Below, in pieces: positions 1 to 64,000 of a DNA stretch of 64,000 bases. The notes beneath the pieces are model-generated. The model had not been told where the DNA came from. It searched no databases and worked only from the letters and a program-made list of their open reading frames with translations. Positions within the stretch are counted from its first letter, which is position 1, and each line of letters begins with the position of its first letter. This DNA is from Octopus bimaculoides (Eukaryota). The stretch is from NCBI RefSeq assembly GCF_001194135.2, contig NC_069006.1, positions 16,601,763-16,665,762 on the forward strand. Direction: 5' to 3'. The position numbers were made by a program, and so were the translations under genes.

Positions 1-23
1 AATATTATCTGCTAAGAAGTAGT

Positions 24-115
24 ACCACCACCACCACTGCTACTACTACTACTAATAATAATAATAATAATAATAATGATGATGATGATGATGATGATGA
101 TGATAATAATAATAA
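24..115. repeat. Compound trinucleotide microsatellite (ACC)(ACT)(AAT)(GAT); many other (CA), (TA), (GA), (AAT) and (CAT) tracts throughout
   Basis: Direct inspection. Confidence 0.95.
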
Positions 116-117
116 TT

Positions 118-330
118 GGTGCACTTTGCACTACATCCAAACTGCTAGTTAAGAGATGAAAGATATCGGAACTGAGACTTGCATTGTCAACTGGTAGAAC
201 AATGCAATCTTGTAGTCTACAAGAATCCTAAGAAAGATTTTTCAGATCCGAAGAGACTTGTTCTCACTAAACCTCAAGACAACATCCCTGCTAGCTAATA
301 CAGCACAACAACAACAATAATAATAATGGA
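118..330 (+). mobile_element. R4/Dong-type non-LTR retrotransposon 3' end (degenerate) in an (AAT)n tract
   Basis: GALCTTSK...RILRKIF resembles the REL-endonuclease C-terminus VGALG...ARILRKVL; (AAT)n on both sides. Confidence 0.55.
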
Positions 331-714
331 GCAACTCTAGAATATCTCAAAAAATTACCAGAAATAATCATTTTTAATTCTGTCTCATTTGTTTTTTTAG
401 TTTAACTGCTTCTCTAATATACAGAAATACATACACAATAAAATAATATATGCGTTTATACATACACACAATGTGTGTGTGATTTGGGTAGAAAAAGTAT
501 GTAGTTTTTATTCTGTTCTACACTGGGTCCTAAGAAATATTAATTGGAATTTTCCCTCTAAAAAAGTGTTTGAGATAAAAAAAAAAATAACAATAGCAAC
601 AATAATAACAGTGTTAATAACAAAAATTACATTTTGTGTTTTGCAATAGTGGAATGAATAAACAATTAAATTTTCTTACCAGGAGATGATGGAGATAGAT
701 GACTGACAATGCTG

Positions 715-764
<50 letters not shown>

Positions 765-1633
765 GACGGATAATAAACAGAAAGCAAGGCAGGTTTGATG
801 TGAACCCCCACTATCACCACCACCACCACCACCACCACCACCACCACTAGTTCCTGGATGAGGACAGTCAGACAGTTTACTACTGGCACAGCTGCTCTCT
901 TTATCTAAACATTCCTACATTTATACACACTAACATACACACACACACACTGTGTTTATCTAACAGTGGTGTGAGAGGATGAGAATGAATGAGATGGCAG
1001 TGGTGTTAGCGGTATTGTTGTTATTGTTTAACCCTAGGCAAGTTGTGGTGGAGCAGATCTGTGGCCAAACATATTCACTTTTATATTTTTTCTTTTTTAT
1101 CCAGTGTATATTTTTTGGTAAGACAGTATAATGTAATCTAAGGGAGATTCGGCTGTTATTTCTAGCAAGTCCGGTGACTAGTGTTGGTGGTGGAATTCTT
1201 TCAGGGTTTGAACTGAGCGGAGACCAGCTTATCCAGAAGAGATGTAATTACATAGCAAACTGCCCAGCGTGACACAACAAAGGTCTCCCGCCTCATGTGT
1301 GTAATCTGTGTCTGTTCATATTCACTGTCCACTCTGCGGATACTCCACCGGATAATGTCTCTGCAGCTTAATTACAGTAGATGAGGCTGGCTTGTTAAGA
1401 CACACGGACAAGCTGGTTTATAATAGGGTATTTTTTTCAAGTGTGCTGGAGAAGAAACAGGGAGAAGAAATGAGCAGGGGATACTGCTGCTACAGCTACT
1501 ACTACCGCTGTAGTAGTTGCTGCCACTGCCCCAAACATCCTACTGCTGCTATTAGCAGTTGTGGTAGTTGTACTTAGTATCTTCTACAGCTGTGGTTCAT
1601 TCAGAGATCAAATCACCCTGCACTTACTCTAGC

Positions 1634-1671
<38 letters not shown>

Positions 1672-1865
1672 TCTCATCTACTGGAGAGATAAGAGTCATG
1701 TCACTGCTGATTAAAGGATGTATCTGTGTGCCTATCTATTTGTTTATATATCTTTGTATCTATCAAACTAGACACTATCCACCTCTACCAATGAATGCAT
1801 GTAAGCACCATATATTTATTATAATGGATATCCATCCATTTACCTATCTAACTAGCTATCTATCT

Positions 1866-1900
<35 letters not shown>

Positions 1901-3589
1901 CATTATATATAATCCATTGACATTTACATATATACATACACGCATATACACAGCTTGATATGTGTGTGTTTGTGTATGTGTGCATTCCTGTCTGTGTGTG
2001 TGTGTATATATATATATATCAATCCATCTGTCAGCCTATGATAAACTGTATGTACAAAATAAGAGAAAGAGAAGAGACAGAGTGAAGTTTTAAGCTCCGG
2101 TAAGTGAAAACACACAAACACACAATTTTTTATTTGGTTTCTCTTTCAATATGGTGTACAAAAACTTGTGTGTGTGCGTGAGTGAGTATGCACATGCAAG
2201 TGTGAATGCATATACACACGCAGAGGGTATCCCTACATTATATTGATGCAGCCAGCTAGGGATGGTTGCCATAGCAGCAGGAAGACCTGGAATTCCTCAA
2301 TATTACACACACACACACACACACGCATGCACAGTCACACAATATCCCTGGAGCTCAGCTGCTTCTGGGGTTCTGTCAGCCCCTCACGTTCCACTCCTGT
2401 CCTACCTAATACTGACCAGTTGATGCTAAGAATCTAACATCGCTACACTACTGCTACAGGATAAGACTCAAGTGATGGTGATGGTGATGGTGATGGTTGT
2501 GGCGGTGATGGGGGTTGTGAATGTTGTGGGGTTGGTGGTAGAAGCGATGGTAGTAATGATGGTTGTTGTTATTCTTTGGAGTTGTCTTTAGCTAGCAATA
2601 TTGGAATATTCAAAATAAAACATTTTTTGCTCCCGACATTCACCGCTGCTGCCGCCGCCGCCACCACCACCACCACCGCCGCCGCCGCCGTCGCCACTAC
2701 TCCTCCACATTTTGTAAAGCATAAAAGAATTTTATAATCCTGATAATGACAGACCTTTTATCAATGTGTGAAGAAACAGATAACACCTCCACCTCTCTCT
2801 CTCTCACACACACACACATACATACATACACACCATCACAGACATATATCAACACCTTCAATACTTATACACAACTCCTTCACTGCATACACAAACACAC
2901 ACACACACACCCCTTAACTACACTCACACTTCTGCCACACACACACACACACATACTTCCATCGTTACACACACCACCTACATAAACCACTGCCACCTCA
3001 CATCATCCCCACTGCAACTACCACCACCACCACCACTACCTACATGGAAAAATAACCCAACACAACCTCCAGTATACCAACAATTGCCATTATCCAAAAC
3101 TACTACCAACACCACAACCCTACCAAACCACTATTATGATTGCCTTACAACCACTATCACCCATTTAAGGAATGACAAAAAACAAAAACAATGAAGGCAA
3201 TACCTCAATCCCCACCAACACACACAACCAATCTGCCTCCCTCTGTCACCTATATTCCCTCAACATTGAAATAATGACAATTATTCAATGAATAACGCTA
3301 ATGAACTTTTTCAGATTTTAATTATTTAATCAATAAGAAAACCACTCCACTCCTTCCCATAAACGCTATTTTCTTTTGAAGCCATCAAGAATGAACCTGA
3401 TCAGTGAAATCACTTTTAACACCAAGAATATCAAAAGTCTGACAAGAATTGTTCATACCTTTGATTTGTGTTTCTTAAATTTCTGACATGAAACCATGGC
3501 TATTTTAAGCAAACTGGCCCTAGATTTGAAGTTTTTTTATATATATCCATCCATTCAGTTTCTCCCATTTATATTCCTAGGAGGGTTGT

Positions 3590-3790
3590 GGAAGTAGAGT
3601 CACCAGGCACTTCCTCCACAGAATCCTATCAGAAGCAACTCTCGTTATTACACTTCCCAGTTGGATTCTCAAGTGTGACCAACTGAGGCGAAAGATATTA
3701 ATCCAACCATCTTCTTCTTGCTCTACCACTAAGTCTCCCACCAGTTTGTTTGGCTTTAGAATCCATTCTGTAACTCACCTCTTTGACATT
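3590..3790 (-). mobile_element. Degenerate RTE-like LINE 3' fragment
   Basis: GRARRRWLD and TRVASDRILWR remnants in shifted frames. Confidence 0.45.
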
Positions 3791-4079
3791 CTAACTGAAA
3801 ACATTCTAACGTATTTGAAATGCTGAGTGACTCACACAGTAAAATACATCACAATTCTACTGAGATACAATTAAAAAAAAAGGTCTTTATATATCAGTTC
3901 ATTTACTTAGTGGGAGTTGACAGGTTTTTTGGTTTTTTTTGGACATTCAACTGTATGGGATTGTTTCTTTATTGTGTGATATGATATAATTTTCTTATTC
4001 AAATAATATTTATCATTTTTTTTTTTGCCTTTAACCCTCCAACACGGAGTATAGGCCACTTATAATTGAATTCCATGTC

Positions 4080-4400
4080 GCATAATTTTTCGCTTCTGTA
4101 CTTATACTCTGCTAAGAATATCCCCCTTTCTCTAGTTCCTTTTGTGTTGATCTACGCCATGAGTTCTTAGGCCTACCCCTCTTTCTATATCCATCCGGAT
4201 TCCACTGTAAAGCACTTTTCGCTACATTTGGTGTGTCTTTTCTAATTGTGCTACCAATCCACTTCCCCTTTTTTTATCAGAGTGAAACATATTTTGAAAT
4301 TAGCTTGAGATACTCCTATACTGGTTTCAGACAATCAGGTTAGGCAATACTAGAATATCATGTGATGACAATTTTCTTTAATTTCTAACTTTTCTTCCTT
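4080..4400 (-). mobile_element. RTE-clade LINE C-terminal fragment
   Basis: WIGSTIRKDTPNVAKSALQWNPDGYRKRGRPKNSWRRSTQKELE on the minus strand. Confidence 0.8.
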
Positions 4401-5818
4401 CTACTATATTTTTCAATGCAGAGAAACTATATTAACAATAACTTTATTATATTTTATAATCAATATTAGTCATTATATTATATACTATTCTACGATGAAA
4501 ATTCTCTTTAGTTTTCTAAATCGCTTTCAACATAATACATATGAGATTACTGTATACAGTGCTCAGATGCAATGCATTCTATTCGGAAAAATGAAAAGGA
4601 CAGAAACCAACAATAAGTCAAGTAAGAAAAGACAGCATTGACAGCTAAAAGTGCATGCAAAGTATGCAGGATAAAACACAGGAAGGTGGAACATTAAATG
4701 AGTCATAAAGTGAAAAGGGCAGTATAGGTACAGTGTTGACAAATTTCAAGAAAAAACATGTCCAAAAGTTGTGTGTGCTGTGCTGCTTTTTTTTTTTTAC
4801 TTTATAAACATGATAACAGGTGGCAGAGATATTGAATTCAAAAAGTGGCCAAAGTTGTTTTTGGAAAGATGGTGGATAATTTCATAGGCTTCTAACAAGT
4901 TAGTTGCTAGATGTTGAAGCTTCAGTGTGTGTTGATGCCCAGAGAAGCAAGACTTTCTAGACATGGTAAGTGACAGGTAGAGGGTGTTCACCTGGTTTCA
5001 TGTCACTGGACAGCTTCTAGTAGATTGATGTTCTGGACAAAATGCAGGTTCCAGACTGGAAATGCAAACCCTAAGTGTGGAAATAACATTGCCATATACA
5101 ACTTTAAATAGACATCTGGTGACCAGCTAGCAGACATCTTACTGAGTAATGCAAAAATACCTTAGGCCTTTATAGTTTTGCCAGAATTTCTCTCAACATT
5201 TTCTCTCCAGCATTGACTTTATTCCATACAATTCATCATTGCATGATGGAACATACAGTGTGGTTATTAGTTAGGCTGAGGCTGGAGAAACAGATCTGTA
5301 GCTTGCACTCAGTTGTTTGGTTAACTACCAATAGATAATGTAGTGAGGGATACACCATGTGTAAACAAAAAAGAAGCAGGCCACACATTTGATTGAAAGT
5401 GTGCTGGATTGAGACTGATTGGAGACTTTGCATCAAGGTACATCAAATAAAATAAGATAATGTAGTCCTGGATGCACCTGTACCTAAATAAAAGACACTA
5501 CATGCATAAATGCACATACACACACAATTTACTATAGACAGATGAATGGATATATCTGCACACAAACATACATGCATGAAGCTCAATAGATATACACTTA
5601 GCTCGATAGTTAGATATATGGATGGATGACAGATGGATGGGCGTACACACACTCACTAACTCATCCAAAGCGCTACGATAATGGAGTTTATGACAGTGCC
5701 CTTCCTTGCTAATCATTGCTGAAGAGGAATGCGCCTTTATGGATGGTAGTGATAAAATGCCAGGTAGCAGAAAGAGACCAAAGTCAGTACCATATAAGAG
5801 CAGCAGCAAGAATGTTAT

Positions 5819-6501
5819 AGGGCTTTCCTATAAGGTGTTATCCACCCCTGATTGGAACTCTCCCGTATGACATGTACGCATGCTCAGTGACTTGCTTTAA
5901 CAGTTGCAATCAGCTGAATGCACATTGCCAGTGACATTTGACATAATTACCCACACTCTGTGGTCAGGATTCTTTTTTTGGTTTGATGTCGGTATCGAAG
6001 GGATTACCAGACACTGGACAATACAGTGAGAGCAGCTTTCACTCACATTGTGGTATTCGATGCTGTGTACATGTCTGTCATGGTAAAATATGCCACTCCT
6101 TAACTGTTGCTTTGCTTTCATCCTGTGAAATTCGGCAACTTACAAAGATCTTTAGGTCAGGCAATACTTCACCGAGAGGAGATATAAGCTTCTGCTTATT
6201 CCTGCTTGAAGTATCGTCCGATGAATTTACTTTGTTGACATTCTTCATCGACAGAATCTTTATCCCTTTCAACCTTTCAGTCAAGTCCGCCTTTCTTCCA
6301 CTAACATACTGTCCATATAATCTTAACTATTTCTTTAACTCAGGCACAGTAAGTACTTCGAAAAGCTGAATCATCAAGCTGCTTTATATCCATGATAAGA
6401 CGTAAAACAATAACAATGGCGTGGGTTAGCCTCCGGAAGTTTAATTATCTACATGGAGCGCCGCCTAGCCAAGGGAGATAACCTACTTATAGGAAAGCCC
6501 T
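5819..6501 (-). mobile_element. Non-autonomous TIR DNA transposon (ISL2EU/PHIS-like) carrying a decayed SAP + SWIM zinc-finger ORF
   Basis: Inverted termini agggctttcctataag / cttataggaaagccct flanked by AT on both sides; minus-strand translation LTVPELKK*LRLYGQYVSGRKADLTERLKG (SAP) and DHRVWVIMSNVTGNVHSADCNC...ACVHV (SWIM CxC..CxH, frameshifted). Confidence 0.8.
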
Positions 6502-7088
6502 ATAGAAAAGATGTGTGAGACTGACCTCCAGTCAGTGAATCTGGTTCTTCAGTTCATGAGACGACTATTTCCTGTCAGGCTTCAGTTTATCATGTCTATG
6601 AAGACAAGTGAAGTCTGTAAAATTGGTCAGTTTGACCCTTGAGGCATTGTTTCTCTCATATTCAAGTGTATATGGACATAGGAAATAACCTGTACATATT
6701 AACTCTTTAACACATGTTAAAAGGGTTAATAAGTATCAGTATGCATTGCTTACAACTAAGCATATATAATATGAAGTAGTTCAATATAAACTGCCTGAAT
6801 AGGATGGTCATGCCTGGAGCATCTTTAATTATAGGTTTGTTCGATCAAAGTTGACAGTTGCTAAACAATGCTAAAAACCCCATCACCAAAATTCAGTCAA
6901 TCTGAGAATCTCTAACACAGTTAATTAAAACAAGTAAATTATAATTTTGATTTCAGAATAAGAAAAACAACAGCAGTAACACCTTGAAAAGGGTCAAAGG
7001 AATTACCTGTTTTCCTCTGAATGTGCCATTACACACAAAAAAAAAAAAAGATAGACAGAAACAAGAAGGCAGGAAAGAGGGCACTTAC

Positions 7089-7217
7089 TTTAAGTTTTTC
7101 TAACTTCTTACGTCCTAGGTAACCTCGGCAGCAGGCTTGGAATTTGGTAATTGTTCCTGTGATCTTCTCATCACGAGCCACTTCAAGGCTAGTAAGTGAT
7201 CCAGCACGGAAGAAAAC
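7089..7217 (-). CDS. MYO18A: Myosin XVIII exon (converter end + IQ): [43 protein letters not shown]
   Basis: atattacag| acceptor, AAA|gtaagt donor, 129 nt, phase 0-0; VFFRAG plus IQ-like [12 protein letters not shown]; not in the ORF track. I could not find the next exon before position 1. Confidence 0.95.
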
Positions 7218-7513
7218 CTGTAATATTGAAAATGATATATGAAATTAAGAAATAAGTCTATCTGCTGAGTTCATAAGGAGAGGGGACAAAATGCAATAAA
7301 CCTAACCATTATTGAAATCACTGTTATTAACCCTTTTGANNNNNNNNNNGAAGTGTAGATTTTTTTCAAAATTAACTGGAATATATAATAGAAAACAGTG
7401 TGTTTAAATAGACACATGGTTACAGAAGGGTGAAATCTTCAAAATTGCTGATGTGATATTGCATACAAACATATGTATAAATTGAGAGAGAGAGATTATA
7501 ACATAGGTATAAA

Positions 7514-7572
<59 letters not shown>

Positions 7573-10037
7573 ATTATAACAACACCCTGTAGCTTGGCTG
7601 CTAGTTCATTGAACCATAAAAGGATGAAATACTGAAAATGCCCTCAGCAAAATTTGAACTTACAATGTAAAGGTATGTAACTAAATACCAGGCATTTTGT
7701 CTGACACTAATGATATTGAAAATTCATTACCAGTGTAATAATGATATCAAGAGCCCTTAGAATTTTAAGGGCCAGAAGTGCTTAGATCTGATTTTATGAA
7801 GAAGGATGCATAAAGTGAATATCTTCTTGGTAAGACAGTGCATTCAGAAAGGTGCTAAATGAGCAGAGACATTGCAGAGTTAAAGGGGTTCTTTATTTTA
7901 TCTTGTCAAGGGCATGACAACCTGTCTAGTCTAGCTCCATGATAAAATGCACCCAGACCATTTTGTAAAGTGATAGGTGTTAAGAAGGACATCTAACTTT
8001 AGAAACCAGATAAAAATGAACTTGAATGTGCTTGTGAGACATAGTGAGACTGTGCATAGGTGGGCAGTAAATACAAATAAGAACTGATTCAGGATAACCC
8101 ATCCAGCCCATGCCAGTATGAGAAGCAGATGGATGATGATGACGATAAGACTTTCATAGAAAACAATCCTCTAAACATCGTTTGGGTGCACCAAAATGAG
8201 GTACATGTTTTGCCCCAGAAACACAATGATATACCTGTCATGGATTTGAACTCATGGTCTCTAAGCAAACAGGCCAGTTCTCCAGAACTCTCTCGCTTCT
8301 CTAATCAGATAACGCCAGTTCAAATATGTGTATTGCATTTCTTTGACATAGATACAAAGAGAATGTTTGAAGGAAAGGCATAGCATCAATATATTAGCAG
8401 TACTTATTTTATTGGTCCCAAGGAGGTGAAGAGGCAAAGATCACCAGAGTGAGATTTGAACTCAGAATCATGATAGATGAAATTCTGTGTGGTGAATCAT
8501 TTTCTCTTTGCACTTGCCCCACCCACAGTCTACTGACAGAGATGAATACATTTTTGTATATCAGGTCTCAGGCCACAAATTTATAGGGAAAGGTGATAGT
8601 GGATTTAATCAGCTCTCGTATATAATAGGTATTTAAGGTATTCATCAACTCAAGAGAGTCTCTACATAGGCTCTCAGATGGGTAGAAATAACAGCCAAAT
8701 CTTTTTTTTTTTAAATCAACGCACCATCTAAACAAAAAGGACATACTATAACAATGTAAGCGAAGCTATAAGACCTTTAACCATAGACCTGCTTAATTAG
8801 AGCAGACCGGGGGGGGGGGGCTAAAAAGCAACCAACAATTAAATATACTGCTACATTTTGTAAAGATAATATAAGTCTATCAGATATGGTCTGTATTATC
8901 AAAGAAATAGTTTATAATGAGATTCATAAAAAAAAATTTTTTAAAAAAAAAGAGAGAGAGAAAGCTAAGTTTGTGTGTCATGAGGAATGGCTAAGTTCTG
9001 ATGTTTCAGATAAGGTTTTCTTTGAAGAAGAAACGATGGGAAATATATTTAAAATCTGTGAATGAATTTTAGGAATTCAGGAAGAATAGATAAGAGGAAA
9101 TGACCAGCCGTAAACTAGATGTTCTTTTTATAATCTTTCTTCCTGTCATTTGGATTAATTCGTCCATTGGCAAATATCTCGCCCTTACATTTCCTGGGGG
9201 GGATCAACTTACTCCACAAACTTCCAGATCAATTCTTCTTGAGTTTTCGCCAAAGAAAGGGTCCTGTTTTGCTTTACCTAGAACATATCTCGCATCCCAC
9301 AAGACACGAACTATGTGGAGTTTTAAAGCCAACTAACTTTAGGCATTTTTTATCAAACCTATGCATACTGGGAAAAGGAATTACGATTTATAGCAATGTG
9401 TTACGTAAATCATATTGACAATAAGCTCACAGTAACAAAAAAGAGAAGATAGAAATTACAGGGTTCAAGTCAGATTTCATAGATTTCTGGAAGAAGATCA
9501 AAATAAATCTCAAATAATAAGGAGAATATCAAACTAAAAGTCCGTTGATAAAGGGAAGTAAGTCCAGTTAAGGGAGGTAACTAATACAGACTAAAATCAG
9601 GTGGAAAACTGTCAAATGGTCTTAGAAACGCTTTCTCTCGTGGAAACGATAGAAATAATTTAATTTCGTTTTTGTTTGGGTTATGTGACTGTCAAAGAAG
9701 CTAACCTTGGCTGATAAATACAGAGGGACGAGCAATTGGATGGCTAAAGTAAATAAAATGTAATAGGCTTGTGATATCTATATATGACTGAAATTGAAAG
9801 GGTTTTAAAAGAAATTAAGGGAAGAGGCTTTTATTGAGCCAAATGACCCAACCAAGACGAGATGATTTAGTGTCAGTTCTCTGCATGTCCCTTTTGTCAT
9901 CAAACAAGTTTGAATGTTGCAAGATATCGTTTTCCTCAGACGTGTATCACTGAAATTTTGTAAATAATGTAAGTTGACGAAAAATATTACACTAACGCAC
10001 GCGCACACAGAAACACACACACACACACACACACCAT

Positions 10038-10396
10038 CATCGTAACACTCCGTCGGTTACGACGACGAGGGTTCCAGTTGAACCGATCAACGGAGCAAGC
10101 CTGCTTGTGAAGTTAACGTGCAAGTGGCTGAGCACTCCACAGACACGTGTACCCTTAACGTAGTTCTCGGGGAGATTCAGCGTGATGTATGACCCTGTTA
10201 AAATACAGTTACAACAGAAACAGGAAGAAAGAGTGAGAGAAAGTTGTGGTGAAAGAATACAGCAGGGTTCGCCACCACCCGCTGCGGGAGCCTCGTGGGG
10301 CATTTCGGTATTTTCGCCCAATAAACACTTACAACGCCCGGTCTGGGAATCGAAACCGTAAGTCCGCTGCCCTAATCACTGGGCCATTGCGCCTCC
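10038..10396 (-). mobile_element. tRNA-derived SINE family C
   Basis: Head ggaggcgcaatggcccagtgattagggcagcggac...ggtttcgattccc; homologous to 59024-59415. Confidence 0.85.
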
Positions 10397-10929
10397 ACAC
10401 ACACCATCATAAATGTAGTACATCTAGTATACAATAATGTGCGCTCGAGCGTGTGTTTGTGTGTAGTATACCTTCTGTATGAAAATAGATGTACGATAGC
10501 TACTTTTATGTTTAGAGCTCCATGCAGATTATAATATTCCAGTCTGCTACTATCACTGTGGTTAAATAATTTCTTTACTAAGTGGTATTGAGCTACAGAG
10601 CAAATGTTGGAGATAAATACAAGTTTATATTCTTAGTTCCTACGTACGTTTCACCACTATTGTTGTTTGGAACTCTGCATTGGGTATTCCAACCGGATTT
10701 GGATGCTGAACCAGAAGGAACGACCAGGAAACACTTTATTACATTAAGTCACAGAGAACTAATGTCGAGTATTGGGTAAGGTGGTGAGGTATTTAAAAAA
10801 TATTTTGAAAGGGAAAATCGGAGAAAAGCTGGCTCAGAAAGAAAAAGAAGAAAAAAAATGAGTGAAGAGAGAAGAGAGAAAATTAGTGAGGAAACTAGGA
10901 AGAGAGAGAATGGGAAAAGGAGGAAAAGG

Positions 10930-11435
10930 GAACGAAAATAATGTGGATAAGGTGCTGATGCATGATCTTCAAATGTTGAGCCTCATGGAAACAATGACAA
11001 GTAACTGAGACTACAAGTCATACTCAAATATGCCTTGTTTGAGACCTGTCAAGCCAAAGTTGTGGCCGATGCCAATGCTGTCTAAACTGGAAGCCATGCT
11101 GGTGGCATATAAAAAGCACCGTTTGAGCATTGGGTCTAATGGAGACAGTGATAGGTGACCAATACCTTTGGCAATATACTGTGCTTGTGCAGACCTGTCA
11201 AGCCAAGTGAGATTGTAGTTGAGGCCGGTGTCACGTCAATGGCGCCTGTGCTGGTTGCACATAAAAAGCACCCACTACACTCTTAGAGTGGTTGGTGTTA
11301 GGAAGGGCATCCAGCCTTAGAAACCTTCCCAAATTAGATTGGAACCTGGTGCAGCTCCCTGGCTTATCAGTTTTCAGTCAAACCATCTAACCCATGCCAG
11401 CATGGAAAGCAGATGTTAAACAATGATGACGATAA
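10930..11435 (+). mobile_element. RTE-family 3' UTR/tail repeat copy
   Basis: Shares aaaagcacccactacactct...ggaagggcatccagc...acccatgccagcatggaaagc tail with the 18245-18830 copy. Confidence 0.75.
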
Positions 11436-12429
11436 TATGTGTGTGTGTGTGTGTTTGATACCCAACACCACTTGACAACTGGTGTTGGTGTGTTTACATC
11501 CTTGTAACTTACTGCTTTGGCAAAAGAGACCAATAGAATAAGTACCAGGCTTTAAAAAGAAAAAAAAAGCACTGGGGACGATTCATTCAACTAAAATTCG
11601 AGGTGGTACCCCAGCATGGCCACAGTCTAAATATTGAAATGGATGTAATATGTGTGTGTGCGTGTGTGTATTGCACATGATAGGCTTCTACCAACTCTAC
11701 TCACAAAGCTGTGATCAGCCTAAAGCTATAGTAGAAGACACTTGCCAAAGGTGTCACACAAAGGAACTGAACTTGAAACCACATGGTTAGGAACCAAACT
11801 TTTTAATCAGACTGCCATACCTTTACCTATATATGCACATATAACACATACACACAAATTACTGGTGCATTAAGAGTGTTTTGTTTCAATGCTATTATGT
11901 TCTTCTATAGTGTTGGCTAAAATCGTTCTGTCTGTCTGTCTCTCTCTCTCTCTATATATATACATACATACACTTTATTATACGTAATAACATTGACACA
12001 GAACAATAAGCCAGTAACTTATTAATTGAACCAGCTGCCAAGAATGCATTATACATATATATATATATATACAGCAGGTTATTAGTATTGCTATGCCAAA
12101 GAGAAATATTAATATATTATCATCATCAACATTATCATTTAACGTCTATCTTTTATGCTGGCATGGGTTGGATGATCTGACGGGAGCTGGGAAGCCAGAG
12201 AATTGTGTGTGTGTATGTGTGCATACAGGTTTACTAGCTATGTCTCTATGGATAGTTAAAAAGATTTATTTAGTCACTCATGAAATCCCAATTTTGCCAT
12301 CGCAATAATATTGTATATGAAGTTATGGTGTTCACATCTGCCTGTACATATAGTGCTGGTTAAAACTGTATTCTCCCACTCTCTTATAGAATATATTATA
12401 TATTTATTTATATGTGTGTGTGTGTGTGT

Positions 12430-12830
12430 ATTCTTTTCTTTTACTTGTTTCAGTGATTTGACAGCGACCATGCTGGAGCACTGCCATGAAGGCTTTTAGT
12501 TGAACAAGTCAACCCCAGGACTTATTTTTTTAAGCCCAGTACTTATTCTATTGGTCTTTTTTGCTGAACTGCTAAGTTAAGGGGACATTAACACACCAAC
12601 ACTGATTGTCAAGTGATGATGAAGGGGGACAAACACAGACACATGCACAGATATATATATATATATATATATATGAACAATGGGCTTCTTTCAGTTTCCG
12701 TCTCCCAAATCCACTCACAAGGCTTTGGTTTGGCTCAAGGCTGTAGTAGAAGACACTTTCCCAAAGTGCCATGCAGTGGGACTGAACCCATGTGGTTGGG
12801 AAGCAAGCTTCTTACCACACACACATGCCT
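12430..12830 (-). mobile_element. SINE family A, diverged copy
   Basis: Family head, core and tail recognisable. Confidence 0.8.
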
Positions 12831-14720
12831 GCCAATATATATTATATATGTGCATGTGTGTGTGTGTACACACATACATACACACGCATACAGATAATGT
12901 ACTTTTACTTATTTTAGCTTCTGAACTGTGGTCATGCTGGAACACTACCCTGAAGGGTCATAGATAAATATATTGCCTTCAGTACTTTGGTGTTGTAAGA
13001 TACAATATACAAAGTGAACATCAGCATTTGAGAAGATCTTAATACTGAAGGGTATCTCTTTGCAAATGTGCCAGTTTTCAACCTATACAGAGTCTTTCAA
13101 CTTCAGCCCAGCACTCAGCCAACAGAGACTACCTATGAAATAAACTGATTGTATTTAATGGGTATAATGGAAACCTTATCTATCAACTGCAAGGTAGCAT
13201 GGTCCATATTAGTCCTCAATGATAAATTTGTTAACAGAACTCATTATTGTAATCACCACATCATGGTAAAGTATAAGAGGTTATCAAGAACAGCAAATAT
13301 TTTAAATAACAAAAATGAATTAGGAAATGCAAACATGGAAATAAATAAATATTACTTAGCTAGGCTAACTGAGACAATGTAGGTTAAATTAACTTGTCTG
13401 AAGATGGTGAGCTGGCAGAACTGTTAGAACGTTGGACAAAATACTCGGTAGCATTTATTCCAGGTCTTAACACACTGTTAAGACTAATGAAAGGCAAATA
13501 CTTTGCTTTTCATCCCTTTGGGGGCCAATAAAATAAGTATCAGTCAAATAATAAACTTGTACCTTACACCCCCGCCCCAATTGCTTGTCTTGTGCCAAAA
13601 TTTGAAACCATGATTAAATTGTCTGTCTAGGAACACAATAAAACACTTATATGAGAGAGAAATACTCTGAAATGAAACCTGTCATATTTGTAGTCTTTGA
13701 TATTTTCTTGCTCCTGCACAATCTATTTTTGCTTGTTAGTTTAATGGCTTCAAACATTCAGAGGTAGTAGTTGTTTCCAACAAAAACATTTGCCATAATG
13801 AAATTTAATGTGTTAGTACTTCTTTTAGTCTTTTTTTTTTTTTTTTTTTTTTTTTTTTCTTTTTTTTTTTTGCTATTTACAATTGAAAATGCTTTCCACA
13901 ACAAGTCATACTCAAGCTTCTTGGAATCCCCAAAATAAATCATCCATCATCCACTGCAACATCTGGGCCATCACGTACATCTACAGCAATGAAGTTTTGA
14001 CGTCTCCACATCAGTCTCACTTGTGAAGACATGGAAAATATAATACAAGTAAGAGTAGTCCTGGTTCTCCAGTCAATAGCATGTTACATCCTCTGTAGAG
14101 TGTTGGTTTTGTCGTTTTGACATGTCTGCCCTTCTGAAAACCCATAGTAGGGAGTCACTAGAACTTAATGGAGTGGGTAGCACAAAAGGTAGCCATTCTT
14201 GATTGTGAGTTGACAGCCACCATCTCACAAACGCACACATACATTCACACAATTTCTATCTACCAAATCCACCAAGAAGGCACTGGTCAACACAAGGCTA
14301 CAGTAGAAAATATGTACCAAGGTGCTGCACAGTGTGACTGAAAAGATTCCCTTTTCCTAATCTGATTATGTCACCTTGACTGTATTAAAGATGCTGGGAG
14401 CATCGATAAAATCAAGATGATACAATTACATTGAGAAACCTTATTGAGTTGCTACAGATTTTTTTTTGCAAAGCAACAAGATTGATAGAAGTAATTTTGC
14501 TTTGAATCAGAAAATGTGTCAAAACATGTCAAGTTATAACTCCAATATTATTGAACCTTAAGACTAAATAAATTTGAAATGCATAAACAGGTGTTCATAT
14601 ACAGAATCATTTAAATGGACAATGCAAAATCTTAGCAACTCAGTAATTTGCTCTGTACAGTGTAGAAAGATGAAGCAAATAGGTGGGAAAAAAATAAACA
14701 AATCTATCTAGCAATAAATT

Positions 14721-14940
14721 TGAGGGGGTGCCGAAAAGTTCCTGGCTTTAAGGGTCTCACAAAAGGCCTGGTCGGAGGCTCAACCTTCTGAGTTTTTTTT
14801 TATGGAGCTTAGAAAAACTGAAGGACTGCTGCAATAAGTGTATGAATCTGAGAGGGGAATATGTTGAATAAAATCATAATTAAGTGATCCTTTTGTATAT
14901 TCTTTTACCCAAAAGCCAGGAACCTTTCAGCACCCCCTCA
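14721..14940 (+). mobile_element. Mariner-derived MITE, 220 bp
   Basis: 29-bp TIRs with 2 mismatches (tgagggggtgccgaaaagttcctggcttt / aaagccaggaacctttcagcaccccctca); internal remnant CNKCMNLRGEYVE* of a mariner C-terminus. Confidence 0.85.
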
Positions 14941-15006
14941 TACATCACATCACGGATAAAGACAGGCATTAATTAATGCCTTGAATCGGTTACAGAAACT
15001 GCTTAC

Positions 15007-15135
15007 CTGACAAAAACAGAAAACAGTGAGGAGTATATTAACTAAAACAGTAGTCCAGGTAACCAACTCGGACTGAAGAATAACATCATCAGGTCCAGGT
15101 TCAAGAGGACACATAGTGTCATTAACTGACTGCAT
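15007..15135 (-). CDS. Candidate alternative first coding exon of a motor-less MYO18 isoform with predicted TM helix: MQSVNDTMCPLEPGPDDVILQSELVTWTTVLVNILLTVFCFCQ
   Basis: ATG with A at -3, in-frame TAG shortly upstream, strong phase-0 donor CAG|gtaagc, unique protein-like sequence. Confidence 0.55.
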
Positions 15136-16475
15136 TCTTATTTCCAGCAAGCACTACACTGCACAGCAGATCATTAGAATGGTGGCAGAAAATACACACC
15201 AATCTTCCTGGTAACTCACCCTTACCTCTCACCTTCATAACACCCACTCATGGCACACATGGCTGACCAATCAATCAAGAATTGAGTACAGCAGAAGAAT
15301 GTCTTTTGAGAAGGGTTTTTTTTTTTTTTTTTGTTATTCTGCCATCTATAACCAAAGTGATAAAAGGTAAAACACTTTTAGGAGTCTGAATGGAATTAAA
15401 AGCAACAGTGTGCCAGAGTAGAGGAGATATACTTTCAACAGTAGCAGAAGAGAGTGGGTTGAGGAGTTTATTGTACACATACTGTTGGAACACAAAAGAT
15501 TGTAAGGGTGGATGTGGCATGGTGGAAGTTTCCCATTCATACATCTGTTGATAGGAGAGAAATAGTAAATAGACATAGAGATAGACAACACATATGTCTT
15601 ACAAGTAAATTCTGGTCAAGAAATTTATTGTTTGGAAACAGAAGAAACAATAGAATGCATTTCTTGCTTTGTATTTGGATCAAGTAGGTGAGGGTTCAAG
15701 TGTGGGGAACTACACCTAGTTGGCAGCAGTTGTTTAGCCACAGTTCAATCTTCATTGAAAGTATTCCAGCCATGACCATCCCAGCTGAGTCCTTCCATGT
15801 TTAAGACACTGGCAGTTTGATTTTATAGAAACTTGGCTGCTATTTCTAGTCAATCGAGAAACCACATAAGGCACCCTGATTAGTTTAACGTTATTTCATG
15901 CATGCCTCTTTGCAGTTTCTCTTTAGTTCAATCCTCATGAAAAATGTTCCAGCCATAACCGTCCCGTCTTTTATCTATAGTCTAAGTAGGATTACATTAT
16001 ATAATGTGCCCTCCATTGTTGTTATTCTTTAACCCTAGGTCAGCCATGATCTAAGTGACCTATGTTTAAAAGTGTTCTAGCTGTGATCATTTTGTCTTTT
16101 ATTTGGACCCTATATCTTGGATAACATTATGCAATGTGTTCCTCCTCTTTCAAGATGTCAGAGTGGGATTTCTAGTAAGTTAAACTAATCAGGGTGCGTT
16201 GAGTGACTACTTAGGTCTCCCCACTCCCACCACCATAAGAGTCTTATCTATCACAGGTAACTTTCTAAGGTGAACTGTGGTAATTTTAAACAAGGTACTG
16301 AAGGCAGAATCTCAACAAAAGCTCACAAATAAAGGAAAAACTGTTCTTGGGTTAAAGAGAGTGAAATTTAAAAATGCCGTCTAGATTACGCAGGTTCCAA
16401 CTGCTAGTAGCTAAGATACCAATTTCCTACATTGATAACTCTCTGACCCATGCCAGCATGGAACATAGACGTTAG

Positions 16476-17640
16476 TTGCCTGTTCAGAAGACTATCTTAA
16501 CACGGCCACTCCTAGAAATTAAAAGCAAGATCAAACTCTATCGTGAAAAGGAAAGAGCAGACAGAGAGAGAGAGAAAAGGGCTGTGGAAAGCATAAAAAC
16601 AAATCCCAAAGCTTTCTATAAATTCGCAAAGGAAACAGCCAGAATACAATGTAAAATAGGACTATTGTTCCAAGGAAATGACTCACTGATGACAGACCCA
16701 GGAAGGGTAAGTGAGATACTCAGTGAACAATTTAAAAGTGTCTTCATTTCACCCCTTGGACACATGCAGATAAAAAATCCAGCTGAATTCTTTGATATTG
16801 CAGGTCTAAAAAAGGAGGCACCAGCCATTGGTTACATCAACATTGAGGAAACAGATGTAACAGTGGCCATAGAAGAAATGAGCTCATGCTCCACTACTGG
16901 TCCTGATGGCTTCCCAGCTATTCTCCTAAAGTCATGTAAGCAGGCTTTAGTTTCCTTGTAAGTGGAATACTTCATAAAAAAACTGAAAGAAGGCATTATA
17001 TGCCCTATCCACAAAGGTGGAAGCAGAGCAGAGGCCAAAAACTACAGGCTAATCTCTCCAACTTCGCATATCAGTAAAGTCATAGAGCGAATCATCAGAA
17101 AGAAGTTGATAATGTTCCTAGAAGAAAATGACCTACTGAACAATACACAGCATGGCTTCTGTCCAGAAAGAAGCTGCCTTACACAGCTCCTACAGCACCA
17201 TGACTGGGTTTTGAAACAGCTGCTTGACCACTCAGATGTCAGCATGATATACCTTGACTTCCCAAAGGTATTTGATAAGGTAAATCATGGCGTGATAAGT
17301 CATAAGCTACGAGACATTGGCATTGCTGGTAAACTGGGAGAGTGGCTGCATGACTTCTTGAAAAACAGAAGCCAGCTAGCTGCAGCCAATGGTGCACTTT
17401 CTGAGGAAACTCAAATATTAAGTGATGTCCCCCAGGGAACTATTCTGGGGCCATTACTGTTCATAATAGCCCTCTTAGACATGCCCACAGTCATTCAGAC
17501 AGCTACTGTCACTAGCTAAGCCGATGATACAAAATTATCACAGGCAATAAAAAACCAAGATGATGTCACAAGCTTACAGTGGGACCTAAATTCAATATTC
17601 AAGTGGGCCAAAATAAACAACATGCTGGAATATTTCAGGC
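16476..17640 (+). mobile_element. CR1/L2-group LINE reverse transcriptase pseudogene fragment
   Basis: GPDGFP, PIHKGGSRAEAKNYR, QHGF, IYLDF.K.FDKV, VPQGTILGPLLF motifs; in-frame stops at 16961 and at the Tyr of YADD (17517-17519). Confidence 0.93.
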
Positions 17641-17829
17641 ATTGCACTATCAACTCACCAACACAGTACAATCTACATATACAGGACCCGAAGGCACTAC
17701 AATCCCAGAGTCATCAGCTGAAACGTGATAACAGCAAACAAGATGAGAATACCTATTCGTCCATTGTAAATAATGTAAATAATTTCTCAACCCCAAAATA
17801 TAGAATAATCCTGAAATCACTTATTGAAA

Positions 17830-17990
17830 ACAACTTCCAAGCCAGATTCCAAAAGTGGTAGGAATGCTGGGACTGGTGTATTGCTGTGCAAGGGGACTAT
17901 TTCGAAGGAGACGATGTTAAAACTTGGGTAAATAAGTTAATATTTTTTTTATTAAACGTAACTAATCCTGGAACTTTCTGATACTATCTC
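17830..17990 (+). mobile_element. Mariner 3' end fragment
   Basis: FQKW*ECWDWCIAVQGDYFEGD resembles the mariner C-terminus. Confidence 0.65.
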
Positions 17991-18244
17991 ATAAATTAAT
18001 CGCCCCAATTATTCACACACACACACAAAGCTTCTTTTCAGTTTTCATCTGCTGAGTCCACTGACAAGGCTTTGCTCAGACAGGGTGCCGCACAGTGCAA
18101 CTGAACTTCAAACCACATGGTGTGGAAGCAAGCTTCTTAATCACACAGCCACACACACACACTGAGAGAGAGAGAGAGAGAAAGAGAGAGCGAGATAAAG
18201 AGAGAGAGAACAAGAGATGTCTATGTTAACACATATACATGTGT

Positions 18245-18830
18245 GTGTGTATAAATGACAAATGAGAATGGATGAGGATAGCTGCGTGAAAAAGTGCCAC
18301 ACCCTAACAGTTGAGGGAACCCGTGGAAGAGGTAGGCCCAGGAAGACCTGGGCTGAGGTGGTGAGGCAAGACCTTCGTACATTGGGCNNNNNNNNNNNNN
18401 NNNNNNNNNNNNNNNNNNNNNNNNNNNNNNNNNNNNNNNNNNNNNNNNNNNNNNNNNNNNNNNNNNNNNNNNNNNNNNNNNNNNNNNNNNNNNNNNNNNN
18501 NNNNNNNNNNNNNNNNNNNNNNNNNNNNNNNNGTAGGATTTTCAAGTGAGATCGTTGCCAGTGACCCTGGACTGGCTTGTGCGGGTGGCACATAAAAGAC
18601 ACCATTTCGAGCGTGGCTGTTTTCGTGCGTGTGACACGTAAAAGCACCCACTACACTCTCTGAGTGGTTGGCGTTAGGAAGGGCATCCAGCTGTAGAAAC
18701 TCTGCCAAATTAGATTGGAGCCTGGTGTTGCCATCCGGTTTCACCAGTCCTCAGTCAAATCGTCCAACCCATGCTAGCATGGAAGGCGGACGTTAAACGA
18801 TGATGATGATGATGATGATGATGATGATAT
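18245..18830 (+). mobile_element. RTE LINE 3' end with (GAT)n tail (gap inside)
   Basis: MRMDEDSCVKKCHTLTVEGTRGRGRPRKTWAEVVRQDLRTLG followed by the family 3' UTR ending ggacgttaaacgatgatgat. Confidence 0.88.
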
Positions 18831-19824
18831 AAATATTTATATATTTATAGAGGCAATGAGAGAGTAATAAACATGTGGTAATATTCCAGCCATTGTGCTG
18901 ACGGTGACCCTTGAATCTCTATACAAGCTGAGAGCAAAAAAAAAACAAAACAATTCTTTACCCCACCCCCCACTGGCTTTCCATACATATTTCGTCCAAT
19001 TTCCTTAAAGATTGAACTAAACACAAACACAAGCATTTGTATAAATAGATAATTGATCTTTGAACAACAAAACACTTGTAACACTTCTTTATAGTAATTC
19101 AGCTCCACCCTAATTATTTGCTTATTCAGAGAAATCTTTTTGACCTTCGACACAGCCGAACCAGCTGATGATAGGTGGGTGAAATGACTGGACAAAATAT
19201 CTTCAGGGTTATCTCATGACTGCCACCACCAGCTTGCTGTTAGCAAGTCCAACAGTCTGCAGGATATGGATTCTATTTTGCCCATCGAATAACATTTTCT
19301 TGACGAGTGTCTTTACTTGATATTTGCTTCATAGACCCAGGCATTCCTATGTAAGAAATTTGCATCTCAGTCACATGATTTGGGTTCAGTTCCACTGCAT
19401 GGGGGCACTTGGGAAAGAGCTTGCTATTATAGCCCTAGGGCCAACCAAAGCTCTGTAAGTGGATTTGGTAGATGGAAACTGAAAGAAGCCCATTATGTGT
19501 GTGTGTGGATGTCCATGCCATTAAGGTAGTGCTCCAGTATGGCCACAAACCAAAGACTGAAGCAAATAAATAGTGAACTGGAGACAAAATCAGTAGAGTG
19601 ATGGAAGAAATTACTTTTATGGCTTAGTTACATCACTTTGCCCTGTGCACTCAAATCCAAACTGAGGTTAACTTTGCCGTTTATTCTGCCAGAGGAGGGG
19701 GAAGGCAGTTTGTAAAAATACTAAGGTCGATTTAATCAGTTATCTTCGTCACAACTCCTACATTGCTGGCTTTGTACCAATATGAGGAAACAATATTTGT
19801 CCCAGGGCACCTCTGTAACTCAAA

Positions 19825-19881
<57 letters not shown>

Positions 19882-19883
<2 letters not shown>

Positions 19884-20150
19884 TCCTATCATAGTAGGTG
19901 CCTTAGGTATAATATAAAAATATTCAGACAAATACATAACAAAAACACCAGGACTTACAAATATATATAACATACAGAAAATTGCACTACTGGGCACTGC
20001 ACACATCCTACGCAAAACACTTTCAATACAGTAACCATAAGAGCACCACAGCAAACCACAGCACATACCCAAGGCACACAGAGCTGCGCTCGGTAGTGAA
20101 GTGAAAGCACGTTATAAAAATAAAAATAAAACTACTGAATAATAATAATA
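19882..20150 (+). mobile_element. R4/Dong-type non-LTR retrotransposon 3' end in an (AAT)n tract
   Basis: IPIIVGALGII*KYSDKYITKTPGLTNIYNIQKIALLGTAHILRKTLSIQ*, then a short 3' UTR; (AAT)n on both sides. Confidence 0.85.
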
Positions 20151-21386
20151 ATAATAATGATAATGAAAATGATAATGGTTTCAAATTCTGTCACAAGGGC
20201 AGCCATTAATAAATAATAGCAACAACAAAAATATAATTTGTTATGAAAAACATCACTCCTCTCACTATTATTTACCACACTTAAGGTGACAAGCTGGCAG
20301 AATCATTAGCATGCAGGGTAAAATGCTTAGTGGCATTTTCGTCCGTCCTTTCATTCTGAGTTCAAATTGTGCCGAGGCTGACTTTGCCTTTCATCCTTTT
20401 GGGGTTGGTAAAATAAGTACCAGTTGAGTACTGGGGTCGATGTAATCAGCTTAACCCCTCCCCGAACTTGCTGGCCTTGTGCCAAAATTTGAAACCGTTA
20501 TTGACCACACTTTATCTCTTTCTATATGTATCATCTCACACATTGCTTTCATTTTGTTTAAAGCTTTATCTTGTAATGTTTACTTGTATTTTATCAGATA
20601 TCACATACAAATCCTCTTTTCCGGATCAAACTTTAAACCTCTGTAACATAATTTTTCTGGAATAAATGAGTCACAAATTCAGATTCAGCATGAAAAAGTA
20701 CACCAATATACCAATTTTGAATATTTTTACTTAATTTTAAAATTTTAAAATCTGTAACAGCAACAGAGAATTTCTCCTTATTTGTCTATCTCTTTCAGTT
20801 TTTGCTTTACACATGGTAAATTTTTCCCCTCTCTCTATATATATCACACTCTATATATTTATCACACTCTCTATAAAAGTATATAGCTCATGCTTAGTGT
20901 GTGTGCATGTGTGTAACGAATTTCAATAGGTTAACAAAGTGGTTTAAAAAAGGTATGTAAAAGATTATTTATGTTAACAGCATATGTTTCTGCTTGTAAA
21001 TGTTTTATCTTACACACACATGAATTGCTTGGTGTGAAGTGGAGGATTTAAACTATAAATTTTTTAGTTGTTGCTGAAATCTCAACAATGGACCATCACA
21101 CCATCATTTGATAAAATGTGTTTATAGGGAAAAAAAAATATTTAAAAACATCAATACATGTGACAAAAAAATGAGTAAGGTACAAGGTGGTTGTGAATGT
21201 GCTAGAAACAACAGCAAAATCTCTCTTAAATCACACACCTTTTTTTATCTGAAAATTATTTTGAAATTATAAATAGAAACAAATTGCAGATTTAGACTAT
21301 CCCTATTTTAGAACTATGATTAAAAAAATTCCAAAGAGCCAACATTTTAGGATTTAGGGTAGGAGTGGGGGAAACCAATGATATGC

Positions 21387-21426
<40 letters not shown>

Positions 21427-21429
21427 CAC

Positions 21430-21810
21430 AGGCATGACTGTGTGGTAAGAAGTTTGCTTCCCAACCACATGGTTCTGGGTTCAATCCTACTGCATGGCAA
21501 CTTGGGCAAGAGCTTTCTACTTTCGCCTTGGGTCAATGAAAACCTTGTGAATGCAGTATGCAGTTCATAAATGGAAACTGAAAGAAGCCTGTTGTATGTG
21601 TGTGTGTGTGTGTGTGCATGTGTGCATATCTTTGTGTTTGTATCCCACTACACCACTTGACAACCAGTGTTGGTTTGTTTACATCCCTGTAACTTAGTGG
21701 TTCGGCAAAGGGGCCTATAGAATTTTTAAAAAGGGCTGGGTTGATCTGTTCAGCTAGAAATTCTTTGAGGCAGTGCCCCAGCATCGCCACAGTCTAATGC
21801 CTAAACAAAT
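21430..21810 (+). mobile_element. SINE family A, diverged copy
   Basis: Family head, core and tail recognisable. Confidence 0.8.
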
Positions 21811-21823
21811 AAAACATAAAAGA

Positions 21824-21856
<33 letters not shown>

Positions 21857-22076
21857 GGGCAGGGAATTGTCAATTAGTAATAGAATTAATAATTAACAAT
21901 TATGCCAAGTAGTTCCATTAGAGAAAAATTTGTAGTTTGGAATCAGTAGTTCTTTGACTGCTATTTCTAAATTTTCAGTATGTTGGAGAAGCAACTCAAG
22001 CTAATCCCTGTATATTTATGAGTATATATATATATTTGTATATATATNNNNNNNNNNNNNNNNNNNNNNNNNNNNN

Positions 22077-22161
<85 letters not shown>

Positions 22162-23346
22162 AATACAGATATCATTCTTTTGTCACTACTATTGCTGTCA
22201 TCCATGTATCTATTGCTCATGCTTCTAGCACTCATGGCCCTTACTGCTTATTTCTCAATTACTACCACTCCTTCTAAATCTCACTTTACTACTTTACTAG
22301 TGTGACTAAGGATGGTAGTGGATCTCGGTTGTTCACCATACAGTGCTTCCAGTATAAAACTAAGGATGCTAACACTCTCACTAACACTCCAGCCTCTTTC
22401 TCTCATCCGTTATCACTGCTTCACCCATATTGAGACATTTACTTAAAAACCCTCCACAGATTCACATGTACCCCATAAACTCTACCTGTACTCTCTTCTA
22501 AGTTGTTTCGTATTGACACTCATCATTCACCATCAAGGTTTATCTACTTCTTCTGATCCCTCACCCATCACATTCTCACTTCTATCCTCCCTGGTGCTGG
22601 TATCACAATAAAATGACCTCAGTGCATTCTGTTAAGAATGGAGAGAAGAGATCTTTTCAGTCTTGTCAAAGACATGGTAACCTCCCTAGTGTTGGTGCCT
22701 CAAAAATCAAAATTCACCTAATGCATTCAGAAAAGTAACTGTTGATGTTAGGAAGGACATCCAGTTATAGAAACCAAGCCAAAATGAAACTTATAAGCAA
22801 TGTGGTCATTTGATCTATTTGGGAGTGCAGCAACAAGGTATGGCACCTCTACAAGCATGGAAAGTAGATGTAAAGTAATGATGACTGTAATGATATATAA
22901 TCATACATATATACACATCTACATATATTCAGTCAACAGCTGAAATCTAGAGATGCTCAATATAAGGTCTTTATTGAGGACTAGGTCCATGGAGTAAAGA
23001 GTGGCTATAAGAGAAATCTAGGTGAACTGATACGAGATAGTCATGCAGATAAATACAATAAGGTTTAGATATATATAAATATACATACATATACATATAC
23101 ACAGAGAGACAACTAAAAAATTCATCCTCAAACCCAACAAATTCATTTACGTGTGTGTGTGTGTGTGTGTAGTTGTAGGCAGAGCAGTAAAAGTTAAACA
23201 TTGAGGAAGGGAATTTATGTGGGGTTTGGTGTAGAGTTGCAACCATCCAACTGTTGCACCCTTGCACAAACTGAACAAGATAAGCGGCAGAACACATGAG
23301 ACCGAGGAGCAGGGTAGGGCTTAAAAAAAAAAATGATAATACATAC

Positions 23347-24015
23347 ATTGAACTCTGAACCATGAAGCTGGGGTCCCATTTTATAGTGGGACCGTATAAG
23401 AAGCTGAGGAAGTTCAGCAAATTTGCCCTTGGTGTTGTTGTTGTTGTTGTTGTTGTTAACGTTATCTTCTTCATCACTGGAAGTAGTGATCCAACAGCGA
23501 AAGTTGTTGCATATGAAATCCTTGACCGAGTATTCCAGCGACAGAGACGTGTCACAAGAAGAGTAGGCAGAAGAGGAAGAAGAGAGGGAACTGGCTAAAG
23601 AGGAGCACGATTCGAAGGAAGAGAAGGAAGATTCCAAGGAAAGAAACCTGGTTTGGGGAGCAGCACTGTGAAGGCTGCTTAGATCCTCGTCAATGTAGGA
23701 AATAAGATCATCCTCATCTGAGAGCGGCAATTTGGTCTTGGTTTTCCCCTCACTTTTGTCTGGACTTTCAGCAGGTAGACATGGGTAAGACAGTAAAGGT
23801 AACACAGCTGTAGTAGTTTTATTTCCCTCGTCTGGCTCTTCGGCAAGGTATTGTGCAAGTAACAGGTTTTCGGAGGGCATGATAATCATGCAGGAAATAT
23901 AACTGTTCAGCTGATTGCTAAATTCAGGGTGAAGGACGGAGTCTGGCCACTTCACAGGACACCTTGAGCTCGTGCTTACTGGTAGAATTTGGTGGGTACT
24001 GATAAGTTCTTCCAT
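23347..24015 (-). CDS. Candidate alternative first coding exon of a motor-less MYO18 isoform (223 codons, Ser/Asp/Glu/Asn-rich, disordered-looking)
   Basis: Longest gap-free ORF in the window (266 codons); acaATGG Kozak context; long pyrimidine tract and cag acceptor (exon start 24031); phase-0 donor AAT|gtatgt at 23347; a second phase-0 donor CCA|gtaagc after codon 12 (23980). Confidence 0.6.
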
Positions 24016-25039
24016 TGTTGTATAACAGGGGCTGAGAGGGAAAGAGAGAGAAAGAGAGAGAGAGAGAGGGAGTGGATTGAAGGCAAAGACGAGTGGGGAG
24101 GGAGTGGAGAAGGGAGGTGTATGAAATATGTGGTGAAAAAAAATTAAGGGATACCAATATGAAACTGTGCCTCAAAGGAAATGGTGATTGAAGAACTGGT
24201 TGTTTGAGAGTGAAGGGTGCCTAAAGTTCCGTGGGAAGAAGGGTTCATAGTTATACCTTAACTACTGCAGGTAGCGAAACAGTGGATGGGACAGACAGGA
24301 TTGAAGGGACTGTGTGAGAAGAGTCTACCCCGGAAGACTGAGAAAGGTATTCTAACTAAACTGGCTTAGTTACAGTAGTAGCACAGAGAGAAGGGGAGAA
24401 GGCAGAAGAGAGAGTGTGAGAAAGAGAGAGAGGCAGGGAGGGGATTATCAAGTAAACAGACTGTGAATACCAACTAACAGACAAACAGCAGATGTGATGG
24501 AGGTGGAGGAGGTGAATGTAGGTGTAAGTGAATCAGATGGTAGTGAGACATCATCATCATCATCATGGGTACTGTACAGACAGTGTGTGTGTGTGTGTGT
24601 GTGTATGTGGGGGTGGGGGAAGGAAGGGTGGTTGTAGTGTGAAGGTAAGGACAACAGAAGAAGGTGAACATCAACAGAAAGTCTGGTGAGGAGACTGACA
24701 GAGGAAGTAGTTACAATGTTCAACAGCAGCGGCAATTATAACTACTACTACTACTACAGTAGCATTAACAGCGGCTACAACAACAGTAAAAACAACAGTA
24801 GTAAGAACAGTACTCCATCTCTATATATCAAAGTATAATGCTTGCATGGCTTATTGTGTGATTATAAACACACACACACACACATTGAAATACAGGTATA
24901 CTCAAATATACAGAGAATCTCCAACCACAAATTCTCATTTAGGGATCCTGGAAAGATGTCATGCCGCGTCCTTTGTTGACCACATATGGCACCTGAAGGA
25001 CAAAGGGAAGATCCTGGAAAAACTAAGTCCCTAAAGGAG

Positions 25040-25870
25040 ACAACCCCTTGTGCTTGGTCTTTCTTCTTGGTATTCACACCAGAAGCTCCAATACAAACAT
25101 TTCAGAGTGTTTGAGTGTCGATCTGAGGACAGTGCAGAGGATGTGGAAAGAGTTGGATGAGTCTATTGATGATTATGAAGGTATGGCAGATCAGAAAATT
25201 CACTCTGATCATTCTAATAAGAAAAGAACTCCTGAATTTATTGGTGAGGTCCCGGTCATGATTGACAACAATCCCTCCAAGTCAATCAGGTTCATCACCA
25301 GGAACATGGGAGTGTCTGAGTTTCTTATCAGGCAGGTAGTGCATGAAAACATTCAGTATTTCTCATACAAGATGAGAAAGGGCCAGTTTTTATCCCAAGT
25401 CATCAAGGACAAGAAGAAACACCATGCTACAAAAGCTTTTGAATAAATTCAAGCATACCCTCCAACCGAACATGCCTTGGTTGTTCTCAGATGAGAAAAA
25501 ATTCTGTCGGGATTAGATGGTGAACACACAGGTCAACCGTTGGCTTGCTGTATCCCCAAAACATGTACCGAGAGTGATACAGGTCAAACATCCAGTCAAC
25601 ACAGACTCCAGCTCAACACAGAGGCCTACATCAAGTTCCTGGAGGAAGTAGTGCTGCACTGAGTGAAGAGGGTGGCTACTAGAAGACCCTGTATCTGGCA
25701 ACAGGGCTCTGCACCATGCCACACAAGCAGGAGAGCCCAGTCATCCCTGTCAGACAATTTCTGCAACCATATCACCCCTAACATCTGGCCACCTAACTCC
25801 ATAGACTGAAACTCCCTTGTAACACCAAAGATGAACCGAAGGCAAGGATTATGACAGCTTTCACCAACTT
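25040..25870 (+). mobile_element. Tc1/mariner superfamily (maT/DD37D-like) transposase pseudogene
   Basis: KRTPEFI...SKSIR...FSYKMRKGQFLS, FSDEK, WQQGSAPCHTS, HITPNIWPPNS motifs with frameshifts. Confidence 0.8.
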
Positions 25871-26210
25871 AAACAAAGAAACCATCTTCTCTAGAACCTC
25901 ATATCACCAAACATCTTGCTCCACTGTCATTTCCTCTGTGAGCCCCAACATCCTAAGATCAGTCCTTACCACTTCATCCCATGTCTTTCTGGGTCTCTCT
26001 CTTCCACAGGCACCATCTACTTTCAGTGACAGGCACTTCAGTATACAGCTGTCTTCACTCATACACATCACGTGTCCAAACCAATGCATTCTCCTCTCCT
26101 GCATACCACATTTAATCCCTCTCGTGCCCAACTTTTCTCTCAACACAGTTGTGCTTTGTCAGTCATGCACTCCGATGTAGCAAATCGGACGAAGCATACT
26201 AGCTTCATTC
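25870..26210 (-). mobile_element. RTE LINE fragment
   Basis: HWFGHVMCMSEDSCILKCLSLKVDGACGRERPRKTWDEVVRTDLRMLGL. Confidence 0.88.
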
Positions 26211-26604
26211 CCTTCCAGCCTATGCATGTCCTCAACAGTCAGAGCCCATGTCTCACTACCAACAACACACAAGTAAGTGTGCATACATGCATGCATGCAA
26301 TTAGGTGTGTGTGTGTGAATCTGTATGTTTTGATGTGTGTGTATTTATGTGTTCATGTGGCTGTGTATATTATAGCCTAAACTTGTGGATTACTTCACAT
26401 TGTTGGTTTGTAATTTTCTAATTAGCCATGCTCTTCTGATTTTGTATGTGCACATGTACGTATGTATGAGTGTTGAATAAGCTGGTATATTAATATGCCA
26501 GATAGAGTAACATTCTGGTTATATGTTTACACACACACATATACTAGTGTCTGCGTGTGCATGCGTGTACATACATGTTTGCAAGGTTTAATATATGTAT
26601 GAAT

Positions 26605-26647
<43 letters not shown>

Positions 26648-29149
26648 GATGTAGGTGATATTAAGAATAAGATGACAGTTCAAGAAATCAAAGGTTGGGA
26701 TGGAAGATCTAGCAAGAACAACAACAGATATAAAAGGAGAAGTGGGTAAGAGGGGGAAAAAAGAGTAAATATAACCAAAACATTTACATAAATCAGGATG
26801 TATTGCAAAAATGAGATGAAATACAGTGAGGAGATGGTAGAGGGAGGGTTGTTAAGGTTTGACTAAAATAAAAGGGTGGAAAGTGGGTAGGTGAGGACAA
26901 CACCAGCAGGGTATCTGGTGTAAACATGCCGAGACCCTCAGGTAAATAGTGTGTTTACTTTGCCTAACCCATATGGGATGTGTAGAAAAGAGGGCGGAGT
27001 GGGAAGGGGGGAAGTGGTTTGTGGATGCTGGTAAGGGTAGGTTGGGTGTCTGTAGGTGCATGGGGTAAGTGGGAAAGTGGGGGGGGGGCTTCTGTGGCTG
27101 CTAGGGGTTCCCTTTCTTTCTTCTATTTTGGTAACCAAATTTAAGTCGTAAGTTCAGCATTCTGACAACTGTAGCCCAACCTTGAGTCTGCTTTTTAGTC
27201 AACAACATCACTATCACCAACATTGCTACTACACTTACCCCCCCCCCACAACTTCTGTCATACCCATCTCCATTACCATATCATCTTCATCATAAGAAAC
27301 CCATCATCACCATCTTTTTCATAACTATAACATCATCGTCGTCGTCATCCCCACCACCATCAACATTGCCATCACTTATAACATCCTCATCATCACCATC
27401 ATCACATCCATCCTCATCATCATCATCACTATTGCCAACATAATCACCATAATGCTCATTCCTATGATAACCATCACTATCATCTTCATTAACATATCAT
27501 CAGCATCACAATGGCATCCTAATTCTCACCATCGTCATCATAGGTTCACCAATCTTAACAAGTCACTGGACAGTTATAACTAGAATATTTTTTGGTCTGC
27601 TCAATCATGTCTGCTTGATCAAGGATGATGCAGGGCTGAACAACAATAAAGGGTTAGGTAACTGAACCAGTAACTGAAACTAACCTATTCTGTCATTTTT
27701 CTATTTGTCTTTTTTTTTGCTTCCTTCTGTTCAAACTATAAGATGATGATGATAATGAGGAAGAGGAAGAGAAGGAGCTATAAATTTTAAGGACTCTCTC
27801 TCTGACTTTGTCCACCCAACTCTAAATAAGTACAATATAGAGGAATAACTAATGAAACACTAGATGAATGGAAGCAGTACCATGAAATTAAAGTGTAATT
27901 AGTTAGCTTGTAGTCAGATGATTCCTGTTCTGAGAGAAATCTACCTGCAATGGACTGGCATTCTCATCATGCCCAATGCTGCAGAAAGCACAGATAAGCA
28001 CTGCCCCTTGTACTTTCATGGAATTTGGAAGATAAGAAAAAAAGGAAAAAAAAAAATCAGTTAAAGCTGTGTTTTAGATATATCAGTTGTAATTTGAGAG
28101 GGAAAGATATTGATAAGACATTAGGGATTAGGGTAGGTTTTCAAATTGGCGTTTAACATCCACTATGTGGGATTACAGTTATTTATAGGGTTTGGCTGGT
28201 TACAGTTTTTATCTTAAACCTGATGGATACATACTATTACACACAGTCTGTAACATATATACACACATAAACACATCTATTTTCACACTCTTGGATAGAT
28301 TCTATAACACACAGAATAGAAAATACATATATTATTACACACAGACAACATACATATACTATCACACGTATAGACAGTTCGAGTATTACAAACACTGTTA
28401 CAGCACACAGAGACTACAGAACACATAAATCATTACACAGCTTATGACAGTCAATCACACAGCCTCATCCAGCCTATCACACATAGAGACTTATATTGAT
28501 TCTTAACAAATATATTTGTACTTTAGTAGACCTTAAATCTGACAGGGAGGGCTTCATTAATCAAAACTTACAAAACTGATCTAATTAACTCTTCCACCAC
28601 TACTACAACAACCACTGCTCTTCTTAACCTCCTGACTGCATACAACCCCCACTTCTTCTACACAAAATAATTTGCTGTTCCCAAGTATATCTTATTCCAG
28701 ACAACTCAGTAACCACTATCTTCATACTAAAAGCAAGCCTCTCTGTCTTTCCTATTTAGAATCTCTCCCTCTGTCTTAATTACAAATCCATAACATGTAT
28801 GGTGTATCCAAGACTACATTTTGCAACATGTGTTTTGTGTTAGAAAACAGGAAGATGTAATTTGAAATTTTAGCTGCTATTTCTAAAAGTTAGAGACTAG
28901 GCAGAGGCTCTCTCATTGAAGAAATAGACATTATTTAATCACAGGCACACCTTGATTGAGTAGGCCTAAGATAAAAAAAAAAAACAACTTCTAAGCCTAT
29001 GTCATTAACTAATTCATAACTATATAAGAAGTGTACTGTCTAACAGTTTCAATTACTTTTCAGTATGATCGAAAATGATTAAATAACAAGATATTAGTAA
29101 CTTTAAATATTGGTATTGATTTTAAACAGTTTTGACCAAGTGGTCTGTA

Positions 29150-29882
29150 TTCAATAAAATTGCCATTGGCTTTGACCACAGCCTCCAGACGACTTCAGAA
29201 TCTGCTGCAACTCTTCTGGATGCTCTCCTTGTTTAAGTTGGTAAATGCTGTCATAATCCTTGTCTTCGGTTCATCTTTGGTCTTACAAGGAGTTTTGTTG
29301 GTCTCTCACTCAACTGCACCCTACACATAATAATCAAGGGGGTTGTAGTCTGGGGAGTTAGGTGGCCAGATGTTAGGGGTGATGTGGTGGCAGAAATTGT
29401 CTGACAGCCAGACTGGGTTCCCTTGCTTGTGTGGCATGGTGCAGAATCCTGTTGCCAGACAAAGGGTCTTCCAGCAGCCACCCTCTTCACCCAGGGCTGC
29501 ACTAGGCCTCCATGTTGAGTCTGAGGTTGTGTGGGAAGATGAATGGAGGCATAACATCGCCACCGCTAGTGATCACTCCAAACACCATAATGTTGACTGG
29601 ATGTTTGATTTTTATCACTCTCGGTACTCTACATTGTCCTCAGATTGACATCCAAACACTCTGAAATGTTCGTATTGGAGCTCCCGGCATGAATGCCAAG
29701 CAGTACAGCATATTGTTTCCAAACTTTTAGTAGAGTGAATTGCATCATGGTGCTGTTTTTCTCACAGATGGTGCCCAACTGACACTAATACACTGTGTAG
29801 TCGCCAAAATCAAAAACAAACAATGCGCCTGCATGAAATTAAAAATATAAAATGCCGACAGTTTACCCATTACATCCTATAT
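29150..29882 (-). mobile_element. Internally deleted copy of the same maT-like family, with a terminal end near 29880
   Basis: WQQDSAPCHTS, NIWPPNSPDYNPLDYYV; shares gctccaatacgaacatttcagagtgttt with the 25040 copy. Confidence 0.8.
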
Positions 29883-31861
29883 ATATACATGTATGTATGT
29901 ATGTATGTATGTATGAATGTATGTCATCATCATCATCGTTTAACGTCTGCTTTCCATGCTGGCATGGGTTGGACGATTTGACTGAGGACTGGTGAAACCA
30001 GATGGCAACACCAGGCTCCAATCTGATTTGGCAGAGTTTCTACATGTATGTATGTATATATATATATATANNNNNNNNNNNNNNNNNNNNNNNNNNNNNN
30101 NNNNNNNNNNNNNNNNNNNNNNNNNNNNNNNNNNNNNNNNNNNNNNNNNNNNNNNNNNNNNNNNNNNNNNNNNNNNNNNNNNNNNNNNNNNNNNNNNNNN
30201 NNNNNNNNNNNNNNNNNNNNNNNNNNNNNNNNNNNNNNNNNNNNNNNNNNNNNNNNNNNNNNNNNNNNNNNNNNNNNNNNNNNNNNNNNNNNNNNNNNAC
30301 TAATAGGTGCAGGCGTAACAATGTAGTTGAGAAGTTTGTTTTTTGGATTCAGTTCCAATGCATAACACCTTAGGCAAGTGTCTTCTCGTGAGTGGTAGAT
30401 GGAAACTGAAAGAAGCCATTCATACACATGAATGCATGCATGCATGCACGTATACTCTTTACTCTTTTACTTGTTTCAGTCATTTGACTGCGGCCACAGA
30501 ATAAGTACTAGGCTTACAAAGAATAAGACTGCATGGCTGCAGTCTTACAAAGAATAAGACTGCATGGCTGCAGTCAAATGACTGAAACAAATAAAAGAAT
30601 CTACTTAAATGATTTTTAAAAAAATATGTTTTAATGCAGAAGGCATCTCCGAGTAATTCCTACATGGAGTAACTTTTGACACAGAAGTCAAAGGTTACTC
30701 CATCCACAGTTCAAGTGTGTCTTATAGTGACAGCCAGAAAAGAGCCTGTACGTGGATGATCAAGAAGACAAAGAAGGTCAGGGTTGGTAATATGTTTCAT
30801 TACAGGTCTGCTCAATCAAGGTTGACCTGGGGTTAAACAACAACAATGACTTTCATCTACTCTATGATATGAAGTGAAGTTACTCTTCCTTCTCTCTCCT
30901 CCTTCCTCTCCTCATCACTCCCTCCTCCCTTTGTTCTTCAACTTCATTATTTCCACATGATGCACTACTGGAACCATTCCAAATTGGATAAAAAAAAAAA
31001 AATGCAAATAGTTTGTCATCTAACATATGCCTGAGTGGGAGCATAGAAATGTGTTCGGTTGCATACCAAGCAAGTACCATCATGTGTGCAGCACAGCTAC
31101 CAAGCCAACCACCACCTCTGAAATATCTCAGGCAGATGATGTGTGGTGCCATGGTCATTTGAAACAGCTCAGACACAGTCAAAGACAGTAAGGCAAAATA
31201 ACAGGTTTGCCGCATGAATTCTTGAAACACCCTGGTCTTGTTCACTGCAGTAAAATATTCCCTTAAAACCAATATGCTGATTTACAAAATTAGTAATATG
31301 CTAATTATTATGAATTGCAAAATATTTTATTTTACCTCTATGAAAAAAAAAAAAAAAAAAAAATCAAATATAATTTCTGGCAAGAAATCTATGTAATATA
31401 AGAAAGTGTCGAATTTCAAAGTTGTTTTATATAAAATCCTCTTCAGATATAGCTATAAGTTCAAGGCTAGATTGAAAAGCAAAGAACATAAAAATAAAAA
31501 AATGAAAATAAAAATAAAACAAATTTCTGTCAAGAAGTAACAGAATTAAATTTGGTTTTCCAGCAGAGTGCTCCGAACTGAACATGTGCTGTGGTACTAA
31601 ATATAGATCACATCAAATAAACCTGGCAGTCAGCTCTTCTAATATGATTATACACATAGCAAGGGCATGTGTACGTGTGTGTGTGTGTGTGTGTGCTGAT
31701 AGACAAACATCAACTCAACTAACCAAAAGAGAAATGTTAACAGAAACACTGACAGGCACACAAACAGACAAGACTAAAACTAGGAAGAATAAACAGTGAC
31801 ATTTCATTAGGAACAACACATCACCGTATACCTTCTGACTCACACTCTACATTCTTTTCCA

Positions 31862-31904
<43 letters not shown>

Positions 31905-31949
31905 GCATGTCCAAGTGCCTATATCAGAAATCATTGCAACAATTATGGT

Positions 31950-32610
31950 TAAAGCAATGAGCTGGCAAAATTGTTAGCATGCTGGACAAATGCTTAGCGG
32001 CATTTTGTCTGTTGCTACATTCTGAGTTCAAATTCTGCCAAGGTAAAACTTTACCTTTCATTCTTTTGGAGTCAATAAAATAACTACCAATCAAGTACCA
32101 GGGTCAATATAATCGACTAATACCACCTCATCCAAATTTCTGGACTTTTGCTTATAGTAGAAACATTATTATTAAGGAAGCAAGCTAGTAGAATTGTTAG
32201 AGTGTCAGACAAAATGCTTAGGAACATTTTGTCTGGCTTTTTACATCCTGAATTCAAACTCCACTAAAGTTGACTGCCTTTCATTGTTTCGGGATTAATT
32301 AAATAAGTACCTATTCTGTCTAAGGGTCAATGTAACTGACTAACCCTTTACCCCTAAAATTACTGACTTAGTGCCAAAAATTTGAAACAATTATTATTAT
32401 CATTAAGGTAGTGAACTGGTAGAATTGTTAGCTCATCAGACAAAATGCTTAGCAACATTTTTTGCAGCCCTTTATATTTTGAGTTCAAAGGCAGAAGTCT
32501 TTCATCCTTTCTATGCTGATAAAATACAATACCAGTAGAGTACTGAGGACAGTGTGATCGACTTATTCCCTCCCCTCAAAACTGCTGACTTTGTGCCAAA
32601 TTTAGAAGTA
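31950..32610 (+). mobile_element. Three tandem copies of tRNA-derived SINE family B (Nin/Deu-like core)
   Basis: Repeated gagctggcag..gttagc...ttctgagttcaaatt...ctttcatccttt..ggtcgataaa.taagtaccag; further copies near 20290, 43040, 43270, 48950, 49185 and 60500-60740. Confidence 0.8.
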
Positions 32611-34197
32611 TTATGTAAGTATTGCATGAGAAAGCAGCACACACCATCAAGTGACACTGGGACAAGCTCACCTACCGCCTTTCTTTCAATTAATTTTTGG
32701 AAAAAAATTAGGAATTTAGTAAAATAACTTTGCCATTGTTAAGCTGGTGTTTGGAATAGAACATGAAATTTTGATGGGTTTTAATTTTGGTCACTTGAGA
32801 GCAGCAAGTTTGTATCAGAACCAGGATTGGTCTTCATGGGGTAGGTATCGAAAGGATTAAAGAGATAATTGTTAGAAATATTGAATTTAAAAAGGAACGA
32901 AGGGTTTTGGTATTCAGTTAAAACCCTCCCTATGTCCTGAGTTCAAAACATATCACGGTTGACTTAGCCTTCAGGTAATAACAAAAGCTACCAGGGAAAT
33001 ACTAGGGTTGATTTAATTAAGAACCCTTCCTTCAAAATTTAAGTCCTCCGGTCTACATTAGAAACAATTATTCAAATTACATGGATCAGCAGACTTGTTC
33101 AAGTGTTGGTATTTGTTCTGGCTCTTTAACTTCCAAGTTCATATCCTGCCAAAGCCAACTTTGCCTTTCATCTCTTGGTTGGAGGAGAGGGAGGGGGAGT
33201 GGGTCTATAAAATAAATTTCCATTCAGGTACTGAGGTAAATATTATCAACAGCCATTCCCTTCTTCTGCCCTTGCACCTAAACATAACAATTATTTATAA
33301 CTGCAGATGGCGGAATCAGTAGAGCATGGACCAAAAGGAAAAATAAAAAAAAAGGTGGCATTTATCCCTTCATATTCTGAGTTCAAATCTCAACAAGGTT
33401 AAGATTGCTTTTGAAATCAAACATTAGGATGAAGGGGTGGAGAACAACTTCAATTATCTATATCCTTTCCTTCCTTCCTTCCCCAAAGATATGTGGCCAT
33501 ATGCCAAGTCAGAAAGCAACCATTGTTGTTATTATTGTTGTTTTTCTTATTATTGAGAGATTTTTGTTTATAGTTTGGCATTTTTTTTTTAACCAAGCCA
33601 ACCTTGGCACAGTTCCTAAAATTTCAAAACCAAAAGCAAGAACAATGAAGGAACATTTCCAGACCTGTTATGTCAAAAGCAGAGAGGTTAACAGAATGAT
33701 GGTAAGTGATTTAGCAGAAAGAGAGAGAGGTTGAGAGAGAAAGAATGAAGGAGATGAAGAGAGGAAAGGAGAGAGAGACAGAGACAGAGAGGTGAAGAAT
33801 GAGAAGAACGATAGTCATGATGGTGGTGGTGGTGGGTGGCTCAATGTTTCATGTAAACAGATTATTTAGGAAGTAGAAATAGTCGAGAGAACGATAACAG
33901 GATGAAGAGAGGCAAGTGGATACATTAGGTAAAATGTTTTGCATGAAACTACTAAACTCATGCTGCATGTGACTGTAACAACAGTGCACTCTGACTGCGA
34001 TAGCAGCGAATGTGAGTGCATCAGTAGTGTACGGTGACTGTAATAAAAGTGTACGGTGACTGTGACAAAGTGAACAGTGACTGTAGATTTACATGTTTTA
34101 TATTCATTGAATGTTTTCTTTTTTTTAATAGGTATTGTCTGGAGAAAGGAGACCATGCTCTGTCTCCTAGCTCTCCAGGACTGGTGAGCTGGAAGAT

Positions 34198-34608
34198 ACT
34201 CTCTCTTTACTTGTTTCAGTCTTTTGACTGTGGCCATGCTGGGACACCACCTTTTAGTCGAGCAAATCGACCCCAGGACTTATTCTTTGGAAGCCTAGTA
34301 CTTATTCTATCGGTCTCTTTTGCTGAACCGCTAATTTACGGGGACGTAACCACACCAGCATCGGTTGTCAAGCAATGTTGGGGGGACAAACACAGACACA
34401 CAAACACATACACACATACATTTATATATATATATACATATATACGACAGGCTTCTTTCAGTTTCCGTCTACCAAATCCACTCACAAGGCTTTGGTCGGC
34501 CCGAGGCTATAGGAGAAGACACTTGCCCAAGATGCCACACAGTGGGACTGAACCCGGAACCATGTGGTTGGTAAGCAAGCTACTTACCACACAGCCACTC
34601 CTACGCCT
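34198..34608 (-). mobile_element. tRNA-derived SINE family A (internal TA/TG microsatellite), full length
   Basis: Head ggcgtaggagtggctgtgtggtaagtagc...ggttcagtccc (A/B boxes) and tail gaaacaagtaaagagag; many copies in the window. Confidence 0.9.
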
Positions 34609-34639
34609 TAACATTCCTCTTCAATCACTGAACCAGTCA

Positions 34640-35520
34640 GCATCTACAAGTAAAACATGAGCAGGGTGGGAATTCCAGAGAGCTGATATTCTGGAAGGGA
34701 AGGACCGGACAAGGTGGTCAGCAGAAAGCCTTGACATGGTGTAGGCATGACAAGCAGGAAGAGTGGTACAGTAGAGATGGTTGAAAACAAGTCAGCTGAG
34801 ATGCAGAAGTCACAGCAAGGAGAGGAAAACGAAGCAAAAAGAACAGGTGGCACATGTGTGGGCCAAGCATTTGTAAATGGCTACTCAACGGCGTTTCTTA
34901 GTATGCAATCTTGAATGTCGGTCTTTGTAGCAGAAGTACCATTCCTGATGTGAGCAAAGTACTTTATTGGGGGGGGGGGGTCTACGGTGTTGAAGCAGTA
35001 CTCTAGAATGTTAATATAATTAGCAGTAGCAACAGCATCCCAGATGTGGGAACTTACTCGAGTTTTGTAGGGAGTCTGTAGTTGGGAGGGTAGGAGACAA
35101 AGGCCAGTCTTTGTTATACTGAAGATGTGGGATCATCAGGAAAAATCCTCAGGAATACAAGGACTAAGATTTGTTGGAAGTATAAATGTACTTGTGTGCT
35201 GTTCACGTTTAGAGGGAAGAGTACTATAAAGTTTCCTTGATATTTGTAGTGATTGTATCTTTGTACTCTGTTGAAGATAATGGTATTACCTCAGTAGAGG
35301 ATGTTTATCAAGTCTCTGCTCAAAAAATCAGTGCAGGTTTGGCATGAGGTGTCCACATTGCATGTGGGTGGTGAAGAATAGTATATACATAGGTGCGGCT
35401 ATTGTTGGAAGTGATGGCAAATAAGTCGATAACAAAAATATACAGTAGTTTTAGGGAGGAGACTGTAACAGTAGTGAGGTGACTAAAACAGTAGTAATGC
35501 ATCCATATCCTACTGTAAAT
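34640..35520 (-). mobile_element. Possible highly decayed Penelope-like element
   Basis: Weak remnants only: FLRIFPDD (cf. LRRICSDD) and FCISADL...RLSADHL (cf. GIY-YIG region). Confidence 0.25.
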
Positions 35521-35753
35521 GTGTAAAAAAAATGAAACATGTAATACTACAGAAAGGTGACATAGTAAATAGTGATATAGTACAAGCTACTCTGACATGC
35601 TACAGGTAGCATTACAGAAAGGGACATCACAGAAGACAATAGACAGTAACATCACAGTGGATGACAATATAAATAACATAAGGAGCCACAGAGGGTGGCC
35701 ACACAGAGGGTGTCAAAATAAATAGCATAATCAATGAATATAAAGGTCCTTAC

Positions 35754-35819
35754 CTGACTTAATCCAATGCGATAGTTGAGTTTATCGATATCCATGTGAT
35801 CCAGATAGTGTTTGATAAT
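35754..35819 (-). CDS. MYO18A: Myosin XVIII exon (converter): IIKHYLDHMDIDKLNYRIGLSQ
   Basis: ctctacag| acceptor, CAG|gtaagg donor, 66 nt, phase 0-0; YRIGLSQ precedes the canonical VFFR. Confidence 0.92.
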
Positions 35820-36365
35820 CTGTAGAGTAAATAACAACAACAATAAGACACAGAAATACAACTGCAACATTGAACAACGATTAAAGAATACAGACATGTT
35901 TTTTTTTTNNNNNNNNNNNNNNNNNNNNNNNNNNNNNNNNNNNNNNNNNNNNNNNNNNNNNNNNNNNNNNNNNNNNNNNNNNNNNNNNNNNNNNNNNNNN
36001 NNNNNNNNNNNNNNNNNNNNNNNNNNNNNNNNNNNNNNNNNNNNNNNNNNNNNNNNNNNNNNNNNNNNNNNNNNNNNNNNNNNNNNNNNNNNNNNNNNNN
36101 NNNNNNNNNNNNNNNNNNNNNNNNNNNNNNNNNNNNNNNNNNNNNNNNNNNNNNNNNNNNNNNNNNNNNNNNNNNNNNNNNNNNNNNNNNNNNNNNNNNN
36201 NNNNNNNNNNNNNNNNNNNNNNNNNNNNNNNNNNNNNNNNNNNNNNNNNNNNNNNNNNNNNNNNNNNNNNNNNNNNNNNNNNNNNNNNNNNNNNNNNNNN
36301 NNNNNNNNNNNNNNNNNNNNNNNNNNNNNNNNNNNNNNNNNNNNNNNNNNNNNNNNNNNNNNNNN

Positions 36366-36425
<60 letters not shown>

Positions 36426-36440
36426 GAAGAGAGTACTAAC

Positions 36441-36535
36441 CTGTCTTTCATCCATGCCATCTGTTTTGAGGCCAAGAGGCATGAGAACCTCAAAACGGTG
36501 TTTAAATTCGCTGAACTGCAGGAAATCAGGGAAAC
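36441..36535 (-). CDS. MYO18A: Myosin XVIII exon (converter): GFPDFLQFSEFKHRFEVLMPLGLKTDGMDERQ
   Basis: tgtttcag| acceptor, CAG|gttagt donor, 95 nt, phase 1-0; GFP...F.EF..RF motif. Confidence 0.94.
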
Positions 36536-37115
36536 CTGAAACAGATGGTAGAGAAACAGTTGATTAAGGAGTATCAGTGAAGGAGTATAGAAGAAGAGGA
36601 GGGAGTAGTCAGTAGACGTAGTGCTGTCGGTGGTGTGTACATATGGTGGTGGAAGGTTGTTGACAAGGTGATGAGTGAGGTGGGGATGGGACATAGTGTG
36701 TAATGGGAGATAGGTAGTAATGATATAGAAAGCAATACTGGAAAGGTTTTGGTAGTTTGTTTATATGCATAGTTTGTTGGTTGTCGGGGTGGAGGACTGA
36801 GTTCATATCCTGTAGCGCTTGACTGAGCCTTCAGGTAGCAACATAAACTACCAGGGAAATACTGGGGTCAATTTAATAAAGTAACTCTCCTCCAGAATTT
36901 AAGTCCTTCTGTCTGACTGAGGTTATAAGAAAAACTGGAGAAATAAGAGATGGGGGATACTTGATAAGAGAGAGACAAAGTGAGAGAGAAATTACAATGA
37001 ACTGATTGTATACGGTGCTAAGATGCAATATGATTTGCTGAGAAAGGTTAAAGGGGGGGGGGCAGAAGCAGCAATATGTTGAATAAAAAAAGACAAACAA
37101 TGATAACCAATGATA

Positions 37116-37434
37116 GGCGCAGGAGTGGCTGTGTGGTAAGTAGCTTGCTTACCAACCACATGGTTCTGGGTTCAGTCCCACTGCGTGGCACCNNNNNNNN
37201 NNNNNNNNNNNNNNNNNNNNNNNNNNNNNNNNNNNNNNNNNNNNNNNNNNNNNNNNNNNNNNNNNNNNNNNNNNNNNNNNNNNNNNNNNNNNNNNNNNNN
37301 NNNNNNNNNNNNNNNNNNNNNNNNNNNNNNNNNNNNNNNNNNNNNNNNNNNNNNNNNNNNNNNNNNNNNNNNNNNNNNNNNNNNNNNNNNNNNNNNNNNN
37401 NNNNNNNNNNNNNNNNNNNNNNNNNNNNTATATG

Positions 37435-37473
<39 letters not shown>

Positions 37474-37683
37474 TTGTGTGTCTGTGTTTGTCCCCCCACC
37501 ATCGCTTGACAACCGATGCTGGTGTGTTTATGTTCCCGTAACTTAGCGGTTCGGCAAAAGAGACCGATAGAATAAGTACTAGGCTTACAAAGAATAAGTC
37601 CTGGGGTCGATTTGCTCGACTAAAAGGCGGTGCTCCAGCATGGCCACAGTCAAATGACTGAAACAAGTAAAAGAGTAAAAGAG
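37116..37683 (+). mobile_element. SINE family A, full length (gap inside)
   Basis: Same head and tail as 34198-34608, opposite orientation. Confidence 0.9.
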
Positions 37684-39384
37684 AGAGAGTAAGCATGTCA
37701 GGAGCAGTGTTGGTGAATTTCTTGAAGCATGAAATTCCCGAAGAATAGTGTCCTGACAGCTAACAACCAACACAAGTAGTTTATACAATGCTTCAACAAT
37801 TTTCAGTATCAAAAAATGCTTCCAAAAGTCATGCATGTTGTTCTGAGTGAGAGAGAGTGACAATGACAAGAGATAGAGAGACAGTATGACAGAAATACAA
37901 GAACTTTGGTACAAAATTTATCCCAGTATACTCAACTGTGTTGGCAAAAATAGATACCAGGCAATTTAATTATCTCCTCATCCCTAACTAATACCCTAAA
38001 ATATCACATACTTCATGACCACCAGGAGCACGCAACATAAAAATATCTAAATGCATTCTTGCAACAGAAAGCTATTCATAGCTTGCAAGATATATCTTTA
38101 AAAAAAAAATCATGATAATGGATTTATTCCTGATGCTTAGTGTCATGAGATGGCATGCACCTTTCACGTCCGGTCAGTTGACTGACAGATACACGTGTTT
38201 ATGTTCAGTAGATTAGTCAGTTTTCTATTTCACTAGGTAGTATTCACTCTCACTGACACAGTGTTTATGTGTGTGTGTGTATACACACACATACATACAT
38301 ATATATTCATATATGTACATACATATGCACACACATATATTCATCATCATCATCATCGTTTAACGTCCNNNNNNNNNNNNNNNNNNNNNNNNNNNNNNNN
38401 NNNNNNNNNNNNNNNNNNNNNNNNNNNNNNNNNNNNNNNNNNNNNNNNNNNNNNNNNNNNNNNNNNNNNNNNNNNNNNNNNNNNNNNNNNNNNNNNNNNN
38501 NNNNNNNNNNNNNNNNNNNNNNNNNNNNNNNNNNNNNNNNNNNNNNNNNNNNNNNNNNNNNNNNNNNNNNNNNNNNNNNNNNNNNNNNNNNNNNNNNNNN
38601 NNNNNNNNNNNNNNNNNNNNNNNNNNNNNNNNNNNNNNNNNNNNNNNNNNNNNNNNNNNNNNNNNNNNNNNNNNNNNNNNNNNNTTTTTAACCAAAAAAT
38701 TTGGTAAAAAATATAGTATCTGTTAACAATCTTAGCAAAAAACTCACAGTTGAGTTTTTGAATATATATCAACTTTAAATAGAGCTCAAAATTGATCCGT
38801 TGAAAATACTTTATTACAACAACAATAACAATAATAATAACAAATAAATAGACCTATGTACATTTCGATAGAACATCCAGAATGATTAATACATATCATA
38901 AAATATTATATATATATATATATACATGTATGTGCATGTATTATGTGTGTATATATAAACACACACACGCACACACAAAACGAGTTGAAAGCACTACGTA
39001 AACAATTATCGAAAATTCTCACTACTTTCTTAATATATGAAATCTGTACACCACTTCAAACAATCTATACATTTGACAGCCTTGATGGGAAAACAGACTC
39101 TCCAGGTTAAACAATGGCTTTTTCTGTAAACTGTAAAGGACAGGGCTTTTCTGTAAACTGGAGAGACAAACAAGCTAACTAGTTATCACATTTTTCATAA
39201 ATAGCTGCAATCTACTGTATCTTGCCCCCTCTCTCTCTCTCTTTAGAATAAACAAAACAGACACTCCCATGAGTTGATACTTGACTAGTTCTTGTGTGTG
39301 TGTGTGTCTGGCAACAGAGGCTGGTGCCATCTCATCATTCAGTCCCCTTATGCACAATCTCCACATATAATATTTTGGACTCAC

Positions 39385-39580
39385 CCAAGCGAAAAATACG
39401 AACAGCTTCCAAAATCTCTGCCCCACGTATCTGTGAACGGACCAATGGAACGTTAAGTAGATTTGACTCTGTGGTGTTGGCTGCGCCTCCTTTCAGTTCA
39501 CATAGCCCAGCGTTGTTCTGGGGCAGGACGCAATGGACAAAATGGCACTTGGTACGACGTAGGGTTTCTATAATGGAATC
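39385..39580 (-). CDS. MYO18A: Myosin XVIII exon (SH2/SH1 region): DSIIETLRRTKCHFVHCVLPQNNAGLCELKGGAANTTESNLLNVPLVRSQIRGAEILEAVRIFRL(G)
   Basis: attgcag| acceptor, TGG|gtgagt donor, 196 nt, phase 0-1; HFVHC motif. Confidence 0.95.
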
Positions 39581-39620
39581 CTGCAATGGAATAAAGAAGT
39601 AAATATAGGAATCAGATCAA

Positions 39621-39669
<49 letters not shown>

Positions 39670-40408
39670 AATTTCTGAGATGATAAATTTTCATTTTTAT
39701 ACATTGANNNNNNNNNNGTGAATTTCTGAGATGATAAATTTTCATTTTTATACACTGACATATTTGGATTAGTGTCCTCATCTTGATTGTTGTAGTCAAA
39801 ATATTTTAGCCACTGTACCCTCCAGTTTTCTATAAATGCCCATCATATTTAGTAACATTCTCAGAATTTCAAACTAAACCCTTTACTAAATTCATGAAGC
39901 ATAGCTATTCTCCTACCTACACTGCCACTAGTTCTTTCTACCTTAACCAGAATATATATAGAGACGTATGTAAAAGCCAAAAATTTAACTAATGCCAAAA
40001 AAGTAAACCACAACCATGTATAAACTACAACACTAGACACCCAAGATTTAATATTTATCCCCACTTAAACATGAATGTTCTGTTAGGACAAACTATACTG
40101 TGGTAAATACCACGAGAGAAACTCATTGGCTACTACAGTATAGTTTGTTCTAGCAGGACATCCACCTTTAAGTGGGGATAAATATTACCTCTTGGTATTA
40201 ATGTTATCTCTGCCAAAGGGCAATTAATTAGATGATGGAAATTAAAAGACACAAAACGATTAGGTTTAAAACTCAATGTCAAGGAAAGGACATATTAAAT
40301 ACACTCAAAAACAACAAGATGGCCATAGCTAAAATGTCTTTGACCCTAGGTCTGCTCAACCAGGGCTGATTTGAAACTAAACAATAACAACAACAATAGT
40401 GTACTGAC

Positions 40409-40595
40409 CACTTGCAGTTTGACTTGCAGACAAATGGATTTTCGTTTCAAATTGGCTCCAGAAGAAGTCAAAGTTCGGCGCATACTGGCAGCTCGGCGCA
40501 GTGATGAAGTAGGTTTCTCTGCGCCAATGGAAGAACTACTCACTGTTGTAGAGATAGCACCCCGTATTGTTGTGAAAAGGTCACTTATGTTATTC
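40409..40595 (-). CDS. MYO18A: Myosin XVIII exon (loop 2 region): NNISDLFTTIRGAISTTVSSSSIGAEKPTSSLRRAASMRRTLTSSGANLKRKSICLQVKLQV
   Basis: attgcag| acceptor, GTG|gtcagt donor, 187 nt, phase 2-0; LRRAxSMR and KxKSxCxQxKLQV are MYO18 signatures. Confidence 0.94.
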
Positions 40596-40827
40596 CTGCA
40601 ATGATCAGAAGATAATTGTGTTAATTCAGTAAATTGGGATAAACAAAAATGTTAATATAAAAATGAATGCATGATAATGAGAATCTTAAGAGGGATTTAA
40701 TGTTATTTCAGAAATATTTATTTGATAATGATATTTAAACAAATGATTGAATGAGTGTTATTAGGTGATAATGCAATTTTGGTGATGATAATAATTTTCA
40801 GATGAATAGATGATAATGTAATTTCTA

Positions 40828-40986
40828 TAGGAGTGGCTGTGTGGTAAGTAGCTTGCTTATCAATCACATGGTTCTGGGTTCAGTCCCACTGCGTGGCACC
40901 TTGGGCAAATGTCTTCTACTATAGCCTCAGGCCGACCAAAGCTTTGTGAGTGGATTTGGTAGACGGAAACTGAAAGAAGCCTGTCG

Positions 40987-41021
<35 letters not shown>

Positions 41022-41103
41022 CTATGTTTGTGTGTCTGTGTTTGTCCCCCCCCCCCCCAATATCGCTTGACAACCAATGCTGGTGTGATTACGTCCCCGT
41101 AAC
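40828..41103 (+). mobile_element. SINE family A, 3'-truncated
   Basis: Head and core present; ends at acgtccccgtaactta. Confidence 0.8.
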
Positions 41104-41299
41104 TTATGATCATCAAAAATTATATCTATCTGCCTGTCTATATGTATGTATTGTGTTGGCCAAAAAGTCAAGAACTTTAATAAGTATCTAACTTCAACCT
41201 GTTCCTTGCACATGTACATTCATTAAATATTTGATACTTCAACATAGTTCAATACAAACTTGCTATGAAACAGGTTGTATTTGTGTGCTTGGAATCATC

Positions 41300-41700
41300 C
41301 TGAAAATGGAGATCTCAAATTGAACATTATCCACACCTCATGTTTTCTTTATTTCGAAAAAGGCAAGAAAGTGTGGAAACCTGCACAAAAATATGTGCTG
41401 CGTATGGAGAGGATGCTGTTATGGAATGTGTGTGCCAGAAGCTGTTTTCAAGGTTTCAATCAGAGAAATTTTTCAGTTCAAGATGCATCTCGCTCTGGCT
41501 GGCCAACTGAGATTAACAGTGACACCAACCCCTGTTTATACAACCAGGATGATCACAGATGTTCCTCAAATATCTGTGTTCCAAAACCATCTGCATTGAC
41601 TTGGTAATGTCAGCGGGCTTGATGTTTGGGTCCCATAACAATTGAATGAGGTTAACATTGCCCTACTGATTTCCATATGATAAGGCCTATTATGCATATG
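41300..41700 (+). mobile_element. Mariner transposase N-terminal fragment
   Basis: ICAAYGEDAV..CVCQKLFSRF...FSVQDASRSGWPTEI helix-turn-helix region. Confidence 0.75.
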
Positions 41701-41916
41701 CCTCAAAATAAGTGAGAGAGCTCAGGTAAGAATAAGGAGAAAAGAAGGGGTGAAGGGTTGATGAGAGAGTTAGATTTAGTGGCATCCTTGGTCACACTGG
41801 AAGCAATGTATGATGAACAAAAGATATCCACTGCTATCCGTCCTTTGTCACATTGGTGGCATAGTAAAGTGAGATCGAGAAGACAGTGTGACAGAGAGAT
41901 GCACAATGAGACACAG

Positions 41917-42077
41917 GGCATGAATGCTAGAGGCATGAGTGCTAGAGGCATGAGTGCTAGAGGCATGAGTGCTAGAGACATGAGTGCTAGAGGCATGAGT
42001 GCTAGAGGCATGAGTGCTAGAGGCATGAGTGTTAGAGGCACGAGTGCTAGAGGCATGAGTGCTAGAGGCATGAGTGA
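41917..42077. repeat. 15-bp minisatellite, about 10.7 copies (ggcatgagtgctaga)
   Basis: Direct inspection. Confidence 0.95.
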
Positions 42078-43638
42078 TAAATACAGAGATGATGAAGTCA
42101 TGAATGACATTGGTGTGATTGATAGGTAAGTGATAAGAGAGACAAGTGATAAAGAACAAGCAATAAGAAGGGTATGTGATAAAGATGTGTAATAAGAGGG
42201 ACGTGCAAAACTAAAATAACTACAGAGAAAATTAAACAACATCCGGGCTTCTTCTGGATGAAAGAACCAACACATACTACCATCATCAACCTTTGAAGAT
42301 TAAATTCTATTTTATTTATACAACATGATACAGTATTTCCTCCTTAACAGAAAACAGCCGTCAGATTTAGACTAACTAAAGCAACCATAACTTATCTCCC
42401 TTAACATTTTTTTTTTTTTACATGGCTTTTTTTTTCTTTTTCTTCTCCAAACCGTTTCTTCACACATTTTATCTCATCTATCTGATTCTCATAGAGAATT
42501 ACTGCTGTAGCTAGTCAGTTTTTTTTTTCGATAAAATTGCAACAGTCTTAAATAAAGTTAGTATCAGTTCTGATAATTCACGTAACCTTTCATTAATTTC
42601 TATTTATAGAAAAAAAAAAAAAAATCCCAGATTTATTATCAACATATTCAATACACACACGTGGAAACACCATTAACATTTTATCATAATTCTCCTACAA
42701 CTACTAATAATAATAATACTAATTATTATTATTATTATTACTACTACAACTACTGCTACTATTATTAAGGCAGTGAGCTAGCGGAATCATTGGTACACCA
42801 GGCAAAATGCTTAGTGGCGTTTCATCCATCTTTACATTCTGAGTTCAAATTCCACTGAGGTCGNNNNNNNNNNTTTATAGAAAAAAAAAAAAAAATCCCA
42901 GATTTATTATCAACATATTCAATACACACACGTGGAAACACCATTAACATTTTATCATAATTCTCCTACAACTACTAATAATAATAATACTAATTATTAT
43001 TATTATTATTACTACTACAACTACTGCTACTATTATTAAGGCAGTGAGCTAGCGGAATCATTGGTACACCAGGCAAAATGCTTAGTGGCGTTTCATCCAT
43101 CTTTACATTCTGAGTTCAAATTCCACTGAGGTCGACTTTGCCTTTCATCCTTTTGGGGCTGATAAAATAAGTGCTGATTGAGTACTGGGGGTCAACGTGA
43201 TTGACTAGCCAACTCCCTGAAATTGCTGGCCCTGTGCCAAAGTTTAAAACCAATATTATATACACTTACAAGGCAGCAAGCTAGCAGAATCTATAGCACG
43301 CTGGGAAAAATGCTAAGTGGCATTTCATTCATCTTTACATCCTGAGTTTAATTCCACGAAGATTGGCTTTGTCTTTCATCCTTTCAGGTTTGTTAAAATA
43401 AGTACCAGCTGGGGAACACATACGCCATTGAAACCGGAAAACCGGGCCCATTAAATTTAATTATATCTATGATTATATTAACTGACATATTCATTTATTT
43501 TATAATCTTGTAGGGTACAATTTGAAGGAGATTCAGCTATTATTGAATGACCACAGAGTAGCTTCTGCCTTGACCCACCAGAAAGACAAATGGGTTTGCT
43601 TGTTAAGAAGAGCAGAAGCCTTTAGAAAGAGAGGAAAG

Positions 43639-43680
<42 letters not shown>

Positions 43681-43710
43681 GATACAGCAGGTCTATGAGT
43701 GAGTGATTAC

Positions 43711-43870
43711 CTGTTGGAGTCTTGAAGGATGTGAATGGCAATTTTGCTAACACTATTCTCTCGACAAGCCTTCAACCATCCAGTAGCATTGTACTGGACT
43801 GGGTTGGTACCTTGGAAGTGATTCAAAATAAATGTGTGTCCAAGGGAGCCCTTCCTCAGCAAACTGTCAC
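43711..43870 (-). CDS. MYO18A: Myosin XVIII exon: (R)DSLLRKGSLGHTFILNHFQGTNPVQYNATGWLKACRENSVSKIAIHILQDSN(R)
   Basis: gttcag| acceptor, CAG|gtaatc donor, 160 nt, phase 1-2; F.L.H..GT..V.Y...GWL motif. Confidence 0.94.
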
Positions 43871-44761
43871 CTGAACAATTCACAAAAACACAAAACGTTA
43901 AGAACAATAGAATTCAATGTACCTAAAACAAACAATCAAAACGAAATGTACTTGGAATTTTACTAAATAGAACACTCAGTACATGATATATATATATATA
44001 TAAACAAAAATGAGCTAAGAGAAATAACTTAGAGTGGCCAGAAATAATTATGAAATGATTAAGAAAATAAAGAAAATAAAAAAATAAAGTCAAATACAGA
44101 GAGGGGAGGTCAATGGGATCAACTAATCCCCTTCTCTAGAAAACTGTCAACCATATGGTTCAGAAAAATGCTTATCAGCATTTCTTCTTCTAGGTCCTTA
44201 TATTATGAGTTCATATTCTGCTGAGGTTAACTTCACCTTTTGTCTTTTCAGAATCAATAAAAAAAATGATACCAGTCAAGTACAGGGGTCGGTGTAACTG
44301 ACTTACCCACTCACCTTTTCATTGCAAAAATCCTATTTTTTCTTTTGGATTAAATAAAAAAAGTAAACAACAGCTATGGGAGGGGGGGATACCATTAAGA
44401 ATGAGTCATAATTACACTTGACTAGTTGCAAGGTGATCAGTTGTTAGTATTTTATCTTCTTTTTCTTACAGGTGTTGTTCGTTACCGCTTTAACGGGAAT
44501 CCAGTAGAGATTATGTTTAGGCTATTACAACTATATCAGGAACATGCCACGATAAGGCTAATATTTCTGCAAGGTCAAGGCTGAGTTCAATGCTTGACCT
44601 TCCAAAAATAGTAAAGAAATATTCTCAAACCTCATCCTAACTGTCTTTCACAATGATAATGGAGCCTCAAAAATATCAGGTTTCAATCAAAAACATATTG
44701 GCTACAGTTGGATTTGGGGTTGCCCAGCAGGGAAAAGAGGGAGGAAGAGGATAGCACTTAC

Positions 44762-44906
44762 GTTTGACGGGATGGTCTCCATGATGAGTAAACAGTCGTT
44801 CCATGAAAGAATCTTCAGTGGCACCAGGAAAGATGGCTTCATCATCAAGTAACCAGAGAAGACCCTTTTTGTCAGCATCCCGTAAATCTTGGTTTGATGC
44901 TCTCAA
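44762..44906 (-). CDS. MYO18A: Myosin XVIII exon: LRASNQDLRDADKKGLLWLLDDEAIFPGATEDSFMERLFTHHGDHPVK
   Basis: ttttgatag| acceptor, AAC|gtaagt donor, 145 nt, phase 0-1; GLLWLLDDE motif. Confidence 0.94.
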
Positions 44907-45039
44907 CTATCAAAACAGACACATAAATGTAGGATTACCTTCATAATACTTTATCTCTGTCCTGCTACAATTTTTTTTAACAATACAGGCATTTAATATA
45001 ATAATAATAAATAAATTTTAATTTTATAATTAATCTATA

Positions 45040-45460
45040 GGCGTAGGAGTGGCTGTGTGGTAAGTAGCTTGCTTACCAACCACATGGTTCCGGTTCAGTC
45101 CCACTGCGTGACACCTTGGGCAAGTGTCTTCTACTATAGCCTCGGGCCGACCAAAACCTTGTGAGTGGATTTGGTAGACGGAAACTGAAAAGAAGCCCAT
45201 CGTATATATGTATATATATATATATGTGTGTGTGTGTGTCTGTGTGTGTATATGTTTGTGTGTCTGTGTTTGTCCCCACAACATCGCTTGACAACCGATG
45301 CTGGTGTGTTTACGTCCCTGTAACTTAGCAGTTCGGCAATAAGAGACCGATAGAATAAGTACTAGGCTTACAAAGAATAAGTCCTGGGGTCAATTTGCTC
45401 GACTAAAGGCAGTGCTCCAGCATGGCCACAGTCAAATGACTGAAACAAGTAAAAGAGTAA
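45040..45460 (+). mobile_element. SINE family A, full length
   Basis: Complete head, (TA)/(TG) core and tail. Confidence 0.9.
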
Positions 45461-46488
45461 TCTTTGAACTGTTGCCATGCTTGGACACCAGCATATTGAA
45501 GAGTATAGCAGTTGAGTATATTGACCGCAATACTTGACTGAAAGTAATTTTATCCATCTTGGAATGATGAAAAGTTGACCAGTAGTGAGATTTTTCACTC
45601 AGAACATAAAGGGAGATAAATCAAATACGATGAAGTATTTTTAACTGATGCTTTACCATATTTGCTGTGTGTGTGTGTGTGTGTGTGTATGTGTGTGAAT
45701 GAAATAGCACAAATGGGGGGGGGGGTAAGAAACAAACAGATGGACGACATGAGAGATTACAACAGGCATAAAAATTTGTAAAATGGAGGACAAAATGTAA
45801 ATACACAAAAAAAAAAAACAATACAAGTTGTGCACAACGAATAGTATGCCAAAAAAAAAAAAAAAAAAAAAGAAGGAAAAGAAGTAGGTTGACATTTTGA
45901 GTGAACTGGTTATCAAAGTATACTAAAAAGCAATATAAAAGCAATAAAAGAAATGATTCAGAAGATGTGACCAAAGGCTAAGACATACTCCAAATCCTCA
46001 TCAATCTTTTCAAGGACCACTTGAAGATCTTATCCAAGTGAAATGCATTGCTTCTATGTATTTTACTTAAATGAGACCCAGAGCCCTAAACAATAGTGCA
46101 AGCATTCTCTCTCTCCCAAGAACAATTGTCTGAAACACTGAATCTGTCAAACCCAAGGCAAAGAAACTTGCTGTATTTGTTTTTTTATCTATGATAAACT
46201 TTTGTGTTTCATTTAATTTTCAAAATACACATCTGTGTAACTTAGCAGTTCTGCAAAAGAGACTGATAGAATAAGTACTAGACTTTAAAAATAAAAATAA
46301 AAACTTGGGTTGATTTATTTGATTAAAACCCTTCAAGAGAGTGCCCCACCAAGGCCATAAACCAATGAATCAAACAAGAATTAAAGGAAAGAAATGTATC
46401 ACAGCAAATAAAATTGTTTATGGAAAGTGGAAAGGAAGGAAGGAAAGAAACATAGTTTGCAGGACATAAGCATTGTTCTTTTACTTAC

Positions 46489-46575
46489 CAGAGTTTGTTG
46501 CGGAGGTTTGTCTATCAAGAACACCAAAGCAGCAGGACTGGTGTTCACAAATTCGAAATCACATTCTATATTTTC
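46489..46575 (-). CDS. MYO18A: Myosin XVIII exon: ENIECDFEFVNTSPAALVFLIDKPPQQTL
   Basis: ttttctttttag| acceptor, CTG|gtaagt donor, 87 nt, phase 0-0; not in the ORF track. Confidence 0.92.
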
Positions 46576-47199
46576 CTAAAAAGAAAAGATATATATATAT
46601 ATATATATATANNNNNNNNNNNNNNNNNNNNNNNNNNNNNNNNNNNNNNNNNNNNNNNNNNNNNNNNNNNNNNNNNNNNNNNNNNNNNNNNNNNNNNNNN
46701 NNNNNNNNNNNNNNNNNNNNNNNNNNNNNNNNNNNNNNNNGCATATCTGGGACATTGCAAACAAAACGTAGACGAGAAAACACACAAGCCACATAGAGAA
46801 CATTCTACTTCATCAGCTACCCACGTTTTAACACCGGCGTTTCGAAGAGCTTGGGCAGGACACATCGTTAAAACGGCTCATCCCATGGACCGCAGATTAA
46901 ATTTGTATACGCAAATTAAATCTTGCCATGGAGGAATGTAGTGGCGGACAAAAAACAAGAGAGGAAAACAAACAGAAAAGGCTTTACGGCCAGACGAGAT
47001 GTATATATATAAAGAATTTTTGTGCATTATCGAACCTTTTCACTTTATATATATGTGTATATATTACACACACACAGGGTGTTTGGGTTAATTTTCTAAG
47101 TCTGCATACCAAAAATAAGAGTATTTTTAAAAAAATCAAAAAACATCAACTTGATTATGGCTAGGAGATAACAGTTTACTCAAAGCAGCCACCGTCTGC

Positions 47200-47640
47200 T
47201 TCTACCATGGACTCAAGACTGGCAAGGTCTTTGAACATCTCCTTGATCTTGGCCACCAGCTCACCCTTGGCATTGCAGGCAAAGTGGTTAGCATATTTCT
47301 CAACCACACCTTACGCATGGTAATCCAAGATATTACAAATGCCAAAATTAGGGGCTGGTGAAGTTGTAGAAATTCTGTGACAACCACTTCTGATTCTTTC
47401 CAGAGGTATGGCAAGGAACTGAATCGTGCTGCCTCACATATGGCTCTCCAGTAGCAAATGTCTCCAGCCAATGTTTGATCAAAGTCCCCAGCAGCTTCGC
47501 ATAGCCATCTGAACTGAGCCTAAGGCTCTGTTCAAAAATGTGGGGGATAAATTCTAGCATGTGGATGTGGTCAGAAGGCCTGTTGTGCACACATTCCTGC
47601 TGTGTGCATTCCATATCAGATGACTAGTAATTACTTAATT
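47200..47640 (-). mobile_element. Third, more diverged maT-like fragment
   Basis: IKHWLETFATGEPYVRQHDSVPCHTSGKNQKWLSQNF. Confidence 0.65.
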
Positions 47641-48289
47641 GGTTAATTAAATTCGTTGCTTGGTTTTACACCACTAACTGGCATTTGTTTCAAAAAACTA
47701 CCTGTAATTCAAAGGGCCATCCTCACCACAAACAGAATTAAAGTTCAAGTGTCTGAGGAATACTCAACCATTTACACTATAATAATACAATGAGTAGGTA
47801 GTTCTGTTGATGAAACTTGTGAAATATTCGTTGTGGAAACTTAGAAACTGTTGATCCCTTACAAATAAACATAATTAATGATTAATCGTGATAATTTGTT
47901 GTCAAAAAAACATCAGCATGCTTTTGACATCTTACAAATAACCTAAGAAGATATCATTTATAAAGTTTCAACACCTAAATTAGAATGCATATGACTCAAG
48001 AGAATCTAGAGGAGCGGTCCATGATACGAGGGGAGGGGGGCACAGAAATAAAAAAAGAAGACAAATTGTTGTGCTTAATTAAATGAAGGTTTCCAACTTT
48101 TTCTGCTGTTAATTATGAAGGCAAAAAAAAAAAGAAAGAAAAAGAGGCACAAACACTATTTTCTCCCTATAATAAAGATTGGGGTGAAGGGCAACAATTC
48201 TATAAATATGTTTTTAAAGGGGGCTCCTGATGTTTGTTAATGTCAGAAGCAGTGATCTCAAGTGCCCATAGACATAAAAAATAAAAATT

Positions 48290-48600
48290 TAGCTCAGTTG
48301 TGGTGTGGTGGAAAACTAGGTCAGTTGGTGTGGTGTGCAGCACAATTAGTCAAGTTGCTGTATGGTCACTAGGGTCAGATGGGATGAGATGTGAGGGTAC
48401 AGACAGGCCAGGTGTTGTGTGGTGTGATGTACAATTAGGTGCACTGTTGTGTGGTATGATGTATAATTAGGTCAACTGACATGGAATGAGGTGTAATTGG
48501 GTCAGTTGCAATTAGGTCAAGTCACAATTGGGTCCCACAAAATGTCTTGATGTGTGTGATATGTAATTAGGTCGGTTACTGTTGTGCTTAGTGTAAAGTG
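48290..48600. repeat. Degenerate tandem repeat with aattaggtca / gtgtggtgtg motifs
   Basis: Recurring motifs with irregular period. Confidence 0.6.
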
Positions 48601-48646
48601 TAATTAGCCAAGTGAACAATTATTGAAACTGCTGCTTTCAACTTGC

Positions 48647-48839
48647 CTGAGAATATCGATCCTGTTGCAGAGTGAAGGTTGCATCATGGAAGAATAACTG
48701 TAAGCGTTCTTGAATATAGTTGCAACAAAGGTCTTCAAATGTAGCACCTGAGTTACGACCACAAGTTGATGGATTCTGGAATCCAGGTGTGTCAAGAATT
48801 GTGATGGATCCAAGGTTGCGATAATTTGACATTAATGAT
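48647..48839 (-). CDS. MYO18A: Myosin XVIII exon (switch II/relay): (R)SLMSNYRNLGSITILDTPGFQNPSTCGRNSGATFEDLCCNYIQERLQLFFHDATFTLQQDRYSQ
   Basis: tttttag| acceptor, non-canonical CAG|gcaagt donor, 193 nt, phase 2-0; DTPGFQ and FEDLCxNY..ERLQ motifs. Confidence 0.93.
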
Positions 48840-49698
48840 CTAAAAATATAACAAAGGAAAATGAAATGGTTAATATTTAGATTTCAGAATATTACCAATT
48901 ATTATTATTATTATTATTATTATCATTATTATTGTTAATGTTACTATTGAGGTAGCAAGCTGGCAGAATCATAAGCACGCCAAGCAAAATACTTAGAGAC
49001 GTTCTGTCTGTCTTTATGGTCTGAGTTCAAATCCACTGAGGTTGACTTTGACTTTCATCTTTTCAGGGTCAATAAAATAAACAGTAGTTGAGAAAAGGGA
49101 TCAATATAACCAACTAGGCCCACCCCAACAAAAACTTCAGGCCTTGTGCCTATAGTGAAAAGGATTATTATTATTATCATTAAGGCAGTGAGCTGGTAAA
49201 ATCATTAGCATCGCAGAGAAAGTGCTTAGCAACATTTCTTCTGGTTTTATGTTCTGAGTTCAAATTCTACCAAGGCTAACTTTACCTTTTGTCTCTTCAG
49301 GTTGAGCAATGGGGTCAATGTAACTGACTAGCCCCTCCTTGAAAAATTTGTGATTTGTTCAAAAAATTACTCAAATGTATTTCGGACTTTTGTCTTCAAT
49401 GAACTGCTGTGCTATAAGTTTGATTATTTCAAACAATATTGAATTTGTGAGGTGTTATTTATTGCATTAAATGCTTATTGAATATTTAAAACCACAAAAT
49501 ATGTGCCGTTTACTGAGTTTTTTTTTTTTTTGTCGGTCATTGTACTTATGAGATATATTTTGCGAATAAAAAATATGCCAATGATATTGCACTACTTGTT
49601 GTCTTGACTACTTTGATGTGATGGTTACTCTGTTTGTGTCGTATGTCCCAAGTATAAAATATACTAATTATGATGAAATTACAGGAATGAAAACACCA

Positions 49699-49798
49699 GA
49701 AGTTACCAGTGGCGAAATTACTGGGGGTGAAATTACCAGGGACAAAGTCACCAGGGATGAAATTTCCAGTGGCGAATTTTCCAGGGGTGAAATTACCC
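49699..49798. repeat. Degenerate 15-bp repeat (gaaattaccaggggt), about 6.7 copies
   Basis: Direct inspection. Confidence 0.85.
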
Positions 49799-50052
49799 AC
49801 ATTCATTACATGATCCCTCAATGTGCTAGAAATAGGAAAAATACCGTCCTTAAATCTCGCACTACTATAGTCCTTTAAAAAAAGGACAGTCTGGAGAATG
49901 TGATTGTTGATAAAGCGTGTCCTAAAAAGAAAGGATATATTGTCATGTTTGCAATGCGTTTGATCTAACTGAATCAAAACTGATTTTATCAAAAAAAAAA
50001 AAAAAAAAAAAAAAAGTGAAAATGGAGCATAAAGTAAATGTTTCATACTAAC

Positions 50053-50175
50053 CTATTTATTAAACCAACCAGGACACTGAATAGTTCTGTGTAAAGACCT
50101 GTGAGGAAAGCTTCAAGAGCATCAGTTGCAGAAGATCCAGAGTCTCCTGTATGCCTATCAGCAGCATTTGAGATC
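50053..50175 (-). CDS. MYO18A: Myosin XVIII exon: (R)ISNAADRHTGDSGSSATDALEAFLTGLYTELFSVLVGLIN(R)
   Basis: tctctgcag| acceptor, TAG|gttagt donor, 123 nt, phase 2-2; LY.ELF..LV.LINR helix. Confidence 0.93.
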
Positions 50176-50249
50176 CTGCAGAGAAAAAACATGGCAACAT
50201 CCTCAAACATTTCATCAAACAACAGCAGAAATTCTGTAGGGAAAAAAAC

Positions 50250-50740
50250 ATTATCAAACATTTTCCCTTGAACATAAACAGCAGTAAGACAATATCACGA
50301 AGCATGTATCTTGAATTTAAGCAGTTTTCACCCAGCCTGCGTCTGCTTGCATACAGTGCGCTAGGCTGACAGTGCTGCACGCTTTGCGGCTCCACGAACC
50401 TCAATATCTCTCTGTGTGATATGTCTGCCGAAAAAGTCCTCTTTGTTTTCTTGGGACATTGCCAAAAGAGCCTGGGTGCAATTGACTCATTTCTGCTTCT
50501 GAAAAGGTGTGAACATCTGGGAATCCATTGTGCAGACAACTTCTGCATGTGCAAATGGTTGTGAATGATTTTTTCTATGGACTCTATACTTGTCTTCACT
50601 TCTTGGGCTTGTTGTGAAACAAATACGAGAACGGAGAAACAACAAAGCGAACAATCTAATGAAGGGAGCCTCTACAGCAGAAGTGTTCACTCAAGATGGT
50701 GGCAGTAAAATTTTGAAACAAAATTGTTTATCTTCAAAAT
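50250..50740 (-). mobile_element. Internally deleted mariner copy nearly identical to part of 52030-53060
   Basis: 50424-50600 matches about 52553-52735 almost base for base. Confidence 0.85.
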
Positions 50741-50764
50741 ATATATCAGAATGTGAAATGTTGA

Positions 50765-51206
50765 TGAATATGTTATAGATTAAGTTACACTGAATATATT
50801 ATAGATTAAGTTACACTGAATATATTATAGATTAAGTCACACTGAATATATTATAGATTAAGTCACACTGAATATATTATAGATTAAGTTACACTGAATA
50901 TATTATAGATTAAGTTTCACTGAATGTATTATCGATTAAGTTACACTGAATATATTATCGATTAAATTACACTGAATATATTATCGATTAAGTTACACTG
51001 AATATATTATCGATTAAGTTACACTGAATATATTATAGATTAAGTTACACTGAATATATTATAGATTAAGTTACACTGAATATATTATAGATTAAGTTAC
51101 ACTGAATATATTATAGATTAAGTTACACTGAATATATTATAGATTAAGTTACACTGAATATATTATAGATTAAGTTACACTGAATATATTATAGATTAAG
51201 TTACTC
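50765..51206. repeat. 26-bp minisatellite, 17 copies (tgaatatattatagattaagttacac)
   Basis: Exact 26-bp periodicity counted directly; 442 bp. Confidence 0.97.
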
Positions 51207-51315
51207 TGCCTTACAAATCCTATTGTGTAGATTCAACTGACTTATCCCTTTCTCAGTCAAATTTGTGACAAACAGTGTTGGTGCAAGCAATCCTAACTCA
51301 AACACATAGTCATAC

Positions 51316-51463
51316 CTCATAGAAGCACTTCGGGTTAAAGTACCACTAGATCCTGCTGATGGGCTGAAGATTGTACGTGCAAGTTCCTCCACTTTGATGC
51401 CCAGAAGGTTTGCAGCTTTCTGTGCAGCTGCAGGTTTTGCAAATTGTGCTTTATTATTGGTTC
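51316..51463 (-). CDS. MYO18A: Myosin XVIII exon: GTNNKAQFAKPAAAQKAANLLGIKVEELARTIFSPSAGSSGTLTRSASM(R)
   Basis: atttcag| acceptor, GAG|gtatga donor, 148 nt, phase 1-2. Confidence 0.92.
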
Positions 51464-51650
51464 CTGAAATGACACACAAAATAAACGGAACTTCATAAAA
51501 ATGAAACAAAACGAAAATTACTTAACAAAAGGAGAGGAATTGCTTCTAGATTCATTGCTTCCTCCTGAGAGCACCAACAAAATAATTTTCTCAAAATTAT
51601 TGAGAGAAGACTTAATAATTCAGACAATTAATGAGGAATGTTAGACATAC

Positions 51651-51795
51651 CTTTAACAGCTCCTGCAGTTTCAAGATGGTAAATGGCTGCCAATACATAG
51701 AATACTGCCTTCATTTCCTCAGGTGAAAATCCCAGAACTTCCATAGCATTGGTTACTTTGGCCCAAGACTGTGCTGCTTTTTGTCTGTCTTCAGT
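51651..51795 (-). CDS. MYO18A: Myosin XVIII exon: TEDRQKAAQSWAKVTNAMEVLGFSPEEMKAVFYVLAAIYHLETAGAVK
   Basis: ttattacag| acceptor, AAG|gtatgt donor, 145 nt, phase 0-1; LAAIYHL motif typical of MYO18. Confidence 0.95.
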
Positions 51796-52029
51796 CTGTA
51801 ATAAATAAGACATTTGAGTGGACACTCAAGAGGGACATAAAATAAATAGAGGTATGGAGTGAAAGACTTGTTGGTGTAAAGTGGAAGGTTTGATGATGTG
51901 GAGTACTACGAGGGATGTTCATTAAAGATTTCCCCTGACCCACTTCCCAAGGACTGGAATAAATGAAACTTGGCATAATTATTAGTCCTTCTCTACATAG
52001 CCACCACCAATGGTGACACACTTCTCCTA

Positions 52030-53060
52030 TCGCTTTATGCAGTTGTGAAGACTTCGTCTGTAGAAGTCAGTAGGTTGTGTCTGGAGTCAAGACTTTACCT
52101 CGGAAATAAGTTCATCATCATCCAAAAATTGCTTCTCCTTAAAAAGAAAAAAAAACTTCATGGTAGGAAAGAGATGGAAATCAGATGTTGCGAGGTCAGG
52201 AAGGATTTCATAGCCACAGGAGTGTGCTTTCATCTGGGCAACAGGTGTATTGTGAAATGGGGAGTTGCCTTGGAGGCAAACTCCTTTGGTCAGTATGCCA
52301 TGCCTCTCTGCTTTGATGGCACCCACAATTTCTGCAGTAGAGAAGCATAATATGCCCCATTATGATGCCCTTTGCCAGAAAATCCATCATCACTACTCTG
52401 CGCTGGTCTCAAAAGATTGTGAGCATCACTTTGCCTGCTGAGAGTTGGACACAAGCCTTCTTTGGAGGTGGTGAGTTATCATGCTTCCATTGTTTCGACT
52501 GGACTTTAGTCTCAGGATCATAGTGGTGGACCCATGTTTCCTCCTGTGTGATAAGTCTGCCGAAAAAGTCCTCTTTGTTTTCTTGGCACATTGCCAAAAG
52601 AGCCTGGGTGCAATTGACTCATTTCTGCTTCTGAAAAGGTGTAAACATCTGGGAATCCATTGTGCAGACAACTTCTGCATGTGCAAATGGTTGTGAATGA
52701 TTTTTTTTCTATAGACCCTATACTTGTCTTCACTTCTTGGGCTAGTTGCTGAATAGTTATGTGGCGATCCTCAAAAATGACAACTTCCATGTTATAGATG
52801 GTGTCGTCATTAATGGCAAAATGTGGTCACCCAGGAATAGGAGCAGTTTCTACTGATGTCTAACTTCATTTGAAATGGTAATGCCAGTGCTTGACTACAT
52901 CTTATGATGGTGCATCGTCATCATAAACTTCTTTCATCTCATCGAAAGTTTCTTTTGGTGTACGACCTTTCAAGTATAAGAACCTGATCACTGATCTGCA
53001 TTCAATTGCCTCCAGTATAACACCTTAGTCCACTTCAGCAGCCGTAAAAGACAAATGAAT
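52030..53060 (-). mobile_element. Mariner transposase pseudogene
   Basis: EDRHITIQQLA, KLSAQWIPR, ITQEETWVHHYDPETK.QSKQW, SAGKVMLTIF, DLATSDFHLFP motifs across frameshifts. Confidence 0.9.
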
Positions 53061-53269
53061 ACTAGTAGAAAGCTGAAATTTACAATGTGACATGTAGAGA
53101 CATATATGATTACACCTGTATAACTTCTGTTTCCTTCAACGACCAGAAGTGAGTCAGGGGAAATCTTTAATGAACACCCTTTGCATGTTAGGTAGTATGA
53201 AAGGGGACATTTGATGTGATGTAGATGGAGAGGCATGTTTCATAATGTGCCAGGTTTGCTGGAACAAAG

Positions 53270-53578
53270 TGCAATGTTTGATGGCATGGAGTGCAATGTT
53301 TGATGGTATGGAGAGCAATGTTTGATAGCGTGAAGTGCAATGTTTGATGGTATGGAGAGCAATGTTTGATAGCGTGAAGTGCAATGCTTGGTGGTGAGGA
53401 GTTTGATGCTCGATAGTGTGGAGTGCAATGTATGGCAGTACAGAGTGTAGTGTTTGGCAGTGTGTAGTGCAATGTTTGATGGTATGGAGAGAAATGTTTG
53501 ATAGTGTGTAGTGCAATGTTTGGTGATATAGAATGGAGTATTTAGTGGTGTGAGGTGGAATGTTTGAGGTAGTGTAGA
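53270..53578. repeat. Degenerate 22-bp minisatellite (gcaatgtttgatggtatggaga), about 14 copies
   Basis: Direct inspection; alternating A/B units at the left end. Confidence 0.85.
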
Positions 53579-55832
53579 ACAACTTGTGGTTCAAAACTTC
53601 ATCACACTCCAAACATCAGTTTTACTGGACAAGTCACTTTATTCTACATGATTCAGTTCACCTAACTTTGAAAAAAAGTCACCCATAGCAAATCTAGACA
53701 TAGGAGGTAGATTTACCACCAAGTTAAATACAACAGTAACCAGAGGTAGAGAATAACTTAATAAAGTCCTGTGATTCACAACAATATCATTAGTAACTAC
53801 AGATTACATCAATTTCCACCCTCATCCATACACACTCTAAACCAGACCCACCCTACTACATTTTCTATCTCAATTCATTGTCATTCCAGAGAATCCACCA
53901 AAAAGCTTGTCTTCTTAAATTTACTTCTTCCCCCCAAATTTATCTCTAATTATAAACTTGAACAAAAATAAACTGAAATAGTATCAACAGCCACACCCAA
54001 CATTTAAGGCCTTTAATTCCAGGCAGACCATCAGAAATTAAACAGTCATAAGTGCTCCTCTCTAGAATAATTCAACCACAGAAAATTAATTTATTCTTGA
54101 TTAATGGGAAAAAAAGTATAATTTCAGGTGTAGTGGGAGGAGTGGTGATTAGAAAATGCAACATTAAGACTCATTACATCTTACTTTACACATCCATGCA
54201 GAAACACAAGCACCATTACACACACACACACACACCAATAAACACACAGTACAAACATTCTTTCATATACATACACAGTACAAACATTTCCCCCCACCCA
54301 CCCCCACCTGGAACACACAAATACTCACACAGAAAATATTCCTCCTCACATACATTCTTCTTCACACAAACACACAATACCACATGCACAAACACAGACA
54401 TATAGCCATACAATATAGATATTATCCTCCATACATATATCCACACAGTACAAACAAGTAAATGTTGACTTTTTCATTACTACATTTCTAATTAAACACA
54501 CGACTTATAGGCATTGCAGCTAATTTTGAAAGTAACCAAAACTTGTTATTAAAGTTGATGTTTGGAAGGTATTTTTAAATTAACGATGATAACGGGCTTT
54601 AAATATACATGCAACTTTACAGATATCATCAATTAGAAAACTTTATTTCTCAAGACCCAAAAATGGTTTTATTTTGCTTTACCAAGTTTCTTTTGTAGGT
54701 CCAATCTACATTATGAATACTTCAAAATGAGAGGTTTTACATCATAGAACCAGTGACTATAAGCATATTGCAATTGAAAGGACTTTAAATACTGTTTCTA
54801 ACAAAGGAACAAGGCCTCAAATTTTGAGGATAGGCATAACTAAGAAAGGTGACCCCAGAATTAGAGCCAAATTAATTAACTTTGGCAGGATTTGAATGCA
54901 GAATGTAAAGGGATATCACTGAATACCAGAAAGCATATGCTTCACGGCCACAAAACTTGGGGCAGGCTATCTATGATTAACTTGACTGGTATTTAATTTA
55001 AAACCTTGAAAGGATGGCTAACAACATTAACCTGGCTGGGATTTGAACCATAACTTTAAAATTTAATACAAGGCCATGAATTTTAAAGAGATGAAGTTAA
55101 TGAAATCAACCTCAGCATATCACTGGTAACACTTTCAATCTTAGAGAGATGAAATACAAAGTCAGGCACAGAGGGATTTGGACTTAGAATGTAAAGAGAT
55201 GAAACTGAATAGTTGAATGGTATTCAATCTGATACAAAGAAAGAAATGACTGAGACATCATCCAAATGATGAACAACAGTTAAGTCAGTGTTAATATGTT
55301 TAATGCGTTAAGCATTAAAAAGCTAACTAAATAGATTACCAATGTAGTGAAGTAAATATCAATATTAGTCAATGAATAATATTATCATAATGTCTTTCCA
55401 TATGAGAGGCAACTCAGGGCATATCTCAGTCTTATGACATCATCAGTGAAATACAGACTCCACAGTTCTTGTTAAAGTGGTAATAAAGGAACGAATCACT
55501 ATACAGATGTACAAGATTGTGCCATTGACTGACATAAGAAAATACGAATATTTTGAGAATAACTCTGAGACTCCATCTGCATACAAAAACAAGAGTTAAG
55601 ATATTTAATGAAGAGAGCAGTTAAGATATGTAATAAAGGGAGCAGCAATATAGTACATGGGGCTGAGCATTCCATAGACACATATACCTTACATATAATC
55701 CTCAGGTAGACTGAAAGTGACACTGTGTATGACAAGGCAAGACATGTGAATTACAGTTGTCTATCTAATTACACACCTAATGCAGTCAGCTTGGATATGT
55801 TTCACTGAAGCTAACCACTCATGACTTACTGC

Positions 55833-55871
<39 letters not shown>

Positions 55872-55879
55872 GTACTTAC

Positions 55880-55940
55880 TCTTTGAAGAGGTGTCATGTA
55901 TGTATTCTGCTCATTCAGAGTGTTCAGCTGCAATTCATTC
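55880..55940 (-). CDS. MYO18A: Myosin XVIII small exon: (R)NELQLNTLNEQNTYMTPLQR
   Basis: ttttcctttacag| acceptor, AGA|gtaagt donor, 61 nt, phase 2-0, bridges both neighbours in frame; too short for the ORF track. Confidence 0.88.
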
Positions 55941-56419
55941 CTGTAAAGGAAAAAAAAATTATAAAGATATAAAGCACAGGCATGGTTGAGTGGTTAAGAC
56001 GTTTGCTTCCCAACCACATGGTACTAGGTTCAGTCCTACTGCATGACACATTGGGCAAGTTTCTTCTGCTATCGCCTTGTAAGTGGATTTGATATGCACA
56101 CACAAAGTGTATCCTAGTTTTAGAACAAGTTCACCTTGTTCTGCATATCATAAAAGGGTTGACAACAGGAAGGGCATCTAACCATAAAACACTACCTCAG
56201 TAATCCTATCCAGCTCATACCTACATGGAAACCAGGCATAAGATAACAAAGGTGATTTTACATATCTACATATAGTTATGAAGCAGATGATTCAGAAATT
56301 TTCAACACCTGTGAATCTTCAGGCAACGAAAAGATAATTGAAGAAACCTAGTTTGTGATTTACAGAACCACAGCAGCAGGAGTGGGGAAGAGAGTGGGCA
56401 AATGGTCCTATTTTCCTCA

Positions 56420-56725
56420 TCATCATCATCATCGTCGTCGTTTAACGTCCGCTTTCCATGATAGCATGGGTTGGACGATTTGACTGAGGACTGGTGAAAC
56501 CAGATGGCTACACCAGGCTCCAATCTGATCTGGCAAAGTTTCTACAGCTGGATGCCCTTCCTAACGTCAACCACTCAGAGAGTGCAGAGGGTGCTTTTAC
56601 GTGCCACCGGCACGAAGGCCAGTCAGGTGGTACGGGCAACGGCCACGCTCAAAATGGTGTATTTTATGTGCCACCCGCACAAGAGCCAGTCTAGGGGCAC
56701 TGGCAATGATCTCGCTCGAAAGTCC
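56420..56725 (-). mobile_element. RTE-family tail copy
   Basis: Reverse complement of the 18540-18830 tail with a (CAT)n start. Confidence 0.85.
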
Positions 56726-56842
56726 TTACACATGCCGCAGTCACTGTATATGTATCTGTGTGTATATATACAAAGAGATATAATATATTATATGCCTGCA
56801 TATAATTTTTTCCATCCTTTCATTGTTCTCTTATATTTTTAA

Positions 56843-56930
56843 GTACTAACTTCAGCAATACATACAGAAAATATTAGCATGACCCCTGCACAAGGATCAC
56901 CTGCAAATTCGTGAAGTGTCCCATGTTTTT
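56843..56930 (+). pseudogene. U6 snRNA pseudogene with an internal deletion of about 19 nt
   Basis: gtactaacttcagcaatacatacagaaaatattagcatgacccctgcacaaggatcacctgcaaattcgtgaagtgtcccatgttttt is colinear with the U6 5' stem-loop, the ACAGAGA box (mutated to ACAGAAA), AGC, the ISL and the 3' T-run. Confidence 0.88.
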
Positions 56931-56937
56931 CATTCAT

Positions 56938-57345
56938 AGGTGCAGGTGTGGCTGTGTGGTAAGAAGCTTGCTTGCCAACTACATGGTTCCAGGTTCAGTT
57001 TCATTGTGTCGCAGCTTGGGCAAGTGTTTTCTACTGTAGCCTCAGGCTGACCAAAGCCTTGTGAGTGGATTTGGTAGAGGGAAAGTGAAAAAAGCCTGTA
57101 GCATATGTGTGTGTGTTATTTCTTTCCTACCCACAAGGGGCTACACACAGAGGGGACAAACAAGGACAGACAAACGGATTAAGTCGATTATATCGACCCC
57201 AGTGCGTAACTGGTACTTATTTAATCGACCCCGAAAGGATGAAAGGCAAAGTCGACCTCGGCGGAATTTGAACTCAGAACGTAGTGGCAGACGAAATACC
57301 GCTAAGCATTTCGCCCGGTGTGCTAACGTCTCTGCCAGCTCGCCG

Positions 57346-57392
<47 letters not shown>

Positions 57393-57600
57393 TGTGTTTG
57401 TCCCCCCACACTACCACATCACTGCCTGATAACCAGTGTTGGTGTGCTTATGTGCCCATAACCTAGTAGTTTGGCAAAAGAGACTGATAAAATAAGTACT
57501 GGGTTTTTAAAAAAAGTCCTGGAGTCAATTTGTACAGTTAAAACCCTTCAAGGCCAACATGGCCACAGTCAAATGACTGAAACCAGTAAAAGATGAAGAA
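56938..57600 (+). mobile_element. SINE family A interrupted by a nested SINE family B (57116-57346, minus)
   Basis: A head 56938-57110, B element inside the (GT)n core, A tail 57390-57600. Confidence 0.85.
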
Positions 57601-57695
57601 ATAGATATTTTGTTAAAAATTTCTTCACAAGGAATCATTGGGAAAAATTTTCTTTACTTTAGGTGAGAACCACAGAGAACACATAAACAACATAC

Positions 57696-57796
57696 CTTAA
57701 CACAGAGTCAACTCCAGCCAACATTTGGTAAAAGACATGGAAAGTTGGCTCTCCTTCTGGTCGCCTTACCAGACGTGATTTCTCCAGCATTATAAT
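57696..57796 (-). CDS. MYO18A: Myosin XVIII exon: [33 protein letters not shown](R)
   Basis: tttcag| acceptor, AAG|gtatgt donor, 101 nt, phase 0-2; LEKSR...FHVFYQML myosin motif. Confidence 0.95.
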
Positions 57797-58269
57797 CTGA
57801 AACAGTAGAAAACAAGAAAATGTTAGAGACAGGTAGTGAAGGAGGAAATACAGGAAAGAATATGAATTAATATATTGCAGTAGTTCCATGTGGGTGTATG
57901 TACATAGGTAGGTAGGTTCATACATAACATATCAAGGACTATCATCATTACTTTCACCTATTACTTGATAAGCCCCACTTACAACAGAGCTTATAAGTCC
58001 AGGATAAGAGGTGCCGACCATCAAAGATATCATCATGAAGGGGGAGTGGGTGTCATCATTGAATTTCAACACACATCTAAAAGAAAGAAGTGACAAGAAT
58101 AGAGAAAGCATGGCTTGGTAGTTAGGCTGTTGTACTCATGATTGCAAGATCATGGTTTCGATTCCTGGACCAGGTGGTGCATTGTATTCTTGAGCAAAAC
58201 ACTTCATTTCACCTTGCTCCAGTCTACTTAGCTGTAAATGAGGAACCCTGCAATGAACTGGCATCCATT

Positions 58270-58572
58270 CATCATCATCATCATCATCATCGTTTAACGT
58301 CCGCTTTCCATGCTAGCATGGGTTGGATGATTTGACTGAGGACTGGTGAAACCAGATGGCTACACCAGGCTCCAATCTAATTTGGCAGAGTTTCTACAGC
58401 TGGATGCCCTTCCTAACACCAACCACTCTGAGAGTGTAGTGGGTACTTTTACATGCCACCGGCATGAAGGCCAGTCAGGTGGTACGGGCAACGGCCAGGC
58501 TCAAAATGGTGTATTTTATGTGCCACCCGCACAAGAGCCAGTCCAGGGGCACTGGCAACGATCTCGCTCGAA
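58270..58572 (-). mobile_element. RTE-family tail copy, highly similar to 56420-56725
   Basis: Same sequence and orientation, flanking the 57696-57796 exon on the other side. Confidence 0.85.
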
Positions 58573-58774
58573 ACTCCTTACAGATGCCACGGGCACAAGT
58601 GCCAGAAGGTGCTTAATTGTGATCTCAGTTACTTATACAACATAGAAATTGACTAACCAGCCTTAGGATTCCTACAACTCAACACAGTTATGCTCAGGAC
58701 ACTTACTTATTAAAGCTGTGCTGTAGTATGTATGCATTCTAATGACTAAAAGAGAAAATGCCCAAACATCTTAC

Positions 58775-58917
58775 CTGGATTGTTATACCAGACACCTGTC
58801 CCGAAAAGTCAAAGTCTAAGGTGGTCAGCTTGGAAAACCTAGAAGCATTGGTATTGAGAATTGTGCGACTATTGCCAAATGTTTCCAATAGGACATCCAT
58901 GGAGTTTACTTTATCAA
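58775..58917 (-). CDS. MYO18A: Myosin XVIII exon (switch I): IDKVNSMDVLLETFGNSRTILNTNASRFSKLTTLDFDFSGQVSGITIQ
   Basis: tttcag| acceptor, CAG|gtaaga donor, 143 nt, phase 1-0; LETFGN...NASRF motif. Confidence 0.95.
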
Positions 58918-59023
58918 CTGAAACAAAGCACAAAACAAAATATATACTTCAATTTTTATTTCTGAACAAAGTCACAAGGTCAGAAACATTTGTAGAAAAA
59001 GAAAGAGGTATGGTCCATTACGT

Positions 59024-59415
59024 GGAGGCGCAATGGCCCAGTGGTTAGGGCAGCGGACTCGCGGTCATAGGATCGCGGTTTTGATTCCAAGACCAGGCGT
59101 TGTGAGTGTTTATTGAGCGAAAACACCAAAAAGCTCCACGAGGCTCCAGCAGGGGATGGTGGCGAACCCTACTGTACTCTTCCACCACAACTTTCTCTCA
59201 CTCTTACTTCCTGTTTCTGTTGTGCCTGTAATTCAAAGGATCAGCCTTGCCACACACTGTGTCACGCTGAATATCCCCGAGAACTACGTTAAGGGTACTC
59301 GTGTCTGTGGAGTGCTCAGCCACTTGCATGTTAATTTCACGAGCAGGCTGTTCCGCTGATCGGATCAACTGGAACCCTCGACGTCCTAAGCGACGGAGTG
59401 CCAACAACAACAACA
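59024..59415 (+). mobile_element. tRNA-derived SINE family C with (CAA)n tail
   Basis: A box tggcccagtgg and B-box-like ggttttgattcc; homologous to 10038-10396. Confidence 0.85.
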
Positions 59416-59764
59416 AATGGTTCATTACAGATATCAGTACATAGCTGGTACTTTATTTTATCACCCTTGGAAGGACAAAGTTGATTATTTTTCTACCTCC
59501 ACCACAACCATTTCTAACCTCTCTTTTAAAATGTGATTGTCATGTAGCTCCTCTACAAGAGGTCTGTTCTACTTATAGTAGAAAGAATTATTATTATCAT
59601 TTCTAATTTTGGCACAAGGCCAGAAATTCTGAGAGGAGAGTAAGTTGAATACATTGCCCCCACTATTTGTCTTTTACTTTTATGAATTCCGGAGGGATAA
59701 AAGACAAAGTTGACATTGGCAAGATTTGAAGGTAATGAGTTGGAAGAAATGCCACTAGGCATAT

Positions 59765-60457
59765 TCTTTTACTCTTTTACTTGTTTCAGTCATTTGACTG
59801 CAGCCATGCTGGAGCACCGCCTTTAGTCGAGCAAATCGACCCCAGGACTTATTCTTTGTAAGCCTTGTACTTATTCTATCGGTCTCTTTTGCCGAACCGC
59901 TAAGTTACGGGAACATAAACACACCACCATCGGTTGTCAAGCAATGGNNNNNNNNNNNNNNNNNNNNNNNNNNNNNNNNNNNNNNNNNNNNNNNNNNNNN
60001 NNNNNNNNNNNNNNNNNNNNNNNNNNNNNNNNNNNNNNNNNNNNNNNNNNNNNNNNNNNNNNNNNNNNNNNNNNNNNNNNNNNNNNNNNNNNNNNNNNNN
60101 NNNNNNNNNNNNNNNNNNNNNNNNNNNNNNNNNNNNNNNNNNNNNNNNNNNNNNNNNNNNNNNNNNNNNNNNNNNNNNNNNNNNNNNNNNNNNNNNNNNN
60201 NNNNNNNNNNNNNNNNNNNNNNNNNNNNNNNNNNNNNNNNNNNNGGGGGGGGGGGGACAAACATATACACACACATACATATATATACATATATACGACG
60301 GGCTTCTTTCAGTTTCCGTCTACCAAATCCACTCACAAGGCTTTGGTCGGCCCGAGGCTATAGTAGAAGATACTTGCCCAAGGTGTCACGCAGTGGGAAT
60401 GCACCCGGAACCATGTGGTTGGTAAGCAAGCTACTTACCACACAGCCACTCCTGCGC
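59765..60457 (-). mobile_element. SINE family A, full length (gap inside)
   Basis: Reverse complement of the family consensus. Confidence 0.88.
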
Positions 60458-61461
60458 TAACAATTTTGCCAGCTCTCCACCTAAATATTAATAATTCTTT
60501 CTGATTTTGGCACAAGGCAAGTCAATTATACTGGCCTCAGTACGTGACTGATACTTCACTTTATTAGTCCCAAAAGTGTGAAAGACAAAGTTGACCTCAG
60601 TAGTATTTGAACTCAGAACACAGACCTAGATGAAAAGGGACTAAGCATTTTATATGACCCTTAAAGATGAAAGGCAAAGTTGACCTCAATGGGATTTGAA
60701 TTCAGAATGTTAAGTGATAGCACCAATGCTGAAAGGTATTTTTTTTCCACACTCTAACGTTTCTAGGACAACACCAAACCATAAACCCCCTTCAATATGA
60801 TGCATTGTTAGACTAAAAAAACACAACTGTTTGACCCAAATATATATTTATTGGGTATATGCAGTCAAAAGAGGGAACACACCAACTGTCTTACATTAAA
60901 AATGTACACCCACACATATATAGTCATTATTACTATTTTACATACACAGTCTAATTAAAACAGTGACACAACACAAAATAGGCTTCTGCTGTATGTGTGT
61001 GTCTGTATGTGTGTGTGTATGTGTATGTGTTTGTATACAGACACACACACACACACACACACACATACAAACATACAAACATAAATACAAACACACAAAC
61101 TCATAGACATGGCAAGAAAAAGGCACCGACATACAGAGAAACAGATAGATAGAAATATTCAAACAATTTGAAGCCAAGTGTGAATACATCCATTGTTCAC
61201 TGTGATGTCCAGGTCAGCCTCACGGTGAAGGTGGGGGGGACAGTGTTAGAAAGGAATCCTATCATAACAAAAGACTTTTTTTTTTTGCATGATTAATGTG
61301 ACACTGTGTCTACCAAACCCTAATTTTATTTTAAGAATGCAATCAGAGCAGAAATTTTGTATTAAGGGCAAATCCAAGTTTGAAACCCTTGTGAATCTAG
61401 AAAAATTGTGGGGCTAGATTTATTACAACAATAACATCACCAAAGTGGGGAGCCTCTAAAT

Positions 61462-61786
61462 CAGGGATTCTCAACCATTTTTCATCTACGGACCCCTTTG
61501 ATTGCTATTTTATTCTGGTGGATCCCCATAGTCAATGCTTAAAAACTAGTTTTATAGAAACTTCTTTCAAAATTCCTGTTTTGTTTTTCACATATTCACT
61601 TTTGTAGGTTGAACTATGTAAAATGGTAGAGAAAGAAACCCAGCTGTTTCTTGCAATACATACCAATACATACATCTAAAGCAGGGCTCCAGAAAATACT
61701 ATTGTAAACCCCAATTTGTTGCATGATCACCTGAAAATCTTGTAAGGACCCTCAGGGGCCATATGGACCCCAGTTGAGAACCACTG
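61462..61786. mobile_element. hAT-superfamily MITE, 325 bp
   Basis: TIRs cagggattctcaac / gttgagaaccactg and a perfect 8-bp TSD ctctaaat (61454-61461, 61787-61794). Confidence 0.9.
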
Positions 61787-62207
61787 CTCTAAATGATGGA
61801 GAAGCATGTTAGAAATAGCAGCAAAATGTACCTCAAAGCACACAGAACTGCATTTGAAAATGAAAACAGGAGACACTGAATACAGAATGTCATGAATAAA
61901 AGATGTAAAGGAAGGTCAGTCTTATCATAGCCACAAAAGGAACCTCTTCAATCATCAATCATAAATCTGCTGGATCAGTTCATTAAATGATTTTCAGAGA
62001 AAAATCACCCACAGCCAATCACAGACAGATCAACATACCCCGACACAATATCTAATGTGTTGGCACACACCTATACAAACAACCACAGAGCATCCAACAC
62101 ACACACACACACCAATCAACAAATACACTGCACCCCTCTCTCCCCCATGCCCATTAACATGAAATTCCACTGTGTGCCAGTCTGTCAACAAACAAAATTT
62201 TACTTAC

Positions 62208-62418
62208 TTGTGATAAAATTATTGACACTGCCCGATGCCAGGACAAAATACTGCAGAATGTGGTGGGCATTTGTAGTTTTGCCACTGCCACTACGGCCAA
62301 TCAGGACGATAGACTGGTCAAGACGGCTACTCAGCATTTCACGGTGAGCATGCTGGGCCACTGAATAGATATGAGGGGGCATGTCTTCCTGTTTACAACC
62401 TTTAAACATCTGGATAAC
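62208..62418 (-). CDS. MYO18A: Myosin XVIII motor exon (P-loop): VIQMFKGCKQEDMPPHIYSVAQ...LIGRSGSGKTTNAHHILQYF...NFIT
   Basis: tttctccag|GTTATC acceptor, ACAA|gtaagt donor, 211 nt, phase 0-1; myosin PPHIY motif and GxSGxGKT P-loop. Confidence 0.95.
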
Positions 62419-63329
62419 CTGGAGAAAAATGAAAATTGTAAGCATTTGGAGAAGATGATCATGATGGTAGTGGCATCAATGATGACAGGAATGATGGTCG
62501 TGGGTGGTGATGACAGAAAAAGAACGGCATAATAATAATTTCTGTCAATTTTGATGGTAAACATTTAGTTTAGCAAAGCAGCTAAACATTTCACAGACAT
62601 GTTTTACCTGAACCCTTTTGATGCCAATCCACTTAAGACCACCTCTGGTTCCACAATACAAACTTTATTTTTAAAAGTGACTTAAATTAAACCCATCAAT
62701 ATTTCAAATTAATTTATGTTCCAAACATTAGTTTAATAATGACAAAGTTATTTAACATTTTTTGTAATAAACAGATACACTGGTTCAATTTCACTCCTTT
62801 ATTGTTAGTCAGTTGGTTAGTTGCCTAACCAGCTAACTACTTGGCCATTTGTTTAATTTGTTGGTTAACCCATAAACTGCTGGGATTTTGCTGTATGTAA
62901 CACGAACTGCTGAGCCTATTTTGGGTAAAGATCAACATCGATCTATCACTCGAAAAAACTACTCAGTGTTTCTTAACACCTTCTGTGATTGGCTACACTG
63001 TTTCTGGGGTGAAAGGGTATCGTGTGCATACATTATACGTCATCAAAATTAGGTCAGATCATGCCCTACTTCCGTGGCCACGCACGTGGCTTGTCGCACT
63101 GTTGCGTTGGCCACTGAGGTGGCCTATCGCAGTTTATGGATTAAACAATCAATCAACTGTTTGTAAATGTCTTTTCATCACTATTCATGACCTCTTCATT
63201 GACATGTCCTCTCTCCTCCAGGTTTGCTCCAAGTCTGTCTGAGAATTAGTAATATGCCTATGTACCTGTAGGGATATAGAGGTGTGATCACTTACTAACC
63301 TGATTAAGTATATGGGTGACAAAAGCATA

Positions 63330-64000
63330 TCCTATTCTACCAGATATTTTAAACATCTCAGTGATAACGCTTGCAGGACCATCCCACCACCCCCATCTTC
63401 AATATCTTTGATTGTCTTATCTATCATACAGTTGTCAACTAGGATAGCTGGTCCCTCTGTTAGGTTAACATAGAAGAGACTCCCTTTTTTCCATTCATTC
63501 TCCACATTTAATAGCCTTTCATAGCAGCCCTCCCATGTCTCTTTCTTTTCAGAATCACTAAGTGTAAGCATACCATTATCCATCCATACACACTTCTCTC
63601 CCACATCTTCTCTCTGATACACTGTCTAGCGGTCCTGAATACTCAGGTCTTTGATCTTGATGCTGTAAGATGATATTGGCAAACCTCTTCCTTTCTGCTT
63701 CTGCCCCTGCTAGATAAACCTGTTACCAAGCTTCCCTTTTAGCTATCTGATACGGTTCTTTGTAATCCCCACATTTTCACTCTTTCCAAGCTTGTCTCTG
63801 ATTTTATGGTCATGTCAACCTTGCTGTTCCACCACATTACTCTTGGTCTAAACAGCTTTACTCAAGCCATAGATTTGGTCTCCATAGATTTACCCCATAC
63901 GAACTTCCAGCTGTTTTCTACGTCAAATATTTCAATATCTTCCTCCTTATCAAATGCATCGTTTAGAACATCTACAAATCTCTAGCCATTTGAAAGATCC
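63330..64000 (-). mobile_element. RTE LINE fragment (linker/RT N-terminal region), degenerate
   Basis: DVGEKCVWMDNGMLTLSDSEKKETWEGCYERLLNVENEW matches the RTE K..W..YYE.LLNVENEW pattern. Confidence 0.75.

Follow-up and report, generated by a model that had tools for sequence, protein, structure and literature searches.

The 28.5-kb intron at the converter/IQ boundary of a cephalopod myosin gene that we assign to class 18 contains a genuine coding exon (24015-23347, minus strand), which is under purifying selection, is conserved in coleoids together with its donor and is placed after the motor exons. We lean, slightly, towards reading the intron as the site of one conserved alternative first coding exon, running from the ATG at 24015 to the donor at 23347. 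Positions are those of the window, i.e. the whole 64,000-nucleotide stretch of DNA that was analysed.

The host gene and its large intron

Sixteen exons encoding a class-18 myosin motor were found on the minus strand of the window, with the P-loop GRSGSGKT within exon 62451-62203. The best 102 relatives of the concatenated exons are MYO18-type, with identities of 41-54% over 88-100% of the length; the named ones among them are annotated as 'unconventional myosin-XVIIIa', 'Myosin-XVIIIa' or 'MY18A' and have the domains PF24556 and PF00063. By sequence, the motor is closest to myosin-18 and not to other classes, and we classify the host gene as a class-18 (XVIII) myosin. No cephalopod MYO18 protein is among these best 102 relatives, and all matches are of 1,187 aa or less. 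Searching the window with tblastn gave no tail exon in 1-7088 and no exon upstream of 62451; the coiled-coil tail and the N-terminal PDZ lie outside the window. The exons and splice sites that border the intron are as follows.

35754-35839, minus strand: last motor (converter) exon before the large intron, IIKHYLDHMDIDKLNYRIGLSQ, identified by sequence and by tblastn to Candidula MYO18 residues 797-824.
35754, minus strand: donor of the converter exon, CAG/GTAAGG, phase 0, after ...NYRIGLSQ; donor score 8/9.
7218-35753, minus strand: intron at the converter/IQ boundary (IGLSQ/VFFRAG), 28,536 nt, including 412 N in four gaps.
7089-7217, minus strand: acceptor exon with the last converter strand and, straight after the converter, the IQ motif (VFFRAG...KLK); 73% identity to Candidula MYO18 residues 814-857 (tblastn).
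7089-7217, minus strand: splice sites of the acceptor exon, phase-0 acceptor ...ttacag before 7217 and donor AAA/GTAAGT.

An intron of 28,536 nt at IGLSQ/VFFRAG had been proposed in the initial annotation of this DNA, and is confirmed by both splice sites and by alignment with a gastropod MYO18 protein, which spans both flanking exons with nothing missing, so that the interval 7218-35753 is a true intron. The accompanying statement that the other 14 complete introns are much shorter also holds, as they measure about 0.1-4.1 kb by tblastn exon coordinates. Since the intron after the IQ exon exceeds 7 kb and is incomplete, the 28.5-kb intron is the largest complete one and not necessarily unique. 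Its length is approximate, with the order of its five contigs dependent on scaffolding across four gaps.

7340-7349: gap of 10 N that lies 123 nt 5' of the VFFRAG acceptor; the flanks do not overlap and continuity is not demonstrable.
18388-18532: gap between two different repeat families.
22048-22076: gap in a (TA)n microsatellite, 1.3 kb 3' of the conserved exon.
30071-30298: gap that begins within a (TA)n run, 6 kb 5' of the conserved exon.

Continuity is arguable at the microsatellite gaps only. None of the four gaps touches an ORF or a splice site. The contig that carries the conserved exon (22077-30070) has assembly gaps at both ends; a gap-free cuttlefish locus with the same arrangement, described below, supports the assembled order of the window.

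Besides the conserved ATG exon, the interval 7218-35753 contains transposable element (TE) relics, and sequence found repeatedly in the window accounts for about 19% of it. Its other long ORFs either derive from TEs or are of low complexity; one TE relic was recognized by Pfam.

16476-17519, plus strand: LINE-type reverse-transcriptase relic, antisense to the gene and interrupted by a stop (PF00078, E 1.3e-17).

An ATG exon with a phase-0 donor

23347-24015, minus strand: conserved ATG coding exon of 223 codons, MEELIS...GSEFN, recognized by ORF statistics, homologues and dN/dS.

This exon is located inside the intron (35753-7218), on the same strand as the motor exons and downstream of them. 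Its ATG has a good context (acaacaATGg) and is the first in-frame Met, as is that of the cuttlefish counterpart. The donor is in phase 0 (AAT/GTATGT) and its score of 7/9 is within the range of this gene's real donors, GTATG donors occurring at real exons of this myosin-18 gene. The frame of the ATG continues for 43 codons beyond the donor, to a stop at 23215. Altogether the open frame around 24015-23347 covers 275 codons, for which the chance expectation in the intron is 0.0014, rising to 0.11 with the lowest local stop density; the stop depletion is specific to the frame of the ATG exon. A Pfam scan of the ORF gave no domain, and no second copy of the exon was found elsewhere in the window. 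The product is Ser-rich and acidic (it can also be described as Ser/Leu-rich) and is predicted to be disordered, with a mean AlphaFold2 pLDDT of 28.9. The suggestion that such exons add a 'new anchoring domain' is speculative for a product of predicted disorder in which no known domain was recognized.

The initial annotation had listed at least two ATG-initiated, non-repeat ORFs ending exactly at phase-0 donors. The ORF at 24015-23347 is real and has no other copy in the window; two additional candidates fared differently.

23980-24015, minus strand: 'short form' from the ATG to CCA/GTAAGC, an internal GT of the 24015 ORF and one of its 7 phase-0 GTs.
15007-15135, minus strand: 43-codon ATG ORF ending CAG/GTAAGC, at chance level and not conserved.

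As the 23980 donor sits in the 24015 ORF, it does not define a second ORF, and no counterpart of it is found in the aligned N-terminus of cuttlefish. Nor do the ORFs end exactly at their donors, given that the 24015 frame reads on for 43 codons and holds seven phase-0 GTs. The 15135-15007 ORF is at chance level, since the intron has two ATG ORFs of 40 aa or more with a phase-0 GTRAG at their end on its sense strand and equally two on its antisense strand; it had no match in the cuttlefish locus.

Conservation and selection in cuttlefish

A phmmer search against 1.84 billion representatives returned a single homologue cluster for the exon product (E 5e-10), restricted to cuttlefish and made up of six sequences, including CAE1229497.1 (Acanthosepion pharaonis). 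A profile built from the ORF and its cuttlefish homologue gave no match beyond the same cluster. The exons of the window and cuttlefish are 37-43% identical and share the motifs EDDLxxY, SSAYSSC, ICNNFRCW, PQLxxSH and SEFN. Protein similarity stops at SEFN/VCI. At the DNA level, the two align in two islands only, one of which spans the donor with 22 of 22 nucleotides identical (TCAGAGTTCAAT/GTATGTATTA; window 23358-23337, cuttlefish sequence L001 2073-2094).

23337-23346, minus strand: first 10 intron bases past the donor, GTATGTATTA, the same in cuttlefish; similarity stops here.

Three cuttlefish lineages were compared. Their 549-nt exon has no indels, as against 12-173 gapped columns in the flanks, and its dN/dS is 0.15-0.21 in the ATG frame versus 0.7-4.7 in two control frames. 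Variable sites are distributed 3:5:14 over the three codon positions (P=0.0035), and the dS of the exon approximates the divergence of the downstream intron. The ~470 nt 5' of the cuttlefish ATG are conserved among cuttlefish as strongly as the exon itself, which is suggestive of a transcription start of its own inside the intron.

These data bear on the reading that the ORF arose by chance in pyrimidine-rich sequence or is the relic of a TE gene. In favour of it, pyrimidines make up 56-70% of the minus strand at this place, another frame has few stops as well, the product is rich in Ser and Leu and lacks a Pfam domain, and TE relics abound in the intron. However, such frames are expected at only 0.0014-0.11, there is no copy in the window, and the single homologue cluster among 1.84 billion representatives is unlike a TE. 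With synteny in cuttlefish, dN/dS of 0.15-0.21, an exon free of indels and a conserved donor, we regard this reading as highly improbable.

The S. pharaonis locus is free of gaps; in it the exon is on the same strand as, and less than 1 kb past the end of, a PF00063 Myosin_head gene model, whose terminal exon is low-complexity junk. A search of the cuttlefish locus L002 to ±10 kb of the exon gave neither the IGLSQ nor the VFFRAG exon; that the cuttlefish exon lies in the orthologous intron we infer from the myosin-head model next to it. A weak tblastx match between L002 19023-19196 and window 7525-7352 was rejected, having stops and no IQ exon after it.

Comparing the intron of the window with L002 by blastn and tblastx gave no further conserved exons, only microsatellites and low complexity. 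Likewise, neither the 16 kb of the window that separate the exon from the IQ exon nor the 10 kb downstream of it in cuttlefish contained another conserved coding block. The initial annotation had pointed to the orthologous intron of other coleoids as a place to look; in cuttlefish, the 24015-23347 exon is conserved, and the 15135-15007 ORF and the 23980 donor are not.

The same annotation had postulated internal promoters, in the plural, and a set of swappable N-terminal adaptors (24015-23347, 24015-23980, 15135-15007 and more) feeding the IQ motif and coiled coil. The intron is large, headless Myo10 has three transcription start sites (TSSs) in one intron, and lineage-specific exons would be invisible to the cuttlefish comparison. 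Against this, the 23980 donor is unconserved, and its ORF has seven phase-0 GTs in all; ORFs like the 43-aa one are just as frequent on the antisense strand, and it lacks a cuttlefish match; the other long ORFs of the intron come from TEs or from low-complexity sequence. With no other conserved block, the claim of a set is not borne out, and we consider a multi-exon arrangement improbable.

A proposed alternative start for a head-less myosin-18

Because the donor at 23347 and the acceptor at 7217 (cag/GTT) are both in phase 0, the reading frame of the exon would run on into the IQ exon. An internal transcription start, a 23347>7217 junction and a function for the exon are proposed. Transcription would begin within the intron, either immediately 5' of the ATG or at a short untranslated exon whose donor is joined to the CAG at 24032. 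The phase-0 donor of the 223-codon exon would then be joined to the phase-0 acceptor at 7217. The product would consist of a disordered, Ser-rich, acidic N-terminus with a few short conserved motifs, continuing into the last six residues of the converter, the IQ motif and, encoded outside the window, the coiled-coil tail. Such a head-less myosin-18 could enter myosin-2/myosin-18 filaments via its tail and display a different N-terminal module.

A candidate acceptor for the leader precedes the ATG.

24031-24060, minus strand: pyrimidine tract and CAG (AG 24033-24032), 16 nt upstream of the ATG, seen in the sequence.

This tract may be the 3' splice site of an untranslated leader exon; a counterpart in cuttlefish, ...ccacatctcag, is found 54 nt before the ATG. 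Its presence shortly before the ATG in both species also fits a regulated 'poison' cassette, running from the CAG at 24032 to the donor at 23347, that would introduce a premature stop and yield a tail-less motor or an NMD target. Indeed, splicing of the phase-0 IGLSQ exon to this CAG would enter the wrong frame and meet a stop at 23924, within an out-of-frame ORF of 83 aa (23924-24175). But it is the ATG frame that is under selection, along the whole of its 183-223 codons, and not the short out-of-frame reading; the out-of-frame peptides of the two species are unrelated, and a poison exon has no need for 549-669 nt without indels; this explanation is decidedly improbable. Use as a cassette exon was rejected, the exon being out of frame in both the window and cuttlefish.

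The exon might instead be the first coding exon of an independent nested gene, its donor joining small undetected downstream exons and not the IQ exon. The S. pharaonis annotation does break up the myosin gene here, in the intron, listing the exon as a separate, unrelated gene of 159 aa; this model is, however, an ab initio one that reads through the donor and is not transcript-based. All six cuttlefish entries run on past the donor, which is what genomic DNA or unspliced RNA would give. The spliced myosin fusion is also absent from the protein collections searched: no product of the form ..SEFN-VFFRAG.. is present in a 5.8-billion-protein collection, a word-indexed homologue search with the ORF plus IQ exon as query gave no match, and an exact look-up of the 266-aa read-through ORF returned nothing on record. 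Shorter or fast-evolving exons, as divergent as this one (37-43% identity), would escape tblastx. On the other hand, no second conserved block exists in the 16 kb downstream in the window or the 10 kb in cuttlefish, the donor phase fits the next known myosin exon, and the position after the motor exons is kept across coleoids. We rate a nested gene as unlikely; should transcripts fail to confirm the junction, the finding would reduce to a small orphan gene of coleoids within the intron.

Comparison with known myosin systems

Myosin-18 is thought to be an adaptor sprinkled in myosin-2 filaments, showing N- and C-terminal extensions. In mammals, the N-terminus of Myo18A (alpha, beta and gamma) and Myo18B varies through alternative 5' exons, and the gamma and 18B extensions are Pro/Ser-rich (PMC11112018); the idea is that class-18 N-terminal extensions recruit partners to mixed myosin-2 filaments. 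All of these isoforms keep the motor domain, whereas the exon described here, located past the motor exons, cannot join upstream of them. The background on class-18 N-terminal isoforms given in the initial annotation is borne out in Drosophila, where N-terminally truncated isoforms of Mhcl, of the same class, are predicted to lack the PDZ or the motor, 5'RACE having confirmed the PDZ and ΔPDZ forms only (PMC3122231). The short fly forms, in contrast, are not reported with a conserved unique N-terminal exon of 180-220 residues, and phmmer against 1.84 billion representatives found no homology between them and the cephalopod exon.

Starts inside a large motor-region intron are known from another myosin class. 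Mammalian headless Myo10 uses TSSs 8.6-29.5 kb into such an intron, spliced to downstream exons; lacking a working motor, it is regarded as a scaffold or dominant negative (PMC5725431). Its headless-specific exons are untranslated (or add one Met) and so provide no new protein module, unlike the exon here. The Drosophila myosin rod protein, a thick-filament component, arises from an alternative start in the Mhc gene that gives a unique N-terminus plus rod (PMC3912159), much as proposed here. That N-terminus is a 5' extension of the first rod exon and is unconserved even among related insects (PMC3912159), whereas ours is a separate exon deep in an intron and is conserved between the window and cuttlefish.

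An architectural parallel comes from molluscs: catchin/myorod, an alternative product of the muscle myosin heavy-chain gene in catch muscle, has a unique domain that bears phosphorylation sites (PMC3912159, PMC4410989), and the exon here is similarly Ser-rich and predicted to be disordered. The two differ in that the host of catchin/myorod is a class-2 muscle myosin and here a class-18 myosin, that catchin begins inside the rod and lacks the IQ motif, which the product proposed here would retain, and that catchin is proven at the protein level while our product is deduced from sequence. Since phmmer and the profile search gave the cuttlefish cluster only, and Pfam none, the resemblance is one of architecture and not of ancestry. 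We give about even chances to the full picture, in which a coleoid-specific, conserved, disordered, Ser-rich module with an internal start would produce a head-less, IQ-bearing myosin-18 that joins myosin-2 filaments, an independent counterpart of catchin/myorod in a non-muscle-type myosin.

If this is true, cephalopods use the myosin-18 tail alone for filament targeting, in parallel to catchin/myorod, and the shared motifs (EDDLxxY to SEFN) offer defined sequence for antibodies, proteomics and knock-outs. Similar exons are probably hidden in other large-intron cephalopod genes.

Host gene and motor exons

The window is AT-rich (G+C ~37%) and includes eleven assembly gaps. On its minus strand, 16 exons of a myosin motor were delineated from stretches free of stop codons together with tblastn matches to a gastropod MYO18 protein; they extend from 62451-62203, which carries the P-loop GRSGSGKT, to the IQ-bearing exon 7217-7089, which begins with VFFRAG. 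The concatenated exons matched 102 proteins, all of them MYO18-type (41–54% identity, Pfam PF24556 and PF00063) and, where named, called unconventional myosin-XVIIIa, Myosin-XVIIIa or MY18A, which by homology identifies the host gene as a class-18 myosin. There was no cephalopod protein among the 102 and the longest had at most 1,187 residues; the protein collection evidently yields no full-length MYO18 proteins. One motor exon was weakly supported:

36536-36447, minus strand: motor exon, E 0.003–0.008

A gap of 457 N (35909-36365) adjoins this exon and reaches within 70 nt of the acceptor region of the last motor exon (35839-35754, the IGLSQ exon), and the exon/intron structure around 36447-36536 and the gap is the least certain stretch of the motor model. 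Two 10-N gaps are flanked by exact duplicates, of 37 nt at 39708-39717 (39667-39703 = 39718-39754, 100% identical) and of 261 nt at 42864-42873 (42603-42863 = 42874-43134, 100% identical). They suggest that overlapping ends of contigs were placed on either side of a gap, which would make them artefactual duplications within two myosin-18 introns. Downstream of the IQ exon, two neighbouring open frames at 5900-6326 (minus strand), LRLYGQYVSGRKADLTERLKG... and ...HSADCNC, are similar to SAP- or SWIM-type domesticated or transposable element proteins and are not myosin tail exons.

The converter intron

The IGLSQ exon (...IIKHYLDHMDIDKLNYRIGLSQ) stops at 35754 with the donor CAG/GTAAGG, and the VFFRAG exon opens at 7217, preceded by ...ttacag. 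In tblastn the gastropod MYO18 protein bridges both exons without missing residues, which makes 35753..7218 a genuine intron located where the converter ends. Its length of 28,536 nt, like the order of its five contigs, depends on scaffolding. The observation of the initial annotation is confirmed in part. The other 14 complete introns measure about 0.1–4.1 kb; the next intron downstream, after the IQ exon, is longer than 7 kb and runs beyond the window edge. Four gaps (412 N altogether) lie inside the intron, two of them in (TA)n microsatellites and one flanked by two distinct repeat families; the fourth, the 10 N at 7340-7349, 123 nt ahead of the acceptor, has flanks without overlap. The gaps leave all candidate exons and splice sites intact. 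About 19% of the intron sequence recurs elsewhere in the window. The intron contains the LINE relic and, judged by eye, mariner-type transposase relics among the following mobile element-like features of the window:

16476-17519, plus strand (antisense to the myosin gene): LINE-type reverse-transcriptase relic, two ORFs split by a stop (PF00078, E 1.3e-17)
25048-25446 (plus), 29251-29563 (minus), 47205-47623 (minus), 52090-52826 (minus): mariner/Tc1-type transposase-like ORF fragments, judged by eye
58269-58578, 56414-56726, 29924-30044, 18535-18824, 11264-11436, both orientations: short interspersed repeat of ~300 nt in several introns, copies 83–96% identical

The mariner/Tc1-like fragments include ...WQQDSAPCHTS... 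and ...QHDSVPCHTSGKNQKWL..., and the one scanned against Pfam gave a weak DUF7769 match. One copy of the ~300-nt repeat adjoins the gap 18388-18532.

A conserved exon inside the intron

The intron had been proposed to contain at least two ATG-initiated ORFs ending at phase-0 donors, of which one proved real and conserved:

24015-23347, minus strand: candidate first coding exon, ATG to donor AAT/GTATGT, 223 codons, product MEELIS...GSEFN
15135-15007, minus strand: ATG ORF of only 43 codons

The 223 codons lie within a 275-codon open frame that continues to a stop at 23215. At the stop density of the intron (5.2 per 100 codons) 0.0014 frames of this length are expected, and 0.11 at the lowest local density; the depletion of stops is mainly in the frame of the exon (the three frames of 23200-24099 have 1, 6 and 16 stops per 300 codons). 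The donor at 23980 was rejected as a separate ORF: it is among the seven phase-0 GT dinucleotides that the ORF starting at 24015 contains. The ORF 15135-15007 was rejected as being at chance level, since ATG ORFs of ≥40 codons that run into a phase-0 GTRAG are as frequent in sense (two) as in antisense (two) within the intron. Ending at a phase-0 donor is therefore uninformative alone. No Pfam family was found in the 223-aa product and a word-indexed homologue search with it returned no match.

When 1.84 billion representatives were searched exhaustively with phmmer, a single match emerged, a cuttlefish cluster representative (E 5e-10, 43% identity, residues 79–223). Its 90% cluster holds six sequences, five from Logan assemblies of sequencing runs and the sixth CAE1229497.1, 'unnamed protein product [Acanthosepion pharaonis]', from the pharaoh cuttlefish. 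The motifs EDDLxxY, SSAYSSC, ICNNFRCW(I/V)T, PQLxxSH and SEFN are kept between window and cuttlefish, and the rest is divergent and Ser-rich. All six cuttlefish sequences read ...YRSEFN and then VCITLHKL..., while the window reads ...GSEFN and then VCIIIFFF...; as the residues after SEFN/VCI differ, the similarity stops exactly at the proposed donor. In nucleotide alignment, only two islands are common to the window and the cuttlefish contig, one of 27/30 nt coding for ICNNFRCW and a perfect one of 22/22 nt, TCAGAGTTCAAT/GTATGTATTA, composed of 12 exon bases and the first 10 intron bases. The comparison with other coleoids suggested by the initial annotation shows, for cuttlefish, conservation of both exon 24015-23347 and its donor.

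Selection was assessed in an alignment of four contigs that represent three cuttlefish lineages. The 549-nt cuttlefish exon has no indels in any pair, compared with 12–32 gapped columns upstream and 36–173 downstream. In the ATG frame dN/dS is 0.15–0.21 (dS 0.06–0.09, close to the 4–8% mismatch of the downstream intron), in the two other frames it is 0.7–4.7, and the 22 variable sites are distributed 3:5:14 over the codon positions (P=0.0035). The lack of indels, the low ATG-frame dN/dS and the codon-position bias together indicate, on comparative grounds, that the exon is translated in the ATG frame, at least in cuttlefish. Among cuttlefish, the conservation of the ~470 nt preceding the ATG and of the initial ~130 nt of the intron is similar to that of the exon, which is compatible with, but not proof of, regulatory constraint. 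All four contigs also include an invariant GTAAGT upstream of the ATG, ~66 nt before an acceptor-like site ...CATCTCAG (positions 1400-1490 of the contig aligned to the window), which may mark a very small intron in the 5' UTR or have arisen by chance.

In the genomic locus of S. (Acanthosepion) pharaonis (CAHIKZ030000616.1:768,899-789,378, without N) the exon begins at 9812, with the donor directly after 10360. Ahead of it and in the same orientation, a gene model with an 868-aa product (PF00063, Myosin_head) ends at 9069; its final 'exon' (8791-9069) is low-complexity junk; evidently, no real exons were left for the ab initio prediction within a large intron. Searching ±10 kb around the cuttlefish exon recovered neither the IGLSQ exon nor the VFFRAG exon, which fits an intron exceeding 20 kb in cuttlefish too. 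From the adjoining myosin-head model we infer that the exon occupies the same intron there. The public A. pharaonis annotation breaks the myosin gene at this intron (locus positions 1-10480 = CAHIKZ030000616.1:768899-779378), and CAE1229497.1 presents the exon as a separate 159-aa gene with an internal Met start, reading through the splice donor.

A candidate head-less isoform

The exon is 3' of all motor exons, so it cannot provide an N-terminus for an isoform that includes the motor. In window and cuttlefish alike, no in-frame Met precedes its ATG, which is in a good context (acaacaATGg and aaaaccATGc, respectively). The phase-0 donor matches the phase-0 acceptor of VFFRAG, the next conserved exon on the strand, and its consensus score of 7/9 falls among those of the real donors of the gene, several of which are also GTATG. 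In the window, the stretch from this exon to the IQ exon yielded no further conserved coding block, and neither did the 10 kb downstream in cuttlefish. In the most economical model, which we consider slightly better than an even bet, transcription would start inside the intron and donor 23347 would be joined in frame to the acceptor at 7217. The product would be a head-less myosin-18 with a disordered N-terminus followed by the IQ motif and the coiled coil; AlphaFold2 gave the exon product a mean pLDDT of 28.9. The interpretation of the initial annotation is supported in part: there is strong support for one exon as real and conserved, with a predicted junction and promoter, and none beyond this single exon for multiple promoters or a swappable set of adaptors.

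Alternatively, the exon may belong to an independent nested gene, spliced to a small, undetected downstream exon. No recorded protein has the exon joined to any other sequence (word-indexed search, profile search and exact look-up), and all database copies read through the donor; for these reasons the nested gene, improbable as we judge it, remains a serious rival to the head-less isoform. A pyrimidine tract and CAG precede the ATG by 16 nt in the window (exon start 24031) and by 54 nt in cuttlefish, so a short, untranslated leader exon may lie farther 5'. Splicing of the IGLSQ exon to this acceptor would shift the frame and lead to a stop within 23–35 codons in both species, with unrelated window and cuttlefish peptides, which excludes a coding cassette exon. 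Such a 'poison exon' of full-length myosin-18 would leave the selection on the long ATG frame unexplained.

Head-less products have precedents. The background invoked by the initial annotation, on motor-less Drosophila Mhcl forms and on co-assembly of mammalian MYO18A with non-muscle myosin II, holds. For Mhcl, shorter predicted isoforms are without PDZ or motor domain (Guzik-Lendrum et al. 2011, PMC3122231), and the transcription start sites of headless Myo10 lie 8.6–29.5 kb into a motor-region intron (PMC5725431). Molluscan catchin/myorod is the closest proven case in architecture, and Drosophila myosin rod protein and headless Myo10 are additional ones. The conserved exon is not homologous to any of these three (phmmer matched the cuttlefish cluster only); moreover, the host here is of class 18 and the predicted product would keep an IQ motif. 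By analogy, the exon may thus represent a known type, a head-less myosin isoform with an intronic first exon and a putative splice to the IQ exon.

What the first reader, a model, noticed from the sequence alone, without database searches (positions are those of the whole stretch)
23347..24031. 223-codon disordered exon as an alternative MYO18 N-terminus, with a second donor giving a 12-residue version
Seen: the longest gap-free ORF in the window, with optimal Kozak (acaATGG), a long pyrimidine tract plus cag 16 nt upstream, Ser-rich and acidic tracts, and an in-frame (AAC)n giving poly-Asn. The acceptor at 24031 is phase 2, so it cannot join the phase-0 IGLSQ exon in frame and needs its own 5' UTR exon (possible donor AAG|gtataa near 24257). 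Two phase-0 donors (23980 and 23347) would yield MEELISTHQILP- or 223-aa leaders on VFFRAG. Inference: an alternative 5'-splice-site switch toggles a large phosphorylatable disordered region on a tail-only myosin.
Basis: partly seen in the sequence, partly recalled or inferred. Interest (0 to 1): 0.72.

Follow-up and report, generated by a model that had tools for sequence, protein, structure and literature searches.

The report
Motor-less myosin-18 from an intronic promoter

Summary
The ORF is real. It runs 24015..23347 on the minus strand, 223 codons to the donor TTCAAT|gtatgt. Its stop-free stretch of 318 codons beats all 200 simulated windows.

RNA contigs from five of five contig runs join 23347 directly to the VFFRAG/IQ exon at 7217. 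This form accounts for 17-47% of junction depth, against the canonical join from the last motor exon (35819..35754).

The exon is coding and conserved:
- Against a sister species about 6% diverged, 24 of 37 substitutions fall at third codon positions, and dN/dS is about 0.18.
- Indels in the coding part are multiples of three. Those in the 5' UTR are single bases.
- Cuttlefish (Sepia) carry a 183-codon homologue that ends at the same SEFN|gtatgtatt donor.

The host gene is a class XVIII myosin.

- The acceptor at 24031 is not used. Transcripts run unspliced to about 24330-24420, so this is a first exon with its own intronic promoter.
- The 23980 donor (12-residue leader) appears in no run.

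This is a headless myosin-18 isoform, analogous to molluscan catchin/myorod, Drosophila myosin rod protein and headless Myo10. Motor-less myosin-18 isoforms were already predicted in Drosophila. Its function is inferred, not shown.

The parts
23347..24015 (-). Coding part of the alternative first exon: 223 codons, from MEELIST to GSEFN, ending in phase 0 at the donor TTCAAT|gtatgt.
   Evidence: ORF. RNA contigs cover it continuously. Against organism B, dN/dS is about 0.18 and 24 of 37 substitutions are at codon position 3. The Sepia homologue has 183 codons and the same donor.
24016..24420 (-). Contiguous 5' UTR and transcription start region. The main start is near 24330-24350. Ragged contig 5' ends lie at 24333, 24347, 24396 and 24420. 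Weak transcription in X11 reaches about 24700.
   Evidence: In X11, depth is about 400 from 23345 to 24330, then 18.5 over 24329-24612 and 8.5 over 24583-24696. X1-X3 have no coverage at 24456-24531. The contig ends carry no extra upstream letters, so they are not a splice boundary.
24144..24248 (-). The only upstream ATG in the main 5' UTR. It opens a 34-codon uORF, out of frame, that ends about 130 nt before the main ATG.
   Evidence: Sequence scan. Function not tested.
24032..24072 (-). It is not used and is simply part of the 5' UTR.
   Evidence: Contigs in X3, X4 and X5 run uninterrupted from 23345 to 24333-24396. In X11 depth is equal on both sides.
23974..23985 (-). CCA|gtaagc, the candidate second donor after codon 12. 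The motif is present and unchanged in organism B, but no use is detected.
   Evidence: Exactly two upstream partners of exon 7217 in X1, X2, X3, X4, X11 and X22-24. No break in the exon contig at 23980.
23430..23459 (-). In-frame (AAC)n encoding NVNNNNNNNN. It is lineage-specific: cuttlefish have ISEDDANTS at this position.
   Evidence: Organism B is a net 15 nt (five codons) shorter somewhere in a stretch hidden by repeat depth, most likely here.
23481..23514 (-). The most conserved motif of the leader, ICNNFRCW[I/V]T. It follows a conserved SSAYSSC serine tract.
   Evidence: Identical in octopus and Sepia. One of only two DNA-level similarity islands (30 nt, 90%) between the two genomes.
7089..7217 (-). 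Shared exon encoding [43 protein letters not shown]: the end of the converter plus an IQ-type motif. It is the acceptor for both first-exon choices.
   Evidence: The next exon (LQQTAISCIQ...) lies outside the window.
35754..35819 (-). Last motor-domain exon of the full-length form (IIKHYLDHMDIDKLNYRIGLSQ), phase 0. It is the canonical partner of exon 7217.
40349..62475 (-). Upstream motor-domain exons of the host class XVIII myosin. They include the P-loop GRSGSGKT (about 62300) and switch II DTPGFQ (about 48750). The headless transcript skips all of them.
   Evidence: Pfam Myosin_head, E = 3e-80. Best named relatives are myosin-18, myosin XVIII and myosin-XVIIIa. The motifs match those described for myosin-18 in PMC3122231.

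Best explanation
An alternative promoter lies in the roughly 28.5-kb intron between the last motor exon (35819..35754) and the VFFRAG/IQ exon (7217..7089) of a cephalopod class XVIII myosin gene. It drives a first exon of about 1 kb (about 24330-24420 down to 23347).

That exon carries a 5' UTR of about 315-400 nt and a 223-codon ORF. The ORF is spliced in phase 0 onto VFFRAG. The product is a 'headless' myosin-18: a lineage-conserved leader of 223 residues, rich in serine and acidic residues, followed by the last converter residues, the IQ motif and the tail. It lacks the PDZ region and the whole motor.

Shown here: the transcript structure, its abundance relative to the full-length junction (0 to about 47% depending on the run), purifying selection on the ORF, and conservation in cuttlefish.

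Inferred: the protein dimerises or co-assembles through the shared tail with full-length myosin-18 or myosin-2 filaments. There it would act as a motor-less spacer or competitor, with the leader (acidic Ser clusters of CK2 type, the ICNNFRCW motif) serving as a regulatory or docking module, as in catchin/myorod.
For: - Junction: contigs join 7217 directly to ...GGTTCAGAGTTCAAT in X1, X2, X3, X4 and X11. The reciprocal loose end at 23345 reads into TTTCTTCCGTGCTGG....
- Word depth, alternative versus canonical: 6.9:32.7, 14:25, 6.2:20.2, 11.6:29.1 and 424:486.
- The intron at 23192-23329 has no coverage, so this is not pre-mRNA.
- The 5' UTR is contiguous and depth drops 20-fold at about 24330.
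- Organism B: 37 substitutions in the coding part, split 24/9/4 over codon positions 3/1/2 (binomial p = 9e-5). dS = 0.178 and dN = 0.032, with no stops. Coding indels are 3, 3 and a net 15 nt, against 1-nt indels in the UTR.
- Sepia pharaonis and congeners have a 183-codon ORF, 37% identical, that ends at the identical SEFN|gtatgtatt. It lies on the same strand just downstream of a Myosin_head gene model.
- Host gene class: plus the motifs.
Against: - No protein-level evidence.
- The transcription start is inferred from contig ends and depth, not from capped 5' ends.
- Tissues are unknown because the runs are coded.
- The tail exons lie outside the window, so the full product was not reconstructed.
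- The class of the Sepia neighbour myosin was not verified. Its canonical flanking exons are not within 10 kb on either side.
- A 34-codon uORF precedes the main ATG.
- The functional part of the statement rests on analogy only.
Confidence: 0.85

Rival explanations
1. The exon is internal or second, entered through the acceptor at 24031 from its own 5' UTR exon. A regulated choice between donors 23980 and 23347 toggles a 12-residue versus a 223-residue leader.
For: Both motifs exist. The 64 nt around the ATG and the 23980 GT (23970-24033) carry no substitution between organisms A and B, where about 4 would be expected. Sepia also has a phase-0 CAA|gtgagc five codons after its ATG.
Against: Contigs run through 24031 and 24257 at unchanged depth. 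Exon 7217 has only two upstream partners in eight runs, including one with alternative-form depth about 424. The exon contigs do not branch at 23980.
Confidence: 0.04
2. The exon is a non-coding alternative 5' leader. Translation of the headless mRNA starts at a downstream ATG in the tail, and the 223-codon ORF is incidental.
For: No homologue outside cephalopods and no Pfam domain. The sequence is low-complexity. A uORF is present.
Against: dN/dS is about 0.18 with a strong third-position bias and only 3n indels in the ORF, against 1-nt indels in the UTR. The ORF, its phase and its donor are kept between octopus and cuttlefish although the flanking DNA is unalignable. The ATG context is strong.
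Confidence: 0.06
3. The ORF is an independent single-exon gene, or an intronic transcript unrelated to the myosin. The Sepia pharaonis annotation treats it this way (CAE1229497.1).
For: The Sepia genome annotation lists a 159-aa stand-alone 'unnamed protein product'.
Against: That model simply reads through the donor into the intron (...SEFN|VCITLHK...). In the window species, every contig covering the exon's 3' end continues into exon 7217, and the intron beyond 23345 has no coverage.
Confidence: 0.03

Closest known systems
Catchin / myorod of molluscan catch muscle (Yamada et al. 2000, as cited in PMC3912159; PMC4410989)
   Same: It is a headless product of a myosin heavy-chain gene in molluscs. 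[quoted passage not shown] That N-terminal domain is phosphorylatable and conserved among molluscs.
   Different: Its host gene is the class II muscle MHC, not class XVIII. It joins within the rod, whereas here the end of the converter and the IQ motif are kept. No sequence similarity was detected: the only hit in 1.84 billion representative proteins was cuttlefish. Filament association and phosphorylation are not tested here.
Predicted motor-less isoforms of Drosophila myosin-18 (Mhcl, CG31045; PMC3122231)
   Same: Same myosin class. N-terminally truncated isoforms lacking the PDZ or the motor domain share the tail.
   Different: Those are gene-model predictions, mentioned without a characterised unique leader. 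Here the leader is a 223-residue ORF under purifying selection and conserved across coleoid cephalopods. Homology between the leaders was not tested.
Drosophila myosin rod protein (Standiford et al. 1997, as cited in PMC3912159)
   Same: An alternative start inside the Mhc gene gives a tail-only protein with a short unique N-terminus.
   Different: It is class II. Its N-terminus is a 5' extension of a shared exon and is not conserved even among close relatives, unlike this leader.
Headless Myo10 (PMC6345916)
   Same: An unconventional myosin with a tissue-restricted motor-less isoform made from an internal start. It is thought to act without, or against, the full-length motor.
   Different: It is from a vertebrate and a different class, and it has no substantial unique N-terminal domain.
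Vertebrate Myo18A alpha/beta/gamma N-terminal isoforms (PMC11112018)
   Same: Same class. Alternative N-terminal extensions decide localisation, and the shorter beta form is proposed to act as a negative regulator by heterodimerisation.
   Different: All three vertebrate isoforms keep the motor domain.

Membership tests
Class XVIII myosin (host gene) | The motor domain is most similar to class XVIII myosins | tested here: met
   Concatenated motor exons give Pfam Myosin_head at 3e-80. The top named relatives are 'myosin-18', 'myosin XVIII', 'Myosin XVIIIA' and 'myosin-XVIIIa [Elysia marginata]', at E down to 1e-139. Many carry PDZ plus PF24556 plus Myosin_head.
Class XVIII myosin (host gene) | Divergent nucleotide-site motifs: P-loop GRSGxGK[ST], and switch II with Pro and with Glu replaced by Gln (DxPGFQ) | tested here: met
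   The window encodes GRSGSGKT and LDTPGFQNP. The features are described for myosin-18 in PMC3122231.
Class XVIII myosin (host gene) | N-terminal PDZ domain and C-terminal coiled-coil tail | not testable with these tools
   Both lie outside the 64-kb window. The exon after 7089 is not in the window.
Headless myosin isoform from an intragenic promoter or alternative first exon | The transcript starts downstream of the motor exons and is not preceded by them | tested here: met
   The 5' UTR is contiguous. Contig 5' ends are ragged at 24333-24420 with no extra letters. Depth drops 20-fold at about 24330 in X11. The evidence comes from contigs, not from capped ends.
Headless myosin isoform from an intragenic promoter or alternative first exon | A unique coding exon is spliced in frame onto shared neck and tail exons | tested here: met
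   The junction 23347>7217 is phase 0 on both sides and present in five of five contig RNA runs.
Headless myosin isoform from an intragenic promoter or alternative first exon | The protein is made and associates with myosin filaments | not testable with these tools
   No proteomic or localisation data. Coding selection argues indirectly for translation.
Catchin / myorod | Product of the class II muscle MHC gene, with a homologous N-terminal domain | tested here: not met
   The host is class XVIII. The leader has no detectable relative other than cuttlefish ORFs.
   Only the 23347 donor is joined to 7217. No 23980 junction appears in X1-X4, X11 or X22-24.

The most novel reading that the evidence does not exclude
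Coleoid cephalopods evolved a dedicated N-terminal module (SSAYSSC serine tract, ICNNFRCW motif, acidic CK2-type clusters). It would turn the myosin-18 tail into an abundant, phospho-regulated, motor-less filament component. That would be a class XVIII counterpart of catchin/myorod, arisen independently in molluscs, perhaps tuning filament mechanics in particular tissues. It has so far been overlooked, or mis-annotated as an orphan protein in Sepia.
Probability: 0.25. Interest if true: 0.6.

Novelty: new member of a known kind. Interest (0 to 1): 0.45.

Why it matters
Myosin-18 has almost no motor activity and is thought to work as a scaffold that co-assembles with myosin-2 filaments. The reason its N-terminal variants matter is still an open question.

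A naturally occurring tail-only isoform has three useful properties. It is abundant, reaching nearly half of the junctions in one library. It is under purifying selection. It is conserved from octopus to cuttlefish. Together these give a clean natural experiment on what the tail does without the head.

It also adds a second, independent molluscan case of the catchin-type strategy of making a headless myosin from an intronic first exon. On the practical side, it corrects an orphan gene model in the Sepia pharaonis annotation, and it shows that the isoform choice is made at the promoter, not at a splice donor.

Tried and rejected
- A word-indexed search of 5.8 billion proteins with the 223-aa leader found nothing. 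The same database returned only two short hits for the canonical exons, and all myosin hits were shorter than 800 aa. Its silence therefore says little about whether an isoform is annotated.
- Pfam on the leader: no family.
- Single-sequence AlphaFold2: pLDDT 31 throughout, so it says nothing either way.
- The PDB holds no myosin-18 motor. The best hits are class II, so the class was settled by named homologues instead.
- The canonical neighbouring exons were not found within 10 kb either side of the Sepia exon.
- The accession of the Sepia run appears in no paper held.
- No paper links cephalopods with myosin-18.
- A splice acceptor at 24338 (tttctcag|) was considered as the exon start and rejected. 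Contigs in X2, X3 and X5 pass through it, and the contig ends are ragged.

Full report
**What is in the sequence.** On the minus strand an ATG at 24015 (context acaATGg) opens a reading frame that stays open for 266 codons. After 223 codons it meets a consensus donor, TTCAAT|gtatgt, with last exon base 23347 in phase 0.
- a CT-rich tract and cag ending 16 nt before the ATG (24034-24032);
- an in-frame (AAC)8;
- a second GT at CCA|gtaagc after codon 12 (23980);
- AAG|gtataa near 24257.

The stop-free stretch (318 codons, 24171..23218) is longer than in any of 200 Markov-simulated windows of the same composition, which had mean 148 and maximum 217. The peptide is 18% Ser and 13% Asp+Glu, with net charge -16.

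**The host gene.** Stop-free minus-strand segments upstream (62475 down to 35754) encode a myosin motor. Concatenated, they hit Pfam Myosin_head at 3e-80. Their best named relatives are 'myosin-18', 'myosin XVIII', 'Myosin XVIIIA' and 'myosin-XVIIIa [Elysia marginata]', and many of these carry PDZ plus PF24556 plus Myosin_head.

The window encodes the P-loop GRSGSGKT and switch II DTPGFQ. These are the divergences described for myosin-18: GRSGAGKS, a proline, and Glu>Gln in DIxGFE (PMC3122231). The PDB holds no class XVIII motor, so its best hits are class II.

The last motor exon is 35819..35754 (IIKHYLDHMDIDKLNYRIGLSQ). The next shared exon is 7217..7089 (VFFRAG...[18 protein letters not shown], an IQ-type motif). 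The exon after that lies outside the window.

**Transcript evidence.** Many RNA runs of the same organism hold the exon.

*Upstream partners of exon 7217.* Laying contigs on this exon shows exactly two upstream partners in X1, X2, X3, X4 and X11. One is the canonical motor exon. The other is ...GGACCCCAGCTTCATGGTTCAGAGTTCAAT, the 3' end of the 223-codon exon. The reciprocal loose end at 23345 reads into TTTCTTCCGTGCTGGATCAC.

Word depth, alternative versus canonical:

| Run | Alternative | Canonical |
|---|---|---|
| X1 | 6.9 | 32.7 |
| X2 | 14 | 25 |
| X3 | 6.2 | 20.2 |
| X4 | 11.6 | 29.1 |
| X11 | 424 | 486 |

That is roughly 17-47% of junction depth. In three raw-read runs (X22-24) only the canonical junction was seen (9, 14 and 12 reads), and the exon has almost no coverage. 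Use of this exon therefore differs strongly between libraries. The tissues are coded, so they are unknown to me. The intron just downstream (23192-23329) has zero depth, so this is spliced mRNA and not pre-mRNA.

Single contigs run from 23345 through both sites to 24333 (X4), 24347 (X5) and 24396 (X3), and X2 has a contig covering 24039-24420. These contigs begin at ragged positions with no extra upstream letters.

In X11, depth is 401-453 over 23345-24330 on both sides of 24031. It then falls to 18.5 over 24329-24612 and 8.5 over 24583-24696. X1-X3 have no coverage at 24456-24531.

The exon is therefore a first exon. Its main start is around 24330-24420, and weak starts reach about 24700. The 5' UTR is contiguous, about 315-400 nt, and holds one out-of-frame uATG at 24248 that opens a 34-codon uORF. 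This places a promoter inside the intron. It rests on contig ends and depth, not on capped 5' ends.

*The short form.* No contig or read joins 23980 to 7217 in any of the eight runs. The exon contigs do not branch at 23980. Contigs can drop rare variants. Even so, in X11, where the long form has depth about 424, a short form would have to be very rare to be missed.

**Is the ORF coding?** DNA contigs of a related species hold the orthologue. This is organism B, which shares 14% of 31-mers and is about 6% diverged. The contig has 62 substitutions over 23151-24044. I could read 37 of them in the coding part:
- They split 24/9/4 over codon positions 3/1/2 (binomial p = 9e-5).
- 22 changes are synonymous and 15 non-synonymous.
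- dS = 0.178 and dN = 0.032, giving dN/dS of about 0.18 (Fisher p = 5e-7).
- No stop codon arises. The same changes read in the other two frames alter 24 and 32 residues, against 14 in frame.

Indels in the coding part are -3 (23576) and +3 (23836). There is also a net 15 nt hidden by repeat depth, most likely in the AAC tract. The three indels in the 5' UTR are single bases. The intron (10 in 175) and the UTR (20 in 307) diverge at about the same overall rate as the exon. The signal is therefore codon-specific selection and not general conservation.

**Deep conservation.** An exhaustive phmmer search of 1.84 billion representative proteins gave one hit, P0109 (E = 5e-10). Its cluster contains ORFs from several cuttlefish, including Acanthosepion (Sepia) pharaonis CAE1229497.1, an 'unnamed protein product'.

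The underlying DNA is L001, which equals L002:8278-11067 at 99.9% identity. It carries a 183-codon ORF from an ATG to ...SEFN|gtatgtatt. This is the same donor and phase as in the window, and the predicted proteins simply read on into the intron.

Identity to the window peptide is 37%. The conserved blocks are SSAYSSC, ICNNFRCW[I/V]T, PQL, SH and SEFN, plus acidic Ser clusters. At the DNA level only two islands align: the ICNNFRCW codons, and 22 identical bases across the donor. The poly-Asn is absent in cuttlefish.

In the S. pharaonis assembly the ORF lies on the same strand, about 0.75 kb beyond the end of a gene model whose product hits Myosin_head. I could not verify the class of that myosin. 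Its canonical flanking exons are not within 10 kb on either side.

**Interpretation.** The shown facts add up to a headless myosin-18. An intronic promoter and first exon replace the PDZ region and motor with a cephalopod-conserved 223-residue leader. The last converter residues, the IQ motif and the tail are kept.

What it does is inference. The tail is shared, so the protein should dimerise or co-assemble with full-length myosin-18 or with myosin-2 filaments. There it would act as a motor-less spacer or competitor. A similar proposal exists for the PDZ-less Myo18A-beta, as a negative regulator by heterodimerisation (PMC11112018). The leader, with CK2-type sites such as SDEDD and SSDEED and the invariant ICNNFRCW motif, would be the regulatory or docking part.

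'Disordered' is not established. The charge-hydropathy value is borderline, and AlphaFold2 without an alignment tells us nothing.

**Comparison with known systems.**
- Catchin/myorod is the closest mechanistic precedent. It is a molluscan headless product of the class II MHC gene with a long, conserved, phosphorylatable N-terminal exon (PMC3912159, PMC4410989).
- The Drosophila myosin rod protein and headless Myo10 (PMC6345916) are further examples.

The kind is therefore known. What is new is this member: a conserved coding leader in cephalopods. No paper in the library links cephalopods with myosin-18. An automatic annotation of the window species may already list the isoform; I could not check this.

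**Verdict.** The core interpretation, an alternative N-terminus on a tail-only MYO18, is supported by transcripts and by selection. The proposed acceptor, the separate UTR exon and the two-donor switch are not supported. The regulated step is promoter choice.

Noticed in passing
L002:9813-10480 (Sepia pharaonis CAHIKZ030000616.1); protein P0110: The annotated 159-aa 'unnamed protein product' CAE1229497.1 is an artefact. It is the homologous exon read through its donor into the intron (...SEFN|VCITLHK...), and the model starts at an internal Met.
   Followed up: yes
window 23970-24033: There is no substitution between organisms A and B in the 64 nt spanning the ATG, the first 15 codons and the unused GT at 23980. 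About 4 would be expected at 6% divergence. This may reflect a constraint on translation start or on something else.
   Followed up: partly
window 23458-23506, 23629-23655, 23848-23875: In the high-depth run X11 the exon is assembled in pieces that break at these places, and neighbouring bins show doubled or tripled depth. This suggests sequence variants in the RNA (SNPs or editing) that the contig view could not resolve.
   Followed up: no
window 24136: A one-base poly-T length difference in the 5' UTR is polymorphic in X11 RNA (depth 215 of 1356). The same difference is fixed in organism B.
   Followed up: no
window 16962-17516 (+), with adjoining ORF 16476-16961: A reverse-transcriptase ORF (Pfam RVT_1, 1e-17) lies antisense to the myosin gene inside the large intron. 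It is a retrotransposon fragment.
   Followed up: partly
window, e.g. 21350-21800, 34034-34660, 37076-37696, 40863-41219, 45033-45389, 56842-57447, 59900-60425: A short interspersed repeat recurs many times on both strands, often beside N gaps. It translates to ...GFGRPEAIVEDTCPRCHAVGLNPEPCGW... and is flanked by (CA)n-type tracts.
   Followed up: no
window 41703-42275 and 53154-53612: Two minisatellite-like tandem arrays give long spurious ORFs (MPLALMPLAL..., and SNIALHTIKHCT... units).
   Followed up: no
window 50063-50671 and 52211-52826 (-): Two copies of another repeat share ...IEKIIHNHLHMQKLSAQWIPRC...FRSRNESIAPRLFWQC.KKTKRTFSAD.... They have no Pfam hit and are probably a degraded DNA-transposon family.
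   Followed up: partly
window 24034-24068: This CT-rich 35-mer is shared, with A>G at 24052, with a very highly expressed unrelated transcript (depth in the tens of thousands). That transcript swamps read-laying over this spot.
   Followed up: no
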